DNA of 64,000 nucleotides from Amoebophrya sp. A120. Its lineage: Eukaryota; Protista; Dinoflagellata. The stretch is taken from positions 6,980,356 through 7,044,355 of the forward strand of contig CAJINV010000005.1 of the NCBI GenBank assembly GCA_905178155.1, written 5' to 3'. Of this stretch, positions 1 to 64,000 are shown piece by piece. The position numbers and the translations under genes were made by a program. The notes under the pieces are model-generated. The model searched no databases. It was not told where the DNA came from and was given only the letters and a program-made list of their open reading frames with translations. Numbering within the stretch: the stretch's first letter is position 1; each line of letters begins with the position of its first letter.

Positions 1-187
1 ACACAGCAAGTAGAAGTAGGACTAGAACTACACCAGCAACAGAAGTACATCAAGCAACGTCACGACGAGGACCCATGATAAGAGTTTAGCGACCCTCCAC
101 CTTATATCACAGATTTAGTATTACCGCCGGGCTGACCTCCGCAAAATAAACGTGACGATGCTGATACAAACTCCAACCGGGAAGCCG

Positions 188-3100
188 ATGAAGCTGAAGG
201 CTTACATCAGGCCACTCCTGGAGTACGTTCCGGAAATACAAGCGCCGGAGAACAAACTCCCTTTCTACACAAGAGCCAGCTACACGATAGGATCGCTGTT
301 GGCGTTTTTAGTGGCATCACAGTACTTGTTAAATAATAGCTCCCTGTTTATGTTGTTCCTCTTCGCTGCAGTTGCATTTCTCATACAGCTGCTTTGGCAC
401 AAAGTTGTTTTGATTTGTCGACGCATAATTGATGTTGACGGCGTGGTGCACATGTGTGTCCACCCCACTATACATGAAGCATGAACATCAAACGATATTT
501 TCACGAAAAATAACAGGATTCCTCTCTACGGTCTCGCAGCCGGCGGCGCGGGAAAGAATGACCCGTTTTACTGGCTCCGAGCCATTCTCGCGTCGAATAG
601 GGGGACTTTGATGGAGCTCGGAATCGCGCCCATCGTGACGATATGAAATGCAAAAGCATCGTACTAGTATGAACTGCAATACAAGTTGTCTCAGCATGGG
701 AAATAGAATTTGTAATGCTGATTGACCTTAGAAAAAAGATTTGCAATGCATAACTGCAGTGACACTTTTGCATTTCATATACGACAAGCATGATACTGCA
801 GTTTCTCGCCGGGTCGAAAATTATCGAACTTGACCAGAATAACCGGGAGGACAGGATTATCTACGCCGCCGTGCAGAAGCTCGCCGGTTTGGCGTTCACC
901 GCGATACAGGCCTTTATGTACGTGACCAGCGGAATGTACGGAGCGCCATCAGTATCCACAGTAAATTTCCCGTACGCGTACAAATGCAGTCTCTGCATGA
1001 GAAAACTGGGCTTCGATCCTAGTTTAGCATGACGAATTGGTGCAATTTGTGATGCATCTTGTACATGTACGGGCAAAATTTGTATTGCATAATCAGCGTT
1101 AGGCGCGTTTAACGGCGGCGCGATCGTTTTCCAGCTGACAGTAGCCGGGTTTATCGTGTTAATGTTGGACGAGGTGTTGACCAAAGGGTGGGGAATCGGC
1201 TCGGGGATAAGTCTCTTCATCACGACATCGATCTGCGAAACCATCGCATGGAAGGCGTTTTCCTTGGCCAGCGTGCAGACACGTATAGTTTATGATTACA
1301 GGAGAAGCTGCTTGGGATAATCTGTTTCAGCCCGATTTTTTCTTCCGTCAAGTTTATCTCTCTTTAGCATGTAAATGTATTTATAGCGTGCTACACGAAG
1401 CAGAGAAGCGGTCCGATCGTCTGCTACGACTTTGTGATGCAAAAATGCATGATGGTTGTTCTATCTTCGGATAAATCACGAAAAACCACCACAACAGCAA
1501 ACGGAGTGATGTTCGAGGGCGCAATCTCCAGCTTCATCCACCAGCTCATCTTCACAAATCACCGGCTTTCCGCCATTCTCGAGGCCTTCTACCGACCATA
1601 CGGAGCCAACATCACAAATTTAATCGCCACAGCAATCACCTTTGCGGTTGTGGTGTATTTTCAGGTACTATAACAAGTGCTCCTGCGAGCAGATGTTGCC
1701 CGCAGGCAGAGAATCCGTGCGCAGATACATGTTACTATCTTCAGGCAATTTCAATTTGTGAACTCGTGACGAATCCAATAAGAAAAAATAACATTTTGAA
1801 ACTTCGCGGAAATTGTTCTCTTCCTGGTAGTGTGTATGCTGACATCAACATGTAGACATCACAAACACTAAATCTTGACTGTCTATCAGGGGTTCCGGGT
1901 TGACCTCGCCGTGAAGAGTCAGAGGGTACGAGGGCAGACTGGAAACTACCCCATCCGCCTCTTCTACACGTCTAACATGCCAATCATTCTGCACTCAGCG
2001 CTGGTATAGCTTTTTCTCTTGTAGTTATGTCTGCATGACAGATTGTGTGACTCATTGGTGGTTTGCATGACAAATAACCGACGAGGACTTTCATCAAATT
2101 AATGGGGTGGAAATTAATATACAAAATCAAAAACCACCAAAACTTGATGTAACAGATCTCCAACGTGTACTTCTTTTCCCAACTCCTCGCCCGACGCTTC
2201 CGCAACAATTTCTTCGTGGGGTTGATCGGCCAGTGGCAGGAAGTGGAGTATTTGAACGAATCCATCCCGGTCGGAGGCCTGGCCTACTACCTGAGCCCGC
2301 CCGGCGGACTACTCGACTTCTGCTGGAACCCGTTCAGATCAGTGATGTACTGTATCGCAAGAAAAAACTGTTTCACTGTGAACTTGTGATGCAGAAAATG
2401 GATCGCAGAAGTGAGTGTCATGCCACACATGCAAGACAATGGATTTCTAGCTGTGTTTTTCCTTAGGAACCCCGCATGACAGATTTTCAGTGTGGTCACG
2501 CGTAACAAACTTGTGATGCAGATTTTGCAAAATCACCACAGTGAAACATTTTTTTCGTGCGATATACTGCACACTGGTCATCACCAGCTGCACCGTTTTG
2601 AGCAAGCTGTGGATTGACAGTATTCAATTTTTCGCTTGTCTTTGTATAGAGCCCTTCGTAAAGCAGATGCTGAATTGCATCTTTCTATCAAAAGCAGCTT
2701 GATACCCAACGCAGGCGTGGTTTTTGTCATGCACAAAACGGAAAAGTACGTACAATAAAAGAAAACTAGAAACAAAGTAAACAAAATCCCACAGTTTCCG
2801 GCGAAGCCCCCCGAGACGTGGCACGAAAGCTTATCCTGTGCAAAAGTATCGTACTCGTATTGCAATCCTGCATTACAAATCTTTTTGTTGAGGTAGATCT
2901 GCATTACAAATTTTATTTTTCATGCTGAGGAAATTTGTAATGCATTTATACGAGTGCGACACTTTATTTGCACTGCATAAAGCTCCGCGAGCAGCAGCTC
3001 ACCATTGTCGGCTACAGAAGTGAATCACTCACCGATGTCTTGAAAAAGTACATCCCGCAGTGCGCGGCATTAGGCGGCGCCATGGTGGCGATCTTGACCA

Positions 3101-3231
3101 TATTCGCGGATTTGGTGGGCTGCCTAGGGAGTGGAACTGGGATGCTGTTAGCGGTAAATTTCACCTACACCTATATGGAGCAATTAGCCCGGGAAGGAGG
3201 CGGACTGCCGAACATGGGGCTCTTCGCGTAG
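188..3231 (+). CDS. SEC61A: Sec61 alpha (SecY family) translocon subunit, 10 exons
   Basis: Joined exons give [94 protein letters not shown]. Five GT-AG introns (322-516, 1283-1497, 1665-1889, 2004-2155, 2620-2794) and four TIR introns. Confidence 0.95.
642..779. mobile_element. Introner-like non-canonical intron, family A
   Basis: TIR tatgaaatgcaaaag/cttttgcatttcata; TSD gacga/tacga; removal gives IVT-TSMILQ. Confidence 0.9.
953..1091. mobile_element. Introner-like intron, family B
   Basis: tatccacagtaaattt...aaatttgtattgcata; TSD atcag; restores GAPS-ALGA. Confidence 0.9.
2353..2564. mobile_element. Introner-like intron, family C-like
   Basis: tatcgcaagaaaaaa...ttttttcgtgcgata; TSD tactg. 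Confidence 0.9.
2832..2979. mobile_element. Introner-like intron, family A
   Basis: tatcctgtgcaaaag...ttgcactgcata; TSD aagct; restores VARK-LREQQ. Confidence 0.9.
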
Positions 3232-4498
3232 TAGAGTAGAAGTGGCGAGTTGTTGTAAAGACAAGTCCGACCCAGTTGTAAGAAAAAACAATGTCTGAAC
3301 TATGTGCGCCGCAGAAGCTTTTTGCTGTCGCGTATCGAAACCCAATGATGTGCTGAGTACTTTGTTGTCTCTCGACGCAACTCCAACTTTTTCAAATGTA
3401 ACGACAAGGGTAAAAGAATGAAGGATCATTCATTTGAATTTTTTTGGTCTTAGATGTAGTTGTGTCAACGTCCCTCCATGTTGACATTGTAAAACGCATG
3501 GCACTTAGTCTTCAAGAATCGCGGTCACAGTTGGCAGCGTAGCAGTATTACCAACCAACCAAGAAAACAACTTACTACTCTCCCTGTTGTAACGTACCGC
3601 GCACCTCCTCCTACGATGCGTGACTGTGAACTTGATTTCAATAGTTTTTGTGTGTGGCTGCATGGGCCGCGCTCGTCGAGTACTAGGTGCTCCTACTTCA
3701 AAATCAAAAATGTAAAAATTTGTTCTTCATTCGTCTGCGCCGATAAACGAACGAGAGATCATCGGCATCGACCACAAAGGGAGTTGTCGTGATTAAAAAA
3801 ATACACTGGATCAAAAAAGGTGTTATACTCAGTCGGTCTACATGTACACCTTGATCTTGCAACTTGATCATGGAGACGTTGTTCACCTCAATCTCACTTC
3901 ACGATCACAACAAGCGCAGCGTAAATGAAAAGTACAAGTACAACCGTGAAGACCCTCGCTGAGTAAGGCAGGACGAGGATCAGGATCTCTCTTCTGTAAC
4001 GATGTAGAGGTACAACAATAACAAAGAAAAACAACTCAGGTCAGCAACGAAAGGTGGATCTCTTGACGTAGTTCCAAATGGCAAACAGTTCCAGGATCTT
4101 CAGAAATTGATGAAGTTGAACCGATCAAATGCGATGCTTGAAGATGCGCAAGATGAATCTAAGACTACAACGACCTTCATATGATATTCATCTGCACCAA
4201 ACATTTACAGTGACACTTGTTGCACCTGTTTGCCACTGGAGGACAACTTTAATCACATCAAAAGTAAAACTTGAAGCCAAACTGAAAGATACGGCAGTAT
4301 TCTATACTAGGTAGTCGCATTTATTGGAGATCTCTACTGCTACTATTCATTTTCTCTTCGTAAGCGTAACAAGTGAAGGTTGGAAGTACTCTTTTTCAAG
4401 GAATTTTTTTTCACTTTTGGAAAGACCATCGTCATAACCTGCTGTATATCGAAACTGCATCACAAATTATACCAACTTAATACACATCAAACAATAAA

Positions 4499-7399
4499 AT
4501 GTCCCACCTGTCCGTTGCTTCCACCGCGGAGCCGGCGGAAGCGGCTCCGGCCGCCGACCCGGAAGCCGTTCAGAACAACGAAAACCACGAGATCGACTCC
4601 GTGATTCCGGATGACCCGCTGGAAAACGAAACCCAGGCGCCGGAGGAGAACGATCAGGAGGGGAATGACGACAACGAAGATGACATCAATTCCGTCCCCC
4701 CGCCACCCCCGGAGGATGAGGAGGAACAAGAAACCGGTGTTGCAGCTGGTGGTAATATGTCTACCAACCAGCTGAACGCTGACGCTGCGGAGTTCACGAT
4801 GGGAAATAGTAATCAGGACCAACAAATCGCTAATATGAACCCGAATGTGGTGAGTATGATGGGGAATAACAATATGCAACACCCTATGGCAGGAGGCGAG
4901 AACAAGAACAATCACCACCGGCAGAAGTGGAATCCGATGCACTTTGTCGGGGAGTTCGAGGACTCTCTCGGCCACCGGATCACCTCCGTCGAGGTGCCGC
5001 CGCGGAACCCCACTGGACCGGGTATGAAACAGCCGGAGCCGTCCTTTCACGCCCACTTTGTGGCCAGAAATCGCCCGGATAAGAGGTACTGATTTGATTC
5101 TTCCTATATCAATCTGTTGCGATTGCTTCTGCTTGCATGACAGGGACTGCTTGCAATGGAATGTTCTTACGCATCAGAAGTTAGTTGTGCATCGAGATTT
5201 TTGCATGGAGATGTTCATGGGCTAATAGCATGAGAAACAAAGGTCTTTATTCGTTATGCGAATACACATACACATCGACGAAACACAAAAACAGGTTCGT
5301 CATCGCCCGGAAGCAGGTGATGCGATCGCAGAAGCGTGCTTGGATGTGCGGGAATGGGTACTTTTGCCACCAGCTGTCCAACCCCGACCGGATTGTCTTT
5401 CAGACCATCGATGGACGGGAAAACGTCTGGACGAGGCTGCCACCGGTAGAATTTTTGTTTGTCATGCAGTAACAGGCAAGAGACGCACGATTTCCGTTGC
5501 TACAGTGCTAGTTTAAGTAGTCTATGTTTATTGTGTGCTTCCTTTTAATATTGACGTTCAAGTTTGTCATGCATAATAGCCACAGCACTTCGAAATATTA
5601 AACGACGACACTACATCACACTATCAGGCCGGCGCCGTTTTCTTCGATCCGCCCCCGAATCTGACGATCGACGTGGATGCCGCAATGGCGCAGTGGCGCG
5701 AGGAGCACTTGAAACTTCTCGAGCAGAAGATGACGGAGATTCATCTGGAGGACGAGCAAGCGATTGCGGAGAAGGAACAACAACAACAGCAAATTTTGAC
5801 CGAAAAGAACGACACGACCGAACAACAAGAACAGTTGCAAAATAACGTTGAGAAGGTGGAAAATATTAACGCCGTCCAACGGAAAGAAAAAAACGACAAA
5901 AATACGACCGAAAAGCAGGCATTCAAAACTGGCGAAAGCACACCCTCAACAACTCCGGATGAGGAAAGCAAGGAGGAACCTAGTGCCACCGAAAACAAGA
6001 AATCCGACGACACCGAAGCCACTTCCTGGGCAGCAAAGCTGAAGAAGTCAACAGAGACGAAAGCGTCCTCATCAACTGCTACGAAACAGGAGAAAAAGGA
6101 CACCAAGCCAGTCCCCAAAGTCATGGAAAACGTAGAAAAGTCATGGCCACCAAAGAAATGGGCGGCCAATGCCAACGCGGAGGAATTTTTCCCGGCTTGC
6201 TTGGAATTGACCCGACCAAGAGTAAGCGGGAATGCGAAGCAGGTGAAGGAACTACAGGTAAGTATGAATTAATCTTAAATAAACAGATAAGTACCACTGA
6301 CTAGAGGCTTAAAGCGACGAGCTTGCGATGTATATTTTCCAAACATAGTTAGAGATAGAACCGCGAGTAGCATCATCTTCTTTGTAGTTGTGCAGATTCA
6401 AAATCAAATTTGACCTACTTTACTAGTTTGTCATGCATATTATCCGAAACAAAAAAAAACTTGTATCAGGTCCGAGCGGTCTCTGATGTTGGGATGGGCA
6501 ACCAGATGTTCTCCGAATTGCAGTGGACGTTGGAGGAAAAGTGGAGCCAGTTGAAGAAGAATCCGACGGATTTCGCAGTGGTGTCCCCGCACTTCTCAGT
6601 CGGCGTCGTGGAGAACGTATTTTTGCTTTACATACTGTTTGTACTTTTTGGCAGTACAGAGTCAGTTTGTCATGTAAGAAGAAGCATGAGAGGCTAATAT
6701 AGAAAGAGCAGCCAACATCCGCGCTTTATCTACCAAGAAGCCCAATCGTATCGCTATCTTGTATGGAAAGACTCAATACTCTGTCGTAAATGAAAAACAC
6801 AAAACAACTATCAGCTCCAACTTTCCTTTTTCCCGTCCGGGAGGAAAGCCAGCGGCAAGAAGTCGAAGCACACCTCGCTCCAACTGATCACGGGCGATTT
6901 GCAGGAGAGAGCCATGGGCTTGGAATTGGAAATTATGATCAACGGCATTCGGTGTGAAACCGCGAAGAAGACGGTTAGTGGAAGGTTATGGATGTGTCAG
7001 AATCGAAATCGTCAAAGTTGAACTAGTTTGTCATGCATAAAATGCAACGCAGAAATTGTCTCTATTGCAGAGAACGCAAGAGAGGCAGACTGTAAGCCTG
7101 TCGAGGGGCAGAAATAGAGCTGCCCAAGTAGCATGACAAAAGGCGTCGACCTTACCCAAACAGCATGACAAACTGGATTTAGATTCTACCCAAATTTGTT
7201 ATGCGCTACTTGGAAACTGGGCTGCAACTGGCCTCCACTTTACGCATGGCAAACTATTTCAACTTTGTTGATTTCGATCCTGACGCTTCCATAAAGGTTC
7301 ACCGGGGACTACCCGTCTATGGATGATAAGACGGAGGAGGTGAAGATTTGCTTGAGGATAATCAACTTGTTTAAGGACGAAAAAAAGATCGAGAACTAA
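4499..7399 (+). CDS. Multi-exon hypothetical protein with two PAM2-like motifs and a coiled coil
   Basis: ORFs 4499-5092 and 5673-6272 linked by GT-AG introns (e.g. 5086-5293, 5446-5627); QLNADAAEF and ANANAEEFFP resemble PAM2; last exon follows the TIR intron 6987-7293. Middle exons approximate. Confidence 0.6.
6987..7293. mobile_element. Introner-like intron, family D
   Basis: tatggatgtgtcagaatcgaaatc...gatttcgatcctgacgcttccata; TSD aaggt. Confidence 0.9.
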
Positions 7400-8481
7400 G
7401 AATGGTTCTCGTACTTCTCAGGAACAACGGACATCACGGATTTTGTTTCCAATCAACGCATTATAGAATTTCACAACAAGAAATCAACTATGATGTGGAA
7501 CTGGGGTCGCCTGATTACTCAACTTTTTGACGACCGAAAGATCGAAGTGTAAAGGTTTTGGCACTAATTGTATGCAGAATTGGCAGGGGAGGAAAATCTG
7601 GAAGACTGCAACGATTTTACGGCACAGTGATGACAAAATAAAGAGAAAAATCTACTTGACTCATTTACGCGCACGAGAGAAGATGAAACTTTTTATACTA
7701 AATGCATATGAACGCGTGATTTATTCGTAGGATGATGGGAGGAGGAAGACTGATTTTTAGAATCAAGGGCTTAATCTAGCGCTACACACTTTTTAGACGA
7801 CCAACGGCAAATAATGAAATTCCTATACCGGGTTTTTCGTTCCGGACGAAATATTAAGCCACTTACAACGCACTTTGATCAGTCTTTTTAGACATGGAAA
7901 AGCTGAAAAAATATAATTTCGGAGGGCAGCCGTCCCGCTCGCGGTTTTGGCCCCTGGGTATGAGCAGCCCACTTGATTGTTCCAAAGATGAAGATGTTCG
8001 CCTTGTTTGTATTGGTCGTCGTTCTACTTCGTTTCAGTTCTATCGTTGAAGATGTGCACGTGGTGTTTGACTAATTGCGTTATCAAGGTCGTTCGTTGAC
8101 CGTGAGAAATTCCACTTTCGTTCATCTTCCTATGTAAGTACCTAGATACAAATCGTCCTGTCCTTGCTCACGTCGTTCTCCCTGTCGTCGCCGTTCTCAC
8201 AACATCCCGACCGTTCTCAAAAAGCAGACCTGTCCACGTCGTATTCGTTTTGGTTTTTCAGAAATAACACGAAGTACGAGTTCCAACACTGTTCTAACAT
8301 AGACTACATTTCATCTCCGTTGTTGCAGGTTCGGCTACTCAGAGCGCCCTCGTGTTTCTTCTTCGCTCACGCAGAATCAATTACAAGAACCCTGCGTGTT
8401 GCATACGCCACCACATAGTAGCCCTCGAAATTGTTCGCATTCATTTCCAGCCTGTTTGGAGATTTTCTGTTTCTCAGAAAG

Positions 8482-9901
8482 ATGGTCGTACATCTATCGA
8501 AGAGTAGAGTCGGCAAAGCCACAGCCGTGTTGGCACTCCTGTCGCACACCGCTGTCTATGCCGATCCAGCCCCGGTACAACAACCGGCGGAAAAGAACGG
8601 AAGGCAACTACCTGAAATAAACACCTCGGCGGACAATCGTATCCTGAAGCCGAGACTTCGTGGGACGTTGCGGAAAAGAGAACTGCTGGAAGAGGCAGCT
8701 GCATCAAACCTGCTTCCAAGTAGCAACTTGATGCAAAAGCAGGAACTTCTGCAAGAACTACAGCTGCACAAGAAAGAAAACGACGGCGCACTCGAAAAAT
8801 TACAACGAACCTCCGAGCAAGAACTCTCCCCCAAGCCGCGCCTCCGCGGCACCCTCCGGAAGCGAGAACAGGAGCAGGCCGCGGCGATGTCGGCGGCTAA
8901 AGTAAAACTACAGGACAAGTTGGAAGGCGAAGGGAACAAGCCGACGGCTGCAAATGATGATGCAACAGCAACTGCAAGCAATTTGATGCAGGTGATGAAA
9001 CAGCAGGAGCTGCATCTTCACAAACACGATCACGGAGTCGTGCCACCGCAGCAGCTCCAAGACCACCTCGTCCAAGCCGGCTCGAACGAAAACATTTCAC
9101 AAGACCACCTTGTTCCCAAGCCCCGGCTCCGCGGCACTCTGCGGAAGAGAGCGGAGAGGGAGATGAAGCTGAAAAGCGCGCCGGACGGTGGTGCGGAGAC
9201 GAAAGAACTACTCACAGTCCCTGCTACGTCGGACGACAATGTGACGGAACAGCATGAAATAAACACCAAAGTCACCGCCAGCAGCACAACTTCAACTTTG
9301 CAAAAGCTGGAGCAACGGGAGCAGCAAAAACACGACCTTCAGCAAAACCACAAGTTCGAAACATTTATGCTGGAATCAAAGAGTTATCTCAAGGAGAAAT
9401 TCGAAGAACTCTCGTCGTCCATGGGCAAGAAATTGGACGAAATTGTCGACGATTACGTGCAGCCGTTTTTCAAATCCGCGGAAGAAAAAACCGTGGAATT
9501 GGCAAACGAAGCGCTCACTGGGGCCGTGCAATCTTTCACGGAAACCACGACAAACGGCCCGGATGAGGGCAGCTTCTGGGCGAGGTTTCAGAAACAAGAA
9601 TTCGCGGAGGTATGACAGTGCACAACTCCCCTTCCCCTTCATTTGTCATGCAATATACCCAGTCCACCCTTGCCTTTGCCACTTGGCACTGTTTGCATGA
9701 CAAGTTCTGCTTCTGGTAGCTTAAATAGCACTACTATAATGCTCTAGTGCAAATTTGTCATGCAAAACCACCAATCTTGTTGATGCTTGTATTGCTGTGT
9801 ATGGTATACAGATGAGGGGAAGGGGGAATTGTGCACTCTCATACGCGGGCGGGTTCGGAGATCAGATCGGGGACGAGGTGGTGGCACTGGGGCGGGTGTG
9901 A
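8482..9901 (+). CDS. Hypothetical secreted Q/E-rich protein with 3x KPRLRGTLRKR
   Basis: 394-aa ORF with a hydrophobic N-terminal segment (TAVLALLSHTAVYA); short final exon after the intron at 9611-9843. Confidence 0.7.
9611..9843. mobile_element. Introner-like intron, family E
   Basis: tatgacagtgcacaactcccc...ggggaattgtgcactctcata; degenerate TSD ggagg/cgcgg. Confidence 0.85.
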
Positions 9902-11007
9902 GAAGAAGTAGGGCGAGGCAGTTAAGTACTGGCTAAGCACGCGAATGACCGTTGCAAAAGCCAGCGGAGGTTTCGGAATTTCGCGTTCGTTGGCTATTTT
10001 TTATTGAGCTGAGCTCCTGTTCCTTTCCCTTTTAGTATTTTTGCATATTTTTAATTACATACTTATCATCCCACCGAGATCGATCCCAAACCCAACCTAC
10101 TTTGAAGTCATCAAAAGGAGATTTTCTCTAGGTTTTCCAAGAACCTTTCTGATGAAAATTGCTACTCTAGATGAGACCACTCCCCCTCAGCAGGCCCAGA
10201 GGACCATACAGCACTACCCCGCAGTTGACATTTATGTTTGGCGTCGCCGTTTTTTTTTTTGAGAGAGTCAAAGACAAAGTTTTGACTGCGCCCTCCCCTT
10301 GATATTAAGTAGCATCCTGACAGGAAGTTGTAGAACACGCATTTCCCGCAAACCACCCAAGAACACGCATTTCCCGCAAAAAATAGTTTGTGATGCGCGG
10401 TGTTGGTCGTCTGTCCTCGCGGGGGAAACTTAGAGGCCACATCACTGCTCGGCGTTCTTCGTTACTGGCTGTGTTCTTCCGGAAATATTTGAAAAGCAAA
10501 ATAAGACCTTGACAGCTAGCATGACAGTCTGACAGAACCTGAAGAGCTTCTAATGAAAGCAAGAGCCAAGAACTACGTCTTTTAGATTTGAGCGAGAGGG
10601 AACGAAGAGTATGCAGATAGAGGTTGCCTCGTATACATAGTGTAGTCTGCACCAATCAAGAACGGAGGCAAGTAACAAGTAAGCACTCGATAATTTATGG
10701 CGGTAAGAAGACGAGAATACACCCTCAGCTACTTGCACGGTGCCCCCTAACCTTCTCGTAATACGTTGCAGTACTTACGCGCCTCTGCTCCCGCCCAATT
10801 TTCTACTTGCATAAAATTGCAAAATGCGGAGCAAAAACACCATGCCCATGCGAGGGCGGTGATTAAGAACATGCCGTGTTGACCACGACTCGTCGGTTAG
10901 AAATTGTGATATGCCTTCTAGCGCAGATTTTGAGACGCCACTTCTAGCCCGTTGGTCGTGGAGCTAGTTGCTCAGAGGACGAGGAGCTCAAACTTACAAA
11001 GAACAAG

Positions 11008-14000
11008 ATGACCGAGCCGGCTCCTCCGAAGCCGAACAAGCAGCACGTGCACATCGTGGCGGAGATCGGCATCAACCACAATGTATCCTGTACAAACGTA
11101 TCGTACTCGCATTGCAATCATGCATTACAAATCCCTTTCTTAAGCCAAATCTGCATTACAAATTTCATTTCTCATGCTGCAGAAATTTGTATTGCATTTA
11201 TACGAATACGATTTTTTTGCAATGCATACAATGGGGACATTGAACTCTGCAAGAAGCTGATCATGCTCGCGAAAACGGCCGGGTGCGACTCCGTGAAAAT
11301 CCAGAAGCGAAACCCCGATGTCTGCGTTCCGGAGGACCAGAAGCTATCAAATGCAAAAATGTCTGGGTCTGGAAGAATGCAAGACTTGCCATGCATATTT
11401 CTCATGACCCATGATGCCTGTAATGCATTACCTAGCATCGCAGACTTTTACAGGGCTTCCTGATGCACCTTCCGCATGAGAAATGCCCCCTCCGTGTAGC
11501 ACAAATTGCACCCCTCTTGCTGGTCATGCAATACAATTTTATTTAGAGTCTACAAACAGCATGACAAGTTGCAATCTTCCAGACCCAGACACTTTTGCAG
11601 TTGATAGAAACAGAAGATGCGCGACACGCCGTGGGGGCGGATGACGTTATCAACTGCAAAAATGTCTGGGTCTGGAGGGATGCGAACTTGTAATGCTAGC
11701 TCTCCATACCCAGGAAATCTGTATTGCATAGCCAACAATGAAAGTCGCAGCCTCTTTTGTACATGCAAAAACGCAGTATCTCATGCGGATTTCCTATGAG
11801 AAAGGGAAAGCGTTCTCAAAAGTTGTCATGCTGTAATGCATGCGGAACTGTTTCCATCATCCACATTTTAGCATCACAAGTTTCCAGGCCCAGACACTTT
11901 TGCAATGCATAGACGTATCTGGAATACAAGTGGAAATTGGAATTCAACGAAGAGCAGATCAAAGAGCTGATCGAGTACAGCAAGTGGATCGGGATCACGT
12001 TTTTCGCTTCCGTTTGGGACATATGCATTGCAAAACTGACGTACGTACGTAGAAATTGCATTACAAATTTTCTCAAGAAGAAAAATACAATTTGTCATGC
12101 GTGTTCAGGTAGAGAAAGAGAATTGAACTTGTCATGGATAGCTGCAATTACTACGAGTACGATACTTTTGGAGAGAATAGGACAAGGAAAGCTGCGATAT
12201 GATGTGCAAGTACGGCGGATTGTCGAAAATCCCCTCGGCTTTGATCACGGATTTGGAACTCTGCGAGTACGCAAGGAAAAAGTTCGAAACGCTGATCATT
12301 TCGACCGGTAAAGTTGAGAAGAGTTACGCGGTGATAGACATTGACATAGATGATTTAGGTTTTTGCATCCGCGAAACAGAGGCATTGGCTTGTGATGCCT
12401 CTGCATGATAGATCAGTCCAACAGCTTTACTGACCATTTTCGAATGTTTCTGTATAAGGAGTACTCCTGCATGACAAACAGCACAATCCAAAACTCTTTA
12501 GAAAACAGGTATGTCCACCGAAGAGGAGATCGAGGCCTGTGTGAAGGTGTGCGACCCGGATATCATCATGCACACGAATTCGACCTACCCGTGCCCCTAC
12601 GAGGATTTGAACCTGCGGTACATCACGCACCTGAAGGACAAATACCCGGAAAAAATCATCGGCTACTCCGGCCATGAGTACGGATTGGTTACCACATTTT
12701 GCGCGGTCGCGCTCGGCGCGCTGTACGTCGAGCGACATATCACGTGGGATAGGAACATGTGGGGGTCTATGGGAGTGTCAGAACCGAAATCGTCAGAGTT
12801 GAAATGATTTGTCATGCACAGATGGATGCCAGTTGGAACCCAGTTTCCAAGTAGCGCATGTCAAATTTTGGCGGTCCTTCAATCCAGTTTGTCACGCTGT
12901 TTAGGCAAAGAAGACGGATTTTCCCATGCTACTTTAGCAGCTCGAGCTCTAACCCCAAACAGGCTTACAATCGGCCTCACTTGCCTGCTCTGCAAGACAC
13001 ATACCCCGCGTCGTGCATTTTATGCATGACAAATCATTTCAACTTTGTCGATTTCAAACCTGACGCTTCCATAGGGTCGGATCAGCTGTCATCCGTGGAG
13101 CCGGCGGGGTTGTTGAAATTAGTGAAGGGCATATGCAAGAAAAAAACTGTGTAAGTGTAACTCTGTAATGCAGAATATGCAACAGATCTACGCCTGTCAT
13201 GCCACACAGCCACGAAGTCCTTTTTTCATGTGTGTTTTCCCTTACAAGCCGCGCATGACAGGTTCTCTCTGTTATGTAGACTAAATTTGTGATGCTGTCA
13301 GCCAAAGAGAGTTGCACTCACACAGTTTTTTTCTTGGATAGGGCATCCGGGATTCCAGCGAGTCGTTGGCTTACGAACCATATGGTTTGCTCAAATGTTA
13401 CAATCTCAAACGTTACAATAACATCATCTCAAATTTTCCTGACCGAACATCATGAGTACTGTACAGAGACTTGGGCTTTCGCGATACAAATTTCGCGAGA
13501 TAATTCTCATGGGGTTGGGAGCTCCGAAACTTGTCATGCGTGCTCCTGTGGGAGTCGGCCAGATGTTGCGCATCGTGCAACACAAATTCCAGATTCTATG
13601 GTATACCGATTTGAGATTGTAACACCTGGGCGGGTTATAAACTAGGGCCGAGGATTATGCAACGTAATTTTCCCGTACATGTACAAAATGCATGACAAGC
13701 TTCACCAATGTGGAGTGTAACACTTGTCATGCTAAACTAGGACTGAAGCCCAGTTTTGTCATGCAGAAGCCACATTTGTACGTGTGCAGGAAATTTACTG
13801 TGGATAAGGATTCTGTTCGACCGGGAAAACTCGAAGAAGGTCAGTTTGCGCCCGCAGCTATCCTGTGCAAACGTATCGTAGTCGTATTGCAGTCATGCAT
13901 TACAAATCTTTTTGTTAAGGCAAATCAGCATTACACCCCCCACGCTGAGGAAATTTGTAATGCATTTATACGAGTACGAATACGATACTTTTGCAATTTA

Positions 14001-14018
14001 TAGCAGCCGAAGAAGTAG
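11008..14018 (+). CDS. neuB: N-acetylneuraminate/nonulosonate synthase (NeuB/SpsE family), short form without C-terminal SAF/AFP-like domain, 11 exons
   Basis: Joined exons: IVAEIGINHNGD, AGCDSVKIQKR, RDTPWGRMTYLEYK, FFASVWD, KIPSA, LIISTGMST, MHTNSTYPCP, IGYSGHE, VERHIT, SDQLSSVEP; 9 TIR introns plus one GT-AG intron (12308-12508). Confidence 0.93.
11084..11228. mobile_element. Introner-like intron, family A
   Basis: tatcctgtacaaa...tttgcaatgcata; TSD caatg; restores NHN-GD. Confidence 0.9.
11345..11606. mobile_element. Introner-like intron, family F
   Basis: tatcaaatgcaaaaatgtctgggtctggaag...cttccagacccagacacttttgcagttgata; TSD gaagc/gaaac. Confidence 0.9.
11648..11911. mobile_element. 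Introner-like intron, family F
   Basis: tatcaactgcaaaaatgtctggg...cccagacacttttgcaatgcata; TSD gacgt. Confidence 0.9.
12022..12179. mobile_element. Introner-like intron, family A (degenerate TIR)
   Basis: tatgcattgcaaaa...ttttggagagaata; TSD ggaca. Confidence 0.85.
12768..13073. mobile_element. Introner-like intron, family D
   Basis: tatgggagtgtcag...ctgacgcttccata; TSD gggtc; restores WGS-DQ. Confidence 0.9.
13132..13340. mobile_element. Introner-like intron, family C
   Basis: tatgcaagaaaaaaactgtg...cacagtttttttcttggata; TSD gggca. Confidence 0.9.
13381..13639. mobile_element. Introner-like intron, family G-like
   Basis: tat...tgttacaatctcaa / ttgagattgtaaca...ata; TSD aacca/aacta. Confidence 0.8.
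13656..13806. mobile_element. Introner-like intron, family B (opposite orientation to 953-1091)
   Basis: tatgcaacgtaatttt...aaatttactgtggata; TSD aggat. Confidence 0.9.
13859..14002. mobile_element. Introner-like intron, family A
   Basis: tatcctgtgcaaa...tttgcaatttata; TSD gcagc. Confidence 0.9.
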
Positions 14019-15609
14019 TGAAGGCTTGTTTGGCATTTTTGCAGGGGCAACTGGGGGTGATCTCTGTGTGTGTGATTATCTGTAGGGCTACCCAGGAGTG
14101 AAAAGAACTTGACAGACCTCGGCTCTGCCGGCCGTATTAAACTTCAATTCACGGATTCTATCTTGCTGAATTTTTACCTGATGAGGTCGATTCTGCGATC
14201 ATTCACATCTATTTTTTCAACGCTAATTTGCCCTCTTTATCTTTTCAAAGAAATGTTGTTAGTAATTGTGATTTGATTTTTTGACAGAGACGCAGATGAA
14301 AGATTGAGATATTAGTTGATGGTAGCGATTATATGTAACTGCTTTCACAGAAGGTGGAGTTGTTAGCCCTTTTTGTCGTCCTCGAGACGTCTCCTGAAAC
14401 CGATGAAAGTAATATGAAAAAAGTTTGACGAATGAGCAAAAGCGCGTGCTGGCGCACAGTCTGTCAGGGTCGCGTTGGCCGCGAGCTTCCGTGGTCGTAG
14501 TGGTACTTGAGAAAAAAAAAAACCGAAAGCAAACTGCCCTTTTGTCGCTGTTCAGCTGATGTTCTTGCTCATGATGTGAAACAGATTCGATTGGTATTCG
14601 ACAAGACTATCGATCGGTTTGTACCGTACCTCTATTCGAGAATATCGGTTGTCTACTTCCGTGGTCGTACACATAGTCTTCAAGCAGGCGAATGATTATC
14701 GGTCTCGTCTTCTAATTGAAAGTCGTATTCGTAATGATACTTCCTTGTTTTTCCTCGTATTATCGATTGCTTTTTCCTCGTACGATGTTGTATAGTGGTA
14801 TAAGCATTTTATTTCCTCGTACTACCGGTCGTGTGGCTCTGATCGATCATCGGTCTGATTGTGGTATTCGTTCAACAACTCACATTTCAATATTTCTTCG
14901 GTTCGTCACACGGCGCTGCTGCTCCGGCGCAGAAGTTTTTAGGCGACGGTTGCGTTACTTACGTACGAGTTTTCACTTCGTATAGCTTTATTGATCGAAC
15001 ATGACGTGTACTAGGGCTTTCCTGTGCTAAAAATATTTCCATTCTGGTCTGCTGGCTTTTCTGCGCAGTGCTTTGACAGAAAATCAAAATAATTCCTCCG
15101 ACAGGTTTTGGTGCGAAAACTTTCTTGACTTGTTGGTCGTCCCCACGTCTGCAAGCCCTGAAAGAACACAGAAGTACTACCGCATTTAACATTTCACGAC
15201 TTCGATTTTTCGAACAACAAACTTAAGCTTTTTTCTTCTATAGTACGAGACAACTAGTACAATGAACTGTAGTTTGAGCAGTCACCTTGATCTTCTATCT
15301 TTTACAAACAAACAAAATCACTATCCCTAAATACGCCTGCTGCAACGTTAGCTACGACGTGCGAAAAGGTGTAATCACTGCTGCTCAAAAGTAGCGCTGT
15401 TTCCTGCTCAACAGAAGTACTTCTTGTAGACGAGTATTTCAATTTCTGTTGCTTTTCATCCAGAAGTAGATCCACGTGAAGTTGTAGCCTTCACTGCTGT
15501 GTCACCACCAAGGAACATGACTTTCACGACTCGAGGCGCTCCTGTCGGACCACGTCAACAGCGGCCCGCAGGTCGTCCCGCAGGTCGTTCCAGCATGATC
15601 ACCGCGAGC

Positions 15610-15842
15610 TATGAGACTGCACAACAACTCTCCCTCGTTTTCAACTCTCATGAAAAACACTAACTCCACCCCTTGCCTTGTGCCACTAGCTACCATGCAT
15701 GACAGATTTATTCCGAAGCCGAAACAGCACTAAAATCGGCCGTGAATTTGATGTCATGCACCAAAATCTGCATCTGTGTGAGCACTCGTGTTGCTGTGGA
15801 TGCCATCCAAATGAGGGGGAGGTGCAGTTGTGCACTCTCATA
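15610..15842. mobile_element. Introner-like element, family E; host gene uncertain
   Basis: tatgagactgcacaac...gttgtgcactctcata; TSD cgagc. Confidence 0.85.
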
Positions 15843-16303
15843 CGAGCACGACGACGCGTAGAAGTCGTGCTCGCGCCCCCTGGTCGACGTTTCCGGCGTA
15901 CAAGAAGAGGAGCACCAGAACTATGCGCCGCCGGCTATCGTGCGTAAAAACGTCGTCTCCACGCCAGAATCTAGACGGTGACTTTGCAACACAAATCCAG
16001 AGGCTTTAGGAATCGCGGATCATGACTAGTTTGGCGCTGGTGCAGTGTAATCTTGCCGAGCTAGCCCAGACGCATTTTTACAATAAATTCGCCCAGTTGA
16101 TGTTCTGATTAGTGCATTGCAGCTTCCCAAGGGCCATTACGAAACGCCTCTCATATAAGTTGAGAAACATCCTGCGCATACAAATTGACAAAAAAAAATT
16201 GCATAACAGCGCTGGAGGGGTGGGGACGTCTTTGTATAGGATACCGGTTACCTTTGCGGAGGAGTAAGTTCCTGCTTGCTGCAAGTACCGCCGTGCGCGT
16301 CGC

Positions 16304-18000
16304 GATGGTACCAACATGCACGACGTCGACCCTAGAAGTGCTATCGCCTGGCCCACGTCTCGTCGGTGCCGTGAACGTGGAGAAAATCAACGCACAGCAG
16401 CAATCACAGCAGCAGGGCAATGCTGGAAACGGCAGCGGCACCACGACGAACACAGCGCAAACTGCGCAGCCGAGCTCGAAGACGAACGAGGGCAATTGCA
16501 ATGGCGGCGGCTCCTGTATGAAAAAGCAAACTTCGCATTACTTCAGCTTTCTAATACGTACATCTATCACGAAGATAGCACCGACGCTGCTCTTCTTGCG
16601 CTATCCTCTTTGCATCACGTCGAGGACCGCGAGTGTGAAGGGGTGGCGCGTTGTATAGGGCTAGGGGGCCAGCAGGCATTGGAAGTGAAGGAAGCTGTTT
16701 TTTCTTATGCATAGTATGCGGCCAGAACACCAGTGGTGAGGAGCTGCAAAGGATGAAAGACGGGACACCGAAGGCCGTCATCGGTCAGTTTTCCGACCCA
16801 CACAAAGGGCCTGATGTGGTCCCGGACCCGGCAGAACAACCGCCGCGAGGACCTTCTTCCGCATCACGGCTGCAAGCTTCTCAGCGCGTACCGTCCAGTG
16901 AGGGAGCAGGCACAGGGACAAGCACTGCTGCTGCTGCAGGCGGGCACCAGGACCCGGACCAGCCCAGGAATCCAACTGATCTCGCGGCCGCCGCTTCCTT
17001 GTCTACCAAAAGAACGACCAGCAAGACGGGGGGATCGCCACCTGGCGTTGATGAAGCTTCCACGAGGACCAGCGGCAACGAGATTACACCTGGAGATCCA
17101 CTAAAGGCTGCTGCTGCAGGCGAGCACCAGAGTGCTGGAGAACCACCACCACGATGTGAGACGCTGACGGATGGCCAGGCGGAGGGAGTCCTGTGTGCGT
17201 TGCCGAACGGGTCGACGTACCAGGGGCAGTGGAAGGACGGCAAGAGGCACGGCGAAGGTGTGTACACGTGGGAGAATGGGGCGAGGTACAATGGGCAGTG
17301 GGTGAATGGCAAGAGGGGCGGCAGCGGTGACACGTGGGCGGACGGGAGGACTGTGTACGTTGGGCAGTACAAGGACGACAAGCCACACGGCGAGGGCACG
17401 CATACGTTGCCGGACGGGTCGACGTACAAGGGGCAGTGGAAGGGCGGAAAGATGCACGGCGAAGGTGTGTACACGTGGCCGGACGGGGCGACGTACGATG
17501 GGCAGTGGGAGTATGGCAAGAGGGACGGCAACGGTGTGTACAAGCTTCCGGACGTGTCGACGTACGAAGGGCAGTACAAGGACGACAAGAAGCATGGCAA
17601 AGGTGTGCTCACGTGGTCGGACGGGCGGAAGTACGACGGGGAGTGGGAGTATGGCAAGAAGCATGGCAGCGGTTTGTACACGTGGGCGGATGGGACGACG
17701 TACGACGGGCAGTGGCAGTATGACAACATGGACGGCAGCGGTGTGTGCACGTGGGCGGACAGGAGCAAGTACGACGGGCGGTGGCAGGATGGCTTGAGGC
17801 ACGGCGATGGCAAGTACACACGCCCTGGTGGGACGACTTCCTGGGAGGGATCATGGTGGGAAGATAAAGCAGGCTTGCCTCATTATCTCAATCCGCTGCC
17901 CGACCTCGGGACTTGCACGACGGACGGCCATCAGTGGCTGGTCCCCGTGCGGTTTGAAGATTGCAAACCGTGGAAGTGGGGGGATTTTTCTCCGTTTTAG
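16304..18000 (+). CDS. MORN-repeat protein
   Basis: Multiple 23-aa YxGQWxxGKxHGxGVYTWxDG repeats at about 17210-17820; upstream exon joined through intron 16516-16714; start codon uncertain. Confidence 0.85.
16517..16713. mobile_element. Degenerate introner-like intron that also has GT-AG boundaries (16516-16714)
   Basis: G|TATGAAAAAG...TTATGCATA|G; imperfect IR; TSD drifted (tcctg/gtatg); either removal mode keeps the frame. Confidence 0.6.
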
Positions 18001-19509
18001 GACGACACGCCCCAATAACCCCTAGCAGCCCTCCCCTATGTTGCTAGCAAGATGATGATGATGATGATGATGACCCGTGGTCTCCGTGCTAAGGTGGTCG
18101 TGAGGGTCATGGTGATTTTTATGGCGAGCAGGTGTGTATACATAGGGGTGACGAGACTCGAACGGCTACCGAAGGATCGTTGCGGGAACCGTCGGACAAT
18201 GTCACTGTATGTCATGCGCGTCAGCTCGACCATAAAGCGAAGGCAGCACACGAAGATGCGTAGTGCCAGCTCGTCAACAAAGAAGACAGCAGCATCAGGC
18301 GACTTGCTGTGCGTCAACTTGCTTCATCTCTCTTCACAACTTACTAGAACTATATTTATCAGGCTTTGAGCTGATTTTCATTTTTTTTTTACGGCTCAAG
18401 TTTCTTTTTTTGGTTTTCTCATCGGGTTTTTCTTTATCATTCTTATATCTCTTTTGTTCTCCTTCTCCATTTACTACTTTTCCAAAATGCAACGCTTCCA
18501 TGCCTACTTCACCTCCGCCTCCTCCTGCGCCACCGCTCTTCTTCCCTGATTCCGCGACCTACATAGCACGTCCCGGCCCCGGGGCCAACGCCGCAAGGGT
18601 TTCAGGGTACTAAAGGGTTTGTTTAGGGTTCTTAACCTGAATTTGTCAGGCTTTGAGCTGATTTTTACGGCGAGCTGGAGTGCAGCTCTTCCCTAAAGTT
18701 CTCATGTTTGTTCGGTTCGTCTGGTGACATAGTACTAATGCTTTGCATCAGGCTTTATTTTTTTTTGATTTTCTACTTGTTATTTATATTTCTGACGATT
18801 GCGATTCTAGTGCAAGAATATGAGCAAGTGTTTCTGTTTAGATTTACATTCCATTTTTACAACTAAAGACCAACAGTGATTTATAATCGTTTTGTGTATC
18901 TGTATTAGCCCCTTTATTTTCTCACTTCTTTTTTCAACAACGACAGCCCCATGTAAAGATGAAGGCGCCAGCATTCCCCGGGGCGTCCAACTACGAGACG
19001 CGGTCACCATGGACCCAAAAACTCACGCCCAAAAGTAGCCTCCGCGTGCTCGTGTCTGAATGAAGATGATACAACACTAAAAATCAAGCTCGTGCAAATT
19101 ATCGCCATCGGGCAAATTGCAAAATCTTCCACCTCCATCGTGTTAGCAACATGCTTTGGACGGATGTTCCGGTGGATTCTATCGTGGACAACGATGCCGA
19201 GTGCATAACAGAATTCCACGCTTTTCCTGATCAGGGTAGTAGTGAGCAGCGAAATGATATCCTTCGAAAAGACGTCGCTTCATTCTGATTAGTTCGAATC
19301 GCGCATGACAGATTTGCATTTCCCGTGTGATGCGCATGACAAATTGCATTCTCCCCTGCGCATGACAAATCTCAACTTGCCAATGCAGCACGACTTTTAA
19401 GCGCATCACCGCCCAAATTTACATCCAGAAATATGGCATGCACATTTGTCGTCTTTGGTCGATGTTGGTGGTCTGCAGTGGAAGGCTAGTAAGGATGTGT
19501 TGCAGGTAG

Positions 19510-20080
19510 ATGACCACGACCAAAGACGACCCGGCTTGCTGGTATACACTTTTTCCCGGCGTGATCAAGGTGGGGATGGGGCACAGGTTGTGGAACGACG
19601 TGAAGGGCTGCGTGGAAATCATCGCGCAGGCTTGTGCGGAGATACGGAAATACTGCCGGGCGCCGTGCGGGAGCGGTGCGCAGCAGGCAGAATACCTGCA
19701 AGCGATCGAGGAGCTCTTGCTGGAGGCCGTGCACAAGATGGACCAGATCGTGGTTCGAGCCGATCCCCGGGAAGGATATCCCGGCAGAAGTGTTTACACA
19801 CGCGCAGCAGGGGTACGTGGAGAAGGGGAAGCGGAAAAAAGGAAAATCGCCTGCGAAGGACCTTGCCGCCCCGGAGACCTCCGGCGCCGCTTCTTCCAGC
19901 TCGTCGTCCAGTAAGTGGCCAAAAGGACCGACGTTCAGCTTCATCTCTCTCAGCACCACTCTCGACCACGTGGCCATTTCCCCGTCTGAGTCGAAGCGGG
20001 GTCCGCGCGTTGTGCTTGAGTACTAGGAGTCCGACGGTGGCGAGTTGTCCAAGAGCAGTAATCGTCCTCCCGGGTGAGGC
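19510..20080 (+). pseudogene. Frameshifted/stop-containing coding remnant of unknown function
   Basis: GC-rich coding-like segments in two frames (19510-19914, 19634-20026), with an apparent frameshift near 19755 and an in-frame stop. Confidence 0.4.
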
Positions 20081-20156
20081 GTAGATCACGAGCATGGCCG
20101 CTTCCAGAATGTCCGACCTGTCCGCCCGCCGTTTCGAGACGCATCCGCGGGCGCAG

Positions 20157-21009
20157 TTTTGAACTAGCTAGTTAATTATCTGATAAACGCCACATGCATG
20201 CACACCATAAGTAGTGTATTATATGTAGTGAGGTCACCGAACGGTTCTAACCGGGGAGTTTTTTTGCCAGCCAGACAGCAAAACGGCCGCCAGTTTTCAA
20301 GCGGGCGGAAGTGTTTTTGGACATAAAAAATTTGCAATTATCAAGCGGCCGGGGCTTTGCCAACAAACAAGCCCGGTCGAAAACTATCGATTCGCACTGG
20401 ATAAAACGACGCAGGGGAGCCGGCAAAAGGGGCGCCCTTCTGAGGCGCCCGCCGCCTTGGTTTCTGGCGATTTGGGGCGCCCAAAAAGGGGCGCGCAAAA
20501 AGTGCGACCATTTTCAAAACCGCGAATCCGCATGGCACGGCCGCGACTTCGGTGCATTTTGGGCGGCCGCGAAAGCGGCCGCCTTTTCGCCTGTTTCAGA
20601 GCCTTCGAAGCTTTGCAAAAAGCGCCGGCGTGAAAAATAAAAACGCGAAAAAGAAAAAGCGCCCCAGACGCGCAAAGCCAATCCGCATGCTACGGGCCCG
20701 ATTTTTCTTCGCTTTTTGGGCGCCCCCCGTGGCACCCGGATCGGCCCCATAGCATGCGGGCTGGCTTTCGGAGAGGGATTTCGAAGATTTGCCAAAATTT
20801 GCGATGTTTCTCGAGCGGCCGCCATACCGTGCGGCCTAACGCTACTCACGGCGGTATGGCGAGCCCAGAAAAAGCAAAGCCGCGGCCAAGGCGACGGCCG
20901 GCAAGAAAACGCCCACGACCTCACTACCTCCGCCCCGGCGGCTATATTTGGTTCAGGTACCTTAAATTTTTTTTTCAACTTTGAGCATTTCAATCCTGAC
21001 ACGCCCATA
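20157..21009. mobile_element. Right end of a long GC-rich element carrying a family-D TIR
   Basis: Ends ttcaactttgagcatttcaatcctgacacgcccata, matching the right TIR of 6987-7293, 12768-13073 and 39994-40316; the following 51 bp duplicate 19108-19158. Left boundary uncertain. Confidence 0.7.
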
Positions 21010-22891
21010 TCGGGCAAATTGCAAGGTCTTCCACCTCCATCGTGTTAGCAACATGCTTTGAAGAAAGAATCGGTCGCCCGTCTTCCTACGCAAACGAACA
21101 GCCTCGGTCTGAAATCGTGTTGCCTTGATTGATATTCCCAGTTTCTTGTCTTTCGTGACGAAACATCCATTGCGTTTGGTTTAGTGCTATGCCTTCCTCT
21201 CGGTTGCCCTTGCCTGCCTCTCGTCATGTCGTGGTGGTGGTCGTCTGACTCAAGCATATGACTTCTTCCTCGGTTACTTACTAGAGCAGCCGGCGTTCTT
21301 CAGAAAGTAGTGAAAAAACGAAGTCCTACCTCCGAAATTCTAATTCCAATTCGCTTCTTTACTCGAAGTCGTGACGGTATGAGATTTCCAAAGACAGAAG
21401 TAAGTGGGTAGTTCTTCAGCACCACCCGAAGTAAGCATAAGTAGAATAGTACCCGAAGAAGTAGATAAAGTAGTAAGTTCTTGTGCCGGTTGTAAGTGCT
21501 AGAAAGTTTCTTAGCAACGGACCCCCCCTGCTCTTACATGATCAAGAAATCGACATCGAGGATCATCCCTACGGTAGTTTCGTTGCGGCCCACGATCTCT
21601 CCAGTGGCAACGACAAGCGCCTAACATGTACATGATGAAAGACCCGCATCTCTCATCTACTTCGCCATAGGAAAAACGACGTCCCTGCTCAACTGCAGCG
21701 ACTGCGACGAAATCTTCGTTCACGTCGCGGCTGTGGAGGCCTATCTATGGTTGAATGGCTACAGCTGGCCGATGTTTCCACCGTCCTGCCCTTGCTGTGT
21801 TCTTGCGAACCCGGTATCGCGCTTTTGTTGGCTGGCGGGCGATGTACTTGCTTGCGAGCAGTTTTTGTTCGGCAAAAACAACCCCGCCTGCCCTTGGGTG
21901 GATTGTGTTTTACTACTCTGGCTTGCCATTCATGAAGACCGATGTTCTATTTCAGTGTTGGTGCTGCGCCACGCTCGGTAAGGACTTAAAACCGGAGCTC
22001 CGCGCTCTGGGTTTTTCGTTTTCCTATGTAGATTGTGAGGGCTCCGCCTCCAGCTGTTCCCACTGGTGTCGAACTTGTCCTCCATGATTAACAAGAAAAG
22101 GAGAAAAGACTACCTGACTGAGGTGTATGCAAGAAACGTTTGATCAGCTTCGTGTGTCGCTGGCCCGCGAGCATACTCCCATCGATCTGATTTAGATTTT
22201 CGAATGTGGGAACATTTCTTGTACCTACTTCGCTTTATCAGTCGTCCGTGATCGTCCATGTGCCATCGTTCTCTACTTCTCGTTTCATGTTGTCCACTAT
22301 CATGTTGATGCGCACCGACACCGACTCGTCTATTCGTTCCATGACAAAGATAGTCGTCCCTCTCGTGCACTTTAGGCGGGCTGCAGCTCTTCTTTTCGTG
22401 GGCTGAAGAGTATCCATGTAGTATTTTCGAAGCTGTAAAAGTACTGATAATCTAAATGCAAAAGACTCGTGACTCATAAATTGCATTTTCAAGATACAGC
22501 CGTCCCATATCCACCGAAGGTGCCCCTCCAGCACCAGTTCTTCGACCTCTAGTTCGTAGTATACAAAAACTGTTTGTTGCTCTTGAAGCAATTATAAGCG
22601 CCCGTCCTTACTTTACCGTCAGGAGCCTTATTCTTCACGACCAGTGCGTCGCAGACCGCAGACGCGGTCTACTTCTGTTTTAAGTTGTAAATCAATGTAC
22701 TACAGTTGTCGGAGGTACTAGAAGAAGTGTTGATTTCAAGGTGGATATTAAGAGAACTAGTATATACTTGTTTACAAAGCGTAAGTGGTCTGATCATCTT
22801 CGTGGCCCACGCAAGAACTTTTGAATTGCCAAAGTCGCGCCGGCACTATAGGTTGTAGCGGTAGCGCCCATCATGAACACGGAGATGCCAG

Positions 22892-24155
22892 TATCGAACA
22901 AAAATCTGTTATCGTTATCGGATTGGAAATTGCTGGCAAAGCCCAAATTTTTTTGAAGTTTAGCTACTGACTTAGCTACCTCAGCTAGCTATGATTTTGA
23001 ACTAGTTGTGTGCATTTGGCCAAGCGCCGCACCGAAGCCTGGATCATGTCGAGCCCATTCTGCCGGGCCGTTTCGAGCTGCGCGCCAACCCTCCCAGGTG
23101 GATGCGATTTGTTCAGCTTCCGGCAGTGCAAGTTGGAAGCTTGTTTTGGGCTCATAAAGATCAATTTGTAACGCGGACCTGCGTCAGCGGACCTGCGTCA
23201 CAGGCGCGTCGTGTTTTTGACATGGGGAAAGTGCTGCCGTGCCCACTGCATCACACAGATTGATGCCCAGAAATGAGGCAGCTTGGGCGTGCTCTGGTTA
23301 CCGCCCAGTCGTTGATGATGAAATCTGCCCACCATCTCGCGGCCACCATCGTCGCCGGGCTCTGACCTGAGAAATTACGGAGAATAGGGTGGCGCGCGGA
23401 CTATAAAAGTGACCAAAAAGTGTCGGTGTTATCGGTTTCGGCCAGGGCCTCGGAAATCTGGCCAATTTGGCCAGCAAAAATGGCCATTTTTCCGAAGCCT
23501 CCGGGCAAACCGATAACAAGCACCCTTTTTGGCCACTTTTATAGTCCGCGTGCCCCCGTGCTTCGTGTCTTTTATCGGTTTCGGCTTGGCCACCCCACCG
23601 AAAGCGATAACAGAGCAGGGCTTTGCTCAGTTTATCGGGCCCGTGCCACCGTGATCAAAATCTGTTATCGGTTGCGCTTTTGGCATCGCGCCAAATCCAA
23701 CCTTCGCAAAGTAGACCCATAAACTTGAGCTAGCCACGACCTGAGTCGGACTATAAAAGTGGCCAAAAATGGCGCTTGTTATCGGTTTGGCCTTCTGAAC
23801 CGATAGCAGACACCTAAGCACGGCGGCACGCGGACTATAAAAGTGCCCAAAAATGGTGCCTGTTATCGGTTCTGCCGGAGGTCCGGCAAAACGAGGGCAC
23901 TTTCCCCCCCTCCCAGAAAGGAGGTCCGGAGGGCCTCCGGACAACAAGCATCCCCCTTGCCCAAGAACATCCCCAAAGACACCAGCAGGAAACAAGGACG
24001 CCTACAGCTCTGCAAGCACTCCAAAAAGGAGTCTTTGTCGGCGCGCCGCTTCGCCAGCTTGACGAGCGGATCGCCCTCGTCGATCTGCTTCTTCTTTGCC
24101 ATGTCGATCAGCTCGTTCTTACACCCAAACCGCCTCCCCTTGCACTGACACAGAC
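22892..24155. mobile_element. Left end of a long TAT-terminated element with subterminal TGTTATCGG and GGACTATAAAAGTG repeats
   Basis: Starts tat-cgaacaa-aaa exactly where copy 22834-22891 diverges from its uninterrupted copy 25332-25389; about ten TTATCGG-type and four GGACTATAAAAGTG motifs in both orientations. Confidence 0.6.
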
Positions 24156-24192
24156 TCGCGCCGGCACTATAGGTTGTAGCGGTAGCGCCCAT

Positions 24193-25331
24193 CATTCTGA
24201 GAAGTCACTGGATTTGTGATGCGAGAGTTCAAGAATGACAGCTGGGGGATCATTTGTGGTGCATGGTGTCATGATACTACTTAGGCCTCCCGAAAAACTT
24301 GAGACGCGTTCTTGCCCCCGCGCAAGCAAAGCGACGCTCGGTCATGCAAGGCGCAGTATGACAATGTTGACAAGTAGAACTCGCGAAGCGCTTTCTTCCT
24401 GACTGAGCCAAGATCAAGAACACATTTGCATATGCATAATGAAAGAGGCTTAAGAAACCAAAATGGTTTCGAGTTCGACGAGGAACCGCGTGTGCCGAAG
24501 ATTTCTTCGACCTGGAAAATACTGCATGGCACAAAAGGAAAAACGGAAGCAGCTCTTTAGTTTCATCTTCACGCAGAGAAGGAGGGCGGTAGTACTGCAG
24601 TGAGTCGTTTCAAAATTTTTTACTTCGTCCATCAAGACGTAAAGGAGTCTGCTTCAGAGTAGTCGTAGTCGTAGTCGTACTGCTGGTACTACGCGACTGC
24701 CCAAAAACACCAAGAAGTCGTCCACTACTACAAAAAAGAACAAGTTGTAGTTCTCGCCGTGGTCCAGAAATCATCGACTACTACAGAACTTCTTCGTCTT
24801 CTCGTGCATAAGTAATTTCTCGTCAACATCGTGAAAAACCGCTTTGTCGTCCACTGATCGTAAGCGACGACCCAGGATCGTAGTGTTTCTACTTTCGTGG
24901 TACACCAATTGATAATCCTCTAGATGTACTTCTGAGTTTGTCGCAGGAGCACTAGGATAGTATGCAAGTAGTCGATCTTTGTCTTTCAACACTTTCAGTA
25001 GTGCAGTCAGGAACAACAAATAAAAAAACCACACGCTCCCCTAATAATTGCAATTGGCGTGGTTTTTCTGCATCCTTCTTGCGTGCAACTTCTTCCCGGT
25101 GTCTAAAGAAAAGTTGAGCAGGACATCCCCCACGATCCCCTCAGTACGTACACGCAGGTGTGCAGGAAATCTTCCTTCTCCGTTTTTTACTTTCTATCAA
25201 ATCGTCGCTCGTAAGTGAGTACCATGATGACGCTGCACGACGACGTCAAGGACATCAAAAATGGTTTGAAGAAGCCTCCTATGAAGATTTTTTCATGGTG
25301 CGCTCTTCTCCATCTTCAGCGCAAGTCCTGT
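24193..25331 (+). repeat. Segmental copy of about 52738-52991 + 53673-53829 + 54648-55386
   Basis: Near-identical sequence by direct comparison; includes a 5'-truncated copy of introner 52718-52982. Confidence 0.9.
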
Positions 25332-25502
25332 GTCGCGCCGGCACTATAGGTTGTAGCGGTAGCGCCCATCATGAACACGGAGATGCCAGAAACCTGCATT
25401 TCCAATGTTGGTCAGGTGAAGCTGCGACATGGTGTGCTCGGAATGGCATGAGCATAGCCTTCGCTTCATAGCAGTAAAAAATCCGTAGCCAACATCGACA
25501 AC

Positions 25503-28500
25503 ATGGCGCCGCAGATAAAAACATCAGTGCGCGAGGACCAAGAAGTACAGGATGGTCGTTTTGCTCCTAGTCCGCGCGTCGTGCAACGGGAACGGCTAGT
25601 ACCGGCGAAGAAAACGGAAAGAAGGGAGGACCGACCACCAAACCGGGCAGTACCGGTAGCTTCCGTAAAAAATGATGGTACAACCACAATCGCGAAGGCG
25701 AACTCAAAAGCCATAGTGCGCCCGGTCGTGGGCACCGCCGCTCGTGCTGAGGAAAACGAGAGGATGGATCATATGAAACTTCCGGCGCAGCTGTTGAACA
25801 GCCCCAGGAGTATACTTCGGGCTTGGGAGAAGATGATCTTCGGGAATGTGTATGTGAACAAAAACGTGTCACAGGAATCACACTCACACACCAGCCAGCA
25901 GCAGCAGCATGGTCGACATGAGGAGGCCTGTCAAGTAGATCAAGACGTGAACGTCGCTGACACGACAGACCATGCTATTAACGAACCCGTTGGTGGTGCA
26001 CAGCAGCAACCTGAAATTATCCAAGACTTTGTGCATGAGGCTTTTGCGACTACAACAACCGAGAGTTGCCGCGTGGATGAGGATCAGGACGTTACTAACA
26101 AGAAAGGCAAACTCGAAATAAAGCTCCGGCCACGAGAGGGAGCTGGGAAGGCGAAGGTGGAGCTGCAACGCGACAAGGTGGAACAAGTCGCGGCTCCGCC
26201 GCAGGAGGAGCAGCACCATTTTTACAATTTCCACTGGACCACGACAAGAAGGCCAAAAACAGCTCCGACATCCGCCGAACAGCACGGCGGGACTGTGCGT
26301 AACAGAGAAACGACAGCGACGTCGCCGGCATCAGCGCAGAACAAGCAGGTCGCAGGCGGGGTAGTAGATGTAGAGTTGTACACGTTAGCGCCTCCACTCC
26401 CTGATTCTACTACAGATGCGCCTCCTGCTAAGCGCGTCGTCGTGAGCACACACGATCAACTTGCGTCTAATTCAGATCGACTTGTTGCAGCTCCTTCGAC
26501 ACGACACGGCCCGCCGCATGGTTCTCCCGTAAATTTTCGTCCACATCATCCCGAGCCACACAGCAGCTTCCCGACAGTGAAAACCATGTTGCCTCAGCAG
26601 CCTCGTGGCACGAGCACGACCCTTGGCGTCGCCGGCGCGGGTGGAAGTAGAAATATGAAACGGTCAAGCGCTTCAGGAGTACAACTAGGACGGTCAGCAG
26701 ATAGATCGTTGATGTGGTCCACCACGACCCAAAATTATGGCTGTACCCACGACCAGCCGCACGACATCGCCGCCCAAGACCGTGAGGAGCAAGTCTTTTT
26801 CCTGCACCTCGCAAAGCAATTGAACCTTTTAAGCGCCACCGATTCGTTAGAGTTGAAGAAACTTTTGTCCATTCTGCACGACAAATCCACGGAGCAGCTG
26901 CTCGCCGGCGTGGAGATACCGGAGAACTGGAAGCACACCAGAATCGAGGAGGAAACAGTGTCGACGAAGATGAAAAGACTTTCTCGAATAGAAGAGATGG
27001 AAACTTTCAAATCCCAGCACGAAACGGAAAATTCCGGAGGTTTTTTTGGGATAAGAGAAAACCTACTGCTGTTGGTGGCGTCGAGAGACAAGAACAATTT
27101 TCACGCGGAAAGAACCACTAAACCGTCTAAAACAGTGACTATCACGGAGTCCACTTTTCGTCGGGAGAGACGGCTGCACGCGGAGAAAAGGAAACAAGAT
27201 TTGGAGAAACTTTTGCAGCAGATGAAGAAACAACTGCACGAACACACGCTGCATTCGAAACAGATTCTGCAGCGGTTTTTATGCATTGCAAAAGTATCGT
27301 ACTCGTATAAATGCATTACAAATTTCCTCAGCATAAGAAATAAAATTTGTAATGCAGATTTGCCTTGGAAACAAGATTTGTAATGCAAGGCCCGCATTTG
27401 TACGAGTACGATAGTTTTGCACAGGATAGTTTTTGAAAGACTACGACTTTCGAGAGGACGTGGTTGCGTTAGAAATGCAAATGGGGTACAATTCATCCGC
27501 GAACAGCTGGAATAAAGGGAAGAACTTTCACGTGTACAATTTGATCAGACAGAGGCTGAACAACAACCTTGGGACCAATAAAGCAGTAATACGCGACAGG
27601 ATCTACGTCGTTTACCACGATACCACGAGCAGGAGAAGTTTGTTGCAGCATATAATTGGGCCTCAAACTTGTTCTACCGAAGTAGGAGCTCATCACCTGC
27701 TTCAAGAAGAAGATTTGTTGGAACAGGAAAAAGAACTCTTAGCCGAAAAGTCTCGGACGGAACACGACGAAGAGGCGTTTTTGAAAGTGTTGGAGAGATA
27801 TTTGAACGCTTTTTTTCCCAATGTGAAGTTCGGATTTGTAAAGTACCACAGCAGGAGCAGGAGAATGATTGGCGGCGGTGCTGGGTGTGGCCCTCGTGTT
27901 TCTGATGCTAGTAGTAGTGCTGGGCAACAAGAAGCAATTGCAATAAACCATCACGGGCCAGCTCCAGCACCAGCTCCACACAAGCATCACAGCCTAGACC
28001 TCGGCACCTTCCAGCAAGCGTACCAGGACGCGATGGGGGTGGTGGAGCTGTTGGTGGTCGGCGATGAGGAGGAGTCGAAGCAGGAGACCCCGCATGAGAA
28101 AGATAATACTCGCAGCATTGATCTCTATCTCACACAGCAAGACAAGTTTTTAGTCCAGCGGAGCTCGGTCGACTCACTGCAAACGCACATCACGCCACGG
28201 ATAGCATTTCATGCACAACCTGTAGCGAAACAAACGCGAAGTAGAACAACCGGAAGCAGTGCTGCTAGAAAAAAGGAGAGCAGTAAAACTGCTGCCCCGC
28301 CTCCCTTTGCGCCGCACCTACGGACCAATAGCGGTTTGTCGCTCGGAAGGGTTGTTTTGTCATCGTCGTTGGAGCGGGCCTCTAAAGGTAAACGCACGAC
28401 TGGCGCAAGAAGAAGCGCAATTATGACCCCTGGGAGGAGCAGGATGGTAGAACATCAAGTGCAGTTCTCAACCCTCACCCCCCTGATCGAGGCGGTCGAG

Positions 28501-30477
28501 GAGGTATCCCACAGAAAAAAGCTGGCAGGGCATTGCTATCTATTATATTCATGCGAAAAAAGAGGTCTACAGAGGGCCGAAGGGAGGTGGCCGAGAGGTC
28601 AAAAAGAGGTCGACAGAGGTCAAAAAGAGGTCGACAGAGGTGGAGAGGTGGCGCAGGAGGTCAATCGACAGGGTGGCCGAGAGGTGGCGCGGGTATAGCC
28701 CGCCGAAGGGCTCGCCCTAAAGCCGCGCCTATGGGGGACGGAGGTGGCCGAGAGGGTCCCGAGAGGGTAAGCGAGAGGTGGACAGAGGTGCCGGGAGGTT
28801 GCGCGAATAAGGGCGAACCTCTCGCGCACCCTCCTGGCCACCTCTCGGCCACCTCTGTAGACCTCTATCGGTGAGTATAGCCGAACTATTAGCAACACCT
28901 CTCGGGAGAGGTCAAAAAGAGGGTCTGCGAGAGGGTCAGAACAACCCGAATCCCCCCGGCACGCGGTCGATTTTCTTTGGGCCTTTTCATGGCGCAGGCC
29001 CGCACCCCCACCCTTCCGCGCTACCCTCTCGCGCTACCCTCTCGCGCTACCCTCTCGCGCCACCCTCTCGCGCCACCCTCTCGCGCTACCCTCTCGCGGT
29101 CGCGCCAGCGATTTTCGCCGGGAAGCAAATAGGGTGGGGGCAGGTGGGTGACCAAAAAAGGGCAGCGCGGCTTCCGTTCTGCTTCCTTCGGCGTCTATGT
29201 CGAGGCGGCTTCCTTTCACCCCCAAGCTTCGCTGCAGCCGCTCCCTGCGCATAGCGCCTGCAGGCGCGGGAAGCGCGCAGGAGGCCCTGCGGGTTGACAT
29301 GACGCAAACCGGCGCCAGTAGTTCCCTCGGTCTGTTACGCTGTGCCCAAAGCTCCGGCGCTGCGGTCCAGCCCGCGCACTGTCCTGCCCCGCCACAACAG
29401 CCTTGCGCTCCGGCGTTAGCCGGAGCATGGCTGGTATTTGTAATGCAAAAATAAATACACAGAAAAATGGGCGGCCTCATAGCATGCTGCTTAGGATACG
29501 CAATACAGATTTTTCTGTGTATTTATTTTTGCATTACAAATGTGACCTGCCAGCTTTTTTCTGTTGGATAGGAGGAGCTGTATGCAAAAGAGGCTATCGA
29601 CGTGAGAAGCTCTGTTCTTGCCAAGGCCAGCACGATAAATAAGATACCCGGGGGCCGCCTGCGACACTTCCGCAAGCAGTTGCTGGAGAAGAAGGGCAAT
29701 CTGCTGATGCAGGTGCGGTTTGAGGAGGAAAAGGAAAAACGCTTGCGGTCGAAACTCGCCAGCTGGGTGCTGGACTTAATCGTGGTGGAGATAACGAGGG
29801 TGATCTGCGAGAGCTGCTTTGGGATTGAACACAGTGATTGTGAGGAGAAGGATTCTCAACGTCATCCTCTAGGTCATCTGCAGCCTCAAGTAGAACATGG
29901 AGTTTCTCCGGCAGGGAGCAGAAAATTTCCCCGATACGATTGTCTACTGCGACGAGAACAAGATGAAAGCGGGAAGCAGCTGCAGCGGAGTTCTGGTACA
30001 CCACTCTCTTCACAATCGCACAATTCTCATACGCAGGAGAGGACCACAACACATTTGGATCTCTGTCCCAGCTGCTTGACGAAGCTGTACTTTGCCATCG
30101 GGACGACAGCGACGGCAAGTTGTAATGCAGTATCGGCAACTACACCAACCGCATCCTTACCGCCGTCTTCTTCTTCTGCAACCACGACATTGTTTTTCAA
30201 CCCCTCGACGCGCTACAAAAACCTGGCGGAATTTTTCGAAAAAGATCTCTATACCGAGTTTTTAGACGTGTTTTTGTTTTTGGAGAAAAAGAAGGAGAAG
30301 ACCACGGCAGAGGAGCAAGCAAGAGATCATGGGAAAAATAATAGGAATGATGCAGAGAAGATGAAAACGACCTCGACCTCCACGGGGATAAATCCGAATC
30401 GAAACTGTCCCGCAGAGAAGCGGTTCGCGACCATGGCAGATTGGTGTCGAGAACGAAGCGAGGCGTGCTTGTTGTAG
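25503..30477 (+). CDS. Large hypothetical protein, at least 3 exons
   Basis: ORFs 25503-27383, 27433-28698 and 29602-30477 join in frame after removing 27280-27428 and 28505-29570 (QRF-LKDY; IEAVEE-ELYAKE). Confidence 0.75.
27280..27428. mobile_element. Introner-like intron, family A (opposite orientation to 2832-2979)
   Basis: tatgcattgcaaaag...ttttgcacaggata; TSD gtttt. Confidence 0.9.
28505..29570. mobile_element. 1066-bp introner-like intron containing a nested GC-rich insertion
   Basis: TIR tatcccacagaaaaaagctggcagg/cctgccagcttttttctgttggata; TSD ggagg; internal 33-bp perfect IR at about 29436-29541; AGAGGT and CGCTACCCTCTCG repeats at 28546-29100. Confidence 0.88.
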
Positions 30478-31299
30478 GAACACGGGTTGAAATTTTTACG
30501 GTACTTGACGGTGAAGAAGATGAGCGATGAAAAAGAATAAGAGTGTTGCAGTAGTGCCTCTACCTCCTCCTAACAACTCACAACTCATCTACAAGCTGAG
30601 GTGTCTTTCTTGTAGCGAGGATGGATTGAATAATTTTTCGAACGACAGCCATGGCCGTCGCCGTGCTTCTACTTTTCCGAACGGTAGCGCAGCTGCAACG
30701 AACTGTATGATGGAGCGTACAGCAGCACGAGGATTCATCTATTCCAGAAGTCATGAAATTATGAATGCGCATGAAATACGTAGAATAATTTCGACAAGAA
30801 GGAATTCTAACTCAGGCTATGGTGTTGTGTGTTCATTTCGTTAATATTGATGTTGTTCCGTAAAAATAGTTTCTTTTTGAAGATGAGGAACTTGTTCTGC
30901 TGAGAACATCCTCAGAACCAGATGAAATCGATGAATGCATAAAGCTGTCTTTCTTTTGAGAACGTACATGTCCGAGCAGTGTCTTCTTCGCATTTTCGTT
31001 TGTCGTGTACTAGCAGTTTCGTTGCTCGTGATCACCATACAGCAGTATAGCAACTTCATCGTACACCTTCATCGTGCAACTTCATCGTGCAGTTCATTTC
31101 TTCGTGCCATCTCGTCTACCTCAAGTGCGACCTCTTCTGAGCTGCTCCTTTTCACATCATCGTAACGGTACTAAAAGCCAAGAGATTACAACAGAACTTG
31201 GAGTTTCACGACCACCTCCTGAACTGCCTGAGTAAATAAGCTAGTAAGTAGTTCTTGTGCTGGTTGTACTTGTCTGCACAACCAATTCCTTCCTTCGAC

Positions 31300-32820
31300 A
31301 TGACCGTGATGTCCACATCCTCAAGAATGCCGATGCCCAGTGCGATTTCGTTGCCGGCACCCACGAGGCCGTCCTTGCGAAGAGCAACCGCAAGCACCAA
31401 GCGTGCAAAAGCTGCTCCTGCACTTGTCATCTACAAGTTCGCCGCTCATCTAGGAACGACGTCCTTGCTCAACTACGATGAAATTTTCGTCAACGCCGCG
31501 GCTATGGTGTCCTCGCATGCTTCGTCGTCCACCTCCTCGACGTCGTCAAAATCTGGCGCGTCTCGCGTCACGCGGAATAAAATTACAAAGACCACCTCTA
31601 CTGCTGGAAAAAAGAACCTCCGCTCTACCACCACGGCGAAAATCAAAACGGCGAGAAAGAACAAAATTGTTTTCGCCACTTCGTATTGCAGTACGGAACA
31701 AAACGGAGACCCCGACCCAAGTTACTGCATTCGAAGCAAGAAGCCAGAAGATCAACCTGAGCCTGGCATGACCGGGAGTCAGAAAATGTTCGATGAGTGC
31801 GTTTTGACCAGCGATGTGAACACGGACGATCCTGCGAAAATCATGGAGCTGCAACTGGACTCCGGCGGAAAAAGGACCACGCGCTGCAGCAGCATTTCTT
31901 CATCTGTGGGCAGTTCCTCGTCTGTGAACGACGAGATGCACATGCAGTCTCAAGAACAGGAATACAACCAGGTTGTTCTGGAGAAAGACGGCGACGAACA
32001 ACTCGTGGGCGGCTGGTCGCCCTGTCTGGTGCTTTACGACGGCACGCCGGAAACGGCCTGGGCGCAGGGCTGCGGGGTGCACATTGTCGGGAATGGCGAA
32101 AACTGCAAGAAGGAGTGCACGACATCCGAGCAGTTTGTGGGCGGCTGGTCGCCCTGTCTGGTGCTTTACGACGGCACGCCGGAAACGGCCTGGGCGCAGG
32201 GCTGCGGGGTGCACATCGTCGGGAATGGCGAAAACTGCAAGAAGGAGTGCACGACATCCGAGCAGTTTGTGGGCGGCTGGTCGCCCTGTCTGGTGCTTTA
32301 CGACGGCACGCCGGAAACGGCCTGGGCGCAGGGCTGCGGGGTGCACATCGTCGGGAATGGTGACAATTGCAAGACCGAATGCGAAGATTGGAAAAAGAGA
32401 AACAAGGAAGAAGACCAAGTATTCGAGGGCACCAAAGAAATGCCCCCAGTTGATGTTGCGCAGCAGAAAGATCTGATGTCCAAACCTACGGAGGAGGTCG
32501 GTACTACGAAAGATGCTCAAGAAACCGAGGCTGAAAAGAAAGAGCAGGACAACAGCATCGAAGGCGGGGTCGGGGAAAAAACATCTGCAGACGCTGACGT
32601 GGAGGAAAACAAGATGGGGTCCTCTTCTAGTACTCCGGATGAAAATGATGGAGAAAAAGCTCCTGCCGCTGACGCGAGTGGCTTGTTGATGTCTTCCTCG
32701 CAAAACACTGAAGTGGAGGAGGTAGTAGATGGCGGGAAAAACAAAGACAAGCCGGCGGAAGATCCAAAAAAATCCGGGGGTGCAGGTCTGCTCGACACTG
32801 TTTTCCATTGTTGTAGCTAG
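31300..32820 (+). CDS. Intronless hypothetical protein with 3 tandem 39-aa four-Cys repeats, C-terminal CCS
   Basis: 521-aa ORF; repeat VGGWSPCLVLYDGTPETAWAQGCGVHIVGNGENCKKEC. Confidence 0.8.
   Translation: MTVMSTSSRMPMPSAISLPAPTRPSLRRATASTKRAKAAPALVIYKFAAHLGTTSLLNYDEIFVNAAAMVSSHASSSTSSTSSKSGASRVTRNKITKTTSTAGKKNLRSTTTAKIKTARKNKIVFATSYCSTEQNGDPDPSYCIRSKKPEDQPEPGMTGSQKMFDECVLTSDVNTDDPAKIMELQLDSGGKRTTRCSSISSSVGSSSSVNDEMHMQSQEQEYNQVVLEKDGDEQLVGGWSPCLVLYDGTPETAWAQGCGVHIVGNGENCKKECTTSEQFVGGWSPCLVLYDGTPETAWAQGCGVHIVGNGENCKKECTTSEQFVGGWSPCLVLYDGTPETAWAQGCGVHIVGNGDNCKTECEDWKKRNKEEDQVFEGTKEMPPVDVAQQKDLMSKPTEEVGTTKDAQETEAEKKEQDNSIEGGVGEKTSADADVEENKMGSSSSTPDENDGEKAPAADASGLLMSSSQNTEVEEVVDGGKNKDKPAEDPKKSGGAGLLDTVFHCCS
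32005..32383 (+). repeat. Three near-identical 117-bp coding tandem repeats
   Basis: Direct inspection. Confidence 0.95.
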
Positions 32821-34080
32821 AGCGGCACTGACAGTCGTGATTGAAAAAGCTATACGTAGTTTCAAAGTACGTGAAGATCGGATGAAGAAGCAGTACTAGG
32901 GGTAGATTCCTCTGCTTCTCCAGTGCTGTCCCTTTCAGACGCTTATTTTTGAGTTGTACTTTAACTTTTCCTAGTTCCTAGTCCTTTATTCTTCCGACAA
33001 GATTGACCAGTTTTTTCATTTTCTTTGCCCTAGTATGTAACTTTTTTCATCCAAAAAACCACGTCTGGAGTAAGCAAGAGCAACTAAGTAGTACTTCTGG
33101 TGGACTTTTGACTTCTCTCGGCGGAAGATCATTAATTTTTCTTTTTTCGCACCATGTGATGTTGTAAAATCTTACTCTTCATTGATTTACTCCCCAGCTA
33201 GCATTTTTCATTTCCCCTCCCTCTGACTGTTGTACTTTACTACCTGTGCTACTCTGCCACGCCGGGTACAAGTACAACTACGGAAGAGATTTACCCAGCG
33301 CAACCCGTGCACCAAGGCAAATTTTTCCCCGGGAAAATAAAATAAAACCCCGCATGATAAGGATTCGTGAAAGAGCTTTTTGACACGGAGACCACGATCT
33401 ATGTCAATACAAACCGTCTTTGCTTTTGTCAAGTACTTCTTCATCGGGGCGGGCTCCTATGATTTATTCGTGCATGCGGATGGTTTCAGTTTTCGTCTTC
33501 TCCCGCAGTTTAGGTCGGAGGTGATGCAAGAACGTCGAGGACAATCGTGCAACTAGTGCAGCAACTTCTTCGTGCAGTCAATATCGTGCAGCTTCAGACA
33601 CTATTGTCGTCCTTCGTCCTCTTCAATAGACCGTCTGTTGTTGAAGAAGAATGTCCCGAAAACCGATACTATACCGAACCGGCTGCATCACCACGTGGCT
33701 GACGGCGGTCGTTGCTCTGATCGTGCATACGTCATGATGACTCCCTTTTGCTGCGCGAGTGCCTGTACACAGAATTTGAATTTAAGCATAAGAAGATGAA
33801 AACAGGAATTTACAGCACCCCAATTTCAAATTAATAGCCACCTTTGGCCGCAAGACATCAGACACGAACAAGAATTATCCCTTGATACTTGCACTTTTTT
33901 TCAAACGACTGCCAGTGTAGCAAATCCTACAGGTAATAGAGAAGCTTGCGTGGGAGCCACTGCATCAGTACTAGAGCCATCGAGAACAAAGCTATCACAC
34001 GTTCTTCCAGTACTCAGCTCACTTCATCCGCGCATTTTTACACTCCAGCCGGCAACCATCGGTCGAAAAAGTCAGGAACG

Positions 34081-35616
34081 ATGACTTCTGCACCTGCTTC
34101 CTCTATTTGTTCCCCAAAACGACGTCAAACTGCGTTTCTGCACCGTGCCGCATTTTTCGGTGCGCAGTTCCTATTGGCGGTTGAGGAAGCGAACGCAGAA
34201 ATGGTGGTGCTGAACGTGGGTCATCAGCAGCACAACAAAAATGCTGTGAGCAAGAAGAAGAAGCTCGGGACAACTCAGAACAAGAAGTCCAAGCACCTGA
34301 AGAACCAAGTGGGACATGACACTGCTTCGAAAGTGGCCGCCGCGTATCCAAGAAAAAAACTGTGTTTGTGTAACTTTCTTTGGCTGACGGCATCACAAAT
34401 TCGCTCTACATGACAGAGAAAACCTGTCATGCGTGGCTTGTAAGTGACTATACACACGAAATAAAGAGGACTGCGTGGCTGTCTGGCATGACAGGCGTAA
34501 GTCTGTTGCATGTTCTGCATCACAGATTTACACTTACGCAGGTTTTTTCTTGCATACCACTTCGAAAAAAGCGATCAACGCGAGTTCGTACTGCAGCAAA
34601 GAATATCCTGTGCAAAAGTATCGTACTCGTAGCATTCAATCACAATCGCAGTCGTGCATTACAAATCTCCATCCCAAGGCAAAACAGCATGCTGAGCTGA
34701 TTTGTATTGCAGCAATGAGTACTAAGTAGTACGATACTTTTGCAGTTGATAAAGAAGAAGGCGGAGACCCGGATCCCAGCTATTGCATTCGGGATAAGAA
34801 AGTGCACCCTGGAGAAAATTTTGTAGGGCGTCAAGACGCGTTCTCGGAATGCGTTTTGACAACCGACGTATCAAATGTAAAAATGTCTGGGTCTGGAAGA
34901 ATGCGAACTTGTGATGCGTGTTGCGGATAATACAAAAATCTGTGTTGCATGACTTGCAAAAGGTCCCCATTTCTCGCCATGCTCAGAGGGCATTTCTCAT
35001 GCATAATGGGCATCACCAAGGGGCTGCAGAACCTGTGATGCTAGGCCCTGCATTCCAGACTTGGTGGAGCTTGGAAAAACTGCATGGCAAATCTCGAAAT
35101 CTTCCAGGCCCAGACATTTTTACATTTGATACGACGTTGACACGGACGACCCTGCGAAGATCATGGAGCTCCGACTGGACTATTGCCCGGACGAGGACGG
35201 TATGACGTGCACATGTGTCTGGGTCTGGACGAAAGGTTGAATCTGTATTGCGTGTCTCGCATTCCTGAAAAATATGTATTGCATAAGCAGCAAAAGCGCC
35301 ACACTTTCGTCATGCAAAGTCGCAGCGTGTATTGCCAATGCGTGCTGAGCTGCATGAGAAGGCGTTTGAAAAATGTGTGATGCTTCACTGCATTTAGAGG
35401 CGTACTCAATCATGACCATTCAGCATTTTTACAAGTTTCCAGACCCAGCAGACATGTTTGTAATCCATAGACGGCTGCAAGAGAACTTCCGCGGCCTGCG
35501 GTGACGATCTCTCCACACCCGATTCTCCTGACGCGACCTCTCCCAATGCAAATTCTACGACCTCTCCCTCGGCGACCTCTCCCAATTCTACGACCACCGC
35601 GGCTGGGTGTTGCTAA
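34081..35616 (+). CDS. Paralog of the 31300-32820 gene, 5 exons, ends GCC*
   Basis: Joined exons ASSYCSKEEGGDPDPSYCIR...ECVLTTDVDTDDPAKIMELRLD align with ATSYCSTEQNGDPDPSYCIR...ECVLTSDVNTDDPAKIMELQLD. Confidence 0.8.
34345..34556. mobile_element. Introner-like intron, family C (opposite orientation to 13132-13340)
   Basis: tatccaagaaaaaaac...gttttttcttgcata; TSD degenerate (ccgcg/ccact). Confidence 0.85.
34604..34751. mobile_element. Introner-like intron, family A
   Basis: tatcctgtgcaaaagtatcgtact...agtacgatacttttgcagttgata; TSD aagaa. Confidence 0.9.
34869..35131. mobile_element. Introner-like intron, family F (opposite orientation to 11345-11606)
   Basis: About 31-bp TIR tatcaaatgtaaaaatgtctggg; TSD cgacg. 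Confidence 0.92.
35201..35469. mobile_element. Introner-like intron, family F
   Basis: tatgacgtgc...tgtaatccata with internal ctgggtctgga/tccagacccag; TSD gacgg. Confidence 0.85.
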
Positions 35617-35760
35617 GTCCAATTTACAAATTGAAATGTTTCCGCATCTTCCGCGCCGCCCCCATTCAGAGACAGTGAGCGCGTAGCCCGCGGCGCAAGC
35701 GCAACGAGTACAGATCAGGATTTTTCATAGTTTCTCCTTCTGCAAACGCAACAAGAAAAC

Positions 35761-38198
35761 GAGGATGACCCCATTGAGTACTGCGAAAGAAAATAAAAAT
35801 GCAGCATTTTTCACATTTTCGCTCATTAACCTACGAATGCCACACGACCGTCATGATTGTCCTGAAGAACCACCCGTGCAGGGGGTGTCTCGTGAAAGTA
35901 GCACCTGCGCGACTATGCTCGCATGATTGAAGAAGTTCTGGAATGAAAAAGCTAATATGATGTCTGTATCAATTATATTCATCAGGAGTAGTTGAACTTG
36001 AAGTTGTGTTTCACGTCGTCACTCGTTCGTATTTTTTGTCTTCTCGTTCTCGTGCATAATTTTGTTTGGAGGTCATGCAAGAACTTCAGCCGTGCAGAAG
36101 ATGATCCTTCGTGCAGTCAACATCATCGTGCAGCTCCAGTAGAAACTCTTATCGTGCTTCGTTCCCGTTAAGATCGTGATCGTCTGTAATGTTGAAGAAG
36201 AGTGTCATCATGACAACCGATACTATAATACCGAGCCAGCTTCATCACGATCTAGATCTTCGAGGCGATGAAAGTGGTTGCTCTGATAAAACATTACACA
36301 TTGCGTGTTGTAGTTGACGGTGCCCGTAAATGTTACCATAAGGAGATGAAGAAATAAAAAGGCATTCTGCAACAGGAGCAATAGAATCGGACTTATTGCA
36401 AGTTTTATCTACTTCTCTTTCCCCGTAACCAGTTGCTGTTGAGACGTCTTTCGAAGCAGCGCGCAACACTCTCCTAAAAATAAGCACGTCAAGGATCTGG
36501 CACAGCTTCGCGACTTGCTTCATCTGTACGTAGTTTTGCATCAAAATCAAAGCACGCCCGTGAAAATCAACACGATGCCCACACCTTCTCAGAAGACGTC
36601 GAGCACCGTTGGGCGGGGCAAAAAACAGCCGTCCTCCACAGCGTTGGCGGTGGTCACGGCGACGGGTTGCTTTTATTTTTCGGTGCAAGTCCTTCTCAAC
36701 TACATGCCGCACGTCGTGGAGGGTGCGCAGTTAGGGAAGACCAACAAGAAGAGCCTGCTGGCGATGAACAAGCAAGGCGTCGCGCAAAAATCGCGGGAGG
36801 CGAAGAAGACCCAGAAGACTAAAAAGAATCTCCGCGCGCAGACGAGCAAGGAAACGCTGCGTCCGATCTCGAGCGGGAGCGTGCCCGCCGCGGCCACCTG
36901 GACGAATCTGATCACGACCGCGACCGCGGCCCCCTTGACGAATATATGCATGAATGCGAAAAGAGGATGACCCCATTGAGTACTACGAAAGAAATTTTGA
37001 ATCAAAATGCAGCATTTATTTTCACACTTTCACTCATTTACTTAAGCTACGAATGCCACACGACCGTCATGATTGTCCTGAAGAACCGCCCGTGCAGGGG
37101 GTGTCTCGTGAAAGTAGCACCTACGCGACTATGCTCGCATGAAGAAGTTCTGGAATGAAAAAGCTAGTTTGATGTCTGTATCAATATTCATCAGGAGTTG
37201 AAGTTGTGTTTCATGTCGTCACTCGTTCGTATTTTTTGTCTTCTCGTCGTGGTTCTCGTGCATAATTTTGTTTGTAGCTGATGCAAGAACTCCAGTCGTA
37301 CAGATGATCCTTCGTGCAGTCAGCATCATCGTGCAGCTTCTTCAGTAGACACTCTTATCGTCCTTCGTTCCCGATCCCGTTAAGATCGTCTGTAATGTTG
37401 AAGAGGAATCTTATGAAGCCCGATACTAGCCAGCTTCATCACGATCTAGATCGAGGTGATGAAGGTGGTTGCTCTGAGAAAACGCACGCATAGTTTGCTG
37501 TTGACGGTGCCTGTAAATAATGATACCGGCATATGCAATAGAAGATGAAGAAATAAAAAGACATTCGCATTCTGCGACAGGAGCAATAGAATCGGACTTG
37601 TTGCAAGTTTTATCTACTTCTCTTTCCCCGTAGCTAGTTGTTGTTGAGACGCCTTCACAAGCAGCGCGCAACACTCTACTGAAAATAAGCACGTCAAGAA
37701 TCTTCTGGCACAGCTTCGCGACTTGCTTCATCTGTACGTAAGTGGTTTTGCTTCAAAATACTTAATCAGAGCACGTGGCCCGTCAAGTTGTGGATAAACC
37801 AATATGAAGATGGAGGTCGCCACAACTTCTCAGAAGACGTCGAGCACCTTTGGGCGGGGCAAAAAAAAGTCCTCCTCCACCGCGTTGGCGGTGGTCACGG
37901 CGACGGGTTGTTCTTATTTTTCGGTGCAGCTTCTCAACTACATGCCGCACGTTGTGGAGGGTGCGCAGTTAGGGAAGACTAAGAAGAAGAGCCTGCTGGC
38001 GATGAACAAGCAAGGCGTCGCGCAAAAATCGCGGGAGGCGAAGAAGAACCAGAAGACTAAAAAGAATCTCCGCGCGCAGACGAGCAAGGAAACGCTGCGT
38101 CCGATCTCGAGCGGGAGCGTGCCCGCCGCGGCCCCCTGGACGAATCTAATCACGACCGCGACCGCGGCCCCCTTGACGAATATATGCATGAATGCGAA
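35761..38198 (+). repeat. Tandem duplication of about 1.2 kb (35761-36960 and 36963-38198) covering upstream region and first exon
   Basis: Both copies begin gaggatgaccccattgagtac; ORFs 36515-36970 and 37804-38388 nearly identical. Confidence 0.9.
36575..36970 (+). pseudogene. Truncated duplicate first exon
   Basis: Ends at the duplication junction. Confidence 0.55.
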
Positions 38199-40529
38199 CT
38201 ATATGTCCTCTGGGTCTATTGATGAAATAGAAATTCAAATACAAATAATCCTGCTGTGCATTAGCATTTTATTCCCAGGAAGATTATGGAGCTCCGACTG
38301 GACTATTGCCAGGATAACGACGGTATCACGTGCAAATTTGTCTGGGTCTGGAAAGGTTGCGCTTGTATTGCGTGTCTCGCATTCCTGAAAAATCTGTATT
38401 GCATATAGCAGCAAAAGCGCCGCACTTTCGTCATGCAAAGGCGCAGTGTGTAATGCGTGCTGAGCATGCGAAGGCGTTTGAAAAATGTGTGATGCTTCAC
38501 TGAATCTGATCACGACCGCGACCGCGGCCCCCTTGACGAATATATGCATGAATGCGAACTATGTATATGTCCTCTGGGTCTATTGATGAAATAGAAATTC
38601 AAAAAATACAAATAATCCTGCTGTGCATTAGCATTTTATTCCATTTCCTGCTTCACGAAGTAAATGCAAAATATAAATCCGGCTATGGTGTGGCTGTGGG
38701 ACGAGATTCATGTAAGCGCATAATAGCCAAATAAAATGAGTTATTAAAGCTCTGTTGCAACTTGGGCTTTGATAACTCACGGGTAGACTGCAACGTAGGG
38801 GTTGTAACAGTGCAGGGTTTAATAACTCACAGTAGACTGCAAGAACTTACGGGTAGGTTGTTATGTAGAGCCTAGACTTTTCCGTGGCCGGCACGACGCA
38901 GCTGCAGCGCAATGCGTTCGAACAACTATTGCGAGCCCAGGGGAACAAATTTTTGCAATGCATAGGACTCACTTCCGGGGGGCTCCGTTTGTACGCACGA
39001 ACACAAGCCCGTCAAATGCAGCGATGGCAAAACGTATGGCAATTCGTGCAAGGCTATCAAATGCAAATATCGGTCTGGGCTTGGAAAATGCAAGATTTGT
39101 CATGCCCGTAGACCACCAATGTCAGGCATCTGATGGACGACGACGGCGGGACGTCGCGACACGCATAAAAGTCTGGAACGTTACACACAGAACAAGCATC
39201 CTCAACACAGCCTTTGCGAGCCCTTCCTCATGCCTAATATAATTCTGCATGTTGTACAAATACAAAAATCCACCACCTTTCCTTGCCTAGCCCTAGCATT
39301 CATGAGGAAAGTAGAACTACTACTGGCGTTCACGCGGCAACACAGATTTGGATTTTTCGTTCGTGATTTCGCATGACAAGTTGAAGGTCTAGAAACAGAT
39401 TTTCGATATTTGCAATGCATGAAAGCTGAGAACGCTGGATACAAGAACTGCGACCCCGTGGACGAGGTCGAGAAGCGTCCTCCTTCTGGTTGTCCGAGGT
39501 TGTTGAAACCTGTTTTGTGCTATCCACAGGAAATTTCCCGTACACGTACAAGAATAAGAAATGCGGTTTCTGCATGACCAAGCTTGCCTAAGATACCACT
39601 TAGCATGAAGACCACGAATGGCGTGCTCTGGATTGGCGAAATTTGTGATGCATTTTGTACATGCACTACGGGAAATTTACTGTGGATAAGTGCTACGACA
39701 AGGAGTACCAGGACAATGGTGACGGGCCCCCAGAAAATTATTTATTTGACAATTTGTGCCTGGTATGCATTGCAAAAGTATCGTACTCATAGTACTAATT
39801 GAATTGCAGCCAACATGCATTTACAAATCTTTTTGTAGTAGAGGTAGATCTGCATTACAGATTCCATTTCTTATGCTGAGGTAATGCGTTATTTACTAGT
39901 AGTACGATTACGATACTTTTGATGCACTGCATACCTGGCTGAAAACGATGGGTTCGACGACTCGGACTGCGAGGAGATTGACCCCGCCGAGTCTATGGGG
40001 GTGCAGGATTGAAATCGTCAGAGTTGAAATTATTTCAAAGTTGACAAACTATTTAATAGTTTGTCATGCATAAAATCGACACCACTTGGAAGCCCAATTT
40101 CCGAGCGGCGCATGACAAATTTCGGCACCGTCCGTCCAAATCCAGTTCGTCATGCTGTTTGGGGACAGAAGGCGTCTTCTGTCATGCTACTTTAGCAGCT
40201 CTATCGAAGACCGCAAACAGGCTGACTGTCGGACTCACTTGCCATCCCTGCAAGAGAGGCACTTCATGTCTTGCAATTATTTCCACTTTGTCGATTTCAA
40301 TTCTGACGCATCCATAACTTTCACTCCTCCGCCGCCCGGCGAAACAACCTCCTGTTCAACCGTGTACCCAGAGTGCTCTAAGGAGGTTCCGTCAGACATG
40401 CCATTTGAACATTTTTTAAAACAATGCGAACTGGCGTGCTTTGGCGACTATCCCACCGCTTCCTATCCACCTTTCTATCCAAGCCTCAGAATGGAAATCC
40501 TCAAAGTGGAAATGATTTGTAACGCATGA
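37804..40529 (+). CDS. Probable secreted Kazal-type protease inhibitor-like protein, multi-exon; link between the first exon and 38964 uncertain
   Basis: Joined exons from about 38964: VCTHEHKPVKCSDGKTYGNSCKAENAGYKNC and CPRLLKPVLC...FDNLCLAENDG...C. Confidence 0.65.
39055..39421. mobile_element. Introner-like intron
   Basis: tatcaaatgcaaatatcg...cgatatttgcaatgcatg; TSD aaggc/aaagc. Confidence 0.8.
39521..39688. mobile_element. Introner-like intron, family B
   Basis: tatccacaggaaatttcccgta...tacgggaaatttactgtggata; TSD tgtgc/agtgc. Confidence 0.9.
39764..39933. mobile_element. Introner-like intron, family A
   Basis: tatgcattgc...gcactgcata; TSD cctgg. Confidence 0.9.
39994..40316. mobile_element. 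Introner-like intron, family D
   Basis: tatgggggtgcaggattgaaatcg...cgatttcaattctgacgcatccata; TSD lost, but removing element+5 keeps the frame. Confidence 0.85.
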
Positions 40530-40874
40530 AATGCGATGCAAAGAAGAGTTAGAGTGTATTCGCACAAGATGTAACGGCGGCCGACTGTAGTTGTCCTTCT
40601 ACGGGTACATCAAAGAACAATTGGGGTGCACGTGCAGCTGATTAATAGCACGAGAAAATAATATTAAACGCACCCCTTTGAAGATGTTGCCCTAAGCCTA
40701 ACCAGCATGACAGACATTTGCTTTGAGTTGTGCCCGGGAATATTAAATCTGTCGTGCGCCTACTACTAGACCGAATGGCAGTCCAACTGGAGTTGTGGTT
40801 CTTTTGCATTACTTACAAATTTATGTTCACCTTCACTTTGAGGACTACTTCTAGCCTGAGGCTTTCATACTTTC

Positions 40875-41915
40875 TTCGAGGACCCCCTGGAGATGATCGA
40901 GGAAAAGTTGGATATGCAGCGCTAATCTGTCTGGGTCTGGAACAAGGAAGGAACTTCTGATGCGTGTCTTGCAGGCATGCAAGAGCTGTGTAGTTGCATG
41001 TTGACCAGCAAAAGTGGGACCTTTTTTGTCATGCAGAGACGCACGACCGTATGAGAAAGCTCGGTAAAAGAAACTTGTCATGCTTGGCGGCACTTGGAAC
41101 CAACACGAACAAGTGGCTCAAGAACCTTCATCCGAGGTCGCTCAGCATCACAGGTTCTTACCAGACGCAGATCGATATTTGCGCTCGATACTGGCGTCGC
41201 TGGAAGAAAAAATTGACACGCTCGCGATATCCTATGTAAAAACGTCCCCACCCCATTGTCAAGATGGGGACTCGGCTAGACAACTCCACAAGTTTTGGCT
41301 GTTTTGCATGACAAAATTGGACTCGTATTTATTGTAGTCCTGTTCGAGGTAGCTCAGCAGCATCACAGATCTAGTATATCGCGCTGATTGGAGCATGACA
41401 AATTCCAAATCACGACTGGAAAACTCTTCTCACGGGGCTCCGCATGAGAAACATTTTCAGCATGCAGACTTGCGTGACAACTCTAGGGTGGGGACGTTTT
41501 TACACAGGATACGCGACGCAAAAAAGCGACATCACTGGCGCCGTGTTTCAAAACGTCAAGACGGGCATTATGGCGTTCTCAAATGTTACATTCTCAACTG
41601 TTACATGAATTTGTAACTCAAGAACGGCAAAAGTGAATGGGGGAACGGGAAGCAGAAGCTTGCGCCTTTTGCATTACAGATTTGGCACAGATTTACATGC
41701 TGTTTAGCCTCTTCGGAGATTTGTCATGCGAAGTAACTTAGTGGTGGCGATCTTGGTGGCAAATTTGCATGACAAATCATGTAACAGTTGAGAATGTAAG
41801 AACATTTGAGAATTCCATAGGCACGGGCTGGTTTCGCGGACAGGAAACGCCACGTGAGACTCCTGAGACTATGGGTCCGCCGCCGCCGCCGACGCCCATG
41901 CCCCTTCGACGTTGA
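40875..41915 (+). CDS. Small multi-exon hypothetical protein, 5' end undefined
   Basis: FEDPLEMIEEKLESLEEKIDTLATQKSDITGAVFQNVKTG...WFRGQETP reconstructed across 3 TIR introns. Confidence 0.55.
40913..41190. mobile_element. Introner-like intron, family F-like
   Basis: tatgcagcgc...gcgctcgata; TSD ttgga/ctggc. Confidence 0.75.
41228..41511. mobile_element. Introner-like intron, family H
   Basis: tatcctatgtaaaaacgtccccacc/ggtggggacgtttttacacaggata; TSD cgcga. Confidence 0.92.
41569..41819. mobile_element. Introner-like intron, family G
   Basis: tatggcgttctcaaatgtt...aacatttgagaattccata; TSD ggcat/ggcac. Confidence 0.9.
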
Positions 41916-43657
41916 AGTGGACAGCTAGTACCTTAGCACCAATCGAGCGAAGGAGTCGAGGAGCCGTTTCAGGATTTAAGTATTTGCTCAACATGATCCG
42001 CTACAAACTAACAAGTCAACGCACCACAGCACTACAAATTTAGAAGCCAAGCAAGATCTTGAAGTCTTTGCTTTTTTGCGTATGAAAGAGCTTTGTTTTA
42101 CAAATGCAAATGCTTCACCGAAAACAATATGCCCCGTCTACATTAATGTTATAACTGTTATTCTTGTTTCTTTAGAGCAACCACATTTCGACACGGTTTT
42201 TCGAACTACGACAGCACCTAAAAACAATTTATCAAAAGCTTTCTTATCTGAAAATGAATTTCTGTTTATGTTTGTTCTGAAAGCCGGACACTTTTTTCTA
42301 CAGCAAAGTAAGTATCGCTCTTGAAGATGGACTGACCACGACTAGTATTTTGTTATTCGATTTGCTTTTCTTATTCAGATGTGTGACGACCCAAAAAGAC
42401 AAAAAGCAAGGGCGGGTATCCCCCGTAGCTCAGCAAGAGCAGCGGGTATCCCCCGTAGGTCGTGAGCAGCCTCTGCTTTGTTTTCTGGAGATGAAGTAGT
42501 CCTCAACGCGTACAAAAATATTTCTAACCCCCAGCCTCGTATTGCCAATGTTAAACTAAAAACAATTTACCGAACAAAGTCTAGTGCGTCGCAGCAGGCA
42601 AGAATAAGAAATGCATCTACTCTAGTACTAGTGCTTGCACTGAAAAAGGATGTCGAAACGCTTCATGTACCCCAAGTTGCCAGGCATCAGTTTTGCGACA
42701 ACTAAGAGTAAGATGACAAAGCGAACGCGACGAGCACCCGCCCCAACCCAAGAAGACCGTGAACAGCCCCCACATTTTGAAACGTAAAAAACACACCAGC
42801 TGCACGGCGGTAGCTCTTCTAGCTGACAGAAGTCCGCTAGGGAGTCATCTTTTCTCAGGCGGTTGATGGTCGTGCTGGAGGAGGTGATGTCGGAAAAATC
42901 GTCGGGTTCCACTTGCAGTTCCGATCGCAGTTGTTTATCTTTATATCTACTTCAGCAGCAGTTCCACCACTTCGACGTCTTTCTCCTCGTAGTTCCCCTG
43001 TAATATTCTCCACGTTGTGCACGTGGTGGCGCATCGTGTAATTTGTATATAGCTGTTTTGTTGTGCGTTGATCACGGCTTCTGCGTGTCCTGCTTTCCAA
43101 ATCATTTTGCACCCAGCACGAGGAGCTGTGCAAGTAGAACTAAATCGGAAAAGCCGCTTTGATAGAAGTTGAAGGCCACCTCGTCCAAGCGATCGTGTTG
43201 TTTCCATCGAAGATTTTTCATATCGTGCAACTAGTGTGAAAAGCAAATGGAAGATCTCATAGTCATACTAGACACAGTTGTGCTGATTCGTCTGATGCAG
43301 ATGCCACTGTCGACCTCGACTCCGTCGCTCCACCTGTTTCGTCCATTTGGATTTGGTCGTTCTTTCTATCGTTCAGGACGTAAATACAGCAGCTAGTAAG
43401 GTCTAAATCAATCTGTTTCAAACCAAAACTACGACATGACTTTCATCGCTCGGCGCAGGAAACAACTTCAACTAAAACCCCGCGGCCCTTTTCTGAAGGG
43501 ATAAAGGACTCTTCTTCATCGTTTATTTCATTGCGATCACTAGATCTAGAATTCAAGCCAAATCAAATCTGTCAAGTTTTTAAAGGCCTTCATCTCGTCG
43601 AACCAATTGTTTCGCTGTCCTGGTGTACTAAAGTAGAGGGACAACTACAAGACTAAA

Positions 43658-45317
43658 ATGACGGTGCTCTCGAAGATGATGTCCTCGTCGACGACGAACA
43701 ACCCAAAGCTGCAGCGCCGGACCACAGCGAGTTCCGGTCGTGCCGTTGCACTGGCAACACAACTTCTCCTCGCGTCGTCCTCCAGTACAACTTCGTTCGC
43801 CACCGCCGCGAAAGTCGGGAAGAACACGAACAAGAGTCTTCTCCTGTCAACAAACACCAAGAGCAACCTCCGTGGAGGTGGTGGTGCAGCTACTAGTGCA
43901 AGCGCCAGCACTCGTCCTGATGTCGCTCCGCTATTGCAGAAGAAAATCAAGACAGCCACCGCGGTCGTGGACGACGAGATGTTGAAAGATGCTGAGAAGT
44001 CCGCCGAAGCTGCAACTGCTTTTGCGGAAATCGCTCAGGAGAAGAAGCGCATGACAACTCTTGATGCGGACGATGATGATGGTGATGATGATGACGGTGA
44101 TGGTTCTGGATCTGATGATGACGATGGCAACGACGATGATGATGGTGATTATGATGATGGTATGGATTGTAAAAAGGTCTGGGTCTGGATGGTTGGAACT
44201 TGTAATGCTAACTTTCCATACCCAGAAAATCTGTATTGCATAACCGACAAAAGTCGCAGCCTCCTTTGTCATGCAAAAACGCAGTTTCTCATGCGGATTG
44301 CCTATGAGAAAGCGTTTTGGAAAGTTGTCATGCCGGACTGCATTCGGAAGTGTTTGCATCATGCACATTTTAGCATCACAAGTTTCCAGACCCAGACACT
44401 TTTGCATTTGATAGATGACGGTGAAGATGACGAGGAGTACCCTAGCAACGATGATGACGGTATCCTCAGTAAAAACGTACCCACACCATAGTTGTCATGC
44501 AAATCTGCATGCTTAAAATGTTTCTCATGCGGAGCCCCATGAGAAGCATTTTCTAATGGTGTTTTGAAATTTGTCATGCTCCAATTAGCATGAGAGACTA
44601 GATCTGTAGTGCTGCTGAACTAGCTCAAACAGCACTACACTACGCGTCCAGATTTGTCATGCGAAACAGCCAAAGCTTGTGGATTTGTCTAGCCGATTCC
44701 CCATCTTGACTATGGGGTGGGTACGTTTTTACATAGGATAGACGGTACCGAGTACGGTGGTGGCGGGGGTAGTTCATCCTCGACCCAGCCGTCGCTTCAC
44801 GAAGGGGTAGAAGCCGCCAAGGACTACATGGATTCCGAACTGGACAAGATGAAGAAAAACGTCGGCAACGCGTTGGACCAAACTGTGGACACCCTTGCGC
44901 AGCAAGCTATGGCATTCTCAAACGTTACATTCTCGACTTTAACATGAATTTGCAATGCAAGAATGGTAAAAGTCAAAGGGCGTACATTGGGCCTCTAGTA
45001 TTAATTACAAATTCGGCACATGTTATTTCAATGCTGTTTAGACCTTCAAAAATTTGTCATGCGCAGCAGCTTCATCGTGTGGATGTTGATGCTAATTTCG
45101 CATGACAAATCATGCACCAGGTGAGAGCGTAACGTCTGGGAATGCCATACAAGCTACCCAGGCCCAGGAGATTCAGAAGGAGGAAACCCATCGTGCGCAA
45201 GAGCAGGCCGAAAAACGGATCGATGCCGCTATCGGGGAACAAGTGCGTCAGGGCGGTGGGCAGGAGGTTCAAATGGTGGCGGAGAAGCCGATTGAGGCAC
45301 CCTTGATGGGCCGCTAA
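43658..45317 (+). CDS. Hypothetical secreted Asp-rich protein, 4 exons
   Basis: Hydrophobic segment AVALATQLLLA, NLRG motif, D-rich tract; three TIR introns restore the frame. Confidence 0.75.
44161..44413. mobile_element. Introner-like intron, family F
   Basis: Close to 11648-11911; TSD gatgg/gatga. Confidence 0.9.
44461..44740. mobile_element. Introner-like intron, family H (opposite orientation to 41228-41511)
   Basis: tatcctcagtaaaaacgtaccca/tgggtacgtttttacataggata; TSD gacgg. Confidence 0.92.
44908..45149. mobile_element. Introner-like intron, family G
   Basis: tatggcattc...gaatgccata; TSD caagc. Confidence 0.9.
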
Positions 45318-47619
45318 ACGGAGGACCATAAAAGCTAGCGGCACCACTGCACCGATATTTGATGCTTCTTCGCAACTGAAACTTTTTCAGAATAACGCTA
45401 AGATCACCCGTAGCACTTGTTTCCGATTTTGAATTTCGTTTTCGATTTTGAAGTTCCTTTTTCTTTCTTGTTCATCCTTATCCATCACTACAACGTAGCA
45501 CAACATCTACGTATGACTCTTTTAGCTTTACCATCATTGCTCGAAGATCCCTCAAATATTCGCATGCTTCATCTTCCAATTTCAATCCATAAAGCCACAC
45601 AGGTGCTAGAGCTCGGCTTTCATTCGTTCCCCGATTTATGCTTTTGCTTGTGAAAGTTAAATTACTTCAAGGTTGTCCGCCCAAAGAAGAACCGCGTAGC
45701 CCAACCTGCATTTCACTCACAAATAAATGCAGGACGACAGCAAATTCATTCCCTATCCCTTCAAGACCGGCGCACATAAAATTTTTGGCAGCCCTCCTGT
45801 CTATAATCTTCATTCCCCTCATATCTATCATATCATGCCCCTAATTGCAACTACTACCAGGACGAGGACGACCCTGGGTAAAAATACTTCCGCACTTCTC
45901 AATGAAGTAAGACGAGCTACTAGCCTTTCGGAAAGTAGAACATAGTAGCGGCAAGTTGTTGTGCCCATAGACGAAGATCGCAAGAACCTTTATAAACCCC
46001 GTAGCCCGGGACGAGTACAACCACCCACACAACATGATTTCCCAACGGCACCCTAGATGAAACTTAGTGTATATATTTTCCTGCACTGTTCTTGGGTTTC
46101 AACCGCGCCGCCGTTGTGCAGCTGTCGACTCTTTGACTCGTCCTCGTGACCTCTATTCTTGAATTTGTCGTAACTGGTTTTTCGTTCTTTGGCAGCAATT
46201 TTGATTTTTCGTTCCAGCGTTACGTATTGTAAGTAGTTCAGCGTCCTCCAGGTAGACCTTTCGTACACCTCTGTCGTCGTGAACTTGATATATCCACGTA
46301 GAATTGGTATACAAGAACTTCTTGCGGCTGTACCGACAGAGCCTTGATCTTTTGATTTTGATTTTGTCCAAAATAAATGTTGCAGGAAAGAAGACTCAAC
46401 TACTTCTGCTGCCAGGTTCACACCATTTGCTGTTTTTCACACCTTTGCTGTTTTCGTCAAGACCCACTTTTCTAAGGTTGATCCACCTCTTCTCAATTTA
46501 CTTACAACAACCTCCCCAGCCGCTACTTGTGGTTCGGAAACAACTCAGCCTCGAACGAAATAGATCATCTGCGCTCGGAAGTAGAAAATCAGAAGCCAAA
46601 TCATGCCGAAAAAGACTACTAACTTGCTCGCCGGCGCGCAGGTCGTGGCCGCTTTGAAGCAGGCCGGTGAAGATGTCGAGGGCCGCCAGAACGTGGCGGA
46701 GAAGTCGCTCGCGAAGGGGGGGGGGGGGCGATTGGCGTCGTCCATTCCCCGCGCACTTCCAAGGTGATGGAGGACCGTGCAGGTACAGACTAGCTTTTGA
46801 TAGAGAGCGCCGCTCTTTTGCAATACAAGACTAAGCACACGCTCAAGTAGCCAAAATCTTCCACGGATAAGATAGAAACGCCGTCGCTCTTCGTCGTTTT
46901 CATTTTCTGCATGCAGAATTCTTTTTTCTCATCATCCTAAGGTAAATCGACGGTAAGCGTGAGGAATCAACTACAATACTTTAATGGCCTTGGGGAACAC
47001 GTCGTCTCGACCGGATTCCTGCAAGTCTTGGAGGATGCGAAGAGGAAGACGACGCCTCGTGTGGGGATGACCAAGAAGCCCTGCCCTCATGACAAATGGG
47101 CCGACGATCGCAAGCCGGAAGACGCTTGTGAATGTGACGGCGTGAATTATTTTGTCAGGTGGGCCGATTTTCATACGTATTACAAGTGCTATGAATCTTG
47201 TTCCGCTCTCGGTGAAGGAAGGAAGGAGGACTAAGATGGAGACGCCACCTGGCCAGGCTGGGAGCCACGGTGCTATCCGCTTGGAATGGACGACCATAGC
47301 ATTCTTGGGGATTCGAAGATGAAATGCAACATGGACAAAGACAACACAAACTGCGTCGATAGCAGTGACCGCGGAGAGGTGGAGGGCGGTCTGAAGACTG
47401 CGGAAAACATTAGTATGTGAAAGTCGCGGGCCTACGCTTCGTCAGCTTATCTGGCTAGAAAAAGTAAAATAAAGCGAACCCTTTGACTATTTTAACATAA
47501 AGCACGACTTCCAGCACCTATACGTGTACGTTGATTAATTTTTCCATTCAAAAACCACCCAAAAATCAAACTTTTTTTATCTGCAAAAAATATGAACAAC
47601 AGCTCCACAAATTTTCAGA

Positions 47620-48670
47620 CGTGCGTCAGGGCGGTGGGCAGGAGGTTCAAATGGTCACGGAGAGACCGATTGAGGCACCCTTGATGGGCCACTAAACGGA
47701 CCATGTGACTCTTCCTGTTGCTTCCCCCCAGTTGTTTAAGTACAATAAAAAGTATGTGAAAATAAACATATACCACTTCTATTCAGAACTACGTAGACTA
47801 AATGCAACGCTAAGATCATCAATACCCGCAGCACGTTTATCGTGATTTTGAATTTCGATTTTTGAGTTACTTTTTCTTTCTTGTTCATCCATCACTACAA
47901 CGTAGCACAACTTCTATGTTGACTCTTTTACCATCAGCACTTGATTCCTGCAATATTATCATGCTTCATCCAATTTCAATCCATAAAGCCACACAGTAGC
48001 TAGAGCTCTGCTTTCATTTATTTCCGATTTATAGACATTTTTGTTTGTTAAACTAGTTGAAAGTTGTATGTCAAGAGAAGAACCGCGTAGCCCAACCTGC
48101 ATTTCCCCAACACATAAATGCAGGAGGAGGACAGTAAACTTATTCCCTTCAATGCCCCCGCACATAAAAGCGGCAGCCCTCCTGTTTGAGTCTATCATCC
48201 CCGCCCTCATATCATTCCCCGAATTGCAACTGCTACCAAGACGTCAACTCCCCGTAAAAGTACTTCCGCACCACTTCTCGCATATCCTGCCGGAAAGTAG
48301 AAAAGTTGTTGTGCCCATCTTGGAAAAAGATCGCAACCCTCGTAATCCCTGTAACCCGGGACGAGTACAACCACACACACAACATGATTTCCCACCCGAG
48401 ATGAAACTTCGCGCATTCATTTTTCCGCAATGTTGCGTCTCACCCGGGCCGTGCAAGAAGAAGAACTGTCGACGATGCGTCTGCAATGTTGCTTCCTCGT
48501 TCGCTTTCTTCATGTTGAACTTGTCGTATTTGATTCATTTTTCGTCCTTATTTCGCTTCGCAATAATTTTTCGTACCGGCGTTTTTATTTCTACCTGCTC
48601 ATCGTCCAGTTCGTTCTTGTAGACCTTTCTTCGTACTTCTTTGTCGTTGTAGTCGTGAACTTCATACGAA
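47620..48670 (+). repeat. Diverged duplicate of about 45244-46290
   Basis: Shared gtgcgtcagggcggtgggcaggaggttcaaatgg and aagaagaaccgcgtagcccaacctgcattt blocks in collinear order. Confidence 0.85.
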
Positions 48671-48879
48671 GATTATAAATTGCTGCACGACCGGAACGGG
48701 AAGGGCACATAACCTGTTGGCAGCGAACCACTACACCCACGTGGTAACCACGTTCTTCAAAAAACGATATACACAGAGCCGTGCTTTTCCTTCAACCAAC
48801 TTTCATGAAGTACTTCGTTTGAGTCTTTGTTATTGTCATTTCTTGAGCAGGAAGACGAACTCCAACTCGTCCTCACGTT

Positions 48880-50326
48880 TTGGAAAAAATACGACCTCCC
48901 GAGCTCGTCCCATTTTTGCAACTAATTGTTGTCAAAAATATCACCGCGTTGACCTGCTCGACGAGGACCTGTACCTCAGTAACAGAAAACCAAGCCACCT
49001 CTTTCGCGGAAATAAGCAGCAAAATGTCCTTTTCAAAACTACTTTGCAAACTCTTTGCAACCTCCATTGTTTTTGATCAGGTTTTAGTACAACTCGCAGC
49101 TTCAGCTTCTGCGGCTTCCCGGTTCAGGACGAGAAGAACGGAGAAACATCAAAGTAGTCTTCAAACAGCGCCGCGGCAAACTAAGAGCTCGGAAAACGAG
49201 AACCTGGTGCAACAGATTCGAAGCACCAAGGAGAAAGTTTTCCAGTTGCAAGTTCTTGTAAGGAACCAGGATGACAAAGCGAAATCACGGCTAGAAGAAT
49301 TGCTGAAAATAAATACCGTGGGCGAAAATTCAGAGCGTACCGAGGACGCTTCTTCTACTTCTTCACGTAGTAGTTCTACTTTATCATCATCCCAGGCCGC
49401 GACCTTTTCCTTTCTCGAACGGGAAATCAAGAAGGGATCGCGGGAAATCGCCTCGGCGATAGAGCAGGAGAAGAACAAAATCATTTCAAAACTGGATGCA
49501 GGGGAAGAACTTCTCGAGAACCAGATGAAGAACTTCCAAGCCCTTCTGCAGAAAAATTTCGCGCGGGAGGAGGAAAACTGGCACTGGTTTTGGCTCGGGG
49601 GAACGAATGAGTATAGAAGGAGAAACGGTGATCATCCGACATGATCATGGACTAAAGAAAAATCGCAGCATACCCTCGCGGAAAGGGTATTTTTTTTTAC
49701 GGACCGCAGAAATGACACAGCTTTTCCCAGGGTGTGGCAGTGTTCATTGGGCATATTATGCGAACAGTGTTGAAGCTGAGAAAGGCCGACAAAGGACGGG
49801 CGCTTTTGGGGCCGCAGGTGTTTAGTTTTCATTGTCCGAGGCACAGAGCTGGGCTCGCACCACGCGGGGGATGACAATCCAAACGAACCTGCTCAACGCC
49901 ATGGCCCCGACCCTCTTCAAGCGCCGCGCTCCGGCCGAGGTAAGAGCGCTCGACGACCAAAACGCGCGGGCGCTCGTGGCCAGGTGGGAAGAGTGGTAGG
50001 CTTCATGCGTCCAGCAACAATGAAAACGAAGCACCTGCGGCCCCCAAAGCGCCCGGCCATTGTCGGCCCTTCCCATCTTCGCATAATATGCGCAGTGAGC
50101 ACTGCCACACCCTGCGAAAAGCTGCGCCATTTCTTCGGTCCGTAAAAAAAAACCCGTTCCGCGAGGGTGTGCTGCGATTTTTCTTTGGTAGATGATCACT
50201 GTCGGCGATCACCATTTCTCCTTCTATAATGAGGATGGAACGGAGGAAAAGGGGGTAAACGAGAAAATGGACGAGATTCTCGGGCATTGGAAGTACTACA
50301 ACGACTTTCCGGTGGAGGGCGGTTGA
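48880..50326 (+). CDS. Hypothetical coiled-coil protein with NWxWFWxGG motif, 2 exons
   Basis: ORF 48880-49644 continues as TNE-DGTEEKGVNEKMDEILGHWKYY after removing 49612-50228; start uncertain. Confidence 0.75.
49612..50228. mobile_element. Foldback-like intron with about 220-bp TIRs and a coding-like spacer
   Basis: Arms 49612-49835 and 50017-50228 are imperfect reverse complements; TAT/ATA ends; TSD atgag; empty site at 51126-51130. Confidence 0.93.
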
Positions 50327-51084
50327 GGCAAAGGCAGCGGAAGGGAATACTGACGAATAGGCAACGGTAGTTGATGTCACCCATCGTGTGGAGCAAGAAT
50401 AAGGTGGAGAACTTTTGAAAAATTCGTGGAAGTCGTGTATTTTCGTCGCATTTTTGCAATAAGCTAGACCACTCAAGAGCATCAAGGTCTTGTGCCCGTA
50501 GTATACTTTTTTGGTGACTACAGCTGCGTGCGTGCGCAGGCGTCAAGCGGAAGTTCGTTTCCGATACGTCTCAAAGACTTCTAGCAGTAGCGGCATATAT
50601 CCTCCAGAGAATATATGTAACAACTTCGTTGCTGTTCTCATTCTCAAATGAATCGCTTCCACCGACTCACAAAAAAAATTGTATTTGCGGAATGCGTTAA
50701 ACGCATTCTGTGCGTGCTTCCAGTCGTGCTGACCAAGTTTTTTCTCATTTTCTGTGTGGTCGTGGTCTTGTTCGTCCTTTTATTTGACCTTCGTCCAGCT
50801 TTTCAGTTTCGTTTACTCGTGATTTCGTTCACTTTTATTTTGGTGCATTCGCTGGCTATGCTGCACGACGTGAAGAGGCAGCACATCATGGTCAGCTTTC
50901 ATCTTGTAGTGGATTCTTTTCCACCTCAGAAGGTGGTCCGATGGAAGCACCATACCCAGTCTGGGTGCAGATGTAGTTGTTCGAGCGAAGTTTCAATAAA
51001 ATGATTGTCTCAGACACCGACCTGGCGAGGGGGTATAGTTGCCTCTTCTGCATGACAAACTGCAAACCGCCCCCAGATTGTCTC

Positions 51085-51220
51085 AGAGGAGGACAACTGG
51101 GACTGGTTTTGGCTCGGGGGAACAAATGAGGAGGGAGTGGAGGAGAAGGGGGTAAACGAAAAAATGGACGAGATTCTCGGGCATTGGAAGTACTACAACG
51201 AGTTTCCGGTGGAGAAGTGA
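51085..51220 (+). pseudogene. Partial paralog of the 3' end of the 48880-50326 gene (empty site)
   Basis: EEDNWDWFWLGGTNEEGVEEKGVNEKMDEILGHWKYYNEFPVEK*; no upstream exon found. Confidence 0.65.
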
Positions 51221-52127
51221 GGAAATAAGTACCCCATTGGGGGGATGGTGGATGGTCGTAGACGTTTGCATTTGAGTTTGAACGTAGTACAGGAAGTCAA
51301 TGGTACAGGAAGTCAATGTATCCCCTGGCTACGAACGGCCGCGATATTGTTTCGATTTTCTAGAGGATTTGATACCAACCAAACTAGCTCTTATTCTGTG
51401 TCGTGGCTTGTTTGTGATTTTTCGCAACTTCAAATTACGAAACAACTCGCGATCATCGTGCTCGATGAAAAAGCGGGCCCATCATCAATTTAGCTAAACG
51501 CGACTGTTCGTAGTTTGCGTTTGACATCAGAAAGATTAAGCACCGAAGCCAGCTGCTCGACCAATAATTTCTATTGCTGTTTTACCAACTACAGCTGAAA
51601 GTAGAAAAAACCGAATTCGGATATTAATCTTCTGCTGCATTATTTGCATTCGTTGATCTTTCGCTTGCGTTTTCGTCCTCTTTCTGCAGTCGTCCAGCTT
51701 TTTGTGCTTTCGAGGTTCTTTCGTACACAGTCTGAGTCTGGTGTCATCCAGGACTCTAATTTCGTTTTCCGGAAAAGTTTCGTGCGAGGCGCGCTCTTTT
51801 TCGTCCTCTTAGTTACATGATGAAGCGCTTTTACGTCGCCTATTGCTAGTTTTTCTCTCCGACGTACTACTACGCCAACTGCTATAAATATACAGTGCAT
51901 GATATACTTATACACTTGACATTTAGCATTCACTTGCAAGAAGTGGTCGTAGCACCTAGCATCATTCAGATTTACGCACAGGACGCGACCACCCCGCTGT
52001 AGCTAAATCTCAGCAACCAGGAGGGGAACGGCTTTTTACCTGTTGCACCTGCTTCCCTACAACTCGCCAACTACTTACACCTGCTTGACACTCCTCCTCT
52101 ACAGGTAGAACGCTGCCCAATAAAAAC

Positions 52128-53126
52128 ATGTCCACGCGCACTACAGCATCTGCATCCTCAAAAAGGCGAGCCCCTACGGCGTCCGCTGCGAAGATCACGC
52201 TGTTGACAACTCTCATCACTGATTTCAGTCCCTCTCCGCCCTCACTTGTCTTCGCGATGAAGCAGCACCAGACGCATCGGCGGCTGGCGCTGGACAGCCG
52301 AAACACGATGCGAAGCCTGCGGGCCGCCACGCGCGTCCAGAGGAGGTCTGGGCAGAAAATGTTGTTTGGAGATAACATTAACAAGAAAAAATCGACTCGG
52401 AAGACAACAACAGCTTCCAAAGCCGACGATGAGGATGGAGGTGATGGCGACGATGAGGATGGGTATGATGATGATGGTGATGATGATGACGGTGATGATG
52501 ATGCCGAAGGAAGATCCACCCAACAGACAGTTGGCGGAGAACCGATTCTCGATGGAGAAGCTGGCTCGAGCTTCGGCCCCCCGCCTCCCCCGCCGCGCGG
52601 TGGTCTTACTGAAAATAAATCGGACCCGGTGTTGAAAGCGTTGGGAGAAGTCACTCAGGGATTGGAGGAAAACAATTCCAAAATCGCGGACCTGGAAAAG
52701 GAGCTTACTGACATGACTATCCAATGCAAATACTGTTCATTCTGTTGAGAAATCACTGGATTTGTGATGCGAGAGTTCAAGAACGACGGCTGGGGGATCA
52801 TGATCTGTGGTGCATGTTGTCATGATGGGTAGCAGTCCTACCGAAAAACTTGAGACGCGTTCTTGCCGCGCAAACAAAGCGACGCTCTGTCATGCAAGGC
52901 GCAGTATGACAATGTTGACAAGAAGAAGAACTCGCGCAGCGCTTTCTTCCTGACTGAGCCAAGAACACATTTGCATTGCATAATGAAAGAGGAGGAGCAA
53001 AACAACTGGAACTGGTTTTGGTACGGCGGGACCCACGACGGGAAGGACCATCCTGGGATGGACCACAAGATCGACGAAATGCTGCAGAAGCAGGATGATG
53101 TTTTGAAAAAACTGCCGTCGCAATAA
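52128..53126 (+). CDS. Hypothetical secreted protein with D-rich tract and NWNWFWYGG motif, 2 exons
   Basis: ORF 52128-52748 joins 52863-53126 across 52718-52982. Confidence 0.75.
52718..52982. mobile_element. Introner-like intron
   Basis: tatccaatgcaaat...atttgcattgcata; TSD atgac/atgaa. Confidence 0.88.
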
Positions 53127-53829
53127 GAGCATTCGACGTTTTACTTGCAGCTGATTGATCATGGTGGCGGCAACTACACGTTGTACTATCCCGGAGATAA
53201 AGTAGAGCTCTAGCATAGCATGAGGTTCGTAACAAGTGCAAATATTCTGGGCACTTAAATGTTTTTTTTCATTCTTTCCCTTCACCTTGTACATACCTGT
53301 TATTTATACTCTCGTTCTCGCTCCACTAGCAGTGGCAGAAGTACGTCTTGCATTATACCGAATTTTGCGTACTACAATCTTCCTCTGGCGACAATCTCCC
53401 GGCTGGCGAAAAGATAGGAAGACCGGCCTTCAAGCGCAGCCCCGCCCCACCCAAGTACAAGTAGAACTCTTTTCCTGCATCATTCCGGTATTCCCCCGCG
53501 ATGAAGGCAGAATAAACCCACCATGTGCATAATTCAAAAATGGTACTACTCCCAGCGGCAAGTTGTACCACCCACAAAAAAAATTTTTCCCCACCCGCGT
53601 GGAAGGAACAAAAACAACGCTAGAACAATTTTCCTCTTCGCTATCCGCCTTCATGATAGGTCGCCATATCCCGGCTTAAGAAACAAAAATGGTTTCGAGT
53701 TCGAGGAACCGTGTGTGCCGAAGATTTCTTCGACCCGGAAAATACTGCATGGCACAAAAGGAAAAACGGAAGCAGCTCTTTATCCTGTTTCATCTTCACG
53801 CAGAGAAGGAAGGCGGTACTGCAGTGAGT

Positions 53830-54598
53830 TACAGCTTGGACGGCCGTTAGAAATCATCTTGGCGAATTTCTTGCGAATTTATAGGGGAAAGACCCGCAGC
53901 GCGGCCTTGGCATTGGGGTCGGGCTTGGGATTCTGCGTTGCCAACGCATCTATGACGCCCCGCCGCTCGTATTGCGCGTCTTTTTGGTGTCCCGACGAGG
54001 AGGGGCAAAGCCAGCAAAATCTTTCCGCGCCGGGCGCCTTGGTCTGTGCCCGAGTTTTGGGCCCAGTGGCTGCACTAATGTGCCCCACCTAGGAGCACCA
54101 TCGCGCCACACCGGGAACAGAGCTCGCGCGCGATGGACAGGGAGGGCATCCATTGCACCCCCTTCCCCCTGAGTTGTCCTCGAATGCCAAGAGTTTTGCT
54201 CTTGCGACAGGTGAGCACAAATCTGTGCATTTTGGAACACAAGGCCTCGGGACTTGGTCTACAGATTTTGCCTCTGCGAATTTAGAAAAGTGGCCCTCGC
54301 GAATTTCGCGCGAATTTAGAAAAGTGGCCCTCGCGAATTTCGAAAGCCCGACCTGAAATTGCGTTTTTTTCTAAATTCGCGCGAAATTCGCGAGGGCCAC
54401 TTTTCTAAATTCGCAGAGGCAGCTTTTGCAAATTCGCACGGGTCACCTTTGTAAATTCGCAAATCGAGAATACCGCCCTGATTGGGCATGCCTTTAAACG
54501 CTTAGCCCGATGGCATTCTGGTGGTCCAACTTTAGCAAAATTCAAAAGTTACATCTGGAGCCGCATGATATGATGAGAAAGTGGCTGCGACTGTTTTT
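53830..54598. mobile_element. GC-rich insertion with GCGAATTT repeats and a hairpin, flanked by a 46-49 bp duplication
   Basis: Absent from the paralogous segment near 24560-24610; flanks 53784-53829 and 54599-54647. Confidence 0.7.
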
Positions 54599-55276
54599 CC
54601 TGTTTCATCTTCAGGCAGAGAAGGAGGGCGGTAGTACTGCAGTGAGTCGTTTCAAAAGTTTTTACTTCGTCCATCAAGACGTAAAAGAGTCTGCTTCAGA
54701 GTAGTCGTAGTCGTACTACGCGACTGCCCAAAAACACCAAGAAGTCGCTCACTACTACAAAAAAGAACAAGTTGTAGTTCTCGCCGTGGTCCAGAAATCA
54801 TCGACTACTACAGAACTTCTTCGTCTTCTCGTGCATAAGTAATTTCTCGTCAACATCGTGAAAAACCGCTTTGTCGTCCACTGATCGTAAGCGACGACCC
54901 AGGATCGTAGTGTTTCTACTTTCGTGGTACACCAATTGATAATCCTCTAGATGTACTTCTGAGTTTGTCGCAGGAGCACTAGGATAGTATGCAAGTAGTC
55001 GATCTTTCAACACTTTCAGTAGTGCAGTCAGGAACAAATGAAAAAACCACACGCTCCCCTAATAATTGCAATTGGCGTGGTTTTTCTGCATCCTTCTAAG
55101 AAGGATGCAGAAAAATCACGCTTGATTCTTCTTGCGTGCAACTTCTTCCCGGTGTCGAAACCAAAGTAGAGCAGGACATCCCCCACGTTCCCCTCAGTAC
55201 GTACACGTAGGTGTGCAGGAGATCTCCCTTTTCCGTTTTTTACTTTCTATCAAGTCGTCGCTCATAAGTAAATACT

Positions 55277-58269
55277 ATGATGACGCTGCAGCACGAGCAC
55301 CACGACGTCGAGGACAAAAATGTGTTGAAGAAGCATGTGAAGATTTTTTCATGGTGCGCTCTTCTTCATCTCCAGCACAAATCCTGCACGGTGAGCTGCG
55401 CGAGCACGGACGAACACCCGCCCACCACGCGTACAACTACCAAGCGCGCCAGGAACCCCACCTTTTTTTGTCCCGACCCTGGGCAATGCGTTCGAGACAA
55501 GCCGATGGATAGGGTTCTATCTTCCATTCTTGCAAGTGAAGAGGAAGAAGCATTTTCAACAAGTATTACACTACCTCGAAGCAACGATGAAAGTAACAAG
55601 TTCTACCAGATCCGCTCCGAGTGCGTTCCGATGGCGCCGTCCCGCAAATTTCTGAATCCGAAGACGCCGGGGAAAGAACCGGCATTCACGCCCTTTCCGA
55701 GAAAGAACGAAGACGATGAACAAGAAGTGGACCTCCACTTGAGCAGGTACTACGCGACCCCGCCATGTCCCGAGGTGCGAGAGTGCCTGGAGCTGCTCGG
55801 CCCGAATATTTTTACCGTTACCCCAAGAATTTGGCGCCCGGACGAGCCCCTCGACTCGCCCTCGCGACAAGGGCAGACGCAGATGAGCAGGACAGAAAAT
55901 ACTAACTTGTGGTCCCCCGAAGAATACGACGACGGCGAGGATCCTCTGCATCGGACGATGCGGTGCGACGTCAGTGGGATTTTTACGAACAACTGGTCCG
56001 AGGAATTTAAACGGGCACAACAAGTCGTCCGGGATGATGTCGCCCCAAACCGGTTGACGGAAACTTCCCATAAACCAGCATATATGGACCCAGAATTCCT
56101 GTCCACCGCTTTTTGCGTGACCGAAGTAAATAAAGAAAAGGACGACCAACAACCAGACGGAGACGTCGAGGCGAGTAAGGTCGTGAAAGGGCAGGAGAAG
56201 AAGGGACGTCGAGCTCGAGACGACGAGAGGACTGCATCGTCGGGTTCTACAACTTCTTCTTCGAAAGAGTTGTCTACTTCAGAAGTGCAGAGGGCCCCCG
56301 CTGCAGCACATCATGTTGACACGACCAAGGATGTTGAACAAAAAGAACTGAAATGCGTGTTTACGGCCACCCACCTCGACGCGCACGCAGAGACGTGGAA
56401 AGCAAAGGAAAATTCTCAGGGAGATGATTTCGACTCGCAGGTGGCCGATTTAGGGGAAAACGGCATCGCCCCGACTGCTATGGAACAACCGGGAAGATCA
56501 CATTCACAACTTGGCGCAGCCGCCCCAAGCTGCCGAAAAGTGGACGACTGTGTCGCCCTTTTGTCATCCGGATATGACTTGGACCTCCCCAAGGCTAAGA
56601 ATCAAAGCGACGCAGCGCCGCGCATGAAAGTGGCAAAATATTTAGAGAAAAAACGGGCCGCCGCGAAAAAAGTTGTTGATGAGAAGGAGGCAACATTAAG
56701 TAGAACGAGTCCACCACCAAACACGACTTCTTCTACAAAAGGAAATAAAGCGTCAACATCTTCCGTCACGCTGGCTCCTGCAGAAGAGGACGACGAGCAG
56801 GAGTTGTTGTTCACCGGTGGATCATCAACATCAACGCAGAAAATAAACCAGATTTCCCCAAGAACGCCGCCGCCTTCTCGAGTCGCTACGGGCGGCGCGC
56901 CCAACGAGCCGGACGCGGCTTTCCAAGTATCGTAAGGAAAGATCCCCCCTGCCCATATCGAAAAGGACCCCATAGAAAATTTGCAATGCTGATTTGTGGC
57001 CACAAGTCGTCTCTGTCTTGCAAGAAGACAACCCCACAGGCTGCGCCGCATTATGCGGGCGGTTTGTGATGCTGTTGGGCCAGGGCCTGCAGTGTGGGCA
57101 TTTGTAATGCTGGGCGCCTACGTCAAAACCCCGCTGCCCCGGGTTGGCATGTGCCTGCGGTTCTCTGCTGCAAGACAAACCTGATTCGTGTACGCAAATC
57201 CAGCACCACAGAGCTCCTTTTCGATGTGAGGAGGTGGGGTCTTTCCTTTTGATACCAAGACGAGGTTGACTACACTAGAAACCGAATCGCCGCCGAAATG
57301 GTAGTGTTGCGGCGAGAGGTTGATAAACATAAATTGGAGGCAATGCTTATCCTGAGTAAAAACGTACCCACACCAGAGTCAGGAGGGGGATTTTGCAACA
57401 CAAACCTAGGAGTTTTCTGAGTCACGCATGACAAGTTTCAGTCCGTAAGGTAGTGCAAGTTAGCAAGGAAAGCCGCATCACAAATCGACCTTCTGATCCT
57501 GTTTACAGCATTACAAGTTCCCAAACACGATTGAAAATGCCTGTCATGGGGTTGCGCATCACAAATGTTCCTGTCATGGCAAATCTGCATGACAACTCTG
57601 GGGTGGGTACGTTTTTACTCAGGATAATGCTCTCTGACAAGGAGAAAAATAGGAAAACACTCCTGGATTTGCTGGAAGAGAAGGTAAAGAAAAAAAAGAA
57701 ACGCTGCGATGAAGACCAAATTGACGCTGCTACGGCCGATAACCTAAAAGCGCTTCTCCACTCCGAGCAGGGGAAGCTCAAGATGCAGGTGGAAGCGGCG
57801 GGCAACGTGGTTGCTGAGAAAGTAGGAGGAGGAGATTCATCAGATTCTGCACAACTACGCAGTAGTAACATGATTCACACCTTGGAAAAAACTACAAAAG
57901 CCAACTTCGACAAAATTAGTACCGACAATTGGAATTGGTTTTGGCACGGCGGCGATCTAGTGGAGTTTGAAACCGGAAAAGTTTTGGTATGAACTGCAAA
58001 AATGTCGTACTAGTATAGTAAGTATGAATTGCATTACAAATTCGCCCAGCGTTACAATCGAATCTGTAATGCTGATTTACCTTGAGAAAGCAAAGGGATT
58101 TCTTTGTAATGCATAAACGCAATTACTACGAGTACGATGCTTTTGCACAGGATATTTGGAAAAAGACGCCGACTCGTTCGTGTCCAAAGTGGACACGTTG
58201 TTGGCGCAGTGGGAGACGTTTCATCACGGGGACAATGAAAATGATGGGGGCGAAGAGATGAAGAATTAA
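55277..58269 (+). CDS. Large hypothetical protein ending in an NWNWFWHGG domain, 4 exons
   Basis: 552-aa ORF continued in frame across 56928-57254, 57348-57626 and 57988-58154. Confidence 0.75.
56928..57254. mobile_element. Introner-like intron
   Basis: tatcgtaaggaaaga...tctttccttttgata; TSD ccaag. Confidence 0.88.
57348..57626. mobile_element. Introner-like intron, family H
   Basis: Perfect TIR tatcctgagtaaaaacgtacccac; TSD atgct. Confidence 0.93.
57988..58154. mobile_element. Introner-like intron, family A
   Basis: tatgaactgcaaaa...ttttgcacaggata; TSD tttgg. Confidence 0.9.
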
Positions 58270-59375
58270 TAAAACAACAAAAAGAAACAGTTCTTCTTCT
58301 TCTTGATTATTTGCATCTTTTTCAAGGTTTCTCATTCTCTGTATAGAGACGAGGTACCGGCAGAGCACTTCACTTGTTGCGTTTTTACCCAGCCGGCCTA
58401 GCGATTTTTTTATCTTGTTCGTCACTTCATTCTAAACCGAGTAAACGTATTTCTCGCTGGTGTTGCTTGTGAGTTTGTTTCTCAAAAAAAAATGTTAACG
58501 CTCGCTCGTGACACAGTAGCGCAATTCAGTGTCCGTCAGACGCGCTTGGTTGCATGGAATTATATCTCTAGTAGGCGAGCAGCCTGCTGTTTTGCGATCA
58601 TTGGTTGCGAGACCACGACCGGGGAAAATCGTAATCGATTTGCACAGCGCTTTTTTGATGATCCTATTGTTCAACTTGCAGCAGCTGCAGACGTCCGCAG
58701 CCATGGCCATCCGTGAAGATCCTCAGGTGGGATGGTATTGGAGGCATCCCCCCCCAGAACATGATCAAACTCAAACACAGATGTTGACTTCGAAGAGCAC
58801 GAGCGTTGCATATTGGCCTCTGCTTCCTCCATGCCTGATCCACTCAGAGACGTGGACGCAGGCGATAGATTGATCCACTTTCGCGATGTTTCTTGAAAAG
58901 ACGAGCAAGTTCGTACTCAATTACCTTCCCGCCGAGCTGTAAAGTTGTTTCCGATTGAAAATAGACGGAGCTAGAACGTCAAGGGCGTAGTTCTTTTACG
59001 ATCGAAGTAAGTTGTAGCTCTGAAGATGGTGCAGTACAGCAGGTACAACTAGTAGATCATGTTCCTTCACAAAAAAAGATGATAGATAGAAGATAGACGA
59101 AAATAAATGTGTGCAGCTGCGGGGAAGCAAACTCTCACTCCCGCTTGTTGTTTTGTTGAAATAGTTTTCAGCTGCGATGCAATTCCATTTGCATGATATG
59201 CATAGATATGCTTCACCCTTATCTTGGCACTTCGTCAAAAAGAAGGAAAAAAAGTTTTGACTAAGCCCCGTTTTGATATTTTTACTGATCTGACACATCA
59301 TACCGCCATAGTTTCACAAAGAAACACAGTCTAGTCTCACTAGACAATAGAGAAAGAGAAACCGCAATAATCAAG

Positions 59376-60433
59376 ATGGGACAAGCGCAGAGCAGTAGCA
59401 CTATTTCGACGTGCCCGACCACAACGACGGCAAGCACCACGACATCATCCCAAGGAGGCGCACAACAACAACCCACGGCTACTTTACCACCTCATAGCGT
59501 AATTATAGTCGAATCCCCCATGCAGCGCAACCTGGCCCTAATCCAAGGTATCATTTCCGCCTCGCTGTACCAATCTGGCGAGTTTAATGAGCTACGGGAA
59601 AATACAAAGCTGACGTTTCAGGTTGAATTTAAGGACAGAGCCCTGCCGGAAAACAGGCCCCTTTGCGAAGCTGCATTGGGTACTAGAAGTTATGCATGGC
59701 ACAAGTATCGTACTAGTACAAATAGCATGACAAATTTTAGCAAAAGGAAAAATGGAGTTTGTAATGCTGATTGAGGTAAAATGGTAGATCTGTCATGCAA
59801 GACTGCCATTCATACGAGTACGTTACTTTTGCACAGGATAGAAATTCATCTTCTGGAGCAGGAGTTGTGGACCAAGCTGCGACCCCCGGGGGGGTCGTGA
59901 TGAACTACAACTCGATTGACGATCCGAAAAAGTACCCAGTTGTGTTTTTGTACACGTTTTGCCCACCTGCTGCTGCAAATAGTGATGCCGGAGCTCCTAC
60001 GTCTGCAGCCTCGACCGGCGGCGGTGGAAGTGGTCCTGGTTGCTTCATGTACCACCCGTATGTAGCAAGTGACCCGACGGAGAGAATGTTGCTGCATCAA
60101 GCGATTTATGCAGTGCAAAAATTATATCGTACGTGGTAGTAATTGTTGTTATGCATCCATGACAAATCTCCTATACTAAGCCTAAGGTAAAACAGCATTG
60201 CAAATTTCATTTGTAATGCTAGTAAAGCAAATTTGTAATGCACTGACTACTAGTACGATACTTTTGCAACGCATACGATTGAGAGGAGGGTGAAGGACAT
60301 TTTGTGCCGGGAGCCACACTCTTTTGCGGTAAACGCAAATTTCGCGGCGCGGGTAAATTTGGTGTGCGTCGATGGGGGGGTGAGTGACAAATTATGTGTG
60401 ACCGAAACGATAACTGTACAGAAGTTTGGGTAA
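59376..60433 (+). CDS. Hypothetical protein with possible N-myristoylation start (MGQAQS), 3 exons
   Basis: ORFs 59376-59774, 59795-60139 and a final exon join across two TIR introns. Confidence 0.7.
59691..59840. mobile_element. Introner-like intron, family A
   Basis: tatgcatggcacaag...cttttgcacaggata; TSD gaagt/gaaat. Confidence 0.88.
60107..60275. mobile_element. Introner-like intron, family A
   Basis: tatgcagtgcaaaa...ttttgcaacgcata; TSD cgatt. Confidence 0.9.
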
Positions 60434-61632
60434 AGAGAAAAGGACGACCACGCCCACGGTGGGTTATGATAAGTATTAAACCGCTGCAGCATAACAGACC
60501 ATCTTTACAGACTGATTTTGAAGCTGATGATGTCAACAGGAGATAATTTATGCGAAGAAGTAAATTACTTACGACGAGGACTACAATCAAACACAATGGG
60601 TTCAATGTAGGAAGGAAAAGGAAAGCAAAAAGGTAGTTGTACCTAGCTGCGCGGCAGCGAGCTGTTTTGGTTGATTTGTAGAATTTTTCTGTTTTGATCA
60701 AATTGGTGGACATTTCTCGTTTCGCTTTCACGACAAAAAATCCAAAATCATGGTGATTGCTGCTGTTTACTGTGGTAAACCTTTTCTAAAAATGAACACA
60801 TATACATCTACTCCGAAAACGGAGCCGCTACTGTAGATGTAGTTACTTCTCCTACGAACACGGAATGGTCGTGTTTCCTTTCGCTGCTGTAGGTGTAGTG
60901 TCGCTGTTCCGATAACAAGTAGAAGCAGGTCTTCTGACGGAGAAAATCTTCAAATTCGTGCCGACTCATGATTCAAATTCGTAACTATCGTTCTTCATTC
61001 AAGTTAATGTGAGCTGTATCTTGAAGATGACATTGACAGCTGTAACTGTTAGTTTTCGTTCTACTGACCCGCCTTCTTTATAATATTCCCGATTTGATCT
61101 CGATGATCGATATACAATGCGGTCTGGTCGCGTTTTCGTCGTTGTCGTTATGTCGTACGACCTACAAGTACATTGTTTTCCTGTTTGTCATTGTCAGAGG
61201 TTCTACGTCCAACCGCACCAAAACTGTTCGTCCGCTGTTGCAAAATCGTACCTAGGAGGTGGTCGTGACGAAAGAAAATTTTGATTTTCGTATTTAGTTT
61301 TGCCAGCAGTTCTTGTTCTTCACCAGGATAATCAACCGCCGACATCGCTGCACCACCGTAAGTATCAAACCGTATAGACCGCCTTACACAAGAACAAGAT
61401 CCAGATCGATCTTGATCTCTTCATTTTTTCGAAAACTATTACAAAATAAAATCCAGCAGGAAAAACGAACAAGACACGAAGTGTCATCTCCTTCTTCTTT
61501 GTCCCTCTGTCTAGTCTTTCAGTATTTCAATCTTAATTTTTTACCTTTGCAACGGCTAGTCCGTCGTGAAGTAGAAGAAAACCCATCTAATTTAAAAACC
61601 CATCTCGTTTGGAGAGTCTTAATCTCAGGAAG

Positions 61633-64000
61633 ATGATGTTCTCACACATTAGAGACTCATCCTCGTCCCGCAGAGCAGGAGCTACAGCTCGCCTTGCCGG
61701 GCGTGGTTCAACATCTCGGCAGGGTGCAGCAGCAGCAGCAGGAGTGGGATCTTTCTTCACCCAGCTTCTCCTGTTGCAGAAGCAACTAAATCACATCGCC
61801 CAAAGTGGAGCAAATGCTGGCGTCGGAGTTCTTGCAGCGGTCGTGCATTCAACTTCTACCCAGTTGGTACGACAGGCGGATACTTCTACAATCGGAGACA
61901 TCAGTAGCGGGGGGTCTAGTGTTTCTGCCCGCCGCCTGCTCCGCGGAACGAGAACCACGGTGAAGAAGATGAAGCAACAAGAAGTTGTGAACAAGAACAA
62001 CCCTAAAACAAGAACTCTGACGGCGGACGAGACGAAGACCACTTCTATGTCCCAAGGAGAAGATGAACATGAAAAAGAAACAACCTTTTTGCTTTTGGAG
62101 CAAGAAACCAAACGTGCTCATGTCGGCCGGATTAAGAACATGAAGCAGCAGGTGCAGGAGCAAGAGTTTCTTGCGAGTGCAACTGCTGCCCACAAACGGA
62201 AGGACGATGATGATGACGATGATGATTCTGACGATGATGACGAAGCTGCAACTGACGGCGCTACGTCGGAAGCATCCGCTACCACATCAAGCAACACCTC
62301 CTACCTGTACTGTCCGGACCCAATTTTCTACTGCGTGCGGTGGAAAACGGGTGTGGGGGCGGAAGAAGTGCAAGCGTTTGAAGATGTTGTTCAGAAGGTG
62401 GAAGATACGTTCAAAAACCGGAAATTGTACTGGATTGATGCGCGGCGGCAGATGCCGGGGACGACTGAGGCCGATATCCAGGAAAAAACACCCATCCCCA
62501 TCCAATAATTTGTCATGCAAAACATGCAAAAAATCCACCATTTGCCATGTAAAAAGTGGACAAGGGGTGGGTGTTTTTTCCTGGATAACCGACAACCGGT
62601 GCCTGGACGAGGGCCGGCAACTTTTCGAGCACGAGTGCTGCACCAGCACCGGGGATCGGGTGACCGGCGATGATAATCCCACCTGCGCCGCCGCCTTTGC
62701 CACCTGGGACCAAATTTTCCAGCCGGACCAGTGCGGCGCGCGGAGCTTGTTCATGCAGGAGGAAAGCACGGATTTCTGTGACTCCTACGGGAAAGAGCGG
62801 GCTGCACTGTTTGAAATGGTACTGAACAGCCAAATGTACCTGGAAAAGGAAAACTACGCGGATGTGGAACTCGAACTGCTGAACATGAACGAGCAAAGTT
62901 TCACCTGCGTGGTGAAGCCAGAAATTACCGAAGACGAAAGTCTCTTCGCCAAGCAGAACCCCTTTGTGGGCTTTCACGAGGCCGCGGGTGGTTCGGACAT
63001 CAACAACTACGAGGGCATGCAGTGGGGCGACGTTCTCACGGTGGGAAGTACCAGCACTGGAAAAGCGCCCACGGAGAAGGCGGAATGTATGGGGCTCTCA
63101 ATTGTTACATTCTCAGCTGGTGTTACATGAATTTGTAATGCAAGAATGGCAAAAGTGAAAGATTTTTGTGCCTTTTGCATTACAGATTTGGGACGGATAA
63201 TCCTGGTGCTATCCAGCGCGTCGAGAACGAAGTTGTCATGCGAAGAAGGCTGGATCGTATGAGGAGTGATAGCGTTTTTGCATGACAAATCATGTAACAC
63301 TTGAGAACGTAACGCTTGAGAACGCCATAGAATGGTGTCGACCGTCGGATCGGGACAAATACCTGGCGGCGGCGGCGGTGCAGAAGGCTGCGGCGGCCTT
63401 TGGGGCGGAAGAAGAACCTGATCAGGAGGAGAACGACGCAGAGGTCATCATGAAACTCGACGAAAAGGAGCTGCCCGAGAAGGTGGGCGGGAAGACCCCG
63501 TGCTCTGTGTTCTACGATGAGACTGATGAAACCACCAGCTGGGCTGAGAATTGTACCGCGGAAGAGTCTGCCGGAACGAGATTTCAGCGGCAAAACTGCA
63601 TGGAGAAATGCACCAGCGGTGCTAGTACTGAGGAGCAGGAGGACGAAGACTCTGACTCTGACTCCCCGCCCCCCGGCCCACCTGACGCAGCAGCAGGCCT
63701 CTTGCCGTCCTCCGCTACGGTGCCTATTGTGGGCGGCCCGACCCCTTGTTCTGTGTTCTTCGACGGGAGCGAAGAAACCAGCTGGGCCCAGGGCTGTACC
63801 GCATTCGAGAGTGCGGGAACAGAAGACCAAATGCAGAATTGCATGGACAAGTGCGGGGGCGCTACGGAGCAGGAGCACCGCGACCCTATTGTGGGCGGCC
63901 CGACGCCGTGCTCTGTCTTCTACAACGGGAGCGAAGAAACCAGCTGGGCCCAGGGCTGTACCGCAGTCGAGAGTGCGGGAACAGAAGACCAAATGCAGAA
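61633..64000 (+). CDS. Hypothetical secreted Cys-rich protein with VGGxxPC four-Cys repeats; runs off the window end
   Basis: ORFs 61609-62508, 62171-63130 and an open frame 63335-64000 join across 62475-62587 and 63088-63329. Confidence 0.75.
62475..62587. mobile_element. Minimal 113-bp introner-like intron
   Basis: Perfect TIR tatccaggaaaaaacaccca; TSD gccga/accga. Confidence 0.92.
63088..63329. mobile_element. Introner-like intron, family G
   Basis: tatggggctctcaa...ttgagaacgccata; TSD gaatg. Confidence 0.9.

What the first reader, a model, noticed from the sequence alone, without database searches (positions are those of the whole stretch)
953..44740. The same intron families sit in both orientations within co-oriented genes
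Seen: six pairs, all in + strand genes, are reverse complements of each other internally: 953-1091 vs 13656-13806; 2832-2979 vs 27280-27428; 6987-7293 vs 12768-13073; 13132-13340 vs 34345-34556; 11345-11606 vs 34869-35131; 41228-41511 vs 44461-44740. Known: spliceosomal introns are polar (5' site, branch point, pyrimidine tract). Inference: removal depends on a symmetric signal (terminal stem and TSD), pointing to a hairpin-recognising endonuclease/ligase route, a modified spliceosome, or DNA-level excision.
Basis: partly seen in the sequence, partly recalled or inferred. Interest (0 to 1): 0.85.

Follow-up and report, generated by a model that had tools for sequence, protein, structure and literature searches.

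The report
Hairpin introns spliced in either orientation
Genes of the marine parasite Amoebophrya A120 are interrupted by small transposon-like hairpin introns, already described, that are missing from the messenger RNA whichever way round they sit, and the cut likely falls one base before and four bases after the hairpin, which gives a direct test of how these introns without normal splice signals are removed.

Summary
Observation confirmed. All six pairs are reverse-complement copies in plus-strand reading frames. The window is Amoebophrya sp. A120, and the elements are its published TAT...ATA introners (Farhat 2021). I count 43, each flanked by a 5-base target duplication (TSD; perfect in 28). 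RNA contigs of one run lack 17 of them plus one TSD copy: both members of two named pairs, and both orientations of one family in a single NeuB mRNA. In a second assembly 184 copies split 98:86 by orientation. The DNA run keeps the elements, so bulk DNA excision is unlikely. Not found in the papers I could read: orientation independence, and a fixed cut register. Five sites with unequal TSD copies fit only one common cut, 1 base before TAT and 4 after ATA. TSD identity, +1 G and terminal AG are not needed. That cut makes the 5' end read N-TAT, like this genome's canonical GTA(T), so the symmetric ends deliver a polar signal in both orientations. Most likely machinery: a modified spliceosome guided by the stem (0.5); rival: a euglenid-like nuclease and ligase (0.35). 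No lariat or circle data. Known system, new testable property.

The parts
953..1091 (.). TAT...ATA element in Sec61-alpha, pair 1, perfect TSD
   Evidence: spliced model equals public protein P0001; 56 of 58 covering homologues same length at the junction
13656..13806 (.). pair 1 partner, opposite orientation, in NeuB
2832..2979 (.). pair 2, largest family (11 copies in the window, 5:6 by orientation), in Sec61-alpha
   Evidence: an RNA contig piece starts at 2979 and does not enter the element
27280..27428 (.). pair 2 partner, in a 1248-codon frame
   Evidence: open frame only; junction not covered by RNA
6987..7293 (.). pair 3
12768..13073 (.). pair 3 partner, in NeuB
13132..13340 (.). pair 4, in NeuB
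34345..34556 (.). pair 4 partner, TSD 3 of 5 alike
   Evidence: open frame only
11345..11606 (.). pair 5, in NeuB
34869..35131 (.). pair 5 partner
   Evidence: open frame only
41228..41511 (.). pair 6
   Evidence: RNA joint 41222 to 41512, 289 skipped = 284 + 5
44461..44740 (.). pair 6 partner
   Evidence: RNA joint 44455 to 44741, 285 skipped = 280 + 5
11008..14015 (+). NeuB-family gene (288 aa) with nine elements (11084, 11345, 11648, 12022, 12768, 13132, 13381, 13656, 13859) and one GT-AG intron; 12022 is opposite to its family members 11084 and 13859
   Evidence: Pfam PF03102; RNA contig 1618 = model 1618
158..3230 (+). Sec61-alpha gene (484 aa) with four elements (642, 953, 2353, 2832) and five GT-AG introns
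40913..41190 (.). element with TSD 3 of 5 alike; RNA takes TSD base 1 from the left copy and base 5 from the right, so the cut is inside the TSD
   Evidence: RNA joint 40908 to 41192, 283 skipped, 3 ambiguous bases
41569..41819 (.). element whose RNA takes TSD base 5 from the right copy
   Evidence: RNA joint 41563 to 41820
13381..13639 (.). element whose TSD base 4 decides Pro or Leu in NeuB; Pro means the left copy is exonic
   Evidence: Pro in 93 of 119 homologues, Leu in 0
59691..59840 (.). element whose TSD base 4 decides Ser or Asn; the public model has Ser (left copy)
39994..40316 (.). element with TSD decayed to 1 of 5; the public model fits an exon keeping 3 or 4 left bases
35201..35469 (.). 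further element removed in RNA
   Evidence: joint 35195 to 35470
40476..40869 (.). further element removed in RNA
   Evidence: joint 40470 to 40870
44908..45149 (.). further element removed in RNA
   Evidence: joint 44902 to 45150
642..63329 (.). span of all 43 elements; the others start at 642, 2353, 9611, 15610, 15936, 28505, 34604, 39055, 39521, 39764, 44161, 49612, 52718, 56928, 57348, 57988, 60107, 62475, 63088

Best explanation
These are non-autonomous, transposon-like elements with TAT...ATA inverted ends and a 5-base duplication that sit in exons in both orientations and are missing from the mRNA together with one duplication copy, likely removed from pre-mRNA by a modified U2-type spliceosome that is guided by the terminal stem. 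Steps: (1) insertion by a DDE transposase at nearly any site, either way round (inferred from the ends, the duplication and the 98:86 ratio; no transposase found). (2) The transcript folds so that the ends pair (predicted, equally for both strands). (3) The 5' cut falls 1 base before TAT and the 3' cut 4 bases after ATA (inferred from five informative sites, assuming one register), so exactly one duplication leaves and the protein is unchanged (shown for 17 elements). (4) The 5' end then reads N-TAT, matching positions +2 to +4 of this genome's canonical GTA(T) site; the 3' site would be set by distance from the stem, with no AG (inferred). Because ATA is the reverse complement of TAT, both orientations present the same polar ends, so orientation does not matter. 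Confidence in RNA-level, orientation-free removal is about 0.9; in the 1/4 register about 0.75; in the spliceosome as the machine 0.5.
For: RNA contigs lacking GT-AG introns also lack the elements plus 5 bases: 1618 of 1618 and 2576 of 2576, seven joints. Orientation 98:86 of 184, p = 0.42. Register: left bases kept 1-4 (40913) and at most 4 (41569) from RNA; 3-4 (39994, public model); at least 4 (13381, homologues; 59691, public model, looked up after the prediction). Canonical 5' sites: GTA in 10 of 10, +5 G in 1 of 10; +4 T in 34 of 60 and +5 G in 5 of 60 predicted introns. All nine predominant A120 non-canonical motifs in Table S4 of PMC7789003 are NT-NN, and all nine A25 ones TT-NN where the repeat begins TTA, so T-A falls at +2/+3 in both strains. 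A120 keeps nearly all spliceosomal proteins with U2, U4, U5, U6 but no U1 was found, while a strain with canonical introns has U1 (PMC12005148). G at TSD base 4, which is both last exon and last intron base, 79 of 204 against 0.306 (p = 0.015 uncorrected).
Against: No preference for G at +1 (A 54, G 52, C 45, T 30 of 181) or for terminal AG (23 of 204, 25 expected); from recall, no characterised spliceosome ignores both. The presumed 5' site is paired in the stem. No polar branch signal: A at -5 in 9 of 10 window GT-AG introns did not replicate (26 of 60 against 0.33 background), and the GCAT.A[CG]A motif is strand-symmetric (347:350) at no fixed distance. TA...TA ends may simply be what the transposase needs (PMC10045372). 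Table S4 may reflect the aligner's pull towards GT-AG-like letters (BLAT behaviour recalled). C at TSD base 1 deviates more than G at base 4 (p = 0.001), so that bias is weak. The register rests on five sites, only two of them direct RNA; one site in the second assembly would need at most 3 if its alternative open frame is the real one. All RNA joints come from one run (X3), those at depth 2.9-5.2. The public NeuB model P0121 keeps element 11084 in frame, reads into 13859 and has one more residue at 13656.
Confidence: 0.5

Rival explanations
1. A dedicated, non-spliceosomal pathway cuts the pre-mRNA at fixed distances from the terminal stem (1 base on the 5' side, 4 on the 3' side) and ligates the exons, as proposed for euglenid and diplonemid non-conventional introns. 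The match to GTA(T) would then be chance.
For: Complete freedom of the boundary bases; terminal stem predicted in 36 of 42 sense and 35 of 42 antisense folds; similar geometry in Euglena, where pairing starts at +4 and -6 (PMC6221363), excised introns are circles (PMC11282704 citing Guminska 2021) and distinct factors are suggested (PMC12501133 Discussion); RNase III-like or tRNA-splicing-derived routes proposed for diplonemids (PMC12621601).
Against: The register puts TAT exactly on canonical +2 to +4; A25 appears to use another offset yet the same T-A at +2/+3 (with the aligner caveat); U1 is missing where these introns occur; stem positions 4-7 can pair in only 41-68% of copies; no candidate enzyme was looked for (no genome held).
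Confidence: 0.35
2. Ordinary polar splicing: each orientation carries its own hidden canonical splice sites and internal branch point, for example from the GCAT.ACA motif present on both strands.
For: The motif is in 225 of 228 elements and equally on both strands, contains T-n-A-C, and is also enriched in GT-AG introns (8 of 9 in the window). Either-orientation introners with spliceosomal sites exist in Polarella (bioRxiv 10.1101/2020.10.14.339549).
Against: Only 3 of 43 elements offer GT/GC...AG in any register from -2 to +7; the sense-strand motif is absent from 10 of 43 and lies 40-207 bases from the 3' end; only 11 of 60 predicted GT-AG introns in the second assembly hold it.
Confidence: 0.08
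3. The elements are excised from DNA in transcribed nuclei, like ciliate internal eliminated sequences.
For: Symmetric ends and removal of exactly one duplication fit a transposase-derived excision; 754 joint rows were not shown, so a minority excised allele is not excluded.
Against: Contigs of run X5 at depth 42-47 cross exon-element junctions of RNA-removed elements (11084, 13859) and span whole elements (9611, 15936). The cut is asymmetric along transcription. That run may be the source of the assembly, and contigs drop rare variants.
Confidence: 0.04

Closest known systems
Introner elements / non-canonical introns of Amoebophrya sp. A120 (Farhat et al. 2021, PMC7789003)
   Same: Same organism (public proteins P0001, P0121, P0242, P0243 match window exons at 100%) and same elements: repeats starting TAT, seven free bases, then an A run; short direct repeats; hairpin; many families; 17% of the sequence.
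   Different: The sections and supplement text I read do not state that families occur or are spliced in both orientations, and call the intron border 'variable' and 'unknown'. Here both orientations are shown in RNA and one register is inferred. Figures were not visible.
Either-orientation introners of Polarella glacialis and Aureococcus anophagefferens (bioRxiv 10.1101/2020.10.14.339549)
   Same: TSD-flanked elements that create introns in either orientation and remove one duplication.
   Different: There the sites are GT/GC/GA and AG, recruited from specific TSD sequences, with a bias to one orientation in the simple classes. Here TSD bases are free and no bias is seen.
Non-conventional introns of euglenids and diplonemids (PMC6221363, PMC12501133, PMC12621601)
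   Same: No GT-AG, terminal stem that joins the ends, direct repeats, MITE-like origin, longer unpaired stretch on the 3' side.
   Different: Euglenid stems use CAG/CTG at +4 to +6 and -8 to -6; here TAT/ATA at +2 to +4 and -7 to -5. Circles are reported there and untested here. Unrelated lineage.
MITE-derived non-canonical introns of Fritillaria borealis (via review PMC11282704)
   Same: TIR- and TSD-flanked introns thought to be removed by an evolved U2 spliceosome.
   Different: Preferred AG-AC and AG-AT ends there; no end preference here.
IS3EU/GingerRoot DDE transposons (PMC10045372)
   Same: TA...TA termini.
   Different: 6-base TSD there, 5 here; no transposase seen.

Membership tests
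A120 introner elements (Farhat 2021) | Terminal inverted repeat starting TAT, seven less conserved bases, then at least three A | tested here: met
   43 of 43 start TAT, 42 end ATA; A at positions 11-14 in 190-214 of 228 (TAT itself was required by the detector)
A120 introner elements (Farhat 2021) | Direct repeat of 3-5 bases at the boundaries | tested here: met
   5 bases, perfect in 28 of 43 and 255 of 314
A120 introner elements (Farhat 2021) | Repeated families | tested here: met
   8 families of 2-11 copies and 11 singles; same families in a second assembly
A120 introner elements (Farhat 2021) | Removed from mRNA without GT-AG | tested here: met
   17 of 43 by RNA; 3 of 43 offer GT/GC-AG in any register
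MITE (non-autonomous TIR transposon) | TIR, constant TSD, no coding capacity | tested here: met
MITE (non-autonomous TIR transposon) | Autonomous partner with the same ends | tested here: inconclusive
   three elements of 815-1104 bases, longest open frame 238 codons, not searched further; no genome held
IS3EU/GingerRoot | TA...TA termini | tested here: met
IS3EU/GingerRoot | 6-base TSD | tested here: not met
   5 bases
Canonical U2 intron | GT or GC at the 5' end | tested here: not met
   G at +1 in 52 of 181; +2 T and +3 A are present in the inferred register
Canonical U2 intron | AG at the 3' end | tested here: not met
   23 of 204, 25 expected
Canonical U2 intron | Branch-point motif | tested here: inconclusive
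   -5 A did not replicate; internal motif not positioned
Canonical U2 intron | Lariat product, spliceosome dependence | not testable with these tools
   only contigs of this strain's RNA were available
Euglenid non-conventional intron | Stem that joins both ends | tested here: met
   predicted in 36 of 42
Euglenid non-conventional intron | CAG/CTG at +4 to +6 and -8 to -6 | tested here: not met
   ends are TAT[CG] and [CG]ATA
Euglenid non-conventional intron | Excised as full-length circles | not testable with these tools
   no back-joint at element ends among the 12 joints listed; contigs cannot show absence
DNA-eliminated sequence (IES-like) | Absent from the bulk of the DNA | tested here: not met
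   DNA contigs cross the junctions at depth 42-47; minority alleles and life stages untested

The most novel reading that the evidence does not exclude
Amoebophrya A120 has a second, non-spliceosomal mRNA splicing pathway: a stem-measuring cutter and a ligase remove tens of thousands of hairpin introns 1 and 4 bases outside a TAT/ATA helix, needing no G, no AG, no branch point and no intact duplication. Any TAT...ATA transposon with a 5-base duplication then becomes a silent intron at any site in either orientation, and the pathway arose in alveolates independently of euglenids.
Probability: 0.35. Interest if true: 0.85.

Novelty: already known. Interest (0 to 1): 0.5.

Why it matters
How about 65% of A120's introns are removed is an open question in the paper that described them. 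Orientation independence confines the signal to the element ends. The 1/4 register names the exact bonds cut, so lariat, circle and end-chemistry tests can be designed to the base. Either outcome is unusual: a spliceosome that ignores both +1 G and terminal AG, or a second case of non-spliceosomal mRNA splicing outside Euglenozoa. It also explains the invasion, since offsets that add up to the duplication length make every insertion silent. Practically, the rule corrects gene models (the public NeuB model keeps one element), and introner screens that demand same-orientation matches (PMC12130899 methods) would split or miss these families.

Tried and rejected
No whole genome is held, so genome-wide ratios, snRNAs, Prp8, Dbr1, RtcB, TSEN and transposases were not searched. 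No RNA holder is listed on record; X1-X4 are guessed to be RNA, and X3 is shown spliced by its loss of GT-AG introns. In one search, X1, X2 and X4 showed no exon-exon joint, and 27280, 28505, 34345, 34604, 34869, 39055, 39521, 39764, 39994 and 44161 had none in any run; lack of cover is no evidence. The joint table was filled by repeat contigs of the DNA run (754 rows not shown). Branch A at -5: 9 of 10 in the window, 26 of 60 elsewhere; dropped. GCAT.A[CG]A as an obligatory intron mark: 11 of 60 predicted GT-AG introns; dropped as obligatory. Stop-codon test of the register in the second assembly: 6 candidate sites, mostly non-coding frames, one ambiguous; inconclusive. TSD mismatch position gives no register (10, 10, 5, 6, 10). 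Viral contigs: 0 matches. Rfam: 0 matches. Pfam: 1 of 9 exon pieces matched. Literature: nine searches; none returned a paper stating orientation-free splicing of Amoebophrya introners, but subscription papers (Huff 2016, Henriet 2019, Guminska 2021, Roy 2023) and all figures were not visible. PMC4455052 and PMC12787238 passages added nothing. Earlier findings: none for this genome or sequence.
Full report
Observation. The six pairs are real. Each aligns as reverse complement with scores 139-359 against 37-76 on the same strand, and the signal stays after trimming 30 bases from each end: 69-279 against at most 34 same-strand and at most 27 in 200 shuffles. They are 12 of 43 elements that begin TAT, end ATA (one ends ATG), have terminal inverted repeats and are flanked by a 5-base duplication, perfect in 28. 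The list was curated by hand from a scan and from reading the sequence. Thirty-two fall in 8 families, 6 of which hold both orientations; the largest has 11 copies split 5:6 with no inconsistent edge among 29. All 43 lie in a plus-strand frame that stays open when element plus 5 bases is removed. The frame holding 15610 and 15936 is weak: a leave-one-gene-out strand test called 37 plus, 1 minus (15610) and 5 undecided.

What it is. Window exons match public proteins of Amoebophrya sp. A120 at 100%. Farhat et al. 2021 (PMC7789003; I read the abstract, sections 10, 11, 12, 16, 25, passages, and supplement parts 2 and 4 plus searches; no figures) describe these introner elements: repeats starting TAT, 3-5 base direct repeats, 1,954 families, 29,850 copies, 17% of the assembly, U1 not found, mechanism unknown, exact border unknown. 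The word orientation occurs there only for genes.

RNA evidence. Run X3 is spliced RNA, since its contigs lack GT-AG introns. One contig of 1,618 bases spans 10733-14494; removing the nine elements of the NeuB gene with 5 bases each and one GT-AG intron gives exactly 1,618, and any other common offset or any retained element does not. A sum could hide compensating shifts, but nearly all covering homologues (110 to 119 per junction, at most 2 exceptions) have the same length at nine of the ten junctions; the tenth is at the unalignable end. This mRNA has lost 11084 and 13859 and also 12022, the same family reversed. A second contig matches 4209-7897 at 2,576 bases with 6987 removed, so pair 3 is removed both ways. 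Seven direct joints each skip element plus 5, among them both members of pair 6 (depth 2.9-5.2, X3 only). In all 17 of 43 elements, and 7 of the 12 named, are shown absent from RNA. The spliced Sec61-alpha model equals public protein P0001 over 484 residues, which covers 953 and 2832. Against this: the public NeuB model keeps 11084, reads into 13859 and has one more residue at 13656; its pipeline picks the longest frame, and RNA length and homologues disagree with it. Whether X3 is independent of the public models is not known.

Orientation at larger scale. Merged to 130 stretches of 357,186 bases, they held 314 elements by a detector that finds 31 of the 43 window elements with no extra and 1 false hit in 198 kb of shuffled sequence. 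Host strand was called for 228; 48 were undecided, 27 looked non-coding, 11 had short flanks. Of the 228, 184 had a family: 98 in one orientation, 86 in the other (p = 0.42); the largest family 58:45; one per family and locus 81:71; 16 of 154 locus-family groups hold both orientations on one host strand. No RNA was laid on these loci.

DNA excision. Contigs of run X5 at depth 42-47 cross junctions of 11084 and 13859 and span 9611 and 15936 whole. Bulk DNA keeps the elements. A minority allele or another life stage is not excluded.

Where the cut falls. With equal duplication copies the joint is ambiguous over six positions; unequal copies resolve it. Let a be the number of left-copy bases kept in the exon. 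RNA gives a from 1 to 4 at 40913 and a at most 4 at 41569. The public model P0242 gives 3 or 4 at 39994. At 13381 the left copy gives Pro, found in 93 of 119 homologues, the right gives Leu, found in none, so a is at least 4. I then predicted Ser at 59691 and the public model P0243 has Ser, again a at least 4. A stop codon excludes a = 0 at 39521. One register fits all: a = 4. The intron is then one free base, TAT...ATA, and four free bases. This assumes a single register; no single site fixes it. The duplication need not be intact (3 of 5 alike at 40913, 1 of 5 at 39994), so it is a trace of insertion and not the signal.

What the ends contain. In that register +1 is A 54, G 52, C 45, T 30 of 181 and terminal AG is at chance, 23 of 204 against 25. 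Only 3 of 43 elements offer GT/GC-AG in any nearby register. The first and last 14 bases pair with mean probability at least 0.5 in 36 of 42 sense and 35 of 42 antisense folds (the 1,066-base element left out); positions 4-7 can pair in only 41-68% of copies, positions 8-20 in 84-98%. The ten verified GT-AG introns start GTA, have G at +5 once, and end A/C-rich without a pyrimidine tract. Of 115 GT-AG introns predicted in the other assembly (the method recovered 8 of 10 window introns exactly and favoured GTA), 87 passed length and flank filters and 60 had no likeness to elements; +4 is T in 34 and +5 G in 5. So N-TAT lines up with canonical G-TA(T). Table S4 of the 2021 paper lists only NT-NN as predominant in A120 and only TT-NN in A25, whose repeats begin TTA: T-A at +2/+3 in both, though aligner bias could produce this (recalled). 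Two ideas failed: a branch A at -5, and the GCAT.A[CG]A motif as a required mark. The motif is still notable: 10 per kb in elements, 7 in window GT-AG introns, 0.2 in exons, in 225 of 228 elements with 347 forward and 350 reverse. It may be a transposase-binding site (inference).

Mechanism. Shown: removal from RNA in both orientations, with one duplication, without canonical ends. Inferred: transposon origin, stem formation, the 1/4 register. Most likely a modified U2-type spliceosome reads T-A at +2/+3 and sets the 3' site by distance from the stem (0.5): the register matches the canonical site, the spliceosome is otherwise nearly complete, and U1 is undetected in the two strains with such introns but present in a strain without (PMC12005148 passages). 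The main rival is a stem-measuring nuclease and ligase (0.35), because nothing selects for G or AG and Euglena shows similar geometry with circular products (PMC6221363 passages; PMC11282704 passages; PMC12501133 passages and Discussion; PMC12621601 passages). Hidden canonical sites (0.08) and DNA excision (0.04) fit poorly.

Comparison and novelty. These are the published A120 introners. Either-orientation introners are known in Polarella and Aureococcus but with spliceosomal sites taken from specific duplications (bioRxiv 10.1101/2020.10.14.339549 passages; its supplements were not visible). Gozashti 2022 allowed opposite-orientation matches in its screen and Gozashti 2025 required the expected orientation and describes A120 families with integrase-like homology (passages). 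TA...TA ends recall IS3EU/GingerRoot, whose duplication is 6 bases, so membership is not met (PMC10045372 passages). Nine searches found no statement of orientation-free splicing or of the register for Amoebophrya; figures and subscription papers could hold one. Earlier notes of this scan report similar hairpin introns in other dinoflagellates and an offset sum equal to the duplication in Euglena; I did not test them.

Verdict. Real, known system; new and testable property. Interest 0.5.

Noticed in passing
window, all introns; e.g. 2004-2155, 5086-5294, 5446-5627, 12308-12508: Strand-symmetric motif GCAT[GTC]A[CG]A: 10 per kb in elements, 7 in GT-AG introns, 0.2 in exons, 0.5 elsewhere; weaker in predicted GT-AG introns of the second assembly (11 of 60, 16 hits against 2 by shuffle). 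Possibly a transposase site left in older introns.
   Followed up: partly
window 322-516, 1283-1497, 1665-1889, 2004-2155, 2620-2794, 5086-5294, 5446-5627, 6258-6469, 6617-6814, 12308-12508: GT-AG introns start GTA, rarely have +5 G and end A/C-rich with no pyrimidine tract, which suggests changed U1/U6 and U2AF recognition even for canonical introns.
   Followed up: partly
window 11008-14015: NeuB-family gene whose best relatives are one marine transcriptome protein (84%) and many unnamed metagenomic proteins (72-82%); possibly of bacterial origin, now with ten introns. The public model keeps element 11084 in frame.
   Followed up: partly
window 28505-29570; L003, L004: 1,066-base element with internal tandem repeats and G+C 0.60 inside a long frame; a relative at 89% over 569 bases lies in the second assembly; longest open frame 162 codons.
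   Followed up: partly
window 49612-50228: 617-base element that folds back over most of its length, starts TATA rather than TAT[CG] and lacks the internal motif.
   Followed up: no
window 22834-25389, 23387-23891, 54269-54421: Non-coding repeat region: a 40-58 base sequence three times, a nested fold-back with other ends, an end-less copy of the 52718 element at 24198-24448, and a duplication shared with 53673-55386. No ORF with an evident transposase by eye; not scanned against families.
   Followed up: no
window 35755-38642: Tandem duplication of about 1.2 kb (85%), followed by a broken copy of the end of the 34081 gene with a truncated copy of element 35201.
   Followed up: no
window 49033-50325, 51086-51220, 52128-53125, 57330-58268: Small paralogous genes that end in a Trp-rich motif (NWxWFW) followed by a short tail; no Pfam match for the two exon pieces tested.
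   Followed up: no
window 16639-18000: Intron-free frame of 453 codons with 23-residue repeats that look like MORN repeats (name recalled, not scanned).
   Followed up: no
second assembly, merged stretches 8, 42, 43: Family elements preceded by G (giving GTAT or GTAA) with a changed right end next to AG; possible intermediates between hairpin and GT-AG introns, but the frame cannot tell which 3' site is used.
   Followed up: no
second assembly, 27 of 314 elements: Elements whose flanks score as non-coding; they may be UTR introns or intergenic insertions.
   Followed up: no
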